Shown here piece by piece: positions 1 through 64,000 of a DNA stretch of 64,000 bases. Within the stretch, counting starts at the first letter, position 1; every line of letters starts with the position of its first letter. Source of the stretch: Raja brachyura (taxonomy: Eukaryota). Location of the stretch: positions 41,664,001-41,728,000 of the forward strand of contig OY740800.1 of NCBI GenBank assembly GCA_963514005.1, in the 5' to 3' direction. Under the pieces are notes generated by a model, which ran no database searches, was not told the DNA's origin, and saw only the letters and a program-made list of their open reading frames with translations. The translations under genes and the position numbers were made by a program.

Positions 1-790
1 AGACCACAAATAGCACTCACACTTTGAACTATCAAGTGCTGGAGCAGGGGAAATAGAGCACTTTTATTGCATGTGAGGGATATTTATATCTGTTTATAAA
101 CAGGCCATTATAATCTGATTCTAAGATATACATTTTGAGGTATACCAGGCAGATACCAATGTTTCATGACAAAAAGATTTGTGGAGAATCAAAGTTAAGG
201 GAAGAAATGGTTAACTTGAAATCCTGCTTCATTTACAATGTCCCTAGAAGATGAGGATTTTGGCACAATGCAGAGTACTCCAAGTGCAGCCAAGAAAGAC
301 AAGAACAAAATAAGCCCAATCATGCCAAAACACAGGCTCTGTAAAGTTTAACAGAATATTTTTCTATTTTCTGGCCAACTGTCTCTCCTCCCTTCCTGAA
401 GGTGTTCATTCTTGCAGGGTTACATTTCAATGGATATTGGGAGTCCTCCAATCGCTCGCTCAAGTGGTCATTATTCATGTATGTGCAGTGGATAAACATA
501 GGCAAGCCTAAACCTGTCCCCAGTAAATCAACTAAAGTAACAACGTAGCTCCATAACTCAGTACCACTCTATAACCAATAATATGGAAATATAAATAAAT
601 AAGCAGCACAACGAATGAGGAGGATGGTGAACCAAAGAGAGTGAATTACAAGTTAAGGAAAGACTTAACTTGTAAAGCGAGGCAGGGAAGGAAAATTACA
701 TTCTAAAATTGACATTTAAAAATCTCTGACGACAAATAAATAAATGAGGCCAAATGTGTAGTAGTTAATTTTCAGTGCCAAGGATATGAC

Positions 791-809
791 ATATATATAT
801 ATATATATA
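791..809. repeat. (AT)n microsatellite
   Basis: atatatatatatatatata. Confidence 0.9.
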
Positions 810-924
810 GCAAACATACCACAATCTTGCGCAATTCAATGCATTTAATGTAACCCTAGGACAAATGTTTCCAGCAGTAACTGGGGATTTCAACATGAAT
901 TACAGCCTCACCTGCATAAAATAT

Positions 925-1430
925 ACAGCCCAGGAACATGCTCTTCGGCCCAGGACGTCTGTGCTGCAAATTAGATGATGCCAAATTAAAGTAATCCCTT
1001 CTGCCTGCAAATGATCTATATCCCTCCCTTGATACGCCTACTTAAAAGACACGAATCCCACTCACCCATCTGTTTCCACCATCACCCTAGCAACAAGTTC
1101 CTTGCATCTATGACTCTGTAAAAGGAGTGATAACCTCAAATATCTCCTTCAAATTTTCCACTTGCACTTTGTGTTTTGGCAAGACTGGGCTTATGCCCTC
1201 TAGTCTTTGACGTTTCCATCCTGGGGAGAAAAAAATTCTGATTGTCTACCTTCTCTTTGCCTGGTAATTTTATCACCTTCTATCAGGTTTCCATTTCTGC
1301 CTCTGATGTCCAGGGGAATCAATCCATGTTTGTCCAACTTCTCCTCATAGCTAATGCTCTCCAATCCAGGCAGCATCGTGGTAAATCTCATTTGAACGTT
1401 TTCCAAAGCCTCCACGCTATTTCTGATCAT
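925..1430 (-). mobile_element. CR1-type LINE 3' fragment (degenerate)
   Basis: ORF 1200..1430(-) VEALENVQMRFTTMLPGLESISYEEKL is the CR1 ORF2 C-terminal motif; the typical 3' UTR follows in reverse orientation. Confidence 0.8.
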
Positions 1431-2556
1431 TTGATTTGCCCAGTCGATATGTAGATCAAAGTCCCTATGCTTACTGTATTACCCTTGTTACATTTCACCT
1501 TTTTTTCCTTATTTCTACTATACTGTGCAGTACCATGATTATTTGGGACCTACACACAATTCAAATCGATGTTGTCTACCCCTTGCTGTGATTTTTCTGC
1601 CCCTTGCAGTTTCTGAGTTCCAGCCAAACTGATTCTATTTCTTGATTTTCTGAGCTCAGATCTTTCCACTCGTTAGTCTTTAATTTATATTTCAACAGCA
1701 CCACCTGCCTGCCCCCTATACCGTTTCCCCCATCTCCCCTAAAGTACCCTGGAATATTTAATTAACTTTGCAATCACATCTCTGCACAGACTATTACATC
1801 ACATATAATTAATTCCATCTGTCAGTAATTCACTCATCTTGCTATGAATGATGTATGCATTCAATTTTAACTCTTTACATTTTTTTTCCAAACTTTGAAT
1901 CTAATTGAAAGAATACTCATGTGTTTGAATGCACTGCCCTTTCCTGATAGTCTCTGGTTATCATTGTCCAATTTGCTCCATAGACACTTCTGAAATTTCC
2001 CCTATCCAGTACTCTCACCTCAGTATTTACAGCCCTTGCTATTCAGTTCACCGGAATGCTGGCTCCAACTTAATTAAACCTCTTCCTAACATAGTCTGTC
2101 CCCAATACTCATGCACTGTACACTGCTCATGTATACTCATGAACTGAAACCATTTCTCCCAAACAAATCTTCGTATCACTTATTCAGTTCTCTGGAGAAG
2201 CCAATTTGCATCTTGCCTAGATAATAATCAATAGAATTTGGCCGGTGCGGTTCTGCATTTTAATTTGGACCCCAACTGTATTGACAGCTTCAGAATATGC
2301 TTCTTTGTTCTATCCACATCACTACAGCCCACATGCAGGATGACAAATGGAATATGACAAATTCCTGGTCCATTCCCCTGCAATTCCAAGACTGTATCCA
2401 CAGGTCTGGTTCCAGATAGGCAAGGAGTCACACATGCAGCTGCAGGGAACAGTATGCATCACCCTACCTATACCCTCCAACCCACCACTATATTCCTTTT
2501 CACTCCCCCAGCATGAATGCACCCTTATACCAAATAGCTATGGCTAGTTATTCATT

Positions 2557-2629
2557 CACTCTACAGCTTCTGCTCTTGTTAACCATATAACCATATAACA
2601 TATAACACTCTACAGCTTCTGCTCTTGTT
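2557..2629 (-). mobile_element. Tail-only CR1 insertion (25 bp) flanked by a perfect 24-bp direct repeat
   Basis: cactctacagcttctgctcttgtt at 2557-2580 and 2606-2629; the insert aaccatataaccatataacatataa is the reverse complement of the (TTATATGG)-type CR1 tail seen at ~48115-48137. Confidence 0.7.
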
Positions 2630-2873
2630 CACTTGGAGCGTAGTACTTTTGGACAAGTTCAAGGGCTGAAGCTCCTGTTACACCGTCTTCTCGATCCACA
2701 TACATGTCTCATTTGTTGTCATATCAATAAATATTTGATATGCAATAGAATTTATAGCCCACCCAGTCCTGATAATGCTAGATTAGAACCATGGGTACTA
2801 TTTTTATTATAAATTTACACTTTGGATTTTAATGATGCTGGCAGGTCCATCTTTATTGCCCATCCTCTATTTC

Positions 2874-4938
2874 TTTTTTTTTAAAGTATTTTTATTAGAA
2901 GCAACGCATATTGTCTAAAGTATAACAATTCTTCAAATACAAATTTAACTTGTTACAAAAATTATACAGATGTTACAGAATCATTTATGTATGCTTTGTT
3001 TTTTTTGGAAAGTAAAGAAGTAAAAGTATAGATCTATAATCAATAGAGATGGTGATTAAATAATAATGATTATGATTATATAAGGAAGATAAAAAAATAA
3101 AAAATAAATTAAAAAAAAAATAAAATAAATAAAAATAAACAAATAAGAAAAAAAACCCCAATTATTATATAATTAAAAAAGTATACATCTTAACAATGAA
3201 TGGAGCAATTTCACATAACAATATCTATAGAGACGTGTATACAAATACCAGAATACATCTTTTCATCTAATCCTACACCAGGGTACTTATTGAGTTACAA
3301 TGCTGAGCTCAGCTACCCCTTTAAATAATCAATGAATGGAGACCATATTTGTTCAAAAAGTTCGTATTTGTCCATTAGGACAAACCTAATTCTCTCCAAA
3401 TGCAACGTCTCCGACATTTCCACAGTCCACATTTTGATTGTGGGGGATAATGTTCCCTTCCAGAATTTTAATATTATTTTTTTTCCAATTATCAAACAGT
3501 AATCAAGAAAATTTCTTTGACTTACTGTTAATATTAAGCTTGAATCAGGAACTCCTAATATTATTAGCTTTAGATCGGGGTCCAATTTAGTTTTAAGAAC
3601 TTCAGAAATGATTCTAAAAATATCAGCCCAATAACTATTAAGTTTTATGCATGTTACAAAACTATGCGTTAAGTTAGCTTCTAAATTCTGACATTTATCG
3701 CAAATAGAAAAAATGTTAGGAAAAATTCTATTTAATTTCGTTTTTGAGTAGTGTAATCTATGTAATACTTTAAATTGTATCAAGGTATGTCTGGCATTTA
3801 ATGAGCAACGGTGTATACGTTGTAAACTTTCTTCCCAAGTGTCTTTCATTATAGATAGACCTATTTCATTTTCCCATATCTGTCGGTATGATTCTGTTGT
3901 TGGGACTTCCCTATCCAAAAGAGTATTATATATGTACGCTATTAGTTTTTCTGTATTTGGATGCTTGTTAAGCCATTCATCCAGGAATCCTGGTTCTCTA
4001 TTCTTATAGTCTTGCATGTTTGACTTGATATAGTCTCGAATTTGTAAATACCTAAACAAGTTATTTGGGTGCAATCCATAGATATCTTTTAACTTTTGAA
4101 ATGAGAGAAATTTTCCTTTCCTGTAAAGGTGTTCTATCCTTATAATTCCTAATTTTTTCCAGTGTCTAAACCCCTTAACCAATATAGAAGGTTTAAATAA
4201 GGGATTATTCATAATTGGTAAACAAAGTGACATATTATCCAAATGTAAAGTCTTAACTATTTGTTTCCAAATATGTCTATTGCTATGAATTATAGGGTTT
4301 TCCCCGTAAGTTTTTTTTTGTATTTCACTTGGAGCAAAAAGAATCGAACTTATTTCAAACGGTAAACAGTCTTCCTTTTCCATCTTTAGCCAAGCTGGTT
4401 CCTGATCCATTTTTACCAACCAAAAATTCATATTCTTAATCTGAACCGCCCAAAATAATATTAAAAATTAGGTAACGCTAATCCTCCATTTATCTTGGAT
4501 TTACATCAGTGTTTTTTACTTATTCTGTGATTTTTATAATCCCAAATAAAGCTGTTAACAATAGAATCGATTTTAAAAAAAAGTTTTAGGGAGGTATAAA
4601 TGGATAGCTTGAAATAAATATAATAATTGTGGTAAAAATATCATTTTTATAGCATTTATTCTGCCAATCATTGATATTGGTAGTGTTTTCCAGTATAGAA
4701 TATTCTTTTTTACTTTATTCAATAACAGAGGATAATTTGACTTGAATAAAAAAAATTATAAGATTTGGATACATTAATTCCTAGATATTTAAATTTGTCC
4801 GTAACTATTTTAAATGGGAATTGTCATAATATATTTGATTTTATTCCTGTTATAGGTATAATTTCACTTTTATTCCAATTAATTTTATATCCTGAAAATG
4901 TACCAAACTTAGTTATAACGTTAAGTAGATTAGGAATA
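2874..4938 (-). mobile_element. 5'-truncated L1-clade LINE with poly(A) tail and 14-bp TSD
   Basis: poly(T) at 2874-2882 and tttatt (AATAAA on minus) just inside; TSD ccatcctctatttc at 2860-2873 and 4939-4952; ORF2 remnant inside. Confidence 0.92.
3313..4938 (-). pseudogene. L1 ORF2 C-terminal part (end of RT and cysteine-rich domain), frameshifted upstream of 4431
   Basis: 372-aa ORF with FRYLQIRDY, QFKVLHRLHYS and CDKC..EANLTHSFVTC (L1 CCHC region); upstream frames give FGTFSGYKINWNKSEI and GGLALPN. Confidence 0.9.
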
Positions 4939-6423
4939 CCATCCTCTATTTCCCTGGGAAGGTAGATGTGGTAGAGATTGTGTATTTTGCAACCATAGTT
5001 TCTTAGTAGCAGTTATTACTCATGGGAAGAACAAAAAATTGCGCATTGCGATTTGTGTAATCTAAACTGTTACTGCTAGAGGGACTAAGTGGGATATTGC
5101 TTTCAGATTTTTATTGGACTTTTTATAACAAACTACAAGTTAATGCTGTCGATTTTACGAGCATACTACAGACAAATTAAATAAAAAGGCTGGAATGCCA
5201 TATAATTAATATGCTAATAAGCTGTTTCCCAATACACAAATAATAATTTACTAGTTTTCTAGAAAAACCAACATATTGGAAACTTGTAGATAACATTTTC
5301 TGGCCTCCTAGTAAAAGAGGTACAGACAGTAACTAGAATGCAGGTGAGATAAACCAGATTTAGTCAGAACAACATTATTATGGAAAAACATCAATACATA
5401 TTCTGGATTATTAAGGCTATTTTCCAGCATTCCCAAAGGTCATTACAGCACTATAATCGAAACAGATAAATCTGCACAAGTGGACTCTTACAAACAAGAC
5501 ATACAGCCTACTCATAGAAGTGATCTCATTGTAACTTGTGTGGTATTTATGGTAGTTCTTTATTTGTAAGAGGATTTTTGTGCAACTTATTTACTCCAAA
5601 AGACCAAACATAATTTGTGAAAACATCTTCAAGTGCTGGAAATTTGTATAATATAAAGCACTTTTAAACTTTTGGTGAAAATTTTTAAAATCTACTTAAA
5701 CTAACTTTAAACATAAATACACCAACATCATTATCTTGAATTAAAAAAATCTTTATAACAATGAAACATTCACTTATCATTTACTGATAATTTTGTTTTG
5801 CTCAAAACAAGGAGCCAGTTTTGATTTAAAGTAATTATTGACATTGATGGCTGATTTGCCATCAATCCTAAGCATAAGAATGAGGTCCAGAATAATATTC
5901 ATCCGATAGAGATAATAACCAAATCAAAGATTATTGATGAATTAATAAATACTTACATGCAATGTATTTATTTAAATATATCAGAAAGGTGCAAAGTTAA
6001 TATTTGGATTGATGCAATTTGTAACTTTCAATACTGTTGTAATGGTGAACCACTTGGACGAGAACGTTGCCAGTTTCAAGCTGTGCCAATTAATCTCAGC
6101 TGGTTTAGCATTAATGGTGCTGCAGGTTAACATATAAACATAGGCTAACCACTATCTAATGAACTCTACTTTTAAAAAAAGATTGCATGTCTCGACAAAA
6201 TTACGACTGAAACAGTATTCATGTTTGAGTTGCCATCTGATATGTGATGTATTACTACATATGATCATTTGTGAAGTATGATAGAAATACCTGTGGCTCC
6301 AGACCCGTACCACGCCTCAAAATTAGTGCTTTCGGGAAGAATTTGATGGCTATTGGGAAGTTTTGCAATGAGCACTTGAATAAAAGGCAAGCTTGCCTTT
6401 AGATGGTAACTTTAACGTTAGGC

Positions 6424-6654
6424 CAGGTGGTCCCAACCTTTCTCGTCCCGTTTACCCCTGGCAACTTTAATAGCACATGACAATGTTAGTTCACTTATTT
6501 ATGTACAGATAAGATACAGATACCAGTATACCAGAACCAAACAAAGTTAATCAATGAGAAAAAATATGTACAAATCCTGAATCAACAAATTTATCCCCTG
6601 GGTAGGCGAAATTTACCTCCTGGGAGTAAATTTACCCCAGGTTGGGAATCCTTG
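6424..6654. mobile_element. hAT/Charlie-like non-autonomous DNA transposon (MITE)
   Basis: Imperfect TIRs CAGGTGGTCCCAACC / GGTTGGGAATCCTTG; subterminal AAATTTACCCC-like repeats; degenerate flanks cgttaggc / tgttcagg. Confidence 0.75.
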
Positions 6655-6836
6655 TGTTCAGGTATCTTAAAGTACATAACTGGTAGTTTTGTGGTTACCA
6701 TTACTTGATGTCAACCAGGGATAATTCTTATTGAATTTATGTTTGGCAGCTGCTATGATGAGATTTTAACATGTGTCTCGAGATAAACACGGCAGGCTGC
6801 TGTTTTTGGTAGTTTAATGTTATCTTGATCTATAGT

Positions 6837-6977
6837 GTTTCGGGTCGAGACCTTTCCTCAGTCTAAAGAAGGGTCTCGACCCAAAATGTCACCCATTCCT
6901 TCTGTCCTGCTGAGTTACTCCAGCATTTTGTGTCTAGCTTCGATTTAAATCAGGATCTGCAGATCTTTCCTACACAT
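6837..6977 (+). mobile_element. Penelope-derived short element with back-to-back decayed hammerhead motifs
   Basis: gtttcgggtcgagacctttcctcag followed by ctaaagaagggtctcgacccaaaatgtc, then gctgagttactccagca as in the Penelope 3' ends at 32.9 and 38.3 kb. Confidence 0.75.
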
Positions 6978-7356
6978 ATTGAGTATAGAAGTTGGATGGT
7001 CATGTTACAGTTGTACAAAACATTGGTAAGGTCACATATAGAGTACTGTGTTCAGTTTTAGTCACCCTGTTATAGGAAAGATGTTGTTAAGCTGGACAGG
7101 GTGCAAAACAGATTTACGAGGATATTGCCAGGATTCAAGAGCTTTTGGGAGATGTTGAGCAAGCTAGGACTTTGTTTCTTGGAGCGCAAGAGGGTGAGGT
7201 GCACAAGAGGTTATAGAGGTGTATAAGATCATGAGAGGAATAGATAGGGTAAATGCACCGAGTCTTTTACCCAGAGTAGGGGAATCGTGAACCAGAGAAC
7301 ATAGGTTTAGGAGAGGGTGGATAGATTTAATAGGAACCTGAGGGGCAACATTTTTT
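6978..7356 (+). mobile_element. CR1 LINE 3' fragment
   Basis: Encodes degenerate LYKTLVRSHIEYCVQF..RKDVVKLDRVQ. Confidence 0.85.
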
Positions 7357-7619
7357 CATGTTTAGTTTTAAATTGTGGTCAACTGAAGGTTTCTGAATAC
7401 GTCACAAACATACAACATTGGCCTTGTGTTTATTACTGTTTTTTTAATGACTCGCGATTATTAAGGATAGTAAAAATACATTATCTATACCAGTAAAATA
7501 AAAGATCAAGATAGTAGGAGCCAATAAAACATTGCAAAAGCTGCCATTATCTGTTTATCCTTTTATGGAACTTAGTCTTTATTTTGCAGCAAGAGGATTA
7601 TACAAAATACAAATTTACT

Positions 7620-8060
7620 TTTTTCCCCACCTGACCATTAGCAGTTGATCACTATCGGCCTGTGCCCTATCCTTCTCACTATCAGCAGATTTGTCATTCC
7701 ATCTGCATACTTACTCATCATTTCTGCTACATTTTTTAACAAACAGTAGTGGTCCCAGCAGCATTTGAAATAGTAAACCACTGGATGCAGGCTTCAATCA
7801 CTAAAATCAATCCTCGACCATCACCTCCATTATTAAGCCAATTTTGTATCCAAATATTTTGGATTCTAATATTTTGAAACATACTTCCATGTAGGACCTT
7901 GACAAATACCTTATTGAAGTCCATGTAGATTACATCGTACACATTGCCCTCATCAATACATTTTGTTACCTCTTTGTAAAATTCAATAAAGTTGGTCAGA
8001 TAGGATTGCCCCCTAACAAAACGTTTGATTAACCCCTGCCTTTCCAAGCGTAGGCTAATC
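7620..8060 (-). mobile_element. CR1 LINE RT fragment
   Basis: ORF 7736..8047(-) SYLTNFIEFY..DVIYMDFNKVF.KV.H..WIQNWL. Confidence 0.85.
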
Positions 8061-8479
8061 CTGTCCCACAGATTTTTTCCAATAGCTACAGACAGATCAC
8101 AGACCTGTAATTACATGTTTATCCCTGCTCAGGTAATAATGGATAATTTCAGGTCCCCTGCTGTCATAACCTCTCTCACAACTTTTCCATGTCGGTATTA
8201 CTCTGCTGGCATTCAGTTCATCCGTTTTGGACTGTTTCAGCATTGCTCTATAAATGGTGTCAATGAAATCAAAACTTCCCGCACCATCCCCTCAGCCATG
8301 CATTCATCCATTATATCCTCCAATTTTGGTATTTGTTAGCACACAGCACTGGGAGTAATCCTGAGACTGTAACCTCAAGAATGGTAATGGAATGTAATCC
8401 TAATAAATGTAAGGTAATGCACTTTGCAAGGAATAATATGGGTATGACACACATCATGAATAATGGGGGCATCAAATGG

Positions 8480-9305
8480 AGCTAGAGGGGCTCTGCATCT
8501 GTAGAGGGAGATGGATATTCACCATTTCAGTTCATGACCCTATATCTGAGCTGAAAGAGTGGAGGGGAGATAGGCAGTGTAAAGAGGTGCAGGGTAGGAC
8601 AAGAATAAGCAAGCAATCAGTGGATACAGATGAGAAGGGGTTGATTGGCGGATGGAGTCAGCAAAAGGGGCCGAGAGGTCAATAGGTGGAGGCAACAAAG
8701 ACAGGTGGGGCGGCAGATGATGAAATCTGATAGTAAAGGAAGGTATGGATCCAAATGATGGAGGCAAGACAGATGGAAACTATGGATTGGAGAAGGGGAG
8801 GAGGGCTGATGGGATCCAGTGAGAGGAGTGTGTGGGTGATGGAAAGATGAAATTGATGGGAGAGGGGAAAGAAATGGGTCTTGGGGGCTGGGATTGAAAA
8901 GGAGAAAGTGCATGTGAAACAACCTAGGGAGAATGAGATCGGGACAGAGGGGAAGCAAGTTACCTGAAATTGGAGAATTCAATATTCATGCCGTCAGGTT
9001 GTAGACTAGCCAGGTAGAATACGAGGTGCTGTTCCTCTTGTTTGCATATGGCCTCAATTTGCAGTGAAGGAGGATGGGGAAGGTTGGTGTGGGAAAGGGA
9101 ACTGCAATTAAAATAGCTTGCGGCTGGGCGCACTAGAAGGCCATGGTGGGCAGAAAGCAGGTGCTCTGCAAAGTTGTCTCCCTGCTGCAGAGGATGCCAC
9201 ATCAAGAGCACTGAATGCAATAGACAAAGATGGAGGTGGTGCAAGTGATTCCCTACCTCACCGGGAAGGGTAGTTTAGGCCCCCAAATGACAGCAAGGGA
9301 GGTCT
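8480..9305 (-). mobile_element. Old Penelope-like element 3' part (GIY-YIG remnant)
   Basis: ORF 8960..9244(-) GDNFAEHL..EEQHLVFYLASLQPDGMNIEFSNF, homologous to the 38.5 kb copy. Confidence 0.8.
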
Positions 9306-9548
9306 TTTTTGGTTTAAGATCTACAATTAATTATTTTAACCATCACTGTATCCCCAGGACTGTGCACCCAACTGGCAGAGCATCCTGTGAAACATTGCCT
9401 TGAAACAAGCAGGTGAAGAGATTACACCCCCTATTAACACAGTTTGTTAATTAACATACAATGCATCCTCTCTGTACTCATGAAATTTGCCTTGAAAACT
9501 TACTAAACACTGAAACAAAAGCAAATAATGATACTTAAGTAATCATAC

Positions 9549-9626
9549 CTTGAATTATGAATGCATTTTGGACACAGATGCAATAGAACTATCAAATCAG
9601 AGTAACTTGCCCATTTGTGTTCCCTC
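9549..9626 (-). other. Candidate internal exon (78 nt)
   Basis: On minus: TACTAAT branch point, ttgtcttctgtctacAG acceptor and AAG|GTATGA donor; one open frame REHKWASYSDLIVLLHLCPKCIHNS that I do not recognise. Confidence 0.5.
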
Positions 9627-10752
9627 CTGTAGACAGAAGACAAATTGCAAAATTAGTAAGGAATTTAAATATTTGCATAGAGATGATAAAGTTATTTAAT
9701 CATTTAATTTGTTTTTTAGTTCTTCGAGTTTCAGCACTGTCTTTCTTCCAAAACATTTATTTGGCTTCTGTCCCTTCTTTGCACTTTCTTTTTAGCTGTA
9801 ACAAGTTGCATGCTACACAGCCTGTCTGAGGCGATCTCGTCAATGTTATTCCTTCCTGCACAGTGCACTGTACCTCTAACAAGGCATTGATGCAAGATGC
9901 TATATTAAATGACAAGTCCTCCTTTTCACCATAATCTGAAAATAGGGGGAAATGCTGTGAAAACAGAATAACCTCCTCATAAAATAAAGTTATGCCCTTA
10001 TGAACATACAGTTTTGTTAGGGGAAAGAGTAACTTCTCTGTCTGGGATGGACTAAAGCACTGAACCACAAAAATATTAGTAGACCAAGCAAATGGGCAAA
10101 CTGTGGCAATAGATTTTCAACATATACATATGTAGAATGGAGTATTTTCAAAACCAGGAAAAAAAGTTAGAAGGTTTCAAAGGTTGTTTTATTGTCATAT
10201 GTACCAATTAAGGTACAGTGATATGCAAATTACCTTATAGCCATACGGGGAAAAAAGCAACACAAAACAACAAAGCGGAAGCCGATGGTCCAAAGAAAGT
10301 GAGGTTCACAGAGACAGATCATTAAACTATTATTGGTAGATCAAAACAAAAATGGCCAATGGAAAGGTAGCCACCACATTGAGAGGACTCGAGTACAACT
10401 GGTTACAAGTTATATAACAGTAGTACAAGTTATAATTAAAACCCATTCAGAATACAGAGCAGTTCTGGGTGGCATATCTAAGGAATGATACACAGGCTTG
10501 GAGGAAACAGGATAGATATCTCAGTAACCAGAGATTGCACCGAAGGTTGAGATGATCTGGTTCAAATTTTCAAGAGATGTCATCATGCCCTTCTACAACA
10601 TAGACAGCCTTCCTTTGGCGCTCTAAGCATTTCCTCACTCATTTCCCTGTAATCTGCCCTCTTTCACGTTACCCATAACTCCATGATTTTGGTCCTGCTC
10701 ACCTCCACTAGAGGTTATTTAAACTAGCCATTAATCTACCAATCAATACGTT

Positions 10753-10965
10753 AGAAACAAGGAACTGCAGATGCTGGTTAAGGACGCAAAGTGCTCGAGT
10801 AATTCAGGGGTTCAGGCAACATCTACGGAAAACATGGATAGATGACGTTTTGGGTCGGGACGTCTGAAGAAGTATCTCGAACAGGAACATCACCTCTCCC
10901 CGTTCTACAGAGGATGCTGCCTGAATCCCTGGGTTGCCACAGCACTCTGTGTCCTTTCGTGTAAA
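10753..10965. mobile_element. Palindromic Penelope-derived element (diverged)
   Basis: ggaactgcagatgctgg..gacgttttgggtcggg | ctgaagaag..gatgctgcctga: inverted arms. Confidence 0.7.
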
Positions 10966-11278
10966 CCTATCAATCAACATGCCTTGGGGAAATTTATAAT
11001 TAGAACAACGTCAGTCAAAAGCAAAGTTAAGAAATTAAACGGTGACAAAAATGTGGAAGTCTGTTCCAGGTTAGCTGTTGATTTTAAACCTAAGATTGTT
11101 TAGTAACATTTTAAGGTATAAAAAGAAATGTAGGAAAAATTGAGCTAAACTCACTGAATGGTAAAAACAAATCTCGGTTAAATAGCCTCATCCTGTTCCA
11201 TCCTGTAATTCGCGTTCTCATTCTGAAATATTTCTCTTATTGTTCAGCTAATTTTGAACGTTTACTGGAAATTAACGG

Positions 11279-11380
11279 TAGGTAAACACAAACTGCTGGA
11301 GTAACTCAGCGGGCAGGCAGCATCTCTGGAGAGAAGGAATGGGTGACGTTTCGGGTCGAGACCCTTCTTCAGGCTGATGT
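11279..11380 (-). mobile_element. Penelope-derived short element
   Basis: tgctggagtaactcagcggg..gcagcatctctggagagaaggaatgggtgacgtttcgggtcgagacccttcttcag. Confidence 0.8.
11345..11372 (-). ncRNA. Minimal type-I hammerhead ribozyme core (PLE-associated)
   Basis: Minus strand CUGAAGA-A-GGGU(CUCG)ACCC-GAAA-C-GUC; palindromic ACGU stem III; stem I is only about 2 bp. Confidence 0.6.
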
Positions 11381-11399
11381 AAATGAACGATATTTTTGC

Positions 11400-13200
11400 A
11401 ATTTTTCAAAATGCATTCGATTTGGATTAATAAAATATGGTGTATGCGGAATAATCCCTGCTTTTCGGAGAATGTGTTCGTGTATTTTGTTTTAAACGTT
11501 TTAAAATAAACAGCTCAAACAAAACACAGCTATTTTTAATTAAGCTATTATGTTTACATAATAAAAATGCAAATGTTTTAAATAGACCGTTCAAAATTAA
11601 TTACTCTCTGCATTAAATATGTCATTTTTTCGATGTGGGTTCCGCAGTTTACAGAAGAATATTTTACAGCTAACCGCCGATAACATACCTCTCTTCCGAT
11701 ACCTGAAAAACCCTTAGCTCCTGAATCTAACCAAGACAATTTACAATTGTTAGCATTTCTTTTCCAACCGTTTCGGAATTTTCCATACGTTAAAGCTGGC
11801 GATGACGACATACAAACCTTAAAAATAATAAATATGTTGTTTCAAAAGCTAATGTTTTACACACGCAATTATTAGACTTGATTAAATCGAAATAACGGAA
11901 TCATTTTCAGTGACCTAAACGGTTTCCAGCACGTTAAACAAGTTCCTTTCAAACAATAAATCAACAAACGCACTTTTGAAGAGACTGGGGGGGTGGGACG
12001 ATAAAACAGCTCAAGGCAATAATTCAGCAAAGAAATTAGCTCCGGTCCGCTCTCTGGCAATACTCAGCTTTGTTCCATTTATTTCTCTCTCCGAAATACT
12101 TCTGTTCGCCCCATCGCTAGCGACAATCATCACGTTTTTCTTTAAATCACACATAGACTCGAACACTGAAGGGAGCTCCGCCGAGAGCCCAACAAAACGC
12201 GCTGACTGGACCGAGACAAGATGCGAGGAGCTCCTGGCCTGTCTCACACAGGAACAGCTAGTTATACGTTATGTGCAATGAGAGCTCACATTTTGTTCAA
12301 TATCTGCCTTGTTTTGCAAAGTAAAATTAAGGCAGGCAGCAAAATACGCATAAGGTAGATACAAGGAACTGCAGATGGTTCTATCAACACAGAATACCTC
12401 GGTTTCGTTAGCTCGATGCAAGGTTAGTTCCACAGCCCTCCTCGCCCTTTTCAACTTACTTCCAAGACACACCGTTGCCTTCTTTCAATCTATTCAATTT
12501 TCCGAGCACATCGTCGCCGTTTCCTGCCTTTTGCTCATAGCTCATAGGATCGTGGTTGCAAAAGGTGAGTTGTCTTCAGCCAATCGCCAACCGTGTTATC
12601 CCTGAGGTTCACACCTGGCCCCTTGGTTATCTCTGACTCTATCAAATGAACCAAGCAAGGAATGCAGACGGTAAGGAGTTATTGATCCGACCAGGTAGCT
12701 GTCCATAACTGCATCATTCCCCGTGAATTGGAACGAGAACCTTTCATCAAGGGGGCAACCAATGTCCAATTCCCATCTGCAACTTGGTCGCTGCGGCTCA
12801 ATTTTTTTTGTCAATTGCGCTTGCAACTAATTCACTCCTCCCACAGCATTGCTCCCAATTCACATTGATGTTATAGTTCCATTATCATATACATTGGTTT
12901 CAATGTCAAATTGTACGTTATTACTGATTCTCCACAAAATCATATCCAGTCCGCATCTTAAATACACTGATGGATTGAATATTCCGCTTCACAATATCTC
13001 GTGGGAAAAGATAACCGACTATTTCACAAAGATCTCAACGGGTAAACATGAGGACAGACCACCAATCAACGAATAACGAATTGGTTTAAGTGTGTTTTGG
13101 GGACATTGTGGAACCAATGTATGTGCAAAGACGATATTTTGAAAAGGGCTGACAAAAATATTGCAATATGTAGTATCTTTAACAAAAAAAAATAGAACTG
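11400..13200. promoter_or_regulatory. CpG-retaining, repeat-poor block (candidate unmethylated regulatory island)
   Basis: Visibly frequent CG dinucleotides compared with CpG-depleted flanks; no recognisable ORF; perfect donor AAG|GTGAGT at 12564/12565. Confidence 0.5.
12541..12564 (+). other. Candidate plus-strand micro-exon (24 or 17 nt) or 3' end of a first exon
   Basis: tttcctgccttttgctcatAG|CTCATAG|GATCGTGGTTGCAAAAG|GTGAGT. Confidence 0.35.
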
Positions 13201-13464
13201 CATTATTAAGAGTCAAATAATAGAATGGAATGGAATAGAATAGTCAAAGAATGTCAAACCAGACAAGAAAAGCTGAGAAACTATGGTGGGTAAAGGCAAG
13301 ATGTAAGACTAAATGAAGACAAAAAATGCTGCAGACAATTAGCAGGTCAGATATTACCTGTGAAAGATAACAGAAGTAATAGTTCAGATCAAAAACCCAA
13401 CTACTGACTGATTCTACATTTTCAGTTTTTATTTCAGATTTCCAGTATTTCAGCCCCCTCCCCC

Positions 13465-14110
13465 CAAGTCGTAGAGCTATTCAACATGAAAACAGGCACT
13501 TCAGCTCACCATACGGACCAAGTTGGCATTCTGAGCGAGTCCCCTTTGTCTGCATTTATCCCAAAGCCCTCTAAACTTTTGCTATCTATATATGATCAGC
13601 CATGATCTATATTGAATGGCGGTGCTGGCTCAAAGGGCCAAATGGCCTACTCCTGCACCTCTTTTTTCTGTTTCTATCTGTCCAAATCTCTTTTGACCTC
13701 TCTCTCTCTCGCTCTCTCTCTCCCTCCTTCTCCTCCCCCCCCCCCCCCCGGATATTTAAATTCTTCTACCTTGGGAAAAAAACTTAATGTTCACTTTATC
13801 CATGTCCCACATGATCCTGTACAGCTCAATAAGGTCGTCCTCAGCCTCCTCTGTTCCAAAGAAGAATGTCCCAGCCTAACCGGCCTATCTCGATAACTCA
13901 GGCATGCAACCCCAGGTAACATCCTGCACTCTTTACAACTTAATGACATCCTTCCCATAGCTGGGTGACCAGAAATGCACACATTTTTTTCAAGTGTGGT
14001 CTCACCAATGCTTTGTACAGCTGCATCATCACGTCTTTTGTACTCGATACCTTTCCCAAGGAGGGCAAGCAAGCCAAAAGCCTTCTTCACTACACTCACT
14101 GTCCACCTGA
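13465..14110 (-). mobile_element. CR1 3' fragments (minus) with an inserted plus-strand CR1 tail and (CT)n/poly-C tract
   Basis: ORF 13791..14099(-) VKKAFGLLALLGKGIEYKR; tail gatcagccatgatc..ggcctactcctgcacct at ~13594-13660. Confidence 0.75.
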
Positions 14111-15340
14111 CTCACCACTTTCAGGAAGACTTGACCAAGTACTGCCACTTACTGTGCAAGACTTGCTCTGGTGCATCTCCACACAATAGTCAGAGCTAAA
14201 TTCCACTCGCCATACCTTGGCCAACATCTCAACTAATAAAGACCCTGTTCTTGCGAGCCTTCCTCACTGCACAACTGGTTATTTACAGTACACGTGGGAA
14301 CCTGTTCAACCTGCTCTCTAGAACCAAGGTCAACACATCAGTCATTGTGCTGCTGTATGCAATCTCCATTTTTGCATATTTGCACATTATTGAGTAATTA
14401 ATTGAAGCATATGAGAGACAGTTCCTTACCCTACATGTCTGCAAACAAAAGGCCTCTACCAATCTCCAGTCATTGTATAACATAGCCATATAAGGATAAG
14501 ACTCTGGTAAAGGTCGACAACTTTCCATATTGGTGCTGCTATCTCACAATGAAAGCCTATGGCTGTCTGAGAAAAGTGTATTTGAAGGGAAGATCTCAAA
14601 TCTGGCAGAAGGCTCATGATCTTTGGAGCAGAAGAAATCCCTCCTCTCCGAAATGCTTCAAAAAGCGTGGAAAAAATTACAGTGTTTTAACTGAAAGTAC
14701 TGGAAAAAATACTATCAATGCAGTTGCCACAAAAACAACCAAAATCATCGGCAAGATAAGTGAACCAAAAATTATCGTCTCTCTCCCCACACCCAAGCCA
14801 ATATCCCGTGTTGAGGCCCCAGTTACATTCAGTTAACAGCATCACGTTGTTTGCACGCAGAAACACCAGGTGGTCACGTTAGACGTTCTCTGGCCAGCAT
14901 AAGATTACTGGGTGGATAAAATAAATGTAATATTCTCGATGTCTCAGAATAATCCTCGTTCCTTGGCTGCTCAAAGTGGAGACATTTAGAATGGCTTTGA
15001 AAACCTCAGCAGAAGCACGCAGTAAACAAGTGTAAATAGAAGGGGGTGTATCACCTCTCAAACCATCTGCCTACCAACAGCACCTCGGTTGGGGAAACAT
15101 TGGAGCAAGAGGCACTCGTAACATGGGTAAATAAGTATGATGGTTTTGAATTCAAACGTTTGTACAAGAACATATTTGGAATTGTGGTTGAATACAATTG
15201 CAATGCAGACATAAACGTTCAGCACCTCTCGGGTTGAACGCGATGGTTACCTGGGACTATCGGAAGCATCGAATCTGCTGCAACGGACAGTGGAATCTCT
15301 AGGAGAAATTGGCGTAGTTATCGAAATGACATTAAAAGTC

Positions 15341-15490
15341 GAAGATAGACACAAAATGCTGGAGTATCTCAGCGGGACACTTCTTCAGAAGGACCCGAAA
15401 CGTCACCCATTCCTTCTATCCAGAGATGCTGCTTGTCCCGCTGAGTTACTCCAGCATTTTGCGTATCTCTGCAGTTCCTTCCTACACATC
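15341..15490. mobile_element. Palindromic Penelope-derived element (internally deleted)
   Basis: acacaaaatgctggagtatctcagcgggac ... gtcccgctgagttactccagcattttgcgt. Confidence 0.75.
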
Positions 15491-16154
15491 CTGACATTTA
15501 AAGCCAGTGATTTCTAGCTCTCGTAGCAACTTCCTGTCATTGTGCCACACGCACTGACTTCGCCACATTGATACCTGGATACCCGACAAGAGGTTTTCGC
15601 CATGCGCTTGACAAGTCCTTCGCCTTCGTTGTAGGCTTTTTAGGATTGTTGGCGAAAGCGTGGATTTGCTGCATTATCCCAATAAGTAAATTTCAATCTC
15701 GGTTTACAAAGCTCCAAACCAGCCAATCCGAAGTAGACGTGAGTTATACACATCGAGCAAAACTGCCCACCGCAATAGTCGCAAATTCCTCCATTCTGTT
15801 TCGTTTGAATCCTAGATGAAGACATGCCACTTAATTTTTTATCAATATGTCATGCAAACCCGCATTGTACTTATGTGAAAATAGCAGTATAATTATATCC
15901 TAAGCGTATGATAACCCTCAATTATAATTATAATCAGTGCATAATGGTGAATCACGTTGAAACACAACACTATGAACATGAGCACGTTACTGTGTATTGC
16001 AAGTTCCCTGCAGGTGCACTGCCGGTGTTAAATAAAGGGACTGCACATGGATTTGGGATGTGTCGCTGTAACCCTGTCATCACACCGTTAGTTTGACGGC
16101 TCTCCATTCGTTACAGATCTTGACAGCGGTTTAATCAAACACTGCTCTTAACGA

Positions 16155-16308
16155 CCAAGACGGAACTGCAGATGCTGGTTAAACCGAAGATAGACACAAA
16201 AAGCTGGAGTAACTCAGCGGGTCAGACAGCATGTCTGAAGGTGTCCGGATGCGTCTCCAAATATGCTGTCTGACCCGTTGAGTTACTCCAGCTTTTTGTG
16301 TTTATCTA
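16155..16308. mobile_element. Palindromic Penelope-derived element
   Basis: ~45-bp inverted arms agatagacacaaaaagctggagtaactcagcgggtcagacagcat / atgctgtctgacccgttgagttactccagctttttgtgtttatct. Confidence 0.8.
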
Positions 16309-16649
16309 CTGTGCTGTTAACTCCAGGCTTATTGGAGGTTCACTGCAGACACTCCACTCAAGATTAGCTGCAGCTCCTGTGCTGACCTAATCTGATTACA
16401 AACTGCTAACACTGGCGTTATTGTAAACACTAGTGATGGCTATCGGTTTCTTAGAGATGCGTGGGAATGCTTTCAATTTATAACAAGAGATGCACTGTCG
16501 TACTCGGTCACTATACAATGACGTTGAACGTTCTGGGTCATTACAGGTACCTGTTTGCTCCCTAATTGTTTAGACTCTCTCTTGCTTGGACATGGGCTGT
16601 GTTTAAATGTCCACAGCTAAATGTTAAATGTTTTTTTTAGCAATATCCC

Positions 16650-17500
16650 GATTCCAAATATGCCCCCGTGCTTAGCATTCCTTTGCATGGCGATCTGCTA
16701 AATACAAAAAGATTTAAACATATCCCAAAAATCAATTCAGACAACCCAACAAGCATGTCCACAATTACATTTAAAGAATATGTGCCACAGAATCAGATCA
16801 TTGGACCCAGGCAGTCAATATTGGTTTTTAATCTCTATGGAAACCCCTTCTTCTCTTTCATCATAACCTTCTATTCTCTTTGCCCTCACATACTTAAATA
16901 ATCTTTCACTTATTTTCTGGTAGAGAAGACTTTTCTCAATTTCTCATTTGATTCATTAGTGACTATTTTATATTGATACCTCTTCCCTGTTAAATAACGT
17001 TATCCATGTATGTACTTTAAAATTGTAGTTGGCTTGATAACGACTTCAATTAGTTCACCCTCATGAAAAAAGAGACCCAGTATGTTCATCCTTTTCTGAA
17101 AAGTATATCTCAAAATTCTTGGTTTCAACTTTGTAAATCTTTTTTGTACCCTATCTAATGTCTTGAGATCCTTTTCCTCTAAAGTGCCAGAATTGTTCAA
17201 AGTTCAAGTATGATCCAACCGTGGTTCAGTACAGATTTAGTATAACTTTACTACTTTTCATTCTAAGCATCAGAAATACATCCAATACTCAGTTTCCCTT
17301 TTATTTTACCCCGAGCCTTGTTAAATTGTGCAACTACATTTAGTGATCGACGTTTGTACATTCCAATATACTTTTCTTCCTCTGCTCCATCTATCCTTGC
17401 AACTTCCAAGTTAGAAATGACCTTCCTATTCTTCCTATCTAAATGTACTATCTCATACTTGTCTATGCTTAACTTCATATGCTCATTATTTATCAATTCA
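16650..17500 (-). mobile_element. Old CR1-group LINE 3' fragment
   Basis: ORFs 17263..17496(-) IDKYEIVHLDRKN..EKYIG and 17000..17200(-) KDLKTLDRVQKRFTKL. Confidence 0.75.
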
Positions 17501-17957
17501 GCCCTTCATATGCCCCGTGTTGTTTCAATGTCTATACTCAGGTTCTTTACATTCTTAACATACTAGGTTAAAACATTTGCCACCTCCCTGTTTACCTTTT
17601 CTGAAGGATACTTTGCTTGCACCTTATTGTTGGAAAATATCCCCGAGAATTTTTTTTTAATAAATTTGAATAAAAACTCAAATTCAATCAAACAATATAA
17701 TCCATACAAAATCATTGAACCAATCACTTTGTATTAACAACAGGATGAAACTGAGTTTGACCAACTGTGGCATGTATTCCTTACTTTTGTAGGAACTAAA
17801 TGCAGGAATCATATACTCTTTTATTTGCCTAATAATAAATCAGTTTAAATAATTTAAAACATTTAATGATGTCAGTTTCTTTTTTGGATTAATTACGGGA
17901 GCATAATGCATAAAAGTGATTCAACCCTTGATTCAACCCAATTTTACTAATAGTCCA

Positions 17958-18182
17958 AAGATAAACACAAAATGCTGGAGTAATTCAGCGGGATAGGCAG
18001 CATCTCTGAAGAGAAGGAATGGATGATGTTTCAGGTCGAGAACCTTCAGTTTGAAGAAGGGTCTTGACCCAAAACATCACCCATTCCTTCTCGCCAGAGA
18101 TGCTGCCTGTCCCGCTGAGTTACTCCAGCATTTTGTGTCTACTTCGGTGTCTAACCAGCATTTGCAGTTCCTTCCTACACAT
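17958..18182. mobile_element. Full palindromic Penelope-derived element with two opposed decayed hammerhead motifs
   Basis: ~90-bp inverted arms centred near 18048. Confidence 0.8.
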
Positions 18183-19749
18183 TTCACTGTTAGACTACTA
18201 GCTTGTGTAAGTCTAATGTTAGACAGAGGCGCAATGGTTGTCAATCTCCACAAGAGACCAAACCACCTAAAGAAGCAAATGACACTGCAAGACCAAAATA
18301 GATAACAACAGCACACCTGAAAATGTAATTATGTCACCGTATCAAAACTGTGGATAAGACATTGGATATTTGCTAAAGTTCCTCAAGGGAATGTTTTCCA
18401 AACAAAACTTAAATAGCAAAACTCCAAAATCACTATCGAGCACAAAGTTCCAATCGTGCTGTACTTACATGTTCTCACCACCCAATGAAATGTATCAAGT
18501 TTTAAACATTTACCATTTAAATAAATCTGAGAATTCACAGGGCTTCTATAAAACATATATGTAACACACAATTTAAAAAAGTACTTAGACAAGTAAGACT
18601 CAATTGCCAATAAATATCTTACCAGCAGTTTCAAATACTTGTCTAACTGCATTTTTTCTGCAAAGAATAAAATTGGTTACAATTACGCCAATAAGAAAGG
18701 GACCTAGAACAATTCCAATATGTGGGGGTTGATATTTTTTACTTTTATCTTTGGGTTACTTTCGTTATGTTTTCCCATATTTGCAAAATTTGCCTTTTTC
18801 TGTCTTTTAAAAATGGCTTGAGATGCACCCATTCTTATGTTTATAAAGCACAACTAAATTAGAATGAGTAATAATGACAAATACATTTGTTTAAGCCCCA
18901 TCTCAGTTATTTATTTGATAAAATCTTTATTTCATAGAGTTACACACCTTTTATTTTTTGTTCCTTTCCTGCTGAAGCCATTACTTTTCAGGCCTTTTTC
19001 TACCACCTTAATGTTATTGATAACACACCCCATGATCAATGTGAGTGGTTTACACGAGCATCATAAAGCAAAATGAATGAAAATGTATGAAAGACATTTA
19101 TTGCTGACATCATGCTTTATGGCTGGAAAAAAAATCCAGGTAGCCTTTGTGGGTTTTTTTTTAACAGTTTTTTAAAGTTAAAACCAAACATTTCAAGCAC
19201 TTAATGATACAAAATTGAAGCCATATTACAAAATTGCCTTATTAAGGAAAACAAACAAAATCAATCTGAGATGGTCATTCCACATTTCACTAAAAGTTAA
19301 ATAAAATGTTCAGTTGTTTATTTTTGGCACCAAAGTACTCCATTTGAAAACCTTATTCTGTGAGTTCAATGTAATCCTTATATCCCGTGGATTAGTTAAG
19401 AGTCTCTAGACGGTGACGTAGCTATAGAAAAATGAGTGCACCTCTGCATTTCCACCACAATTATTCACCTAACTTCAGTGCTTTCAATATACCAAGCTTA
19501 GGTAGGTAATCCACTGCTGTTTATTTAAGACTATATATCTTTTCATTTAACCATTTTTTGCATTGCACCTATTTTACAGAGAGTCTTAATTATCTTGCCA
19601 TACTATGACATTCCACAATATAAAGAAAAGTATTCAAAGATTAAAATTAAAAGTGCTTTTTACAAATGCACAGAGCATTAAAACCAAGATTAAGTGTATT
19701 AGTGGCAAAAATACTGATAGATGGGTTTGATTTAATAGCCTTACAAAAT

Positions 19750-20470
19750 CATTGTACATGGTGACTCACATTGGGATCTAAATATACACGGTATTTGACA
19801 TTTCAAGAAGTCAGATAAAACAGAAAAGGAGGATGGTAGCCATAATTAGAAAAGGTTATCATAAAGACAGAGATAGGGAACAACATTAAATGTGGTGTCA
19901 GAGTTGGACAAAGGTCAGAAAACAATGGTGGGGGTGCTTATTAGTAACTTTACTTTAGCTCAGTAGCTTTATTTTAGGCACAGTATTATCAAAAATTAAG
20001 AGGAACCTTTAACAAAGGTTCTATAATAATCATGGTGATCTGGAAAAATCAAATTGGCAAATCAATTTGCAGTATCAAATCATGGCATCCATTTGGCACA
20101 ATTTCCTAGTGCAGGATACCATGGAACTAGCTCGGTAACAGGGTATTTTAGATCTTCCCTTGTTCAATGAGACAATGTTAATTAATAATTAATTATGGTA
20201 AGGGCTTCTCTAAGCGAGAACAGTCATACTTTTATACTGAATTTTGGGAGTGATGCACCTACACTTGAAACTGTAGTCTTAAAGCTAATTACAAATATCA
20301 AATAAATTCAATAAGAGTTGAGAGAGCAAAAGTAAATTAAGATACAGAATTAAAAGGCATTTGAGATAGAAAACCAATGGTAAAGATTCAAATGAATGCT
20401 TTGTAAGTGTTAATAAATATACATTCCATTGGTAAATATGAATATTATGAAAAAAGTGATGCATCTGTGG
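19750..20470 (+). mobile_element. Highly decayed CR1 endonuclease-region fragment
   Basis: Remnants resembling GG.VA, IIMGD and ILDL..NE motifs of CR1 ORF2; many stops. Confidence 0.45.
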
Positions 20471-20764
20471 TTACCTAACAGAAATATGCATCAGCCGTTA
20501 TCTTGTTAAATGTCGAGCAGGATTGAAGGTACGTTTGGCATATTTCAAATCCTAATATGTTTTTTCAGCTCTCTGATGTCTCTTTTTCATTATTCTTTAG
20601 AACTATTTTCACTGGGTTTTTTTCTCTTTTCATGCTCTCACTGCCTTTCCTGCGCATACTTTTGTACTTACATCCATCTTTTCATCAGTGATGATCAGAT
20701 TCATTACCTCGCCATTTTTCCAGTATTTTCCTAGTTTCTCTTCGTTGCAATTTCATTGCTTCTA

Positions 20765-20919
20765 NNNNNNNNNNNNNNNNNNNNNNNNNNNNNNNNNNNN
20801 NNNNNNNNNNNNNNNNNNNNNNNNNNNNNNNNNNNNNNNNNNNNNNNNNNNNNNNNNNNNNNNNNNNNNNNNNNNNNNNNNNNNNNNNNNNNNNNNNNNN
20901 NNNNNNNNNNNNNNNNNNN
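20765..20919. other. Assembly gap (155 N)
   Basis: Run of N. Confidence 1.
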
Positions 20920-22139
20920 AAGGAAAATAAATAAATGAGGAGAGAATACAAAGACCAAAAATAATTGGGTAATTGGGGATCCTGCAATTATAGTGGGATA
21001 TTTAGGTGTGGAATTTTTTAAAATGTGCTACGATTAATCGTTTCTTAAACCCTATCATTTGTCACAAGATGTACTCTCCTTTCAGTTAAGTAAGGTGTGA
21101 TTGTAATTACTTTGACTGACTGTCCCATGATTATAGTATTTTAATATTGGGAAGAAATAAGGTGGCCAGATTGAATGGGGCTTCTAAAGTATCATAACTT
21201 AATGATAGATGGTTACTACATTACACCCAATCATTCAAAATTGTAGTCAACAGTCCACATAAATCACTCCAATGTGGAGGCATCATAGTGTGCAACTTAA
21301 TTGTATATTTAAAGTTGTCATCTGAAATTGAGGCTCAGTTTTATATTCTAATCACAACCGGACATTAAGTTTTTTTAAAATACCATTATACCTTTCCACT
21401 ATATAATCATTTATCAATTTTCAATTTTTTTTTCAAAAAGGGAAAGGTTAAATTCAAATCATGATTCATGGCTGCTGATTTATCAATTTCCTATCTACCC
21501 TCTTATTTCTAGATTTGGTAATTGTCTTTAAAATGTGATCACCAAACAAGGTTACATATCAATATATCATAAAGCAGAATGAAACTACCATTGTAATAGG
21601 TCTCATGCCAAGGTGCAAATATATATTTTAATTTAGCTACAATACTCATTATCAGTGCTACCACAGTCACAATCCAACTATTTGTGCTACAAAAGCCAAA
21701 CGTTTCCCATTCTAGATTTACACTTAAAAATATATTATATTTTCTCTATTTGCCTGTTATCAAATATTCAGCTCTTTATTTGTTACATAATTCAACAACA
21801 AATGTCTGTTCTTGGCTTTTAGTGTAATTGGCAACTTTGAAAATCACTGACAGATGGAGGAAGTTTTCAGAGACACACTAATAAACCAAAGCTGTTAGAA
21901 CTTCAAAAAATCCCTGCAGCTAACATTTTATATCTCAAGTTAAACTATTTAGCTGAGGAAAAATATTAGATACATTATGCTATTCCTAACCAGTTACATC
22001 AATGTACTGTAATAATTATAGGCTTTTTACATTCTTTGTAAAACGTACATATGGTTTAATCTCTCTGAAAACATAACCACATAGCCAATGAAATACTGCA
22101 GCAATTGCAATTGCAGATTAAGTGAAAAACAAAGTCAGT

Positions 22140-23900
22140 TACATCACGGTTAGCACCATTAATTATTGCGAATAAATATGTGGTCACGTGAAACGTTTCG
22201 AGCGGGCTTTACAGAAGCCTGACAAAGCCTATTCCTATGACGCTGCTGGAAGGAAGGGTGGTGAGGGGCAACTTCTAGCTGCCCAGTTCTCTGTGGGTCA
22301 TCCACACGAAAACCATCAAAGCGCCTGTGGGCGAAATAAAATGCGCAAGGAGGCAGGCACAATTGAATAAAAAATATTAGGTATTCATCTTGAGATTACT
22401 ATACTCAAATATTGTCGATATATAAATATTGTCGATATTTAAATATTGTCGATATGCAAAATGCATGTAAAAATGTACGGGGTAACAGAAATCGAAGGCC
22501 ACAATGCATGTACTGATTACAACTTCTGTCATGTGATCTTTTGTTAAAGCCAGATTGACAGCGCTGTTGCATTGCCGCATACACAACAGCATAGCCGGCA
22601 ATCAGAAATAAACACAGAAGATGCGGAAATATTCAGCAGGTCAGGAAACATATGTGGTCAGAGTTGATCGATAACCTTTCATCATTCTGAAAGAAAACAA
22701 TTTAGGGTATGATGGTTGTTCTAGTGTGGGCTGGATTCACCTGCTAGGAGGACATGATACCGTAATGGACTTCCCATAGGAAACTGTGTAGTCTTTGTAC
22801 TGGGATGAAATCACAGGAGATACTTTACCGAAAGGATTGGTGGAGAAAACTGCATTGGGCTGCATGTACAGGGGTGGGGAGTAGATCCGTTTGACAGAGC
22901 AAATTTACTTCTTGGCACCGATTCTTCCTTTACCTCGTGATGGAAATACTCTCGTCAATAGCAGATTCTTACATCTCTAAACAAAATAGCGCGTTGACAT
23001 TCAGGTTTGTGTTTTAACATTTTGGTCCGACATCTCCTGGAATCCGATTATCCGACTATCGTGTCTGCTTTCTCAAGACTGTATCGAAATATGACGCTAC
23101 TTCGTTCTTTTTTTTTAAAACAGGCTTTTCATGTTATGTCTAAACGCGTTCAAGAATGATAGACTGGTGCAGCAGGAAGGCAAAATAAAATCCCCTTTGT
23201 CAGTCAGACTGCCAGAACTTTGCATCGCCTTTTTTTCTCCTGTGGACGCTCTTATTTTTTTTGTTTCTATAGAGTCGGTAATTAAACAACGAGCTTCTCA
23301 GTTTTCGGCGGCGCTGCAGGGGAACTCCTCCCTGTAATATGCTCCAATTACTGGCAGTGACCGCAGTCGATGAGGGATTATCCCTTCGCTGAGCCACGGC
23401 AAACTCCACGCCATAATCTTCAATTAGTTCAATTCATGGCAGCACACTCCCAGGGCAGCCGCTACCTTTCCCACGATTCACACAGACAGCCTTTATGTCG
23501 CACCCATCACTGCACAGATGGTCTTGGTCCTGCTGTCAGAAAGTTCATTGCATTCGTACCCGTCACTTTCACCCACCCCCTCGAATAATGACCCACCTAA
23601 AAGCTGACAGCAAATGTCGAGAAGACTTCATTAGTGTTTTACAGTATCTGTTTGTTCTTGTGGTAAAAGAAGCAACAAGACAGTGCGTTCACTGTGACCG
23701 CAAACAGGTGGAGTGAACAAGGACCCTGCAAAGGAGTATTATGCAAATACCAGTATTTGCATCTCAATAATGTCAGCGTAGTACAGTTACCGCGGTTCCT
23801 GACAGGAGTACATTTGTTGGAAGTACTAGTTTGGCAAACTTCTGCCAAAAATTTGTGAAAAAAAACGTTTGTTAGAGAGGGCAGCGAAGAATGGGTAGCA
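22140..23900. promoter_or_regulatory. CpG-retaining candidate enhancer / conserved non-coding block
   Basis: Frequent CG, E-box GTCACGTG at ~22183, clustered TAAT/ATTA cores, very little repeat content. Confidence 0.4.
22407..22455. repeat. Tandem repeat, 17-bp period, 3 copies
   Basis: aaatattgtcgatat x3. Confidence 0.9.
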
Positions 23901-24589
23901 AACTCATGTTGATATTAATATTTAGTGCATTCCAGATGCTTTTTCTACAAAAATATTAATTTTGTATTCGTGCTTCTTAACAAAGTAGCAGATTGGGAAA
24001 TGCAAAATCTCCATGTTTTAAAGAATAGTCAGGTTTAAAACGAAACTTGAAATACCCATTTTTCCCTTTTCTTCACACATGCAACTGTCCCCATCTGTTA
24101 CAATTTGTTTCATGTTTGTCTTCTGTACCCAGTAGTCTTTAAAACAAGTAATATTACTTTAACTGTGGTCTACATACTATCACATACATTCTCTCTGTTT
24201 TTCCATCCACCCTGTCTGCAACTCAAACTGGCCATGTCTGCACTTCCAATTCTAATGAAGAGTCTTTGTCCAGAAACACTGGTTCAATTTCTCTTCCCAT
24301 TGAAAATCACTATTCCAATATTTAGCAGGAAGAAGTTTTCCATTCATCCAATGCTGGATGTCAGGCAAGCAGTGAAAATTGGTGCGGTTGAAGTAGGTGG
24401 CAGTGATGAGATAAAATTATATTTATTCAGGATATAATGTGAAAAATGCTATATTTTCAAATAATGTTGCTAGGGACAGAACACTGATGAGAAATAGGAA
24501 GGGGTAAGTACATATCTCAAGGAATAAGGGGATTTGTGTATAAATAAAAGCAAATGCCATTGCAGATTAATCTGACAGATTACATATGA

Positions 24590-25000
24590 TTGACACAAAA
24601 AGATGAACTCAGCAGGCAGACAGCATCTCTGGAGAAATCCCCTGCATTCCTCCTCTTTTCATCCCTCCCCCACCCAAGTCGTACCAGCTTCAAAGGAGCC
24701 TTGTTGAGTCTCATTATTTGTAACTCGTTTTCACCTAGCCCACAGCTAATAATGGCCTGTTTCCTTTATCATTGTTACTTTTTTGCATATCTTTCATTCA
24801 TTTGTTCTATATTTCTATATCACCATATCTATCTCTTATTTCCCTTTCCCCTGACTCTCAGTCTGAAGAAGAGTCTCAACCCGAAAAGTCACCTATTCCT
24901 TATCTGCAGAGATGCTGTCTTACCCGCAGTGTTACTCCAGTTTTTTCTGTCTATATTCGGTTTAAACCAGCATCTAATGTTCCTTCCTTCAGATTACATG
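24590..25000 (+). mobile_element. Penelope 3' end with hammerhead-like motif (24863-24890) and a short inverted 5' arm
   Basis: cagtctgaagaagagtctcaacccgaaaagtcacc..gttactccag..ccagcatct. Confidence 0.75.
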
Positions 25001-25554
25001 TGATTGCAGCTATAATGATGTACACTATATTCTGCAATCTTATATATTTATTTTTGTACTATCGGTTGTACTTGCATATGACTTGCTTGTACGCATGTAC
25101 ACTATGATTTGACTGGCCACAAACAAAGTTTTTCACTATTTCGGTACACGTGGCAATAATAAACCAATACAAATACAAGAGAGAAGAATGCTATCGGACA
25201 AGTATAGCCAATCCAACTGGTGAAAAAGCACAAGCGTGAATAGACAACCAAGTTAAAGGTCACAGACAGATTGAGACATTTGAGCAGTGGATACAACACC
25301 TTTGTCACATTCAAATAGGATATCATTTGCGATTTGGATAAGAGCTGCATCAGTCCAATGGGAAGGTCAGAAACATAAATGGAGAAATCCAAACAAGCAA
25401 CTCCAGGAAAAATGGGCAACATTTGGGGTGGATATTGTACTTTCAAGGATTGGAAGCGTAAAAGGGAGATGGAGCAGTAAATTGCAGGGTTGGAGTGGGT
25501 CAATACCCAAGGCCTGAGAATTGTTGATATGATCAGTTATTATACTCAATCATA

Positions 25555-26330
25555 AAGTCATTGAGTTATACACTACTGAAACTGGCCCTTCGGCCCAATT
25601 TGTCAAACCCTACCAAAATAACTAACCAAGTTAGTCCCACTTGCCTGTGTGGGCCCTATCCATGTACCTGCCCAAGTGTCTTTTAAATGTCCCAACCTAC
25701 CTCTACCACTTTCTCTAGCAGCTTCTTCCATGCATACATCCTATCTATCTACCTCCATCTGAAAAGGTTGGCCCTCAGGTTCAGATTAAATCTTTCCCTT
25801 CTCATCTTAAACCCATGTCCTCTAGTTTTAGACTCCCCTACCCTGCAAAAATGACCAACTATTCACCTTATCAATGTCCCTCATAATTTTATATTCCTCT
25901 CTAAGATCACCCCTCAGCCTCCTATGCTCCTGGGAAAAGAGGTAATGTTCAAAAGGGCAAAGTTTACAATTTTCATTTTCCCACATTATACTACATTTGC
26001 TAGATCTTTGTACAATCACTTATCCTGTCTATATCCTCTTCTAGTGTCCTTATATCGTCCTCGCAAATTAATTTCTTATTGATTTTTGTATCATTTAACA
26101 AATGAACATGTATATAAATTGTGATAAGTTGAGGCCCCAGCACCGATCCTATAGCATACTAGTTATTAATTCTTGCCAACCAGAAAAAGACTCATTCATG
26201 CCTATTCAGTATTGTTTCTTATCTAGCCACATTACTATATTTTGCTCACTGTATTTTCCCTTTCTGCAATAATCTTTGATGAGGCATCTTATTAAATTTC
26301 TTGTGGAAATCTAAGTAGAGTAACCCACTT
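25555..26330 (-). mobile_element. CR1 LINE fragments
   Basis: ORF 25828..26019(-) EHRRLRGDLREEYKIMRDIDKV; 3' UTR ggcccttcggccca. Confidence 0.8.
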
Positions 26331-29300
26331 GTTCACCTTTGTCAACTGCACAGGTTGCTTCCTCAAAGGGTTTTATTCATGTTTCTTCTTAATACGTTGT
26401 ATTGAGGGTCTAACTAGACACTTGTTTCTAATGGGTGGAATGCAACATTCACATGCCTGGTTGCTAAAAGAGGCACTTTGCTCCAAGAGCTGTCATGACA
26501 AGAGGTTGCACATAGAATGTAGAAAATGCCTTATTTTCAAAGCCGCCTTGAAAAAATGTGACATGTTCATCAATTTGTGGAAATCCTTGACATGTGACTG
26601 ATTGAGATAGAGAAGGAGAGCATAGGGTGACACTGAGAATCTCAAGCCTCTTTGCTAAGAGCACGAGGAAACACAGCAAAAATGGCAAGCGTATTGCATC
26701 GCCTTCCAAATGATCCAACAATATCGTCAAGCATCTCCTTCCCCATCTGTGGATCCTACAATGGTCTTATCAGCTACTATGGAACCCAATGAAATGACCG
26801 GAAACAAGTTACCCCCAATTCCAAGGAAATACATTAAAAAAAACTACCATGGTCTGAATTCTACACATTTTTCCTTTTCATTTCCCAGAACCTATCTACC
26901 TTCCATACATCGGGATGTGTGTCAGGCTTAGGCACTCATCCAGCTGCCTTTCAGCAAATATGCACTCTCTATCCCATCTGGGAATTTATTAAACAGAATA
27001 AAATCTCTCTCTTTGAACATAAACATCTCCTGACAGGAACACTATTTCTCTTTTTAAATAAACTATAGTTATGTGATGTGGCCCATGCAACCAATCAAAT
27101 GTTCTATCTACAATGTGTAAATCTAAACATGCAATTATTTCAAATATCAAAAACAATCATTTTAAATCTAGAGTAATAGCTCCTTACTGAGAATATTTAT
27201 TGTGGCTAAAGGCCTTTAGACTTATAACTGTTCACAGAAATCACACACAAAACCACCTGGCCACAATTGCCTCAGTAACTCCCAGATTCATGCTGTCTTT
27301 CTCATCAAATCACACCTGATCTATTACTGTGTTCATCCTGCTCTCTTTCTTTCTCCTCCACCAGGTCCCAATATTGTTGTCCTTTCTGTCAGATTGCTCC
27401 GTTCTTCCCCAATCCAGTAAAGCCTTTTGCCTTTCTCTTACTCTATGTTCTTAATTTCCTCACTGCATCAAGCTCCAATCTCTCACTGTCCTCTCCCCTC
27501 ATTTTGACACCATTTCCTTCTTCATGCTATTAACCCTCAATCTCAATTATCACTCATCCTCATCAAATTCTAAAGTCCAACCTCCTTATTGTCAGAGACC
27601 TTTGAGGTTGCCTGACTGAGGCCTTCTGCTGCCAGTTTTTCAGCCTGGGAGCAAGGCAGTCCTCAATTTAACTAGCTGCTGACAGGAAACAAAAATACAG
27701 AAAGACTGCAACTAAACCAATAGCCAACCTACATGTTAATGAAATTGCACTAAGTTTCCCTGCACACTCTCATATAAATATTTGAATTATTATTGGACGA
27801 GTTAGGCCAAGGAAGATGTAACTGTGCTGTATGACTATTCTAAATGGATGTTGTCAAGGCTATGCACAAGGAAAATAATTTTTGTTATATATTTAATTGC
27901 CTCAATGCTGTAATTTTTCTGCAATATCTGTGAGACACCAATTACAACTTTAATTCATGTATTGTAACATTTGATTATTTTTACCATCTACCAACCTTCT
28001 ACATGCCTCTCTGATTTGAGGTACATTATGTTGGTATCAACTCTGCCTACTTGCTTTGCATTATTTACTTATGTCAGATTACATGCATATTTGCTTTTAC
28101 ACAAGATCAATCAGTAATGACACATGGGTTGAAACGAGTTGGCTGCCAGTGTCTCACTATTCCAGCTTTGCATGAATCTGCAGAGGACGGTGGACATAAA
28201 TATAAAGAAAGGTTTATTGCCGAAGAAATAAATATGGGAAGATGAAATCAATGCATGAAAATATGCTCTGCCAAGTATTCTTAGCTTATACTATTTGAAC
28301 ACAGTGATAAGTTTGTAATTGATTTCAACACATTAAGCTTGCTAAATTGCAGTGCTTTGTTTTACCCTATGTGTGTGCAAATTATTCGGTGTAAAATAAT
28401 TATCATGAATACTGAGCATGAGAGAAAATAAACAGTATTATGTGAAACACAAAACTGGCTTCATTCCAATAAATAAAGGATTGGTAACCTCAGTGAACTT
28501 CACTTTTGGAGGTTACAGCTGGAAATATTCATTCCATTCTCAATAAAAGTAAAGGTCATTATGTGTAATAGACTATTACGCAAAGAAAACATTCAGTTGG
28601 CAGTGAACAAACACATCTTGAACAACATCCGATAAAGTCAGTTAAATTTTATAATTGAAGGTATGCTGAGACATTTCATTAAATATCAAAAGGATTCTAA
28701 AGGCACAATTGATAAAGCTGTTTCAGACCACACATTCAATGGTTTGCTGAAATATTTTCATACATTGCAGACAGATTCAAAGAAAGTACAGTTTATATTT
28801 GTGAATGCATCAACTTCAGACTAGAAAAAGTGCAAAGGAGGATTTTTTTCTAGGACAGTAATCAGAATAAGTTATTATGCAGAACAATGCATACCAACTG
28901 CTGAATCCTATGGTTAATCAGATTCTTCCTTTGTCATCATTTTGGGTTTTTCACAATTCTACCATTTTGCTTAGATATCAAATGGCTATTCAAGTACAGA
29001 ATAGGATTGGACACAACAATTTTATTATGACCTCACATAGAATTCTTCCAACTGCAGTGAACACAGGAACAAGTGGGATTGGTAATTTGATTGATATTTC
29101 TTTTCTAAACCCAGAGGTGCTAAGGACAATTGATGTCCCTTCGTTGGACATGAATAGACCAATCGATGGAACCCAAGAGCTTCCCGGTCTTTATGTTTGT
29201 ATTGGCCTTAGTATTTCCAGCTGAAAGCATAACCAGATGACCATTTGTAAAACTCTATACAATTTTTGCTGCAAACTGCAAATCACTATTCTAAAATTGT

Positions 29301-30624
29301 GAACAGTCATACAATTCTTTAACCTGAGTTGGGATACTTCTGCTGTCTTGCAAAATATATATTTTTTAATTTTGCAATGAATAATTCAATAGCCGCTCCA
29401 GGTTAACACCTAAATATATATCTATTTCATGATGTTTGCCATTTTACATGTACCTATTGAAACAATATTAATATTCAGATAATAATGTGGAGCTGCAAAG
29501 TCCTCATTGTACAATGTTGGATCGGTACGGTTCTATTAAAGATTACTTTGGCATGTAGAAAATAAACTAAATGAACAATTTCCTTTACAGTTTGAATTAA
29601 CTCATTCAACGTACTGAAAATCCATTGGTGGGCAAAAATATTACTTTTCCTATAAACAAATAAGAGATTTCTTAGAAAATGTTATAACAAAGCTGGCACT
29701 GTATTTTGCAGACAGTATGTCAACAACCTAGCTTCTTAAGGATTTTAAGAAAAAGATCTGCACTGTGTATAATTGCCTTTGGGCATGCTGGTTTGGTATC
29801 TAGAACTCACAGACACAATCGGTGCAATTCCTTCACCTCCACCCCTATTCTCCCCATCCCCGGTCCCCAATCATGGCAGATGTAAGTAACGTAGCAATAG
29901 TCGGGTTATCTCATTGCATAGTGCCAGTGTTGAGAAGTGGAGGTTGAATTAATTAGCAACTGAAAAGGCATTTTATTCAAGTTAGCCTTATGCACAAATG
30001 TCATTAATTTAGATTATGTGCTTCTTGCTTAGATAAAATGTATGCCCATTTTGATGATTGGTAAATATATTCTCATTGCAATCAAAGCGAAAACTCAAGT
30101 TGGCCAATAGAGTCTTCACTGTTATCTGTTGCATTCTTCATAGCTACATTCAAATCCAGAATACAATATCATACTTCGAAGAATGGCTTGCAAAAGGACA
30201 GTAAATGATAATGCTAATTACAGTGATATCACGCTTTTCTTTTCAAACTTCATTAAATAAATTAACAAAGTCAATTGCATCGTGCCTCATATGTTTTCTT
30301 CATTAAGTTATCTCCACTAACTGAACAACTGATTTTATTCTTTCCGTTGGCTGTATTCTCAATAATGACAGATTTTTATTCAAGGGATGTGTGTCCCTTT
30401 AGGTGGCTAATAGTTTATTTTAATTTTTGTGAGAAATATGCAGTGTTTTTATGCTGTGAATAATTGGTTCATGCCAGGATTTTTGCAATTCTATACCATT
30501 CCTTGCTTAATGCAGACATTTTCATTTGTTCATCTATAAGAGGCATCTTCAATCAATTGTCACTATTGAAGAACAACAAAAATGTATCAGTTGAAAATTT
30601 ACATCAGTCAGAACTATCAAACCA

Positions 30625-31270
30625 GTTAGTCATATAGCACGGAAACAGGCTCTTTGGCCCAACTCGCCCATGCTAACCAAGATGCCCCATCCAAGCTAGT
30701 CCCACTAGTCCATTTCCCTCTAAAACCTTCCTGTCCATGTAACCATACTTCTAAATGTTGTTGTAGTAACTGCATCAATTACTCCCTTTGGCAGCTCATT
30801 CCATATAATACTGTGAAAAAGTTGCCTTCAGGTCCTAATAAATCTTACCGCTCTCACATATATATGCCCACTAGTTCTTGATTCCCCAATCCTGGGAAAA
30901 AGACTGTGCATTCATCCTATCTATTCCCCTTGTGACATTATACACCTCTATAAGGTCACCCCTCAGGCTCCTGCACTCCAAGGAATAAAGTCCTAGCTTG
31001 CTCAACCTCTCCTATTATATTTGTCCCTCGAACCTTGGAGTCCTGGCAATATACTCGAAAATCTTCACTGCATTATCTCCAGCTCAATGGCATCTTTCCT
31101 ATAGCATAATGACCAAAACTGACACAATACTCCAGGTACGGCCTCAACAATGACTTGTATAGCTGTAACACAACGCCCTATACTACATATTATCTGCAAT
31201 ACTAAATTCCCTGATTGGTGAAGACCAACATGTCAAAAGTTTTCTTCACCTATCTGCCTATGGTGCCACT
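30625..31270 (-). mobile_element. CR1 LINE 3' fragment
   Basis: acacaatactccagg (LEYCV on minus); 3' UTR cacggaaacaggc. Confidence 0.8.
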
Positions 31271-31813
31271 TTCACTTATGTTTTATTTTCCTTATCACAT
31301 TCTGACTAATATACTATTAATTTGACAAATAATAAGATAGAAGGAAATAAATTGAAAATCTCCAGATATTGGAAATTAGAAAAAAAATCTGAAATGCTGG
31401 AAATACTTTGCAGATCAGATCGCATCTGTAGATGAAGAGGTAGAGCTATGTTTCAGTCAAAAACCCTTCAACAGAACCGGACCTGAATATTCTCAGCGAT
31501 TTCTGTTTTTATTTTAGAAGGTCGAAGGGATATGCTCTAGAAATACTGCTTGAAAATAGGTCCATGTGAAGATATGGACAATGATAGAAGACAAATTAAC
31601 TCCCAAATATCATTTTAATCTGTGAAAAGATTTGGTAATAATTGATAAAGTAATTCCTATACCTGCTGCGTTAGGGACTACCTGACTATTATCTCCTTGC
31701 AAAATGACACTGCACAGGGATAGTCAAGATTTATTCTGCCCACTGTCCAGACATGGTGCAGCTGCAATCCGGCCTAATTTCCAAAGCCAATCATAATTGC
31801 ATTATGTTGAATA

Positions 31814-31944
31814 NNNNNNNNNNNNNNNNNNNNNNNNNNNNNNNNNNNNNNNNNNNNNNNNNNNNNNNNNNNNNNNNNNNNNNNNNNNNNNNNNNNNNNN
31901 NNNNNNNNNNNNNNNNNNNNNNNNNNNNNNNNNNNNNNNNNNNN
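31814..31944. other. Assembly gap (131 N)
   Basis: Run of N. Confidence 1.
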
Positions 31945-32749
31945 ATTATGAAATGCCCTTTTGCAAGCCATTCATCAAAATATGGCATTGCGGTCTGGAT
32001 TTGAATATACTGGAACCAGGGGTTCCACAGCAAAACACCACTAATGTCCTGTTTGTGTGCCAGCTTATTTCTGACTTAAAAAAACAAAACAAATATAAAC
32101 ATTTATTCAGAAAATATAAGCAAGAAATACAAAAAGAGTGCCTGGCATTCTTTATATTCATAGTTTCATTCAGTCTATATATTCATGCAGTTATGATGTC
32201 CATATCTTTGCAGTGTCATCAAGTTAATGCATTCTATGTACAAAGCTCTAATGCTACTCATACGACCTCTTTGAAACAATGCACTCTTTAAAACTCAAGA
32301 GGATGTTACACAGGATCCGGCCCCTGAGTGGCTCGTGGTGGTGGGATCTTAGATTGCAACCCTTCCCCATAAAATCTTTACTTTGGCTGCACCAGGTTTA
32401 GGACGCCTCTGAGCATGTAGTACTGCAACCTTGAATGTGTCAGGTGGCAGCAATCCTTTGTGGACATATTGTATTTGAAGATCGACAGGTTTTGGGCAGA
32501 CTAAAGTGCATTTTTCCATGAGTTAATTATCTTTCAGCAGCACTTGATGTTTCTCTCAGTATGCGTCTCTCAGCCTGTAGACCAGTGTCCTCTATAACAG
32601 AGCTTGTTTCTGACTTCCACAACTCAACACTGAATCCAAATGCAGGCCCAAACATTGTAAGACAGGTGCCATTTTCACTTTGGTCCTTCAATCAGGCCCT
32701 TTAGCTTTACACCATAAAATAGAACAGCACAGGTGCAGGCACTGTGAAA

Positions 32750-33093
32750 CAGTGAGCACCACCGGAAATTGGAAGAGCAGCACCTCATATTCCGCTTGGG
32801 CAGTCTGCACCCCAGCGGCTTGAACATTGACTTCTCCAATTTCCGGTAGCCCTTGCTGTCTTCTCCCCTTCTTAGCTCTCACTCAGCCCTCTGGTTCTTC
32901 CTTGGTTCTTCCTTTCTTCTTCCCCACCCCCCCACCCCCCCCCCCCCCCCCCCACCCATCAGTCTGAAGAAGGGTTTTGGCCTGAAACATTGCCTATTTC
33001 CTTCGCTCCATAGATGCTGCGTCACCCGCTGAGTTTCTCCAGCACTTTTGTCTACCTTCGATTTTCCAGCATCTGCAGTTCCTTCTTGAACAC
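32750..33093 (+). mobile_element. Penelope 3' fragment (end of GIY-YIG domain, C-tract, hammerhead-like motif 32964-32991)
   Basis: Encodes RKLEEQHLIFRLGSLHPSGLNIDFSNFR; ctgaagaagggttttggcctgaaacatt. Confidence 0.85.
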
Positions 33094-34485
33094 TTTGACA
33101 CACACTGTTTGTGCCGAACATAATTACAAGTTAAACTAATCTCCACTGCCTGAATGTGAGCCATATATCTCCATTCCCTACATATTCATATGCCTGTGTA
33201 AAAGCCTCTTAAATACCACTATTATATCTGCTCCCACCTCCAGCATGTTCCAGGCATCCACTGCATTGTGTGTAAAAAAATTACTCTGCACATCTCCTTT
33301 AAATTTTACCCTCCGATCTTAAAGCTATGCTCAATTGATATTTCCCCTACTGTGAAAATAAATTCTGGATAGTTGGCTAAAATAATCCTGCCCCGTTCAT
33401 TTCAATCCAATCACTGAACTTTGAAAGTAATTTGTTTATCGTTTAAGTTTATTTTTATTTATTCTTATGCTTTGATTAATGTTTAACGTCTTAAGATATT
33501 TACATGGAAATTGTATTTTTTTTAACCTGTTCATTTCTCATTTCAATCTATTTGAATTGCTTTGAAATGTTTCTGATTGGGTATTTTTTAATCTTTAAGT
33601 GATTAAAAGAGATGATGTGGAAGACAGATACAATTGCGCCATTTAAGAGGCTATTAGATAAGCGCATGGACATGCATGGAATCACATTCAGGCAGAGGAG
33701 ATTAGTTGAACGGCATCATGTTCGGCATGGTCAATATGGGCCAAAGGGCCAGTTCCTGTGCTGCTATGTTCGATAAGAGTATTGCAAGTAACAATTCTCC
33801 CACTTCCTCTATGTTGAAATCAAGACTGCCACAAAGTCTCTGATGCTGGAATCATTCCTTACAACGATCCACAGACCATGGAATTTCTATCTTTGCAATT
33901 TAAATTTTAAAGTTTTTATAATCTGAAGCTTGGTATCATTACCACCAGATAAATTATAGGTTTTATTTTAATTCTTCGATTTTTGAGGGTACTGTAAATC
34001 AGGAACTTTGTCTCTTCATTTTGGATTCACAATTTTAAAAAAAATATGCCTGCCTTACGTCTGCCTGAAGATATTTTGAAGAGTCTATTTTGAAGATGGC
34101 AACAACATACACCAGTAAGTGTTTAATAACCACAGAACTAACTCCCTTTGTAACCTCACTGCGATAAAAATGGTGACCCACATAGTCTTCCAAGATTATG
34201 TGGCTAACCACTAAAGAGATTAACCGAGGTATACAGTTCACTGTTCAGAATTTTATCACTCATCAGCAACATGCTGTAAAAGTGTATGTGCTGTGAAAGT
34301 GAATTGTGTGACTTAATCAATGGATTTAAAGAATTTTTAAAATCTCACAGTTTCCCTTGTTATCTCTGGCCTTTGTCCAACCATCTGTAAAATCAAAACC
34401 CCCATCATCTGTATCCATCGATCACTTGCCAGGTTTTGTCCCGCCCCAACCCCGTTTCAGCTTCCCCGCCTCTACTATAATCAGT

Positions 34486-34513
34486 CTGAAGAAGGGTCCT
34501 GACCCGAAACGTT
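34486..34513 (+). ncRNA. Minimal hammerhead ribozyme core
   Basis: CUGAAGA-A-GGGU(CCUG)ACCC-GAAA-C-GUU. Confidence 0.55.
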
Positions 34514-34526
34514 GCCTATCCATATT

Positions 34527-35170
34527 AGAGTCATAGTCATGAGAGTCATACAGCATGGAAACAGGTCCTTCGCCCCAATTTGCCCACACTGGCCAGCATG
34601 TCCCAGCTTCACTAGTCCCACCTGCCCGCATTTGGCCCATATCCATCCTAACATGTCCTATCCATGTACTTGTCGAAGTGTTTCTTAAATGTTGGGATTG
34701 TTCCTGACTCAACTACCTCCTCTGGCAGCTCGTTCCATATACCCACCACCCTCTGTGAGAAAATATTACCCCTCAAATTCCTATTAAATCTTTTCCCCTT
34801 CACCTTAAACCCATGACTCTGACCCTCGATTCCCCTACTCTGGGCAAGAGACTGTGCATCTACTCGATCTATTCCTCTCATGATTTTATACACCTCCATA
34901 AGATCACTCCTCATCCTCCTGCGCTCCAAGGAATTGCGTCCCAGCCTACTCAACCTCTCAGACCATCAAGTCCTGGCAACATCCTCGTAAATCTTCTCTG
35001 TACCCTTTCCAGCTTGACAACATCTTTTCCATAACATAGTGCCCATAACTGAACACAATACTCTAAATGCGGCCTCACCAATGTCTTATTTAACTGCAAC
35101 ATGACCTACCAACTTCTATACTCAATACTCCGAATGAAGAAGGCCAATGTGCAAAAAGCTTTTTTGACCA
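34527..35170 (-). mobile_element. Relatively young CR1 3' fragment
   Basis: ORF 34648..34953(-) SLERRRMRSDLMEVYKIMRGIDRV..FSQRVVGIWNELP. Confidence 0.9.
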
Positions 35171-38100
35171 GTGATGCTGCCCGACCTGATGAATTACTCC
35201 AGCACTTTGTGTCTTTCAATATTATTGAGACCTGACTTCCTTCACAAGAATAGCGGCCATTATTAAATTCCGTGAATTTCAAATTTGAATTCTAACCAAC
35301 ACTGAGCTCTAGTCTCTTTCAAAATGATTTCTTTCTACAACAGATTCTGCAATTATTGACCAATTACTGTCAAATAATACATTTCACCATACAAATTACA
35401 TTTAAAGCAGGAGCACAATCATTTATGACTAACTGAATTATTAATAGCTAACGGAATCAGGGGATATGGGGAAAAAGCAGTAACGGGGTACTGATTTTGG
35501 ATGATCAGCCATGATCATATTAAATGGCAGTGCTAGCTGGAAGGGCCTACTCCTGCACCTATTTTCTATGTCTCAATGATTCCTGCTACACGAGACAGAG
35601 AATTTAAAAACGGTTCTCAACTCTACCGATTCACACAATATTGAGTCTCATGTATTTTACCTCCAGGCTGGTTATGAATAGAGGAATCTTGCCACTAGCT
35701 GATGGTTATTACAGTTCCAACCCACTCTTTCTCCAGTGGACTTCAAATTGGACTAAATTATCTGTTCAGCATGCTGGAAAATGCCACCATTGTGTGGATA
35801 GCAAACTTTCATTTATCTGGTATTCGTGCATCAGAATTCTTGTGCAACCAACAAAAAGTTATTGTTACGAAAATAAGATTGAAAAGTAAATTTTCTAAAG
35901 TGTTAAAATACTTTTTTAGTTTATTTACATGTAGACAAAAGGGCAGTGCAGTCAGTGGTTGAAGACCAGCAACATCCTCTTTGAAGATCTGTCATTTCAA
36001 GTGATAAGTACATTCAACCGTTTTATTTAATTTTGCTGTATTTTACATTAATAGCATTTAGTTCTAAAATATAAAGTTGCAGTCTAAAATATTATTTAAA
36101 AGGGGTGAGAAGATGGCCAGTAATTTATATAACAGTTTTGGGAATGAATACTAGTGTGTGATGGTTGTTAATATTATTTGAGCAATTCTCATGCAAGTGG
36201 CAATTCTATTCCACTGAGAATACAGGGCATTTCAGAAATACTAAATGTTTATTTTCACTTGTTCAACAATTATCTTTTAAGATGGAGATTATGACATTGA
36301 ATGCCATGCTATACATAATATGTGCTTCTCGTAAATAGAGGAAAACACTGGATCGATGGCAGTCATAAAACTATTCCTATCTTTTATAATTTTAGTGAAA
36401 GTAAGATTCCTAAATAATTTAGAGGGAGAGGAAGATGGAGAGGGAGAGACCCACAGAAAGTATGAAACCCCTGTGCAGCAATACATTTTCATATCCATTT
36501 CTTGCAACGTTGGTCACTTTTGCTAATCATTAATTATATATAGTAAAACAATCTCATTAGTTATTCATTGCTTTGTCTTAATTACAGCTCAGGTGTTTCA
36601 CCTCTGCTTCATTAGGTCTACATCCAGGATCCTATCAATAGTGCACTTTACAGTATAATATCTAAATGTTTCATTTGACCTCAATTAGCATAACTAACAT
36701 ATCACGTTTTATTCTCAATTTCTACATTCTGCTGTCACCTCTGAGCTGGGCATTATCTGTTCGAAAAGCTTCAACTTCCCTCTCATTGTTTCTGTAATCA
36801 TCTTACATAATTGCATGACATCATTGGCATCTGCTGCATTGCACTGAATTTGCCATATGTGATGCCACATATATGTGAATTTCACCAGCAGAGCACATAA
36901 CACACAGGAAAGTCTACTGGGGTACAGAAACAATAATTCCTAAATCCAGATAAGAAACACGCAGAATACGAAAGCTCAAACAAAATGAAACAAAGGGATC
37001 AGCAAAATATCTTGCAGAATATAACTATCTTCTGTCAACAGTAGTTTTATTATACACCAAGAAAGCAATGTTAACTGTTGTCCCACATGAAGATCTAGAT
37101 ATTTGACCCACCATTAATATGCTTACAGTAGAATCTATCAAAATGATAAAAAAATACCTCATAAATATTATGATACACATAAATATTACTAAAAGATATT
37201 GAGTATTTTTACAGATGTTTGTAAACAGCCATTTACTCAGGCTGGCTGTGATTGAATTACAGGGAATATGATTTCAGGGCATGTCGAGTTGATAATTAAT
37301 TGAAGATAGGTTATGGTTGTTGTCAATAAATAGCAAAGTGATCCTGAATGTATAATAAACTAACAATGATTTGTGGAATTACAGGTTTGTTGTGAATTAC
37401 AGAACATGTCAAGATTACCTGGCAGTAAATAAAAATGTTCATAAATGTGAAATGACAATTCCAAATTTTAGTAGCATTCTTAAGCTGAGAATAATCCAAA
37501 CCTTCACTGAATTTATTGATTCAGCCGTTGGCTGAAAAAGATAGGCTCAAATACTGCATTTTATAAAATACACCTTTGAAATTTGTAACTTCCAGAACAG
37601 TACATAATTGCTCCAACCTAGTATTTATGAATTAACTTGTTTCTTCAGGGAGAAGATATCGATAATCAGGAAATCATTGCATTTAAGGATTTATGTGATA
37701 TCATAAATAGTAAAGGTAGTTTGTATGTATTTCAACATGAGGTTCACTCTTGCAATCGCTACAATGATAGATGAAGGCTTGTGTTCATCTGTATGTGATA
37801 ATAAGTTATGTTATTGACTCATTCGTATGCAATGATATGTACAATAATGGATTAATGATTGAGCAAATTAGTTAGAAAAAAAAATAAAAAAATGACTAGC
37901 ATTTTTCTGCCCTTGTACTCCATTGGTTACCTTGCCTTTTTCTGTAAAAAGAAAAGCGCATAGAGTGTGCTATGAACTTCACTATTACTCATTCATTACC
38001 TGCCATTGAAGACTGAAATTAATTATGTAGTATCTGAAAATTTCCTTTAGCTCAAACAAACAGCTGATTATTTGTGATACTACCTATAATATCTCAGCCA

Positions 38101-38303
38101 AATCCTGAAAATGCAAGCAAAGCATTGAAGTTATATTGGGCCTCTAAAATCATCTGGTTAGAAACTGCAGGTCTCAATATTTTTTTCCCTGATGCATTAT
38201 GTGGGAATTCATTTTTTCAAGATTCTGGAATTCTTCAATTATGTGTAAATCTAGCTTGCTTAAAACATTTTAACCTTGGGTTGAACAATATATCTCAATT
38301 TAA

Positions 38304-39158
38304 GGTAGACAAAAATGCTGGAGAAACTCAGCGGGTGAGGCAGCATCTATGGAGCGAAGGAAATAGACAACGTTTCGGGTCGAAACCCTTCTTCAGACTG
38401 ATGTGGGGGGGGGGGGGGGGCGGGAATAAGAAAGGAAGAGGTGGAGCCAGTGGGCTGAGGGAGAGGAGGCGAGATAGAGACTACTTGAAATTAGAGAAGT
38501 CAATGTTCATACCGCTGGGGTGCAAACTGCCCAAGCGAAATATGAGGTGCTGCTCCCCCAATTTACGGTGGTCCTCACTCTGGCCATGGAGGAGGCCCAG
38601 GACAGAGAGGTCGCATTCGGAATGGGAGGGGGAGATGAAGTGCTGAGCCACTGGGAGATCAGGTTGGTTATTGCGAACCGAGCGGAGGTGTTCGGCGAAG
38701 CGATCGCCAAGCTTACGCTTGGTCTCACTGATGTAGAGCATCTAGAGCAGTGGATGCAATAGATGAGGTTAGAGGAGGTGCAGGTGAACCTCTGCCTGGA
38801 ACAACTGCTTGGGTCCTTGAATGGAGTCAAGGGGAGGGGAGGTAAAGCGACAAGTGTAGCATTTCCTGCGGTTGCAAGGGAAAATGCCCAGCGAGGGGGT
38901 GGTACCGATGGGAAGGGACAAATTAACCAGGGAGTTACGGAGGGAGCGGCCTCTGCGGAAAGCAGACAGGGGAGGAGATGGGAAGATGTGGCAAGTGGTA
39001 GGATCACATTGGAGGTTGCGAAAATGTCGGAGGATTATTTGTTGTTTGTGATGGCTGGTAGGGTGAAAGGTGAGGGCAAGGGGGACTGCCCTTGTTACGA
39101 GTGGGGGTTGGGGATTGAGACAAGAGTCCATTCAAGGACCCAAGCAGACCCAACCACA
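38304..39158 (-). mobile_element. 5'-truncated Penelope-like (Neptune-type) retroelement with 14-bp TSD
   Basis: Frameshifted ORFs: VPLALTFHP..PCNRRKCYTC (Cys linker), NLIYCIHCSRC and YISETKRKLGDRFAEHL (GIY-YIG); TSD atatctcaatttaa at 38290-38303 and 39159-39172. Confidence 0.92.
38369..38396 (-). ncRNA. Minimal hammerhead ribozyme core in the Penelope 3' terminal region
   Basis: CUGAAGA-A-GGGU(UUCG)ACCC-GAAA-C-GUU. Confidence 0.6.
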
Positions 39159-41134
39159 ATATCTCAATTTAATATGGCCAAAGGCCAAACACTTTTCCAC
39201 AAAGATGATTTATCTTCAATACATGATTTTATTGAATATATGTTAAACCTATAAGTTGTAGAGAGATAATTGAAACCCCTTATCAAAGAGGATCCCTTTA
39301 GTGCTGTGTTCTGGCTTGCTGAACAGACAATGGCTAAATAAGATAATGCAACAATTTTAAGACTGGACAAAATAACTCGCATCACTGCTATGCTCGCTTT
39401 ACATACAAATGATGGAAACAAACATCACTGCAGGCAAACCTTCCTTCTGTTACTTCCTAATAATCTCTAGACTCCTAACCTCCTTCCATCATTCTACTGT
39501 AACCTTTCCTAGAATATAAATCAGTATAAACATTAAAATTCCAAGTTATTCACTTTCCTTACAAAGTAAGACAAAAACTCAATCAAGTATGTTCAAAATT
39601 GTGTATGATACAACAATCGCTGCTTTTCTCTGCCTACCTATTTGGAATATTGGTGCTGTTTTAATGCGATATTGAAAAAATTTCACAAAGCTCACTGTTC
39701 CCCAATATAAAATGTATTTAATGTCACACTCCCTTGTACCCTTAGAATATATTTTCCTATGAAACATTATCACTTGAATTTTTAATGTACTAACCCATGC
39801 ACTAATTATATTTTTTCAAAAGTTTTCTCAACAATGTATTAGTTTTGCCAATTTTTCAGAAGTATTTCTTCATGGATATTTATATACAAAAACGGCTGTC
39901 ACAAAATAAGCTTTCAAATAAGTGCAGATAGCCCTGGAAGTACTGTCATATTACACTCAGATGAACAGCTTGCAGCTTGAAATTAGTCTTCAGAATCAAC
40001 TGAAGCATATTATTCAAGCTGGCTGAAAACAGACACAATGAGACTGAATTTTGTGTTCATTAATGATAAATAGCACACAGATGTTTAGTAATATATATAA
40101 AACTTTTTCATTTCCCCATGTTCCCCAAACCCTAGACTAAATGCAGGACATATCTATATTAGTTCAAAAAATATTTGTTCTGGTGGTAGCCAATTTTAAA
40201 TCAGTTTGAACACAGCTCAGCTGTTAACCAGAATCTTTTTCCAATGAATGCAGCATTTGGAAATACAAGAAGAGTTTAAGGACTTACCTGTAGTTATTTA
40301 ACATACTTAAACTTACATTAACACAAGTGTAGTTCTAGCTGAACACTTCTTTTGTTTTAGAAAGTGGTGGCCTTATGGGTATAACGACATTTAAATATAT
40401 AATTAAAGAACCCAATAATTTATAGCCACAGAGCCAAGCAATTACAAACAGCTTCATTGTTCTGGAATGGCTTTATTCCAGACAGAGTCGGCTGGATATT
40501 TGGACAATTCCACCTCCTAACCCAAATTCGCAAAGCAGAAAACTGAAGGAAAGCTTGTATAGTTATTTCAAACTCTGTCTGGCCTGGGCTTTAATTTACC
40601 ATCCTTTGCACAAAGCATTCCCCACTCTCATCAAATCTTAAATGATGCTTATGCTTTCAGAAATTAAACTGTATGTAGCCATTTTGGTCTCCCGAAGATC
40701 AATAAAAACTCAGTCTGACTTGTTAAATGTTTCTAAAACACAACAGAATACAAAGGATTCCTTGTTTTATGTAAATATCTGCCATTTGTGGGTGAAAACA
40801 AAAAACTTCAATTTAAAAATGCACAAACAGCAGTCTCGACCACATGCAAATGAGCCTATTGTAAGGATTTCAAATGAGTTGAATTTTATTGAATCTTTTC
40901 CATTCAGTAAAATCTCAATATATGCCAAATTTCTTTAGACGTGACTGTCAGTTACTTTAAGTATTTTTAAAGAATAACATGAAGCATTAACAACTAGGGT
41001 TTATGGGTAAGTACACTTGTACGCAAATTAGTTTATTTCAAACATTTCCCATCCACTGTCACCAACCCCCACTGAGGTTAATTGTATCGACTCGTTCTAT
41101 TTGGAACAGTCCTTGAAACTTCACCAGTTTTAAA

Positions 41135-41710
41135 CATTTATTAGAATAGCAAGAGCGATGGAAAAGGTTGCTAGGATGAACAGCTTAATGTATATACAAC
41201 CAATTAACTGTTGGCAGGACAACACCAGGAATGAAATATGGAAGAAAGAGCACAAAGAAGTTTATACCGTATTTATTCTGTAAAACAATGAAATAATTTG
41301 GGAAATTAGTTCGCAAGTATTTCCATAGAAATAACTGTGGTCAAAGATGGGAATATTTTCGAGCATAATTTGCAAATGTGCTTGTTATTTCAGAAAATAG
41401 TAATTTTTAAAAAGATCAAGATTAAGCATTTTATTGGAATAGCAAGTGCAATGGAAAAGGTGTTAGGATGAACAGTTTAACGTGTATATGCAACTATTTC
41501 ATAGTCTGCAGACTGGACAACATAATGATTGAAAAAATGAAGCTAAAGCACAAATAAGTTCATACCGTATTTCCTCTAAAATATTTGGGGGAATTAATTT
41601 ACAAGTTATTCCATTGGAATAACAGTCATCAAAGATAATAACATCTGAGAAATGTATATAAATGTAGTCATTATTTCAAGAAAACAGTATTTTTGTAAAT
41701 GAACAAGATT
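41135..41710. repeat. Old tandem duplication, ~290-bp unit x2
   Basis: ttattagaatagcaagagcgatggaaaaggttgctaggatgaacag vs ttattggaatagcaagtgcaatggaaaaggtgttaggatgaacag; colinear to caagatt. Confidence 0.85.
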
Positions 41711-42394
41711 GAATTATTTCCATGACATACATAATGCACAGTAATGATTAAATTCTCAGTTATTTCTGTATAATCTAATACAGGTTCAACTCCAATCTGG
41801 TAGTAATTATATTCTGCTTTTATTGCTCCAGTGACACATTATCAAGCTGTTGTATGGTATGTGGAGAATGCTTTTCACAGACAGCAAGGTGACAGTACAT
41901 TACACGCAACCTTTGTTGTAATCAATACTTCTCTCTATCTATATTAAAAGCATGCATTTTGACATGCTTTCAGTCAATGGTTTCAATTACAAATTACTAT
42001 ATTCAGATTTATAAAAGAAATTACCTTTGTAAACTTGTCACACTTTAATTACAGTCACCCTTCTCCCCATGGAGTCAGTACAGTGTAATCAGCAATGGTA
42101 TTACACATTCACAGTGACGTTTGTTGTTTTTCTTATAAATATGAATAGAAGATGTCACAATGGAATAAATGTCAGATTGTATGATTGTTTTAAGAGAGTG
42201 AACTATTCAGTTCACCATGGCTATATGAAAAAAATAGGAATTGTAAGTTACTTGTTTCTTGACCACTAACAACCTGGGGACTCGTGGTGTTTTCAGCTTC
42301 CCACCATAGAAAATTAATTATGTTGAACAAAATGAAATAAATGAGAGAAATTGCAGACAAAATTATTTCATTCCAGAGAATGAAAATTATACCA

Positions 42395-43255
42395 ACCAAG
42401 CTCGTCCCCAAACTTGTGGAACTTCGACTCCCTTCTGCAACTGGATCCTTGATTTCTCAGCCCCCTACAATTCGCCTTGTACCTTCATGACTGTGCAGAT
42501 AAATACCACTCCAACTGAATTTACAAGTTCGCAGATGACACTACTGTATATCAAATAAAGACGAGATAGAGTAGAGGAAGGAGATCGAGAACCTTGCAAC
42601 CTGGTGCCAAGATAACAACCTCTCCATCAATGCCAGCAAGACATAGGAGATTGTAATTTATTTCAGGAAGTGAAATAGTACACATTCCAAACAATACATT
42701 GATGCCGCCAAACTAGAGATGGTCAAAAGCGTCCAAAAGTTCTTAGGATTAAATAATACCAGCAATTTGTTCTGGACCAGCCACGTCAAAACCGTGGCTA
42801 AGAAAACACACCAATACCTCTACTTCCTCAGGTGACTTAGGAAGTTCGGCATGTCCCCAACATCCGTCACCAACTTGAACAGATGCAGCGTAAAAAGCAT
42901 CCTGCCAGGATGCATCACAGCATGGTTTGGGAATAGCTCCATCCATGACAAGAAATTGCAGAGATTGCACCTATTCCTTTTCTCCAGAGATGCTGTCTGA
43001 CCCGCTGAGTTACTCCAGCTTTTTGTGACTATCTCACTTCCATTGTCCATCATCACTTCAAGCGGCCTTGGCAAGGCCACCAGCATAATCAAGGACCTTT
43101 CTCACCCTGGTCACTCCCTCTTCTCCTCTCTCCCATTAGGCAAGAGGTACAGACATTTGAAAATGCATACCACCAGATTCAGGGACAGTTTCTTCTCAGC
43201 TTTTATTAGGCAACTGAACTATCCTCTCATCAACGAGAGTGTGGTCCTGACCTCC
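42395..43255 (+). mobile_element. Rex1/Babar non-LTR retrotransposon fragment with a Penelope-derived piece inserted at ~42968-43034
   Basis: Degenerate CNWILDF, KFADDTT, WCQDNNLSIN..KT, LYFLR.LRKFG and GCITAWFG motifs. Confidence 0.85.
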
Positions 43256-44439
43256 CAAAAGAGATTTGGATATTTATATTGATATAAAATGTGGCTTCTT
43301 AATGCTAAAGATGATTTTTTTTTTAAAAAGGAAAGCCAGTGCTATCTTATCTGAATGAATGGGGAGTAGGATTCTGACAGGCATCTAAAGTGTGCCTGAA
43401 ATACAGATCAAATATGATTTCTGAAATGAATGATTACAGAGATTATAAAAAACAGACAAAATTAAACATTACAATCTACACCAGTAAACTGACATGGCAA
43501 AGTTAATAAAGGAACAGAATAATAAAGGCCAACCACCCTGGATTCTTGTGGTATGAATCTTTTGCAGATGCTGTTGGTTGTAGCATCACATCTAGAGACT
43601 GCAACATAATTACCACAACAATCAGGGGCCCACTCTTTCTTTCCCTTTCTGCTGTTGCATATCAAACATTGATTGGATTGTGATGGCACATCTGCAAACA
43701 AACATGCAGGCGGTTAACCATGCAAGTTACACAACAAACTCTTTAAAAACTAACATCACCATTCGTAGATTAACCCTGCCATATTCACTTAGATGTTAAG
43801 GCAATAAGCGAATTCGGTATTCCAACTGCGCATGCCCAGGTCATAAGTCACTGACGGGACACCGGCCCGGAGCAGTGGCGGCCCAGGTTTACAGCCAGCG
43901 CGGAGAAGAATCAATTTAAAAGGCAATAATCTCTGATATAAGAGAGGCTGCACTTACCTCCTCTGCCCACTCACTAAACCCTCACTCCTTCAACTGTACA
44001 CAACCCACATTGATTCACAGACCGAGCCAGAAGCCCCATTTATTCCTAGTCTCACTCAGAGTCATCCCACCATTCAAAACTCCAGATTTGCTGAAGCAAT
44101 ATTGTTGTTGCCTGGATGATCAGTAGGAGAGATTATCCACTGTTACAAACGGCAGGAGATTGTGAACTCCACTGGAGTTCAGAACCATGGCATGGAAATG
44201 GCATTTTGGTGCTCGATGGTTGCCCCTGTTGAGCCAGCCAGTCTGTGACCCATAACACCATTACGTAATGGCAGGTATGGCCACAATTGTCAATTGACAC
44301 ATCGGGCAATGCTCACCATTTATATAGATAATAAAGAACGGAGGCAATAGACCATAGGTGCAGGAGTTGGCCATTCGGCCCTTCGAGCCAGCACCGCCAT
44401 TCAATGTGATCATAGCTGATCATCCACAATCAAGAAGCA

Positions 44440-44900
44440 AAAAAATGAGTCCTGTGAGCTGCTTTTATAGATGGGCCCAGTGGATGACATCGTCGGGAGC
44501 TCGCAGGTCACAGGTTGGTGACCTGTTTTTCCGAAGCTCCTGCAGCAACAGCTTCGTCCGCTGGACTGGAGGGCGGTAGCTTCGACCACCCCGGGCTGCA
44601 TTTGAACCGGAGTTTGAACTGGCACGTTCGCGGAGCACAGATTCAGCTGCGGGACCTACCATCACCCGGCGGGGTCACAACATCGGAGGCCTGGATCGCC
44701 TCGGCGCAGAGGAACAACAAGGAGGGAAGAGACAGAGACTTTAAGACTTTTGCCTCCATCACAGTGAGGTGCCTAGTGAACTCACTGTGGTGGATGTTAA
44801 AATTGTGTTTATTGTGTGTTTTTGTTATTTCTTATTATATGTATGATTGCAAAAATTTCGTTCAGACCGAAAGATCTGAATGACAATAAAGGATAATACA
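44440..44900 (+). mobile_element. GC/CpG-rich SINE-like element with Rex1-type 3' end
   Basis: Abrupt GC-rich block ending in a hairpin (ttcagac..tctgaa) plus tgacaataaa, similar to the Rex1-type tail at ~25150. Confidence 0.5.
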
Positions 44901-45184
44901 ATGTTGACAGTGAACTAAGGTAGTCCGTATCAAATAATTAGTAATTTCTACAATATAATTGTTATAAAAAAAATAGGTGACATTTAACAGCAAATGTTAT
45001 GCTCTTTACTAGTTCTAATTCACGTTTCCTTTTTGAAACTTATAAAGTAAATCTAGTCAAAATTCAACAGGAGGAGAGTGCTATTAAATCATAACAGGTT
45101 TGTTTAGTCAATTTTCATTCTTCATATGACAATATATAGGTATAAAAATTCCACTTAAGTTAGACAATTAAAATCCTAACTGTG

Positions 45185-45265
45185 GTTGCTGTCAGTACGG
45201 AGTCTATGTGGTCTCCTCGTGACCTGCATGGGTTTTCTCTGGTTTCCACCCACACTCCAAAGTTT
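45185..45265 (+). mobile_element. V-SINE (HE1-like) core fragment
   Basis: ggagtctatgtggtctcctcgtgacctgcatgggttttctctggtttccacccacactccaaag. Confidence 0.65.
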
Positions 45266-46299
45266 GCACTAATTTTTATTTTGTAAGATATTATAATTTA
45301 AGCTTTAAAATTACATACAAGATATAAAGTCATCATTTCCTTTTGGGAAACCATAGTCTGGATTTTCATTTACACTTTTAAAAATGCAGTGCATCCAAAT
45401 ACATCATACTCTGACAATCAATAATTCACTACCAATCCTTTCACAACAAAGGCATAGCTCCTCGGAATATAATTTTCATTGGGAGGCAAGACAAAACCAA
45501 CATCTTAGAGACTTGTTTCCACTAATGGACAACCATTTAACCAGTAAAAGACAGCCACTGGTATAGATTGAAATAAATAATTTGATTTAAAGGGTCATTT
45601 GTGCATTATTGTATGATATGATGCAAAATTAGTCACAGTTGTACTTGGTCACGAAAGTAAAAAGGAGGAAAGAGCAGGCAGAGTGCCTTTGTGCTTGTTG
45701 GGTTGAAAAACCTGCATTTGTCAGACCACAAAGTAATGTAACTGTTTAGATACTTTCACAACCATTTCAAAAATGATATTTACATTATATTGTGAAGTGT
45801 GGGTTCAAATTTCACCATTTTGAGACTTTCTAGGGTGGACGTCATTGTATTTTTAATTTACAAGTAATTCAAAAATTCATATCACAATCGTAACCTCTTA
45901 GTTTCTAGCAGGAAAGCCGTATTTTGCAAAGTTTCCCATTTTTTTCTTTCCTGTGTTACACCATTAGTTATCCTGAATTTATCCAGTTCTGTTTGCTTTT
46001 GCATACAAAGTGCTTTAATATATGTAGTTTCAGCTTTATAGCAGACTCATACCCTCTTGCTTTATTCGAGTATAAAACCATGAAATATGCAACGGCATTA
46101 GTTATGTCCAGTCAAACTGCACCCAGTTTAGGTTTCTAAAACAGTTCGATCTGCAAAATGCAGAATCATTGAGTATGGTGGGAACTGTTGTGGAAAAGTA
46201 TGTAACCCTCAATTGAAATCCGCCCAGACAGTTGGGATACAGATATCTCCTTCAAGTGGTGAAAAGATGGCAAACAAATAGGTACAAGTATCTCAGTTA

Positions 46300-47170
46300 G
46301 GTTCCTCGTGTTAGAAGGAGTGGCTGGAAAAGCTGGGACCCTTCCCTTAGCACTATAGGAGGCTAGGGCATGACTTTATTGAAGTATACAAAATTATGAG
46401 GCGCATGGATAAAGTGAACACCAGCAGTCCTTTTTCCCCAGGGTAGAGAGTACTGAAACTGGAAGGCGTAGACACAAGGTGAGATGGGAAAGATTTAAGA
46501 GGGCCCTCAGGGGCAACATTTGCACTCTGAGGGTAGACTACATCTGGAACGAACTGCCAGAGAAAGTGAAAGAAGTGGACACAATTGTCACAGTGCACCT
46601 ACATTCTCATCCGAGTCACTCATGTATGTGACAACAACAATGATCCCTGTGGTGCAACACCAGTTACAGAATTCCAGTCAGAAAGTCATATGGTTAGAAG
46701 TGATAGGAGCAGAATTCGGCCCATCAAATATACTCCTCCATTCAATCATGGCAGATCTATCTCTCCCTCCTAACCCCATTCTCATGCCTTCTCCCCATAA
46801 CCCTTGACACCCGTACTAATCAAGAATCTATCTATCTCTGCCTTAAAAATATCCATTTACGGCCTCTACAGCCTTCTGTGCCAAAGAATTCCACAGATTC
46901 ACCACCCTCTGACTAAAGACATTCCTCCTTATCTCCTTCCTAAAGAGCGTCCTTTAATTCTGAGGCTATGACTTCTGGTCCTAGACTCTCCCACTGGTGG
47001 AAACATCCTCTCCACATCCCCTCTAGCCAAACATTTGGTAAGTTTCAATGAGGCCCCCCCCCCTCATCCTTCTAATCACCAGCGAGTACAGGCCCAGTGC
47101 CATCAAACGCTCATCATGTTAACCCACTCATTCCTGGGATCATTCTTGTAAACCTCATCTAGACTCTCTC
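46300..47170. mobile_element. Two CR1 3' fragments (plus ~46300-46570, minus ~46690-47170)
   Basis: gaagtatacaaaattatgag (EVYKIM); gaattccacagattcaccaccctctg (QRVVNLWNS on minus). Confidence 0.8.
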
Positions 47171-47954
47171 CATACAGTTCAAAGCTTCTTTACTGTCACT
47201 TATGCACTGCACAGTGAAATTATTTTTCCATAGGTTACAAATGCACAATTAGCCAATTGCCAATTCACCAAAAAAAAGTAAATTAATTTCATTATGTCAC
47301 ACACATACTAATCAAACTGAATTGGGAATACAAAAACTTGTGAGTGGCAAAAACTATTGTGGTTTTATATTCATGAAAAATGCTGAACATAATTCTCAAG
47401 ATATGGTAAAGCAGAAATAATAAACAAATTCTACAAATCCACTCAACAATGATAAGTGGTGGAGACATAGAAAGGCTTGCGCCTAAAAACTTGACTGCAA
47501 TCAGTGATCAGAAAAAAAAAAAATTGCTTTTGTGAAGTTTATCCTCTGAAAAGGTATTTAAAATGAGTCTAACAGGAAAGAAAATTGTATACCAGGAAAC
47601 ACGTTATACAAGAAGCAAACAAATGTGACTGTACATCATATATTTTCCAGTGAGAGGTCAATGTTGTAGTATTTCAAACTGGTATAAAGGCATTTGTCCC
47701 ACTGTGACTTTATGAATGTTCACAAACCATCAAAACTATTAGAAAGAGCTGACAAAATAGATGCAGCGCGACAAATAACTGTCTTTGAAACTAAATGAAT
47801 AGTGTAGTTGTTCTATAATAGGCAGAACGTAAGGGGAAGAGCATAACACAGAGAGAATCTTATTGTTCAAGACAAATTGCAAGGAAATTACAGGGGGTAA
47901 TTTGTGCATTGTAATTGCTTAGATTGAGTTTTATAAAACCATTCTTTATGGTTG

Positions 47955-48137
47955 CGGCAGGTTCGTTGGTATCATTTAAAAATAAATTGGATAGGCATAT
48001 GGATGAGAAGGGTATGGAGGGTTATGGTATGAGTGCAGGCAGGTGGGACTAAGGGAAAAAAGTTGTTCGGCACGGATTTGAAGGGCCGAGATGGCCTGTT
48101 TCCGTGCTGTAATTGTTATATGGTTGTTATATGGTTA
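47955..48137 (+). mobile_element. CR1 3' tail ending in (TTATATGG)-type repeats
   Basis: aagggccgagatggcctgtttccgtgctgtaattgttatatggttgttatatggtta. Confidence 0.75.
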
Positions 48138-48444
48138 TTCTTCAGATAATTTAGTTTATTGTCGCAAAAAGAGGACTTCATATTATACCTTTCAGCACCT
48201 CTAGAAATACTTAAATACTGATAACAATTTAAATATTTTTGAAGTGCATTCACTTGCTGAAATTGAAGAAACCCAGAAGTCAATTTGCATATTGGATGCT
48301 TCCATCAACAATATCATATCACCAGATAATCTTTTGTAATATTAGGTATTAATATAATCTTTTCTCACTAATTAAGAAGTCCCTAATATGCATAGTCAAT
48401 AGCTTTACTAGCTAGGATTAAGAGTTATCCAATTGCCTAATAGA

Positions 48445-48680
48445 CTGAAGCTAGACACAAAAGGCAGTAAGTCAGAGAGTCAGGCAGCATCTCTGGAGAG
48501 AAGGAATGGGTGACATTTTGGGTCGAGACCCTTCTTCAGACTCTCAGTCAGAGAAGAGGAAAACCAGAGATTATGGAAGGGTAAGATGTGAAAAGGACAG
48601 ATCAAAGTAGACATTGGTCAAGGTAATATAGAATGGTTTGTTGTTGGCTTGAAGATAATGTGACAATAAGGCATACAAAC
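48445..48680 (-). mobile_element. Penelope 3' fragment with CpG-decayed hammerhead motif (48512-48539)
   Basis: gacattttgggtcgagacccttcttcag. Confidence 0.7.
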
Positions 48681-48914
48681 AGTAAAATGGGCTGATTAGC
48701 CCAGCTGCCTCAGGCCCAGAGATTTGGGTTCAATTTTAATCTTGAGTGATGTGAGGACAGCACCATCATTCTGTGATCATATAGGCTTTGTCCAGTTTCC
48801 TTCCACATGCCAATGACATGTTGGTTAGTTGGTGAATTGATGAATGTAAGTGGTAAATTGCCTTTCGTGTTAGTGTGTAGCAGGGGAATTGAGTGGAGGG
48901 GAAATTAGATTTAG

Positions 48915-49530
48915 GTTTATCATTGTCACGTGTATCGAGCTACAGTGAAAAGCTTTGTTTTGCATGCTATTCAAACAGACCAAATATACCATACATAGAT
49001 ATAATCAGTTCAAACTCAAGTACAATTGATAGAGCAAAGGGGAAGATACAGTGCCGTTCTCAGCATTATAGCACATCAGCTTCTTGGACAAAGTCCAATG
49101 TCATCAATGGGCTAGAGGTGAATCAAACAGTATGCTAGCTTATCAAAGAACTGTTCAGAAGCCTGTTAACAGAGGGGAAGGAGCTGTTCCCACATCTGAT
49201 AATGCATGTGCTCTAGCTTCTGTACTTTCTGCCAGATGGGAGCATGGAAAAGAAGCAATGAGACAGGTCTTTGATTATGTCTGCTGCTTTTCTGAGGCAG
49301 TGTGAAGTGTAGATGGAGTCAATGGAGGGAAATCTGGTCTGTGTGATGGATTGGGCTAGGTCTACAACTCTCTGCAATTTCTTGTGTTCTTGGTAACAGC
49401 TGTTCCCAAAACAAGCTGTGATTTAACCCGACAGTACGCTTTCTATGGTGCATCTGTAGAGTATGTAAGAGTCACTGGAGACAAGCTGAATATCAAAATC
49501 CTCGGGAAGTAGAGGTGTTAGTGTGCCTTT
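48915..49530 (-). mobile_element. Rex1/Babar-type 3' fragment
   Basis: tttatcattgtcacgtgt tail; ctgttcagaagcctg..gagctgttcc; ctctgcaatttctt (KKLQR on minus). Confidence 0.7.
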
Positions 49531-50674
49531 GTGGCTGTTGCACTAATGTGATGTGATGTGTATGTAAGAAGAGAAATGTAATGAGTGGCCTATAGGTGTA
49601 GATAGATGTTTGGTAGTCAGCATTGACACAACTGTCCTCTTTCTGTACTGTATGGCTCAAAGAAATTGGCATAGGCAAACTCAGCATCAAGCAAGTCATC
49701 TCATTCAATACGCTGATATGATCTTGGCCTTAATTCTACTTTGCTGCCTCTTTCTAATAGTCCCCGATACCCAATAGTCCAAAATCTGTCCCTCTATCAT
49801 AAATTGTCATGGACAACCCCCGACACTTTCAACATATAAATACTGGCAACATTGCAAGAAGTTACAACTCTGCAACATTTATGATTTCTATCCATGCTTA
49901 GATAACTTAACCAAAGGTTCCATCTCATCTTAACTGCCACTATTTCACTATTCCATTCTGACTATTGTACATCTCATATGATTCAGTTGGAAGAATACTA
50001 AGCTCAAAATCTGATAACAAATCTGTGGAATATTATACCACTGATTATGGTAAACACCTGTCCAAAAAATCAAAACAAAATGAAAAATGGTCTCACAAGA
50101 CTATAAGTCTTCTGAAAACTAAAAAAAGAGAAACATGGATGATTTCAGAAGAAATTTTCATTAACTTTAGGAAGAAAAGTGGCATGAATAAGAATGCTCC
50201 TGTACTGCTCTAGTCTGCTACAAGGCCTACATGATAACAGGCAGTAGGAGGATATTACTTTTCTTTCTCTTTTAATGTCTGGTGTTTCAGGGCATTTTTT
50301 AATTTTGTCAACAAATAGCAGCCAATTAGAGATGATACCTTAAAGAGCGCATGTATAACAATCTGCTGTACATTTACTTAATTCTTCAAAGTACTATATT
50401 TATGTCTTCAGCACACCATGCCTGCACCAACCATGATGCCAATCTAAATTAATCCCATCGTCTGCACGTGGTCCGTATCTGTCTACTCCCTTCCTATTCA
50501 TGTGTCTGTCTGAATGCCTCTTAAATGTCACTATCATATCTGCGTCGACCACCTCTCCTGGCAGCGCACTTCAGACACCTTCAAGTCTCTGCTTAAAAAA
50601 AGTTGCGTCACACACTTCTTTAAACTTTCTAAAATTGTTATGGACAACCCCCCGTCCTTTCAACATATAAACAC

Positions 50675-50975
50675 AGTGATGCTACTGGTAGAGCTGCTGC
50701 CTCAGTGCCAGGTTTGATTCTGACTCAAGTGCTGACTGGTTGCACCTGGAGTTTACACATTCTCCCTGTGACAATATGTGTTTCCTCTGGTTGCTCCAGT
50801 TTCCTCCCACGCCGCAAAAACATGCAGGTTTGTAGGTTAATTGGCCTCTAAAAAATGATGTGCAGGGAGTGGATGAGAAAATGGGATAACGTAGAACTAA
50901 TGGGAACGGGTGATCAATGATCACCGTGGACGCAGGAGGCCGAGTTGTATCGTCATGCTATTTCTCTAAACTAAA
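50675..50975 (+). mobile_element. HE1-like tRNA-derived V-SINE
   Basis: ggtagagctgctgcctcag..ggagtttacacattctccctgtgac..ctccagtttcctcccac, ending in a ctaaa repeat. Confidence 0.8.
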
Positions 50976-50979
50976 CTAT

Positions 50980-51540
50980 GCCTCACATAATTGACCTTTC
51001 CAACCTGGGAAAAAGACCCTGATTATCTAACCCATCTATGCCTCTCATAGCTTTATGAACTTCTATCAGGTCGCCCTTCAGCTTCTGTCATTCCAGCAAA
51101 GGGGTGGAAGATTGCAACCTTCACGTGGTCCGCCCTGTTTCGACGAATGCAATCAACCCGGCGTGCACAATCAAATAAGATCAAATGGAACAAGTTGTCC
51201 TACAACTTTAGGCTGTGCATGCAATATGCAAGAAGAAGAAGATTCCAGCCAAAACAATCCAAGTTTATCCAACCACTCCTTACACCTAATGGACGCTAAT
51301 GCAAGCAACAACCTGGTACACCACTTATGCTCCTTCTTCAAAGCCTCCACATCATTCCTATAATGTGCAAACAGTAGCATGCTACAATATGGTCTAATAA
51401 AGTTTTATACAGCTGCAACATGACTTCCTGATTTTTATATTGAATGTTCTGCCAGAAGACAGGCATACCATGCGCCGTCTTTACGACTCAATCCACATGT
51501 TGCTAATTTCAGAGAACTATGGTCTTCCACCTCAAGATAC
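50980..51540 (-). mobile_element. CR1 fragment hosting a nested insertion
   Basis: ORF 51171..51380(-) YRNDVEALKK..CTRL..LDKLGLFWLE. Confidence 0.75.
51098..51241 (+). mobile_element. Young 144-bp retroposon with (AAG)n tail and 8-bp TSD
   Basis: TSD attccagc at 51090-51097 and 51242-51249; tail gcaagaagaagaag; CpGs retained. Confidence 0.75.
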
Positions 51541-54500
51541 TCCTAAGCATCCTGAAAATCCAGGTAAACAACATCCACTGAAGCTCCTTTGTCTTTCCTA
51601 CTATTTACTTCCTCAAAGAAGTTCATCAACAATAGAGAGGTAAGTTCTTCCATTTCATTCCTTTCATTCTTGGAGCAAATTTTAAGTTAAGCTCAGTCAA
51701 AAGTTTAATGCAATAAATGATTACAAAGCTGGATGAAAAAGATTGACATAGAAATTTACAGTAGGAAAATGTTGACGGAAATCTAACAAATTATCTCAAC
51801 TGTCGAAGTTAAGATTTGTGAAAATGCTCCAATGCATATTTGTAATTAGATATATATTTCAGCAATTTGGAACAAGAAAAAATAACTATGCTAACCATTC
51901 ATAGGTAATCATAAATGTTATGTTGCTATTGATTTTATTAACCTCTCCACTATGCACGATGTACTAACTACACAAGCGTGCAACATCTATTACAAATATA
52001 ATGAGGAAAAGGAAGAAACGACACATTATGTAAGTGTATAATCATTGTACAAATAGACTGGAAAACCTATAATTTATATTACATGTTAAACTAAATGAGG
52101 GTTAGCGTTAAGGACACAATGCCGCAGGCAGATATTAATCCAAGGTCATTGTAGCCAGAATAATATAGTAAATCACATTAAACCAATTATTTCATGTCTA
52201 GAATGTGGCAATTAAAGAACTGTCTGTGGCAATATTAGTTTAATTTCTAAAACAAAATTATACTTCTCTTCAGTCTTGAGTTTGTTTTGGATCTTCCACA
52301 TAATTTTCTTCAGAGAATAAGATGACTCAGCTCTACCACTCCCATAATAGTTTTATTAATCAACTGTTGGAAAACTGGAAAAGATTCAGGTCCAACTCTT
52401 TGACCTTGCAGAGAATGTTGATCCTTGTTTGAGTTCCTCTAATGTCAGTGCCTGACTGGAAGCACTAGGAATCACTCACATGAAGCATTCACATGTGCTA
52501 CATTGCACTAAACATTCAGGATACCCTTCCCTTCTTCTGATATTATTAATTTTGTTCATTCATTTTCTCCTTTTATGTATAACTTGCTTGCTAAATTTTC
52601 AGCATTAAATTGTTAGGTACAAACTCCTAACTACTCCAAATTCAATTACAGCATTTGTCCACTTGCAAATATTTGGAGTAAGATGTTGGCATAGCGAGGT
52701 CCCGCAGGATATCCCAGCAGGTTGTAGATTAATTCTGACATCTTTCCCATTGCATTTCTGTGGTTCAGAATTTCAGATGTGCCGTTTCGGGTGATAATCT
52801 GAAGAGACTGGTTCACAGAACACTCTGCTTCATCACACTCCCCCAAACGCAAGAAATTTAAAGCATGTCAGATCTTTGATGCCCTCAAAATGAATCAAAA
52901 CACTTCACCATCAATTAATCACTCTCAGACTATACAAACATTTCTGCAGACATCAAATTTGCATAATTTACATAACCTCAGAAATGACAATAAGATAAAT
53001 TACTAGACAATTTAACTTTGTAGTGCTCTCTGTAGAGTTAAATATTGAGAACAATACCAGAAGAATGTTTCTTCTTATGATTGTATAACATTTTTAGCAG
53101 CCTCTGAACAGACAGAGAAGGCTTTAGTTTGACGTGTTATTCAAAGAATTGGTCTCTAAACTAATGGACTATCAGACATACAACACTGAATTATCTGTCA
53201 AATTTACTTGCTCAGGATTTGGATCCTTACCTCAGGAGCCAACAAAATCCATAACTGATTCAACTTCTCCCATCAAACTAAATTACCGGCAAGATTGTCA
53301 GGACCACCTCTATTAGGGATTCATTACCAATTTAGAGGTAGCATTGAGCACCATGGAGATATGAGAAAGTTTTCGCTAAACAGAACCAAAAACCTGTAGT
53401 GACAACTTCTTAGAATCAATGGCAACACATACAGAGTAACCACTGGCATTCTTTGAAGGTGATAAAAGCAGCCTTTCAGGGGTCAGTTGGAGGTTGTGTT
53501 ACTTTAGCCTAGAGTGCTTCCAAAGCCAATTTGATTTCACTTGGCATGGTGACTACTGATAATCTATCAGGCATCTGAAAGATTGCAGCTTCAAAAACTT
53601 TGAGAAATCTGTTACACACGTTAGTGACATTGCTAACTTTATTTGGGCCAGTGTATATCTCTATAAGGCCTTTGAATCCAGGTTGCAATGCAAACCGATT
53701 CTTCAAGAATCGCCTAAGATTTTTAAAACTCATTTAAAACAAATTGATAATAGCATTGAAGATCAGGTTCTTCCAATTTTCTGGACTGCATCTCAGCATC
53801 AGTACACTCAGATCAAATATTGTAAGGATGGGATGACACTTGTTATACTCTAATCTCAATAAAGTACACACTAATTAATCACTGTGACATTTCCTCCTAT
53901 TTCCCTTGCTAGCCACCTGTCCCTACTCTGACTGAGACAGGGCATCTGAGACATGTCTAATGTATGCTTCATGTCCATGACAAGTACACTACGAATGTTC
54001 AAACAAATTTCATAGAGACCTCACGACAAACAGATTGGTGAAATTTTTATCCCATTCACATGAGGTGAATTTGAAATAAATCCAATACAGAACTTTACCC
54101 AATTAAGTTTTCTGCATTAACAGAAAAGCAGAAGAGCAGTATTGGTACTGTCATAATATAAAATCAAACAAATGCAGACTCTCAACTGTCTAGTCCTGGC
54201 AAACATTATTCAGGATTACTTAAGCAGCCCTAATACTGCATTCTTATTGCACTGGGAAGAACCTTCTTATCAAGGTTATTTTCATTTTACATTGTAGTGT
54301 CAACATGAATGTGTGTGCAAATTTAATAATTGATTATTTAACCGGAAGGGTAAACTACAGTTGTTATAACAAGACTTTATTTTGAAATCCTTTGGAATGA
54401 ATTGCCATGCAATTAAATTTAAAACATTTTAAAAAACATATTAAAAGTTTTACATTCCTTAAATCTTTTTCTAATTTCCATAATGTTCTAACGATGCGGC

Positions 54501-55269
54501 AAAGAAGGTTATAAATATAAACCATTGTATTATCAGTGGTGAACAGCAAGATAATATGTACCTTCAGTAAATGTTATTTTTACATTTTCAAGACTTTTGA
54601 TGACTTTTTCCCCCCACAAAATATATGTTATCTTTAAATTTATATATTTGAAATAACATATAAATTTATCAATAAATAAGTCACCATTCATATGAGGAGT
54701 TACTTGGTTAGGCACTTGTCGGGTGGTCCAGCATTCTTTCCATTTTCCAAGTAGAGATGAAACACACTGAGACAGCCAATAAAGGAAAAGCTTTAGTAAT
54801 TAAATATTGAGAGAATCATCAGCAAAAGGGCAAGAGAACAGGAATCATTTAAAAAAAATGTTTTTTACATGAAATACATGGGCATGTCTCAGATTCTTTA
54901 TTATAATGTTAAGTCAAAAGAGTTCTTTGAATTGGGTCAATCATAATTGCCATTACGTATATTAATTGAATGAAGCAGTTTATCAATGTATGCTTTGCCA
55001 TGACTCATTTAGTATTTGCTTGGTTTGTCATCAGCGATATTGAAGAAGCATTAGTATGAGGCACATAGAAATCAAATTATGATATGAAAATCCTATTGAT
55101 ACTTCCCCCAAATCATTATGTACATTGATATAGACTTTTATGCCAACTCTAATAAAAGTAGAATTCTTAGATCATTAGCAGCAGTAACCAATGGCACTGA
55201 AAAGGTTCTTGGACAGGCCTAAATTAAAAATACTTATACAATGTGGATATTTTTACAAAGTTACACATG

Positions 55270-56290
55270 TTTAACATTAGTTATACAAAATAGATTGACA
55301 AGAATGTTACCAGGTCTGGAGGGTTTGCGTTTAAGGAGAGGCTGGTTAGGCCAGGTCTTTTTTTCCATGGATCAGCGGAGGTTGAAAGGTTACCTTATAC
55401 AAGTATATAAAATCACAAGCAGCGTAGATAAGGGGAACAACCATAGTCTTTTTCCCAGAGTAGGGGAGTCAAAAACTGGGGACATAGGTTTAAGTTGAGA
55501 GGAAAAATATTTTAAATGGATCTTACGGGTTAACCATTTAACTCCCCTTCCCGTACTGACCGTTTTGTCCTGGGCCTCCTCCATTGCCAGAGTGATGCAA
55601 CAGGAAACCTGGAGTAATCATACCTCATATTCCCTTTGGATAGCTTACAGCCTATAGGTATGAACAACAAATTCTCCAATTGACAGAAACACCCCCCTCT
55701 CCTTATTTTTTGCCCCTTCTCCTTCATTCCTTTATCTGACTGCACATGTTGCACATCTTCTAGCCTGATCTCATGGCTTTTGTCTTTTCATCTCTGACCA
55801 TTGCCCAACCATCTGCCAATCCCCCCATCCAACCTGCATCCACATATCACTTGCCAGACTTTGTTCCACCCCCACCTCCCTTTCAGCTTTCTTCCTCCCT
55901 ACTACAATCAGTATGAAGAAGTTTCTGAAGTTGGATTGTTGGGGGTGGAAGGAGAAAAAACGGCAAGTGATGGGTGCATTAGATTGGCAGATTGTTGGAC
56001 AAAGGCCAGAGATGAAAAGACAAAAGGTAGTGAGAATGAGTGAAGACGCTTGAAGTGTGAAAACAAAGGAAGGTATACAGGTGGAAGGGGATGGGGATAA
56101 AAAGGGACAGGATTGTGGGAGAAATTGATGTGCATCAGGTGGGGCATAAAGAGAGAGGGTAACAAGGAGGGAAAGGATTTGTTTGTTGGTTAGTTGCCTA
56201 AACTTGGAAAATTCAATGTCCAATCACTACCAAACTGGAGGAACAGATCCTCATATTCTGCTTGGGTAGCAAACAGTATGGACATTGAGT
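55270..56290. mobile_element. CR1 fragment (~55270-55530) followed by two opposed Penelope 3' fragments
   Basis: QNRLTRMLPGLEGL..RRLKGYLIQVYKI; Penelope plus ~55535-55930 and minus ~55930-56225 (MDIEFSKFR). Confidence 0.75.
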
Positions 56291-57824
56291 AAAAGTACTA
56301 ATATTATCACAAAAAAATCAACAACTTTTTGAGGAGTTGCTGTTCGGCCATTGAAAAGCATTTTTCTTATTGTTGTCTAGAAAAAAGGTTAATTACTTGA
56401 ATGTGTGAAAATGTTTGTGGTAGCCTCTAAAACTGTTCAGGACTCATAAAAATGAATTTAATTGATTTCTAAAATATTTCAGAGATGGCAAAATAATTAA
56501 AAGCTCAGTAAAATAAATAACGATTTTGGCATTTTGAAAAAGAAAATGATGTAATTTGTATCATCCAATAGAGTGATGAGATTTGCAAGGAAGCATAAAC
56601 CTCAAGAATCTCCAGGTCAAAATTCTGACAATGTACGTTTTGTTTATGGTGGATTATTTCAATCTGTTCAACCAAATTTAATTTGAATTACAGTCTGGCA
56701 CAGATTTTTAAACTAAATTCTACTAAAGTGTGTATGGAGCCATTATTTGATGTATAAAACCTGTAATTACCACTTCCAGTACAACACACAACAAATAAGA
56801 ACATGTCAACATGCATGGTGAGACTTTGTGTGAGCAGAACAGCATTGCCTGGATTTAGTTTTACAAACATTGGCCTCCTGTTAAGTTATGTTATGTTTAC
56901 TCCCATCTGAGCTCAACTGGCATTTGAGTATAGTTTCAATTTTAATAAACACGGTTCAGCAAATTTGGGTTTCCGTTGGAACTCCTAGTGGATGAACAGT
57001 CGATCTAAAAGACACAAAACCTGAAAAAATGAAGTACTAACCTACACTACCGATTAAAAGGGATGCCCTTCAATGGAAGCACTGGTTACAGTGAACTTCA
57101 TAGTCCTAAATAGTTACACTCTTTCAAAAGCAAATGTGGGAGAAAAGGAAGAAAGCGAGTAAAATTTCAAAAGTTGGGGGGCAGGGTTCTGGGGGGGGGG
57201 GGGGATGGGGGGAGGGGGAAGAAGGTTCAGAAGAGACAGAGACAACGCTTTTCATTAAGAACAAATAACTATTATTGTAAACTCACGGAGTTTTATATTT
57301 GTGGACATGAGGAAATTGGTTGACAATTTTTATTAATTTACTATATTCTAAAGTTACTGTAGTTTCTCTACAAATATATAAACTTTATTTGAAAGATCAC
57401 CAAAGCAAAAATGGTCTTTGCGCTTCCTCGCTTTACAAAACAGAAATTACACATTGTAGCTACATTTATCGCATGACAGTAATTTTTTAGATATTTCAAA
57501 ACGTTAGTATAATCCCCCAATTGCATTCTGCAACGTACTCAGCAATTAATATTTTATGTCATTGTAGTTAGATTCATACACGAATCAAATTTTAAATAAT
57601 TATGACTATGTTCATCTCGGTACAGTTTTTTAAAAAATGACCTCCAATTTATGCAAATGAATGTGGTATAAACAGGAACCATTACCGATAAATTCCGTAT
57701 CTCTCGGTAAAAAGTAATAACAAAGATCAAGGTATGGGCTTGTTTACTGACAAAAAAAAGGCAATGGTTTTTTTTGGGGGGGGAACTTAAAATACAAAAC
57801 CACACTTGGATGATATCGCCTTAC

Positions 57825-58131
57825 CGTTTGTAGAAATCAACAACACAAATCGAGATTTGCTTCTAAAGCAAGTCCACGCACTCCCTCGGTGTTGTACCTT
57901 TGGATGCTGTGTTTATGTTTTGCTTGGGATCACAAATAAAAGCAAAAAGCAGCCGGAGCGCTGTCAGCTTCTCGGCACTTCAAACTACGGTTCATCTCCG
58001 CTTCCGTCACCGACAATGAGATTTTAAGTTTAATTATTAAGTAATAACATTAAATCACGATCTACGCCTTCCCCTTTCCAATAACGTTTCTCTGTGCTTC
58101 TTTAGAGTTCAGATATTTCTCACTCATATAC
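57825..58131 (-). other. Candidate second non-coding exon
   Basis: On minus: CTAAC branch point (58173-58177), pyrimidine tract and cacAG acceptor at 58132-58133; donor ACG|GTAAGG at 57825/57824; only a short ATG-initiated ORF. Confidence 0.35.
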
Positions 58132-59204
58132 CTGTGCTTGTGACAGAATGAGGGAAAGACGAACACTCCGGGGTTAGTTTTTTTTAAAAATCGATACATA
58201 TTTCGTTATTTTGCCTCAATTATTATCGGCATCAGCAGAAAATTCATTTATTAACAAATTGCAGTCGAGTTATAGCGGAAAATAGAAATCGTTGGAAGGT
58301 TTTTTCGGTGTAAGGAATCGTTGTTTGCGAGTGTTGAAGTCTCTCGTATTCAGAACGAAAAGCTGGAAGTTTGACTCGGTTTTTTGGAAGAATTGCCGGC
58401 GACGCACTGTCTTGAACTTAAAAAAAAAACCCTTAACTGTTGAAAATGGCGGCGGGAAGGAGAATGAGGAACAATGAAAAAAATAGTTTTTAAAAAATCT
58501 TGCACGTTTGACTGCAAATAAGTCTATTTAGTTCTGAAAGGGAAAGTGAGAAAAAAAGTTGCCTCAGAGTTACCACATTAAACGGCAATTTTTCTTCAGA
58601 AGTTCATGTCACGTAAACGTAAGTTACACTCAATTCGTTTGTTGGATTTAATTCAGTGTTAATGGTTTTCCTTCCCAGCTGCAGGAACTGACGGACTTCA
58701 ACTTGACTTTTCTCATTTATCCTCCATCAAAATGGCGCGCAAGGAATAAGTGCATAAAACTTCCGAATATTTGAATGGCTAGATTCTCCTTTTAAATTCT
58801 CAGTCGCCGCAGAAATAAATTCTCCACCCATCGTCAAGAACGACCGTGTCATTTACAATATTAAAAGTTAATTTCTCTCCCTTCGTACCAGGGATATATT
58901 TAAAAGAAAGGTCGGGACGTTTATGTTAATTTATTTAAATCTAACGCCGAACTTGAACTTGACTTTTACTGTGGACTTTGCTTGAAGGGCAGGAAAGGTG
59001 GAGGACAGTAAAGTTATGGGGCAAGTCGGGCCGTTCTTAAAACCCCGAAACAGATGTTTTCTGCTTGTTTAAAAAAAACTGTAGCTGTAGCGAGAATTGC
59101 GGGGGGGGGGGGGGGGGTTTGTTTTGTTCTCCGCGGGAGAGGGTGGGTGGACATGACGCCATTTTGTCTCCGGGCGCTGCTTCTTTATGCCCTTCTCCGC
59201 TCAC

Positions 59205-59230
59205 CTGGGTGGAGGAAGCGGAAGTGGGTG
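59205..59230 (-). other. Candidate very short first exon
   Basis: Minus strand ACTTCCGCTTCCTCCACCCAG|GTGAGC: strong donor immediately downstream of the ETS sites; start position is approximate. Confidence 0.55.
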
Positions 59231-59539
59231 GAACGTCCTGCGCCGTGTCGCGCGCGTACGGCAGTTGGAATGGAAAGCAAAGATGGAAAGGGCGGCGTGA
59301 CAGAACGCGCGCCTTTTACGAGCGGACCGAGTGGCCGTGTTAGCACCACACACCCTGGGCTCAAGCCTACTCTTTGCATGAATGCAGATGTGCTTTACAA
59401 TGCACATCTGCATTCCTGCAAGTAAACAATATTACAATGAACATATTATAAATCCACTGGTAGCTCCTTGATATTTTCATTTGCTTCAAAGATGCTGCAC
59501 ATATTTAATTACAGTTGCTTTATCAAATTTTCATACTTA

Positions 59540-59649
59540 ATATGTGGATAAATGTGAGGTTATATGTGGATAAATGTGAGGTTATATGTGGATGAATGTG
59601 AAGTTATATCTGGTTAAATGTGAGGTTATATGTGGATAAATGTCAGGTT
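59540..59649 (+). repeat. 22-bp tandem repeat x5 at a CR1 5' junction
   Basis: atatgtggataaatgtgaggtt unit, derived from the CR1 VDKCEV coding segment. Confidence 0.9.
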
Positions 59650-60382
59650 ACCCACTGGTGGCAAGAACAGGAAGGCAGATTATCATCTGAATGGTGTCAG
59701 ATTAGGAAAAGGAGGTGCAACAGACCTGGGTGTGCTTGTACATCAGTCACTGAAAGTAAGCATGCAGGTACAGCAGGCAGTGAGTGAAGAAAGCTAATGG
59801 CATATTGGCCTTCATTGCGAGAGGATTTGAGTTTAGGAAAAAGGAGTTCCTACTGCAGTTGCACAGGGACCTGGTGAGATCGCACCTGGAGTATTGTGTG
59901 CAATTTTGGTGGCCTATTTTGAGGAAGGACATTACCGCTATTGAGAGAGTGCAATGTAGGTTCACCAGATTAATTCCCAGGATAGGGGGGCTGACATATG
60001 AAGAAAGAATGGATTGACTGGGCTTGTATTCACTGGAATTTAGAAGGATGAGAGGATATTTTATAGAAACATATACAATTCTTAAAGAATTGGACAGGTT
60101 AAATGCAGGCAAAATGTTCTTGATTTTGGGGGAGTCCAGAACCAGGGGTCACAGTTTCAGAATATGGGGTAGGCCATTTAGGACTGAGATGAGAAAAAAC
60201 TTTTTCACCCAGAGAGTTGTGAATCTGTGGAATTCTCTGCCACCGATGGTGGTGGAAGCCAATTAACTGGATGTTTTCAAGAGAGAGTTAGATTTAGCTC
60301 TTAAGGCTAAAGGAATCAAGGAATATGGGGGGAAGGCAGGAACAGGGTACTTATTTTAGATGATCAGCCATGATCATATTGA

Positions 60383-61584
60383 CAATAGACAATAGGTGCA
60401 GGAGTAGGCCATTCGGCCCTTCGAGCCAGCACTGCCATTCAATGTGATCATGGTTGATCATCCCCAATCAATACCCCGTTCCTGCCTTCATCCCATATCC
60501 CCTGACTCCGCTATCTTTAAGAGCCCCATCTAGCTCTCTCTTGAAAGCATCCAGAGAACCCGCCTCCACCGCCCTCTGAGGCAGAGAATTCCACAGACTC
60601 ACCACTCTGGGAGAAAAAGTGTTTCCTCGTCTCCGTTCTAAATGGCTTACTCCTTATTCTTAAACTGGCCCCTGGTTCTGGACTCCCCCCCCCAACATCG
60701 GGAACATGTTTCCTGCCTCTAGCGTGTCCAAACCCTTAACAATCTTATATGTTTCAATGAGATCCCCTCTCATCCTTCTAAACTCCAGAGTGTACAAGCC
60801 CAGCTGCTCCATTCTCTCAGCATATGACAGTCCCGCCATCCCGGGAATTAACCTTGTAAATCTACGCTGCACTCCCGTGATAGCAAGAATGTCCTTCCTC
60901 AAATTAGGGGACCAAAACTGCACACAATACTCCAGGTGTGGTCTCACTGGGGCTCTGTACAATTGCAGAAGGACCTCTTTGCTCCTCTATTCGATTCCTC
61001 TTGTTATAAAGGCCAACATGCCATTCGCATTCACTTTTGCTACCAAAGTGGATAACCTCACATTTATCCGCATTAAAATGCATCTGCCCACTACCCCCAC
61101 CTGTCCAAGTCACCCTGCATTCTCATAGCATGCTCATCACAGTTCACACTGCCACCCTACTTTGTGTCATCTGCAAATTTGCTAATGTTACTTTGAATCC
61201 CTTCATCCAAATCATTGATGTATACTGTAAATAGCTGCGGTCCCAGCACCGAGCCTTGCGGTACCCCACAAGTCACTGCCTGCCATTCTGAAAGGGACTT
61301 GTTAATCCCTAATCTCTGTTTCCTGTCTGCCAACCAATTTTCTATCCATGTCAGCACTCTACCCCCAATACCATGTGCCCTAGTTTTGCCCACTAATCTC
61401 CTATGTGGGACCTTATCAAATGCTTTCTGAAAGTCGAGGTACACTACATTCACTGCCTCTCCCTTGGATGTAGTGTACCTGGACTTTCAGAAAGCATTTG
61501 ATAAGGTCCCACATTGGAGATTAGTGGGCAAAATTAGGGCACATGGTATTGGGGGTAGAGTGCTGACAAGGATAGAAAATTGGT
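60383..61584 (-). mobile_element. Young CR1 RT fragment with fold-back inverted duplication at its 5' end
   Basis: ORF 61157..61453(-) VYLDFQKAFDKVPH..GVPQGSVLGP..KFADDTK; 61468-61584 is an inverted copy of 61333-61449. Confidence 0.92.
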
Positions 61585-61679
61585 GATTGGTGAAAATTGA
61601 ATGGCAGTGCTGGCTCGAAGGGCCAAATGGCCTACTCCTGCACCCATTTTTCTATGTTATCTATATTTCTATGGAACAC

Positions 61680-61900
61680 TTGCTGGAATGCAGATGTGCT
61701 TTGTAGTGCATATATTTTTTTTTACTAATTTACTTGCAGGAATGCAAATGTGTGGTAGAGCATGTATATTTACTAATTAACTTGCAGGAAGGCAGATGTG
61801 TTTTGTAGTGCACATGTATTTTGTACTAATTTACTTGCAGGAATGCAGATGTGTATAGTATTTTTTAAACTGATTTAATTGCAGGAATGCAGTGCATCTT
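61680..61900. repeat. Degenerate ~50-bp tandem repeat x5
   Basis: tactaatttacttgcaggaatgcagatgtg recurring. Confidence 0.8.
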
Positions 61901-61999
61901 TTTTTATTAAATTACTCTAGCCATTTTTTGACTCCTGCATAAAAGATTGCTGTCATACATTTACAAATAAAGTGGCACTTTTTCTACATTCTCATTCTC

Positions 62000-62620
62000 T
62001 CCACCCATGGTAGCCCTGTCACATTTTATTTTCAGATGCAAACTGTACATAATTTATTAAATTAGTTAGTTCATCAAATGTTCATACTTTCACATGGAAC
62101 AGTTTTAGTAATGTTATCTCTTTGCTATACGGTACCAACATTACTTTAAGTGAACATTTTATAATGCCCTTTATAGCTCCTTCATATTTTCATTTGCTTT
62201 TAAGATGCTGCACATAATGTATTTAATTACAGTTGCTTCATCATATTTTCATACTTCATATGGAAAACTTATGGTAATATGCCTTTGGTATAGTGCACCA
62301 ATGTTTCTCTAAACCCTATACTTCAATACCCTGGGTAGCCCTATCATATTATCACAATTTCCTTATAAGATGCTAAACTGAATTTATTAAATTACAGTTG
62401 GATCATCAAATTTTCATACTCCATATGGAACAGTTCTAGTAACATTATCCCTTTGCTATACTGTACCAACATTGCTATAGCTTATATTTCAATACGCTTG
62501 GTAACCATATCATATGTTTCACATTTTCTTTTAAGATGCTAAACAGAATTCAGTAAATTACAGTTGGTTCATCAAATTTGCATACTTCATATTGCTCTCC
62601 ATATGAAACTGTTCTAATAA
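62000..62620. repeat. Degenerate ~170-190-bp tandem repeat, 3-4 copies
   Basis: agatgc..aattacagttg..catcaaattttcatact..catatggaac recurring; a further unit lies at ~59440-59545. Confidence 0.8.
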
Positions 62621-63988
62621 TGCTTCTATGACACATCCCTTAAGACCCACATCTTCTGTCTGTGTTACATTCTGTGTCGTTGTGACGGCTTCAATACAGC
62701 CCTCTTTTAGTCAGTCACACCGTGTTGCAGGCCTTTAACCACACTTCTGACAAGCAACAAGTTCTCTCCCTGTGCTGTTGGTTGAATATTCATCCTTGAG
62801 TCATTGCACAATTCCTCTTCTTGCATAGAAGTACAGAGGCCTGGCTGTCGGACCAGTAGCCAGATTTTTAAGCCATTAATCCAGATAGGCAGATTGGATA
62901 ATGTAAATTCAAAAAGTAAATAAATCTAGACTTGTTTTTAATAAACAGGTAACCAGGAATGGAAACCATAAAACTACCAGACTGTCATAAACTGAATCAC
63001 ATGGTGTACTAATGTGTTTTAGTGGGGGAAATCGGCCCTCTTGGCCTTTATGTGAATCCAGATCCATCACTATGGTTGACTCTTAACTACCACTTAAATT
63101 CTGGGTTAGTCAATAAGTGTCAGGACTGCCAGCAGTGTCCATGTCTCACACACAAATCAACAACTTTCTCCATCTCACATAATTTATATGCTAAATTATA
63201 AACATTTCAAACTTTCTCTGAATAAATCTTTTTAAAAATTAATTATTTATCTAAACATAGTTTGCTATTGGGCAAAGAAGGATTTTCTAGCAAATCCCCT
63301 CACTAAACAATGTGGATGATTTTTATGAAGTTAGGTACCGTTCCGAACTAAAATATTAAAGATAATTTAACTTATGCTTTCAACTGTGTTGCTGTAAAAT
63401 ATGTTATAGAGTCATATAGCATGGACATAGCCCAACTTGTCCAAGTCGACCAAGATGCCCCATCTAAGCTTGTTCCATGTGTTTGCATTTGTCTAAGAAG
63501 CACCTGTCCAAGTATATTTTAAATGCTATTATAGTACATGTGTTAATACAGTAGACTAATGTAACGGGGATCTATGTAATAAAAAAGTAATATTAAAACT
63601 TCAGATAGAGTGGTTCCTCCAAGCCATGCAGCGAATGACATGACCTTTCAATAGGCAAATCTCCACTGCATATTGTCTCTGCTTCTCTCTCCAAAGATGC
63701 TGAGTATCCCTACTATTTCTGCTTTTATTTCAGATTTCCAGCAACAGCAATCAATTTATTTTCAGTTATGAAAATTAAATATATTATACAGTCCTGTTTT
63801 CAGTATATGTCCATCATTGTCCCAACTATTCCCTCATAGCTGTAATATGATTAATAATAAAGAAAGTTGAGCTCTTCTGATCTGGAACTGTGAAGTTCTG
63901 AAATACAACTTTATGCAGAAAATGCATTTTTGAGTAAAGGTAGTTTATGTACTCTGCACAGAGTTAACTAAAATCAGCACTTATTATG

Positions 63989-64000
63989 CAGGGGTTTCCA
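63989..64000 (+). mobile_element. Possible left TIR of another hAT/Charlie element at the window edge
   Basis: CAGGGGTTTCCA. Confidence 0.3.

Follow-up and report, generated by a model that had tools for sequence, protein, structure and literature searches.

Sequence evidence places the hammerhead motifs of this DNA in the pseudo-LTR (pLTR) of a very abundant Neptune-type Penelope-like element (PLE). We consider it probable that the motifs are pLTR hammerhead outlines and that most short copies are run-off cDNAs whose template was the front end of an RNA that was uncut and likely capped. The evidence on start site, cap and cleavage comes entirely from DNA junctions. Once inserted, individual copies look like inert relics that decay without selection.

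Motif copies and their parent element

The window, the 64-kb stretch of DNA analysed here, contains eight motif copies where chance predicts none (100 shuffled sequences gave 0 pattern matches). The 27-nt pattern is exact at 11346-11372 (-), 34486-34512 (+) and 38370-38396 (-), and carries two to three mismatches at 6863 (+), 18051 (+), 24863 (+), 32964 (+) and 48513-48539 (-), so all eight places in the original prediction are real. The core boxes (CUGANGA, GAAA and the NUH triplet) are exact in three of the eight. Three copies had been called intact; the pattern is indeed exact in each, but the copy at 11345 is not fully so, since its C at position 2.1 faces A1.1 and leaves a single stem I pair. 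Stem I of the copy at 38369 consists of U.G and G.U only. The stem II loops differ as claimed (Table 1), but much of the variation around a kept stem is subfamily difference and CpG decay. The family in the window is larger than first listed, with 18 profile matches that include inverted pairs and stubs lacking the motif. The suggestion that some copies lie in an apparently transcribed locus was not borne out: in 138 unique open stretches of the window, Pfam gave no host-gene domain above its cut-off, nor any other such match besides a retrotransposon RT.

Table 1. Members of the element family along the window, with strand where assigned
Position	Feature	Details
6835-6977 (+)	Head-to-head pair	Inverted arm about 6835-6861 (-); forward stub with decayed motif 6863-6890 and tail
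8961-9282 (-)	Old GIY-YIG end fragment of parent element, motif not found	tblastn 49-53% identity, E 7e-14
10755-10954	Decayed head-to-head stub pair, absent from earlier list	Profile matches 10861-10783 (-) and 10862-10954 (+)
11280-11380 (-)	Short stub, start a few bases before core	Motif 11345-11372, loop CUCG, triplet GUC, position 2.1 C
11345-11372 (-)	Minimal hammerhead outline CUGAAGA-A-GGGU-CUCG-ACCC-GAAA-C-GUC	Exact match; predicted cut 11345/11344; fold not favoured, stem II pair probability <=0.14
15333-15490	Head-to-head pair, internal deletion removing part of motif	Profile match
16157-16312	Head-to-head pair, arms from about +41, without motif	Profile match
17955-18186	Head-to-head pair	Inverted arm 17955-18047 (-) to +6; forward arm with decayed motif 18051-18078 and full tail
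24590-24998 (+)	Inverted arm, parent 3' UTR, decayed motif 24863-24890, tail	74% identity to 3' UTR and motif of full unit
31392-31474 (-)	Strongly decayed stub	Profile match, E 3.5e-5
32748-33097 (+)	GIY-YIG frame end, 3' UTR, decayed motif 32964-32991 (U.G in stem II), tail	tblastn 81% over 32 aa; blastn 86%
34360-34526 (+)	Older-subfamily pLTR, exact motif 34486-34513	Loop CCUG, triplet GUU; 5' limit approximate; another repeat interrupts 3' side at about +41
35162-35214 (+)	Stub from about +38, without motif	Profile match
38297-39128 (-)	5'-truncated Penelope-like copy: frameshifted linker and GIY-YIG remnant 38487-39128, 3' UTR, exact motif 38369-38396, tail	Loop UUCG, triplet GUU; tblastn 66% over 219 aa, E 6e-79; 10,409 candidate relatives in genome
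42968-43034 (+)	Stub from +28/+29, the predicted cut site	One case, within chance
48449-48571 (-)	3' UTR remnant, decayed motif 48512-48539, tail	-
55537-56019 (+)	GIY-YIG end and 3' UTR halting at first bases of motif, then inverted arm	-

Across the 2.7-Gb genome there are 68,021 exact copies, or one per 40 kb (reversed control, 0), and a further 10,347 carry a wobble variant of stem II (U-A to U.G). A sample of 1,064,000 bases holds 148 copies with at most three mismatches, one per 7.2 kb, in good agreement with the predicted density of about one per 8 kb. Its full complement of 424 copies in 1.064 Mb extrapolates to about 1 million genome-wide, although genome-wide counts can be inflated by copies that ride inside other repeats.

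Full units of the parent are tandem, 4,043 bp long, and encode RT and GIY-YIG. Their order is the RT-GIY-YIG frame, 3' UTR, YCAGT, motif, a tail of about 100 nt and a start codon at +164, 164 nt downstream of the motif; two tandem loci (L186 and L187) thus locate the motif in the pLTR. In the L187 frame, RT is followed by a C-terminal GIY-YIG with CCHH. A CX4CX2C linker between RT and endonuclease, present in L187 and L092-L110, falls within the CX2-5CxxC pattern, and the assignment to the Neptune clade is made by this motif. Pfam matches to the parent (RVT_1, E 4e-4; GIY-YIG, E 9e-4) both lie below the curated cut-off. Every subfamily that we traced joins a coding parent, and the proposal that Penelope termini and their short derivatives carry minimal type I hammerhead outlines holds for the window copies and for the tandem parent units. 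The EN+ PLEs of the Neptune clade (Craig et al. 2021, PMC8557442) have the same domain order and linker, and like the present family they form partial tandems, an inverted 5'-truncated copy and an optional 30-40 bp tail; the available text of that account offers no structural difference from our element, the clade being placed by the motif alone.

Hammerhead features, conservation and fold

Several features of the motif are widespread among its copies. The extra base 9a is A in 189 of 203 copies, and the 10.1-11.1 pair is G-C in 131/203 and G-T, through CpG decay, in 39/203. Most copies keep the palindromic ACGU of a dimeric stem III. Stem I offers two possible pairs (U-A or U.G, and G-C), followed by an A.C mismatch at the third position in 125/203; a helix I of 2 bp is reported for D. 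virilis. Spacing within the motif is constant in 37 of the 38 descriptor matches of the sample, one having an extra base, and no other minimal hammerhead (min-HHR) family with a different stem II length was found among these 38. An extra A after A9 is also known from the CChMVd hammerhead.

As predicted, the palindrome and the extra base fit the PLE class of hammerheads, among whose features both are listed (PMC4209133). This kind of motif, extra base included, was already described in 2014, and the host class and high vertebrate copy number are likewise known. The accessible parts of that description of metazoan min-HHR (Cervera and De la Pena 2014, PMC4209133) share with our copies the CUGANGA and GAAA boxes, one base between 9 and 10.1, the G10.1-C11.1 pair, the palindromic 15.2-16.2, mostly single and dispersed motifs, and low predicted activity of monomers; min-HHR are reported there in fish Neptune, Poseidon and Xena elements. 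Stem II has 4 bp here and 7-8 bp in Schistosoma, and stem I has 1-2 bp as against 4-5 bp. Unlike those min-HHR, ours show little sequence heterogeneity, and copy ends are mapped here and not in what we have of that account. Our 68,021 exact and 10,347 wobble copies stand beside about 4,000 in coelacanth and 9,000 in Xenopus found with the descriptor of that work, counts that are not directly comparable. A search of the text of open-access papers gave no earlier report of the motif from a cartilaginous fish. Non-LTR retrozymes (Li et al. 2026, bioRxiv 10.64898/2026.07.22.740005) are, like our copies, noncoding pLTR-derived pieces with type I hammerheads and, in the part of the preprint available, occur in the one cartilaginous fish sampled. 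Their definition there requires a tandem array in which two or more motifs are complete, and none of the 18 window matches is of this form; such arrays exist only at rare loci elsewhere (L188 and L189).

Conservation after insertion is not above background. The catalytic G12 is kept in 152/203 copies and the G of a loop CpG in 156/203 (P 0.73), and core positions outside CpG are 93.3% conserved against 92.6% for the free positions N7 and 9a. G12 thus decays like any CpG, and there is no excess core conservation in inserted copies. Constraint is visible between subfamilies only, whose changes fall at hammerhead-tolerant places (loop II, U-A to U.G, C17 to U, A1.1 to G). Covariation, sought along with the genome-wide count, did not appear: neither the subfamily comparison nor the 100 variants listed contained a two-sided stem II change, the U.G variant being one-sided and C-G occurring in 0/100. 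An Rfam scan of the window gave 12 matches at E <=5, none of them to a hammerhead family. None of five folded window stretches beat its shuffles (z -0.75 to 0.96), and predicted stem I probability was at most 0.23, a rival helix being favoured, in dimers too. The claim that the dispersed copies are a family of working ribozymes is not supported: the core of inserted copies is no better conserved than free positions, a result that the original prediction itself had named as refuting, and the hammerhead fold is not predicted. Separately, an 848-copy core-deleted variant was considered as a hammerhead-dead yet mobile subfamily and rejected; every one of the 25 loci read has the same flanks on both sides, which makes the variant a single stub carried within another mobile element.

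Copy ends and a probable origin of the stubs

The 1.06-Mb sample includes 151 unpaired copies long enough to reach the core, and 86 of them stop in the roughly 6 nt that precede it, against 8% expected from the 1.0% per-base stop rate within the motif (P 1e-53). Short copies start within a few bases of one another, 1-6 nt ahead of the core, and flanking letters return to background at -7; this start zone is spread over some 6 nt, and the junction class may include copies of rare pLTR types. Their other end lies in the tail, at about +90 or +130. DNA contigs from three runs diverge from the window copy mostly at C3 (1,029-1,074 contigs). About 40% of copies are in head-to-head pairs (83 head-to-head, 4 tail-to-tail). 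As short copies mostly begin just before the motif and not at the cut, they were likely copied from the front end of an uncut RNA.

The unbiased sample shows no excess of starts at the predicted cut (8 observed, 8.1 expected among 404 copies). Genome-wide, a weak excess of about 2-fold, or about 0.4% of copies, is confined to the youngest subfamily. There, a hand tally of the listed matches gave 21 of 100 rows, or 15 after collapsing arrays and C17U look-alikes, against a mean of 7.6 (P 0.011); the same tally in an older subfamily, whose listing is dominated by internal deletions, did not replicate it (4/100 listed). C17 is kept in 46,201 young copies, with A or G in only 6/100 listed non-C copies. 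Position +33, with 14 starts, matches the cut-site peak in the young subfamily.

Starts with GAGT number 4,206 against 4,716 with A plus T, T accounting for 29/100 of the latter listed. At 3 of 24 GAGT loci read (L022, L157, L162) a clean target duplication directly precedes GAGT and the G is unexplained by the target; the other 21 are ambiguous through an inverted arm, filler or target homology. Because of this ambiguity, and because A at -4 also outnumbers T (71 vs 29 of 100 listed), the cap signal is modest. In a related organism, inverted joints reach -3 with one G between. An extra G also marks the junctions of capped full-length L1, according to the accessible text of PMC11702581, and a search of open-access papers gave no report of cap-marked Penelope stubs.

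We propose that transcription would start at the A of YCAGT (TCA(+1)GT), 3 nt before C3, in which case the hammerhead would be the first 31 nt of the RNA; YCAGTCT matches the initiator consensus YYANWYY in 7/7 positions. The element enzyme would nick DNA and start its cDNA within the tail, a behaviour demonstrated in vitro for the anole element. Copying from the 5' copy of the repeat would reach the end of the RNA and run off it after 95-135 nt, the cap at times being copied too, as an extra G, and a second such event on the opposite strand would give the inverted arm; in long copies, copying would start in the downstream repeat. The ribozyme would normally be folded off; rare cuts, made with the help of protein or in a dimer, may account for the faint signal at +29 that the youngest subfamily shows.

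Much of this resembles Poseidon of Anolis carolinensis (Frangieh et al. 2024, PMC11167929). As far as the available text goes, unprocessed RNA is the main substrate there, as we suppose here, cleavage required protein, and RNA reads at the cut are absent. Both elements would have a hammerhead near the transcript 5' end (a position read from DNA in our case), an internal reverse-transcription start giving two tail end points, and cutting and extension of both strands. In Anolis the hammerhead contains the start codon, which here is 164 nt downstream of it, our protein differs in its Neptune-type CX4CX2C linker, and the pile-up of starts before the core has no counterpart in the portions of that account at hand.

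Alternative readings and meaning

The shared 5' boundary could instead mark a splice acceptor (YCAG|T), or the point at which RT stalls or is released at a folded, protein-bound motif. A pyrimidine tract and CAG do precede the motif in extended copies, and in D. virilis the Penelope intron runs up to helix I, ending on its 5' side, and the Penelope start site lies 46 bp upstream of that intron. We nevertheless regard this as unlikely, since in clean cases target duplications directly adjoin (G)AGT, the extra G fits a cap, no common upstream exon was found among 89 junction copies, and a stall is expected on the 3' side of a structure, not the 5' side. Somewhat less likely still is that the conserved 31 nt serve above all as DNA, forming an internal core promoter for polymerase II with initiator, MTE-like and DPE-like parts, the ribozyme look being a vestige or second use. 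With A at -3 as a putative +1, a young copy matches the MTE consensus in 9/12 positions at exactly +18, which is better than at any other of the 110 offsets (chance 0.003), and the DPE in 4/5 at +28 (chance 0.17). The near-invariant spacing and the absence of two-sided stem II changes among the variants listed also fit, as does the internal promoter of D. virilis Penelope with its Inr and DPE. However, the MTE match is partly the hammerhead's own CGAAA, subfamily changes respect the hammerhead, copy starts are faintly in excess at the cut, and related motifs cleave in vitro (PMC4209133, PMC11167929).

It is very improbable that the dispersed copies make up an independent family of small active ribozymes, resembling retrozymes or SINEs and cutting host transcripts. 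Every core base and the 4-bp stem II do survive in 33/404 sampled copies, and the genome has short tandem units, 311 and 328 bp long, that could form dimers. Against this, all traced subfamilies lead back to a coding parent; copies are mostly single or head-to-head, with arms that would pair with each other; neither selection after insertion nor the fold finds support; and 8/9 Xenopus retrozyme dimers failed to cleave.

The run-off model, which we prefer, offers a simple origin for both stubs and mirror-image pairs. More tentatively, and on balance doubtfully, the first 31 nt may be dual-use, serving in DNA as an internal Inr-MTE-DPE promoter and in RNA as a normally silenced hammerhead, the stubs being strong-stop-like run-off cDNAs. 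If so, the hammerhead, when cutting, would remove the cap and the promoter copy, about 1 million stubs would each carry their own promoter and copying start, and copy ends would keep a trace of where the RNA starts, in about 40% of copies, and of occasional cutting in vivo, in about 0.4%. With about 1 million copies, the ends become a record of the RNA that was copied. They suggest a template that was mostly uncut and point to the base at which the RNA starts, and such a record makes the function of PLE hammerheads testable.

Hammerhead-like motifs and their parent element

The eight motif places that the original prediction had located in the window, three intact and five decayed, are all present. 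A search at up to three mismatches returned eight matches, three of them exact, and none in 100 shuffles. Genome-wide (2.70 Gb) we identified 68,021 exact copies, against none for the reversed control, and a further 10,347 copies carry G at 11.4. The unbiased sample comprised 101 stretches (1,064,000 bases) picked irrespective of motif content: the window itself, 200 kb of adjacent sequence and, from other contigs, 20 blocks of 40 kb. It contains 148 copies at up to three mismatches, or one per 7.2 kb, in line with the roughly one per 8 kb first proposed, and a profile search of it recovered 424 family members; if extrapolated, the family numbers about a million copies genome-wide.

Positions are counted from C3 (+1), so that H17 is +28 and +29 is the first base 3' of the predicted cut. 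The class features named by Cervera and De la Pena 2014 (PMC4209133) can all be recognised, among them the base between 9 and 10.1. The Rfam search proposed with the original prediction gave no match to the hammerhead models in the window. Subfamilies differ at sites that hammerheads tolerate (loop II, U-A to U.G atop stem II, C17 to U, A1.1 to G); unlike the motif, +32 to +46 is freely variable among them. The motif groups with the minimal hammerheads found in pseudo-LTRs (pLTRs) of metazoan Penelope-like elements (PLEs), as a putative ribozyme that would work as they do. The window copies are not a tandem retrozyme. The literature searched yielded no published account of such motifs in cartilaginous fish, the group to which the host probably belongs judging by its repeats, or of cap-marked Penelope stubs.

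Behind two GIY-YIG frames in the window the motif lies about 90-120 nt 3' of the frame end, and 20 related loci have the same frame, with the motif behind it in most. Tandem full-length units at two loci (4,043 bp and 3,930 bp) run in the order RT and GIY-YIG frame, 3' UTR, CCAGT, motif and tail, with a start codon lying at +164. Pfam matches to the parent frame (RVT_1, E 4e-4; GIY-YIG, E 9e-4) are both below the curated cut-off. The CX4CX2C linker is given as a mark of Neptune/Nematis PLEs in the excerpt of PMC8557442, and the linker motif suggests that the parent is a Neptune-type PLE; one survey, as excerpted, has only Neptune and Poseidon among vertebrate PLEs. In one full-length unit, use of a splice-donor-like sequence would take out the +164 start codon. 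Short tandem units at two other loci, composed of 3' UTR, motif, tail and frame start, are retrozyme-like and are natural candidates for dimer cleavage.

Locations of features in the window and at family loci elsewhere in the genome
Feature	Location	Detail
Likely C-terminal part of L1/Tx1-type retrotransposon	window 3316-4467(-)	384-aa open stretch; weak zf-RVT match (E 0.058)
CR1-like RT fragment cluster, inverted orientation	window 59789-61648	RVT_1 E 9e-18 at 61160-61486
Hairpin in CR1-like cluster	window 61333-61584	120-nt arms 96% complementary; cause of a sub-threshold Rfam mir-95 match
Local tandem repeat	window 59518-59650	period 22 bp
Local tandem repeat	window 61678-61891	period about 50 bp
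Local tandem repeat	window 62144-62592	period about 165 bp
GIY-YIG frame ends with motif 3'	window 38297-39128(-); 32748-33097(+)
Predicted rival helix	window 11325-11372(-); 38350-38396(-); L187	GA-rich start with CCUUC (~+36 to +41)
Splice-donor-like AAG/GTATG	L187, motif +160 to +170	contains start codon (+164)
Short tandem units	L188:1275-1897	311 bp; 3 motifs
Short tandem units	L189:1324-1652	328 bp; 2 motifs
Array of four 63-nt units	L250, G000:C1:74835000-74835900
Array of four 63-nt units	L253, C1:117724200-117725000

Copy boundaries and the presumed RNA start

Starts were mapped for 404 sample copies anchored by their 3' part. Of these, 172 end inside and 232 reach the core; among the latter, 59 run on into the pLTR, 84 abut an inverted arm and 89 abut unique sequence. 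In this last class the element letters fade from 71 of 89 for T at -1 to 42 for C at -4, with background reached by -7. Among 238 unpaired copies, 151 reach the core and 86 of these go no further, where the stop rate inside the motif would predict 8% (P 1e-53). In DNA contigs from three runs, of which two are from a related organism, most departures from the window copy fall at C3, and none of the 24 rows listed of 1,243 has a loose contig end at the predicted cut. Inverted pairs are head-to-head in 83 cases versus tail-to-tail in 4, and in 59 of the 83 the longer of the two arms extends to the start of the core. Young copies have 3' ends near +90 or +130, which resemble the two sites where reverse transcription begins in the anole element, Poseidon of Anolis carolinensis (PMC11167929). 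Three pieces make up the single insertion at L012-L014: an inverted arm and two copies that both begin in the start zone, one of which extends about 230 nt into the frame. We read it as probable repeated run-off and template jumping within one event.

If the A at -3 is taken as +1, YCAGTCT matches the initiator consensus. Counted from this A, the DPE consensus matches at 4/5 positions and the MTE consensus at 9/12. The MTE match falls exactly at +18, which scored best among 110 offsets (chance 0.003, uncorrected for the several boxes tried). In D. virilis, the Penelope pLTR contains an internal Inr-DPE promoter. Genome-wide, 4,206 copies start with GAGT versus 4,716 with AAGT or TAGT; among 100 listed of these 4,716, A is the first base in 71 and T in 29. 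G is thus about threefold over T, though T is the commoner base, and A is raised as well. At 3 of 24 GAGT loci the target duplication is followed directly by GAGT, leaving the G unexplained by the target; the remaining loci are ambiguous. In the related organism, three listed rows of inverted joints to -3 have a single G separating the arms. Capped full-length L1 junctions are marked by an extra G, according to the excerpt of PMC11702581. From the DNA we infer that the RNA probably starts at A(-3), with a putative cap mark and putative promoter boxes.

Fate after insertion

Inserted copies are under no selection. The excess conservation of the core that the original prediction looked for is absent from them: of 203 ungapped copies, 152 retain G12 and 156 retain the G of the loop CpG (P 0.73). 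The prior exclusion of 29 of the 232 copies (gaps or more than 6 mismatches) favours conservation at every motif position. The non-CpG core is kept at 93.3% versus 92.6% at N7 and 9a, and the fully intact motif survives in 33 of 404 copies. Among rows listed, the older subfamily has recurrent whole-motif deletions bounded by the GTC triplets at -2..+1 and +26..+28, as well as recurrent deletions between the two ACCC copies. At L263-L287, another mobile element of >1 kb carries a head-to-head stub that lacks part of the core, and the stub has been amplified along with it (848 exact matches).

Predicted fold and evidence for cutting

No more than two pairs can form in stem I. In ViennaRNA monomers the favoured helix joins the GA-rich motif start to the downstream CCUUC, and in dimers other pairings are favoured over the hammerhead. 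This rival helix, predicted in three subfamilies and more weakly in the CCAUG subfamily, would block the hammerhead fold. A two-sided stem change was found in none of 100 variants listed.

In the cut window of the sample, 8 starts were observed versus 8.1 expected. The youngest subfamily keeps C17 in 46,201 copies and has it altered in 4,095, with T in 94 of 100 altered copies listed; at 30 non-C17 loci examined, the whole core is kept in 23 and the start lies within one base of the cut in 2. Cut starts were sought in copies without AA at +22/+23 (1,311 genome-wide), where 100 listed rows, tallied by hand, gave 9, 5, 5, 8, 6, 21, 6, 11, 9, 16 and 4 starts at +24 to +34. With arrays collapsed and 2 C17U look-alikes removed, the same rows have 15 starts at +29 and 14 at +33, with a mean of 7.6 at the other ten positions (P 0.011). 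The older subfamily has 4 of 100 listed starts at +29 and 4 at +28. In one inverted pair, one arm ends at -3 and the other begins at +29. Each unit of the two arrays of 63-nt units spans +29 to the first tail site and is rejoined via an extra G; such arrays could have arisen by repeated copying of cut RNA, from a small circle or by later tandem duplication.

Because the sample has no excess, the youngest subfamily a weak one at +29 and the older subfamily none, cutting appears possible but faint: rough scaling puts it at about 0.4% of copies, compared with about 40% that begin at the presumed RNA start. A mostly uncut template here would agree with the anole element, for which the excerpt of PMC11167929 describes uncut RNA as the main template and a protein as required for cleavage.
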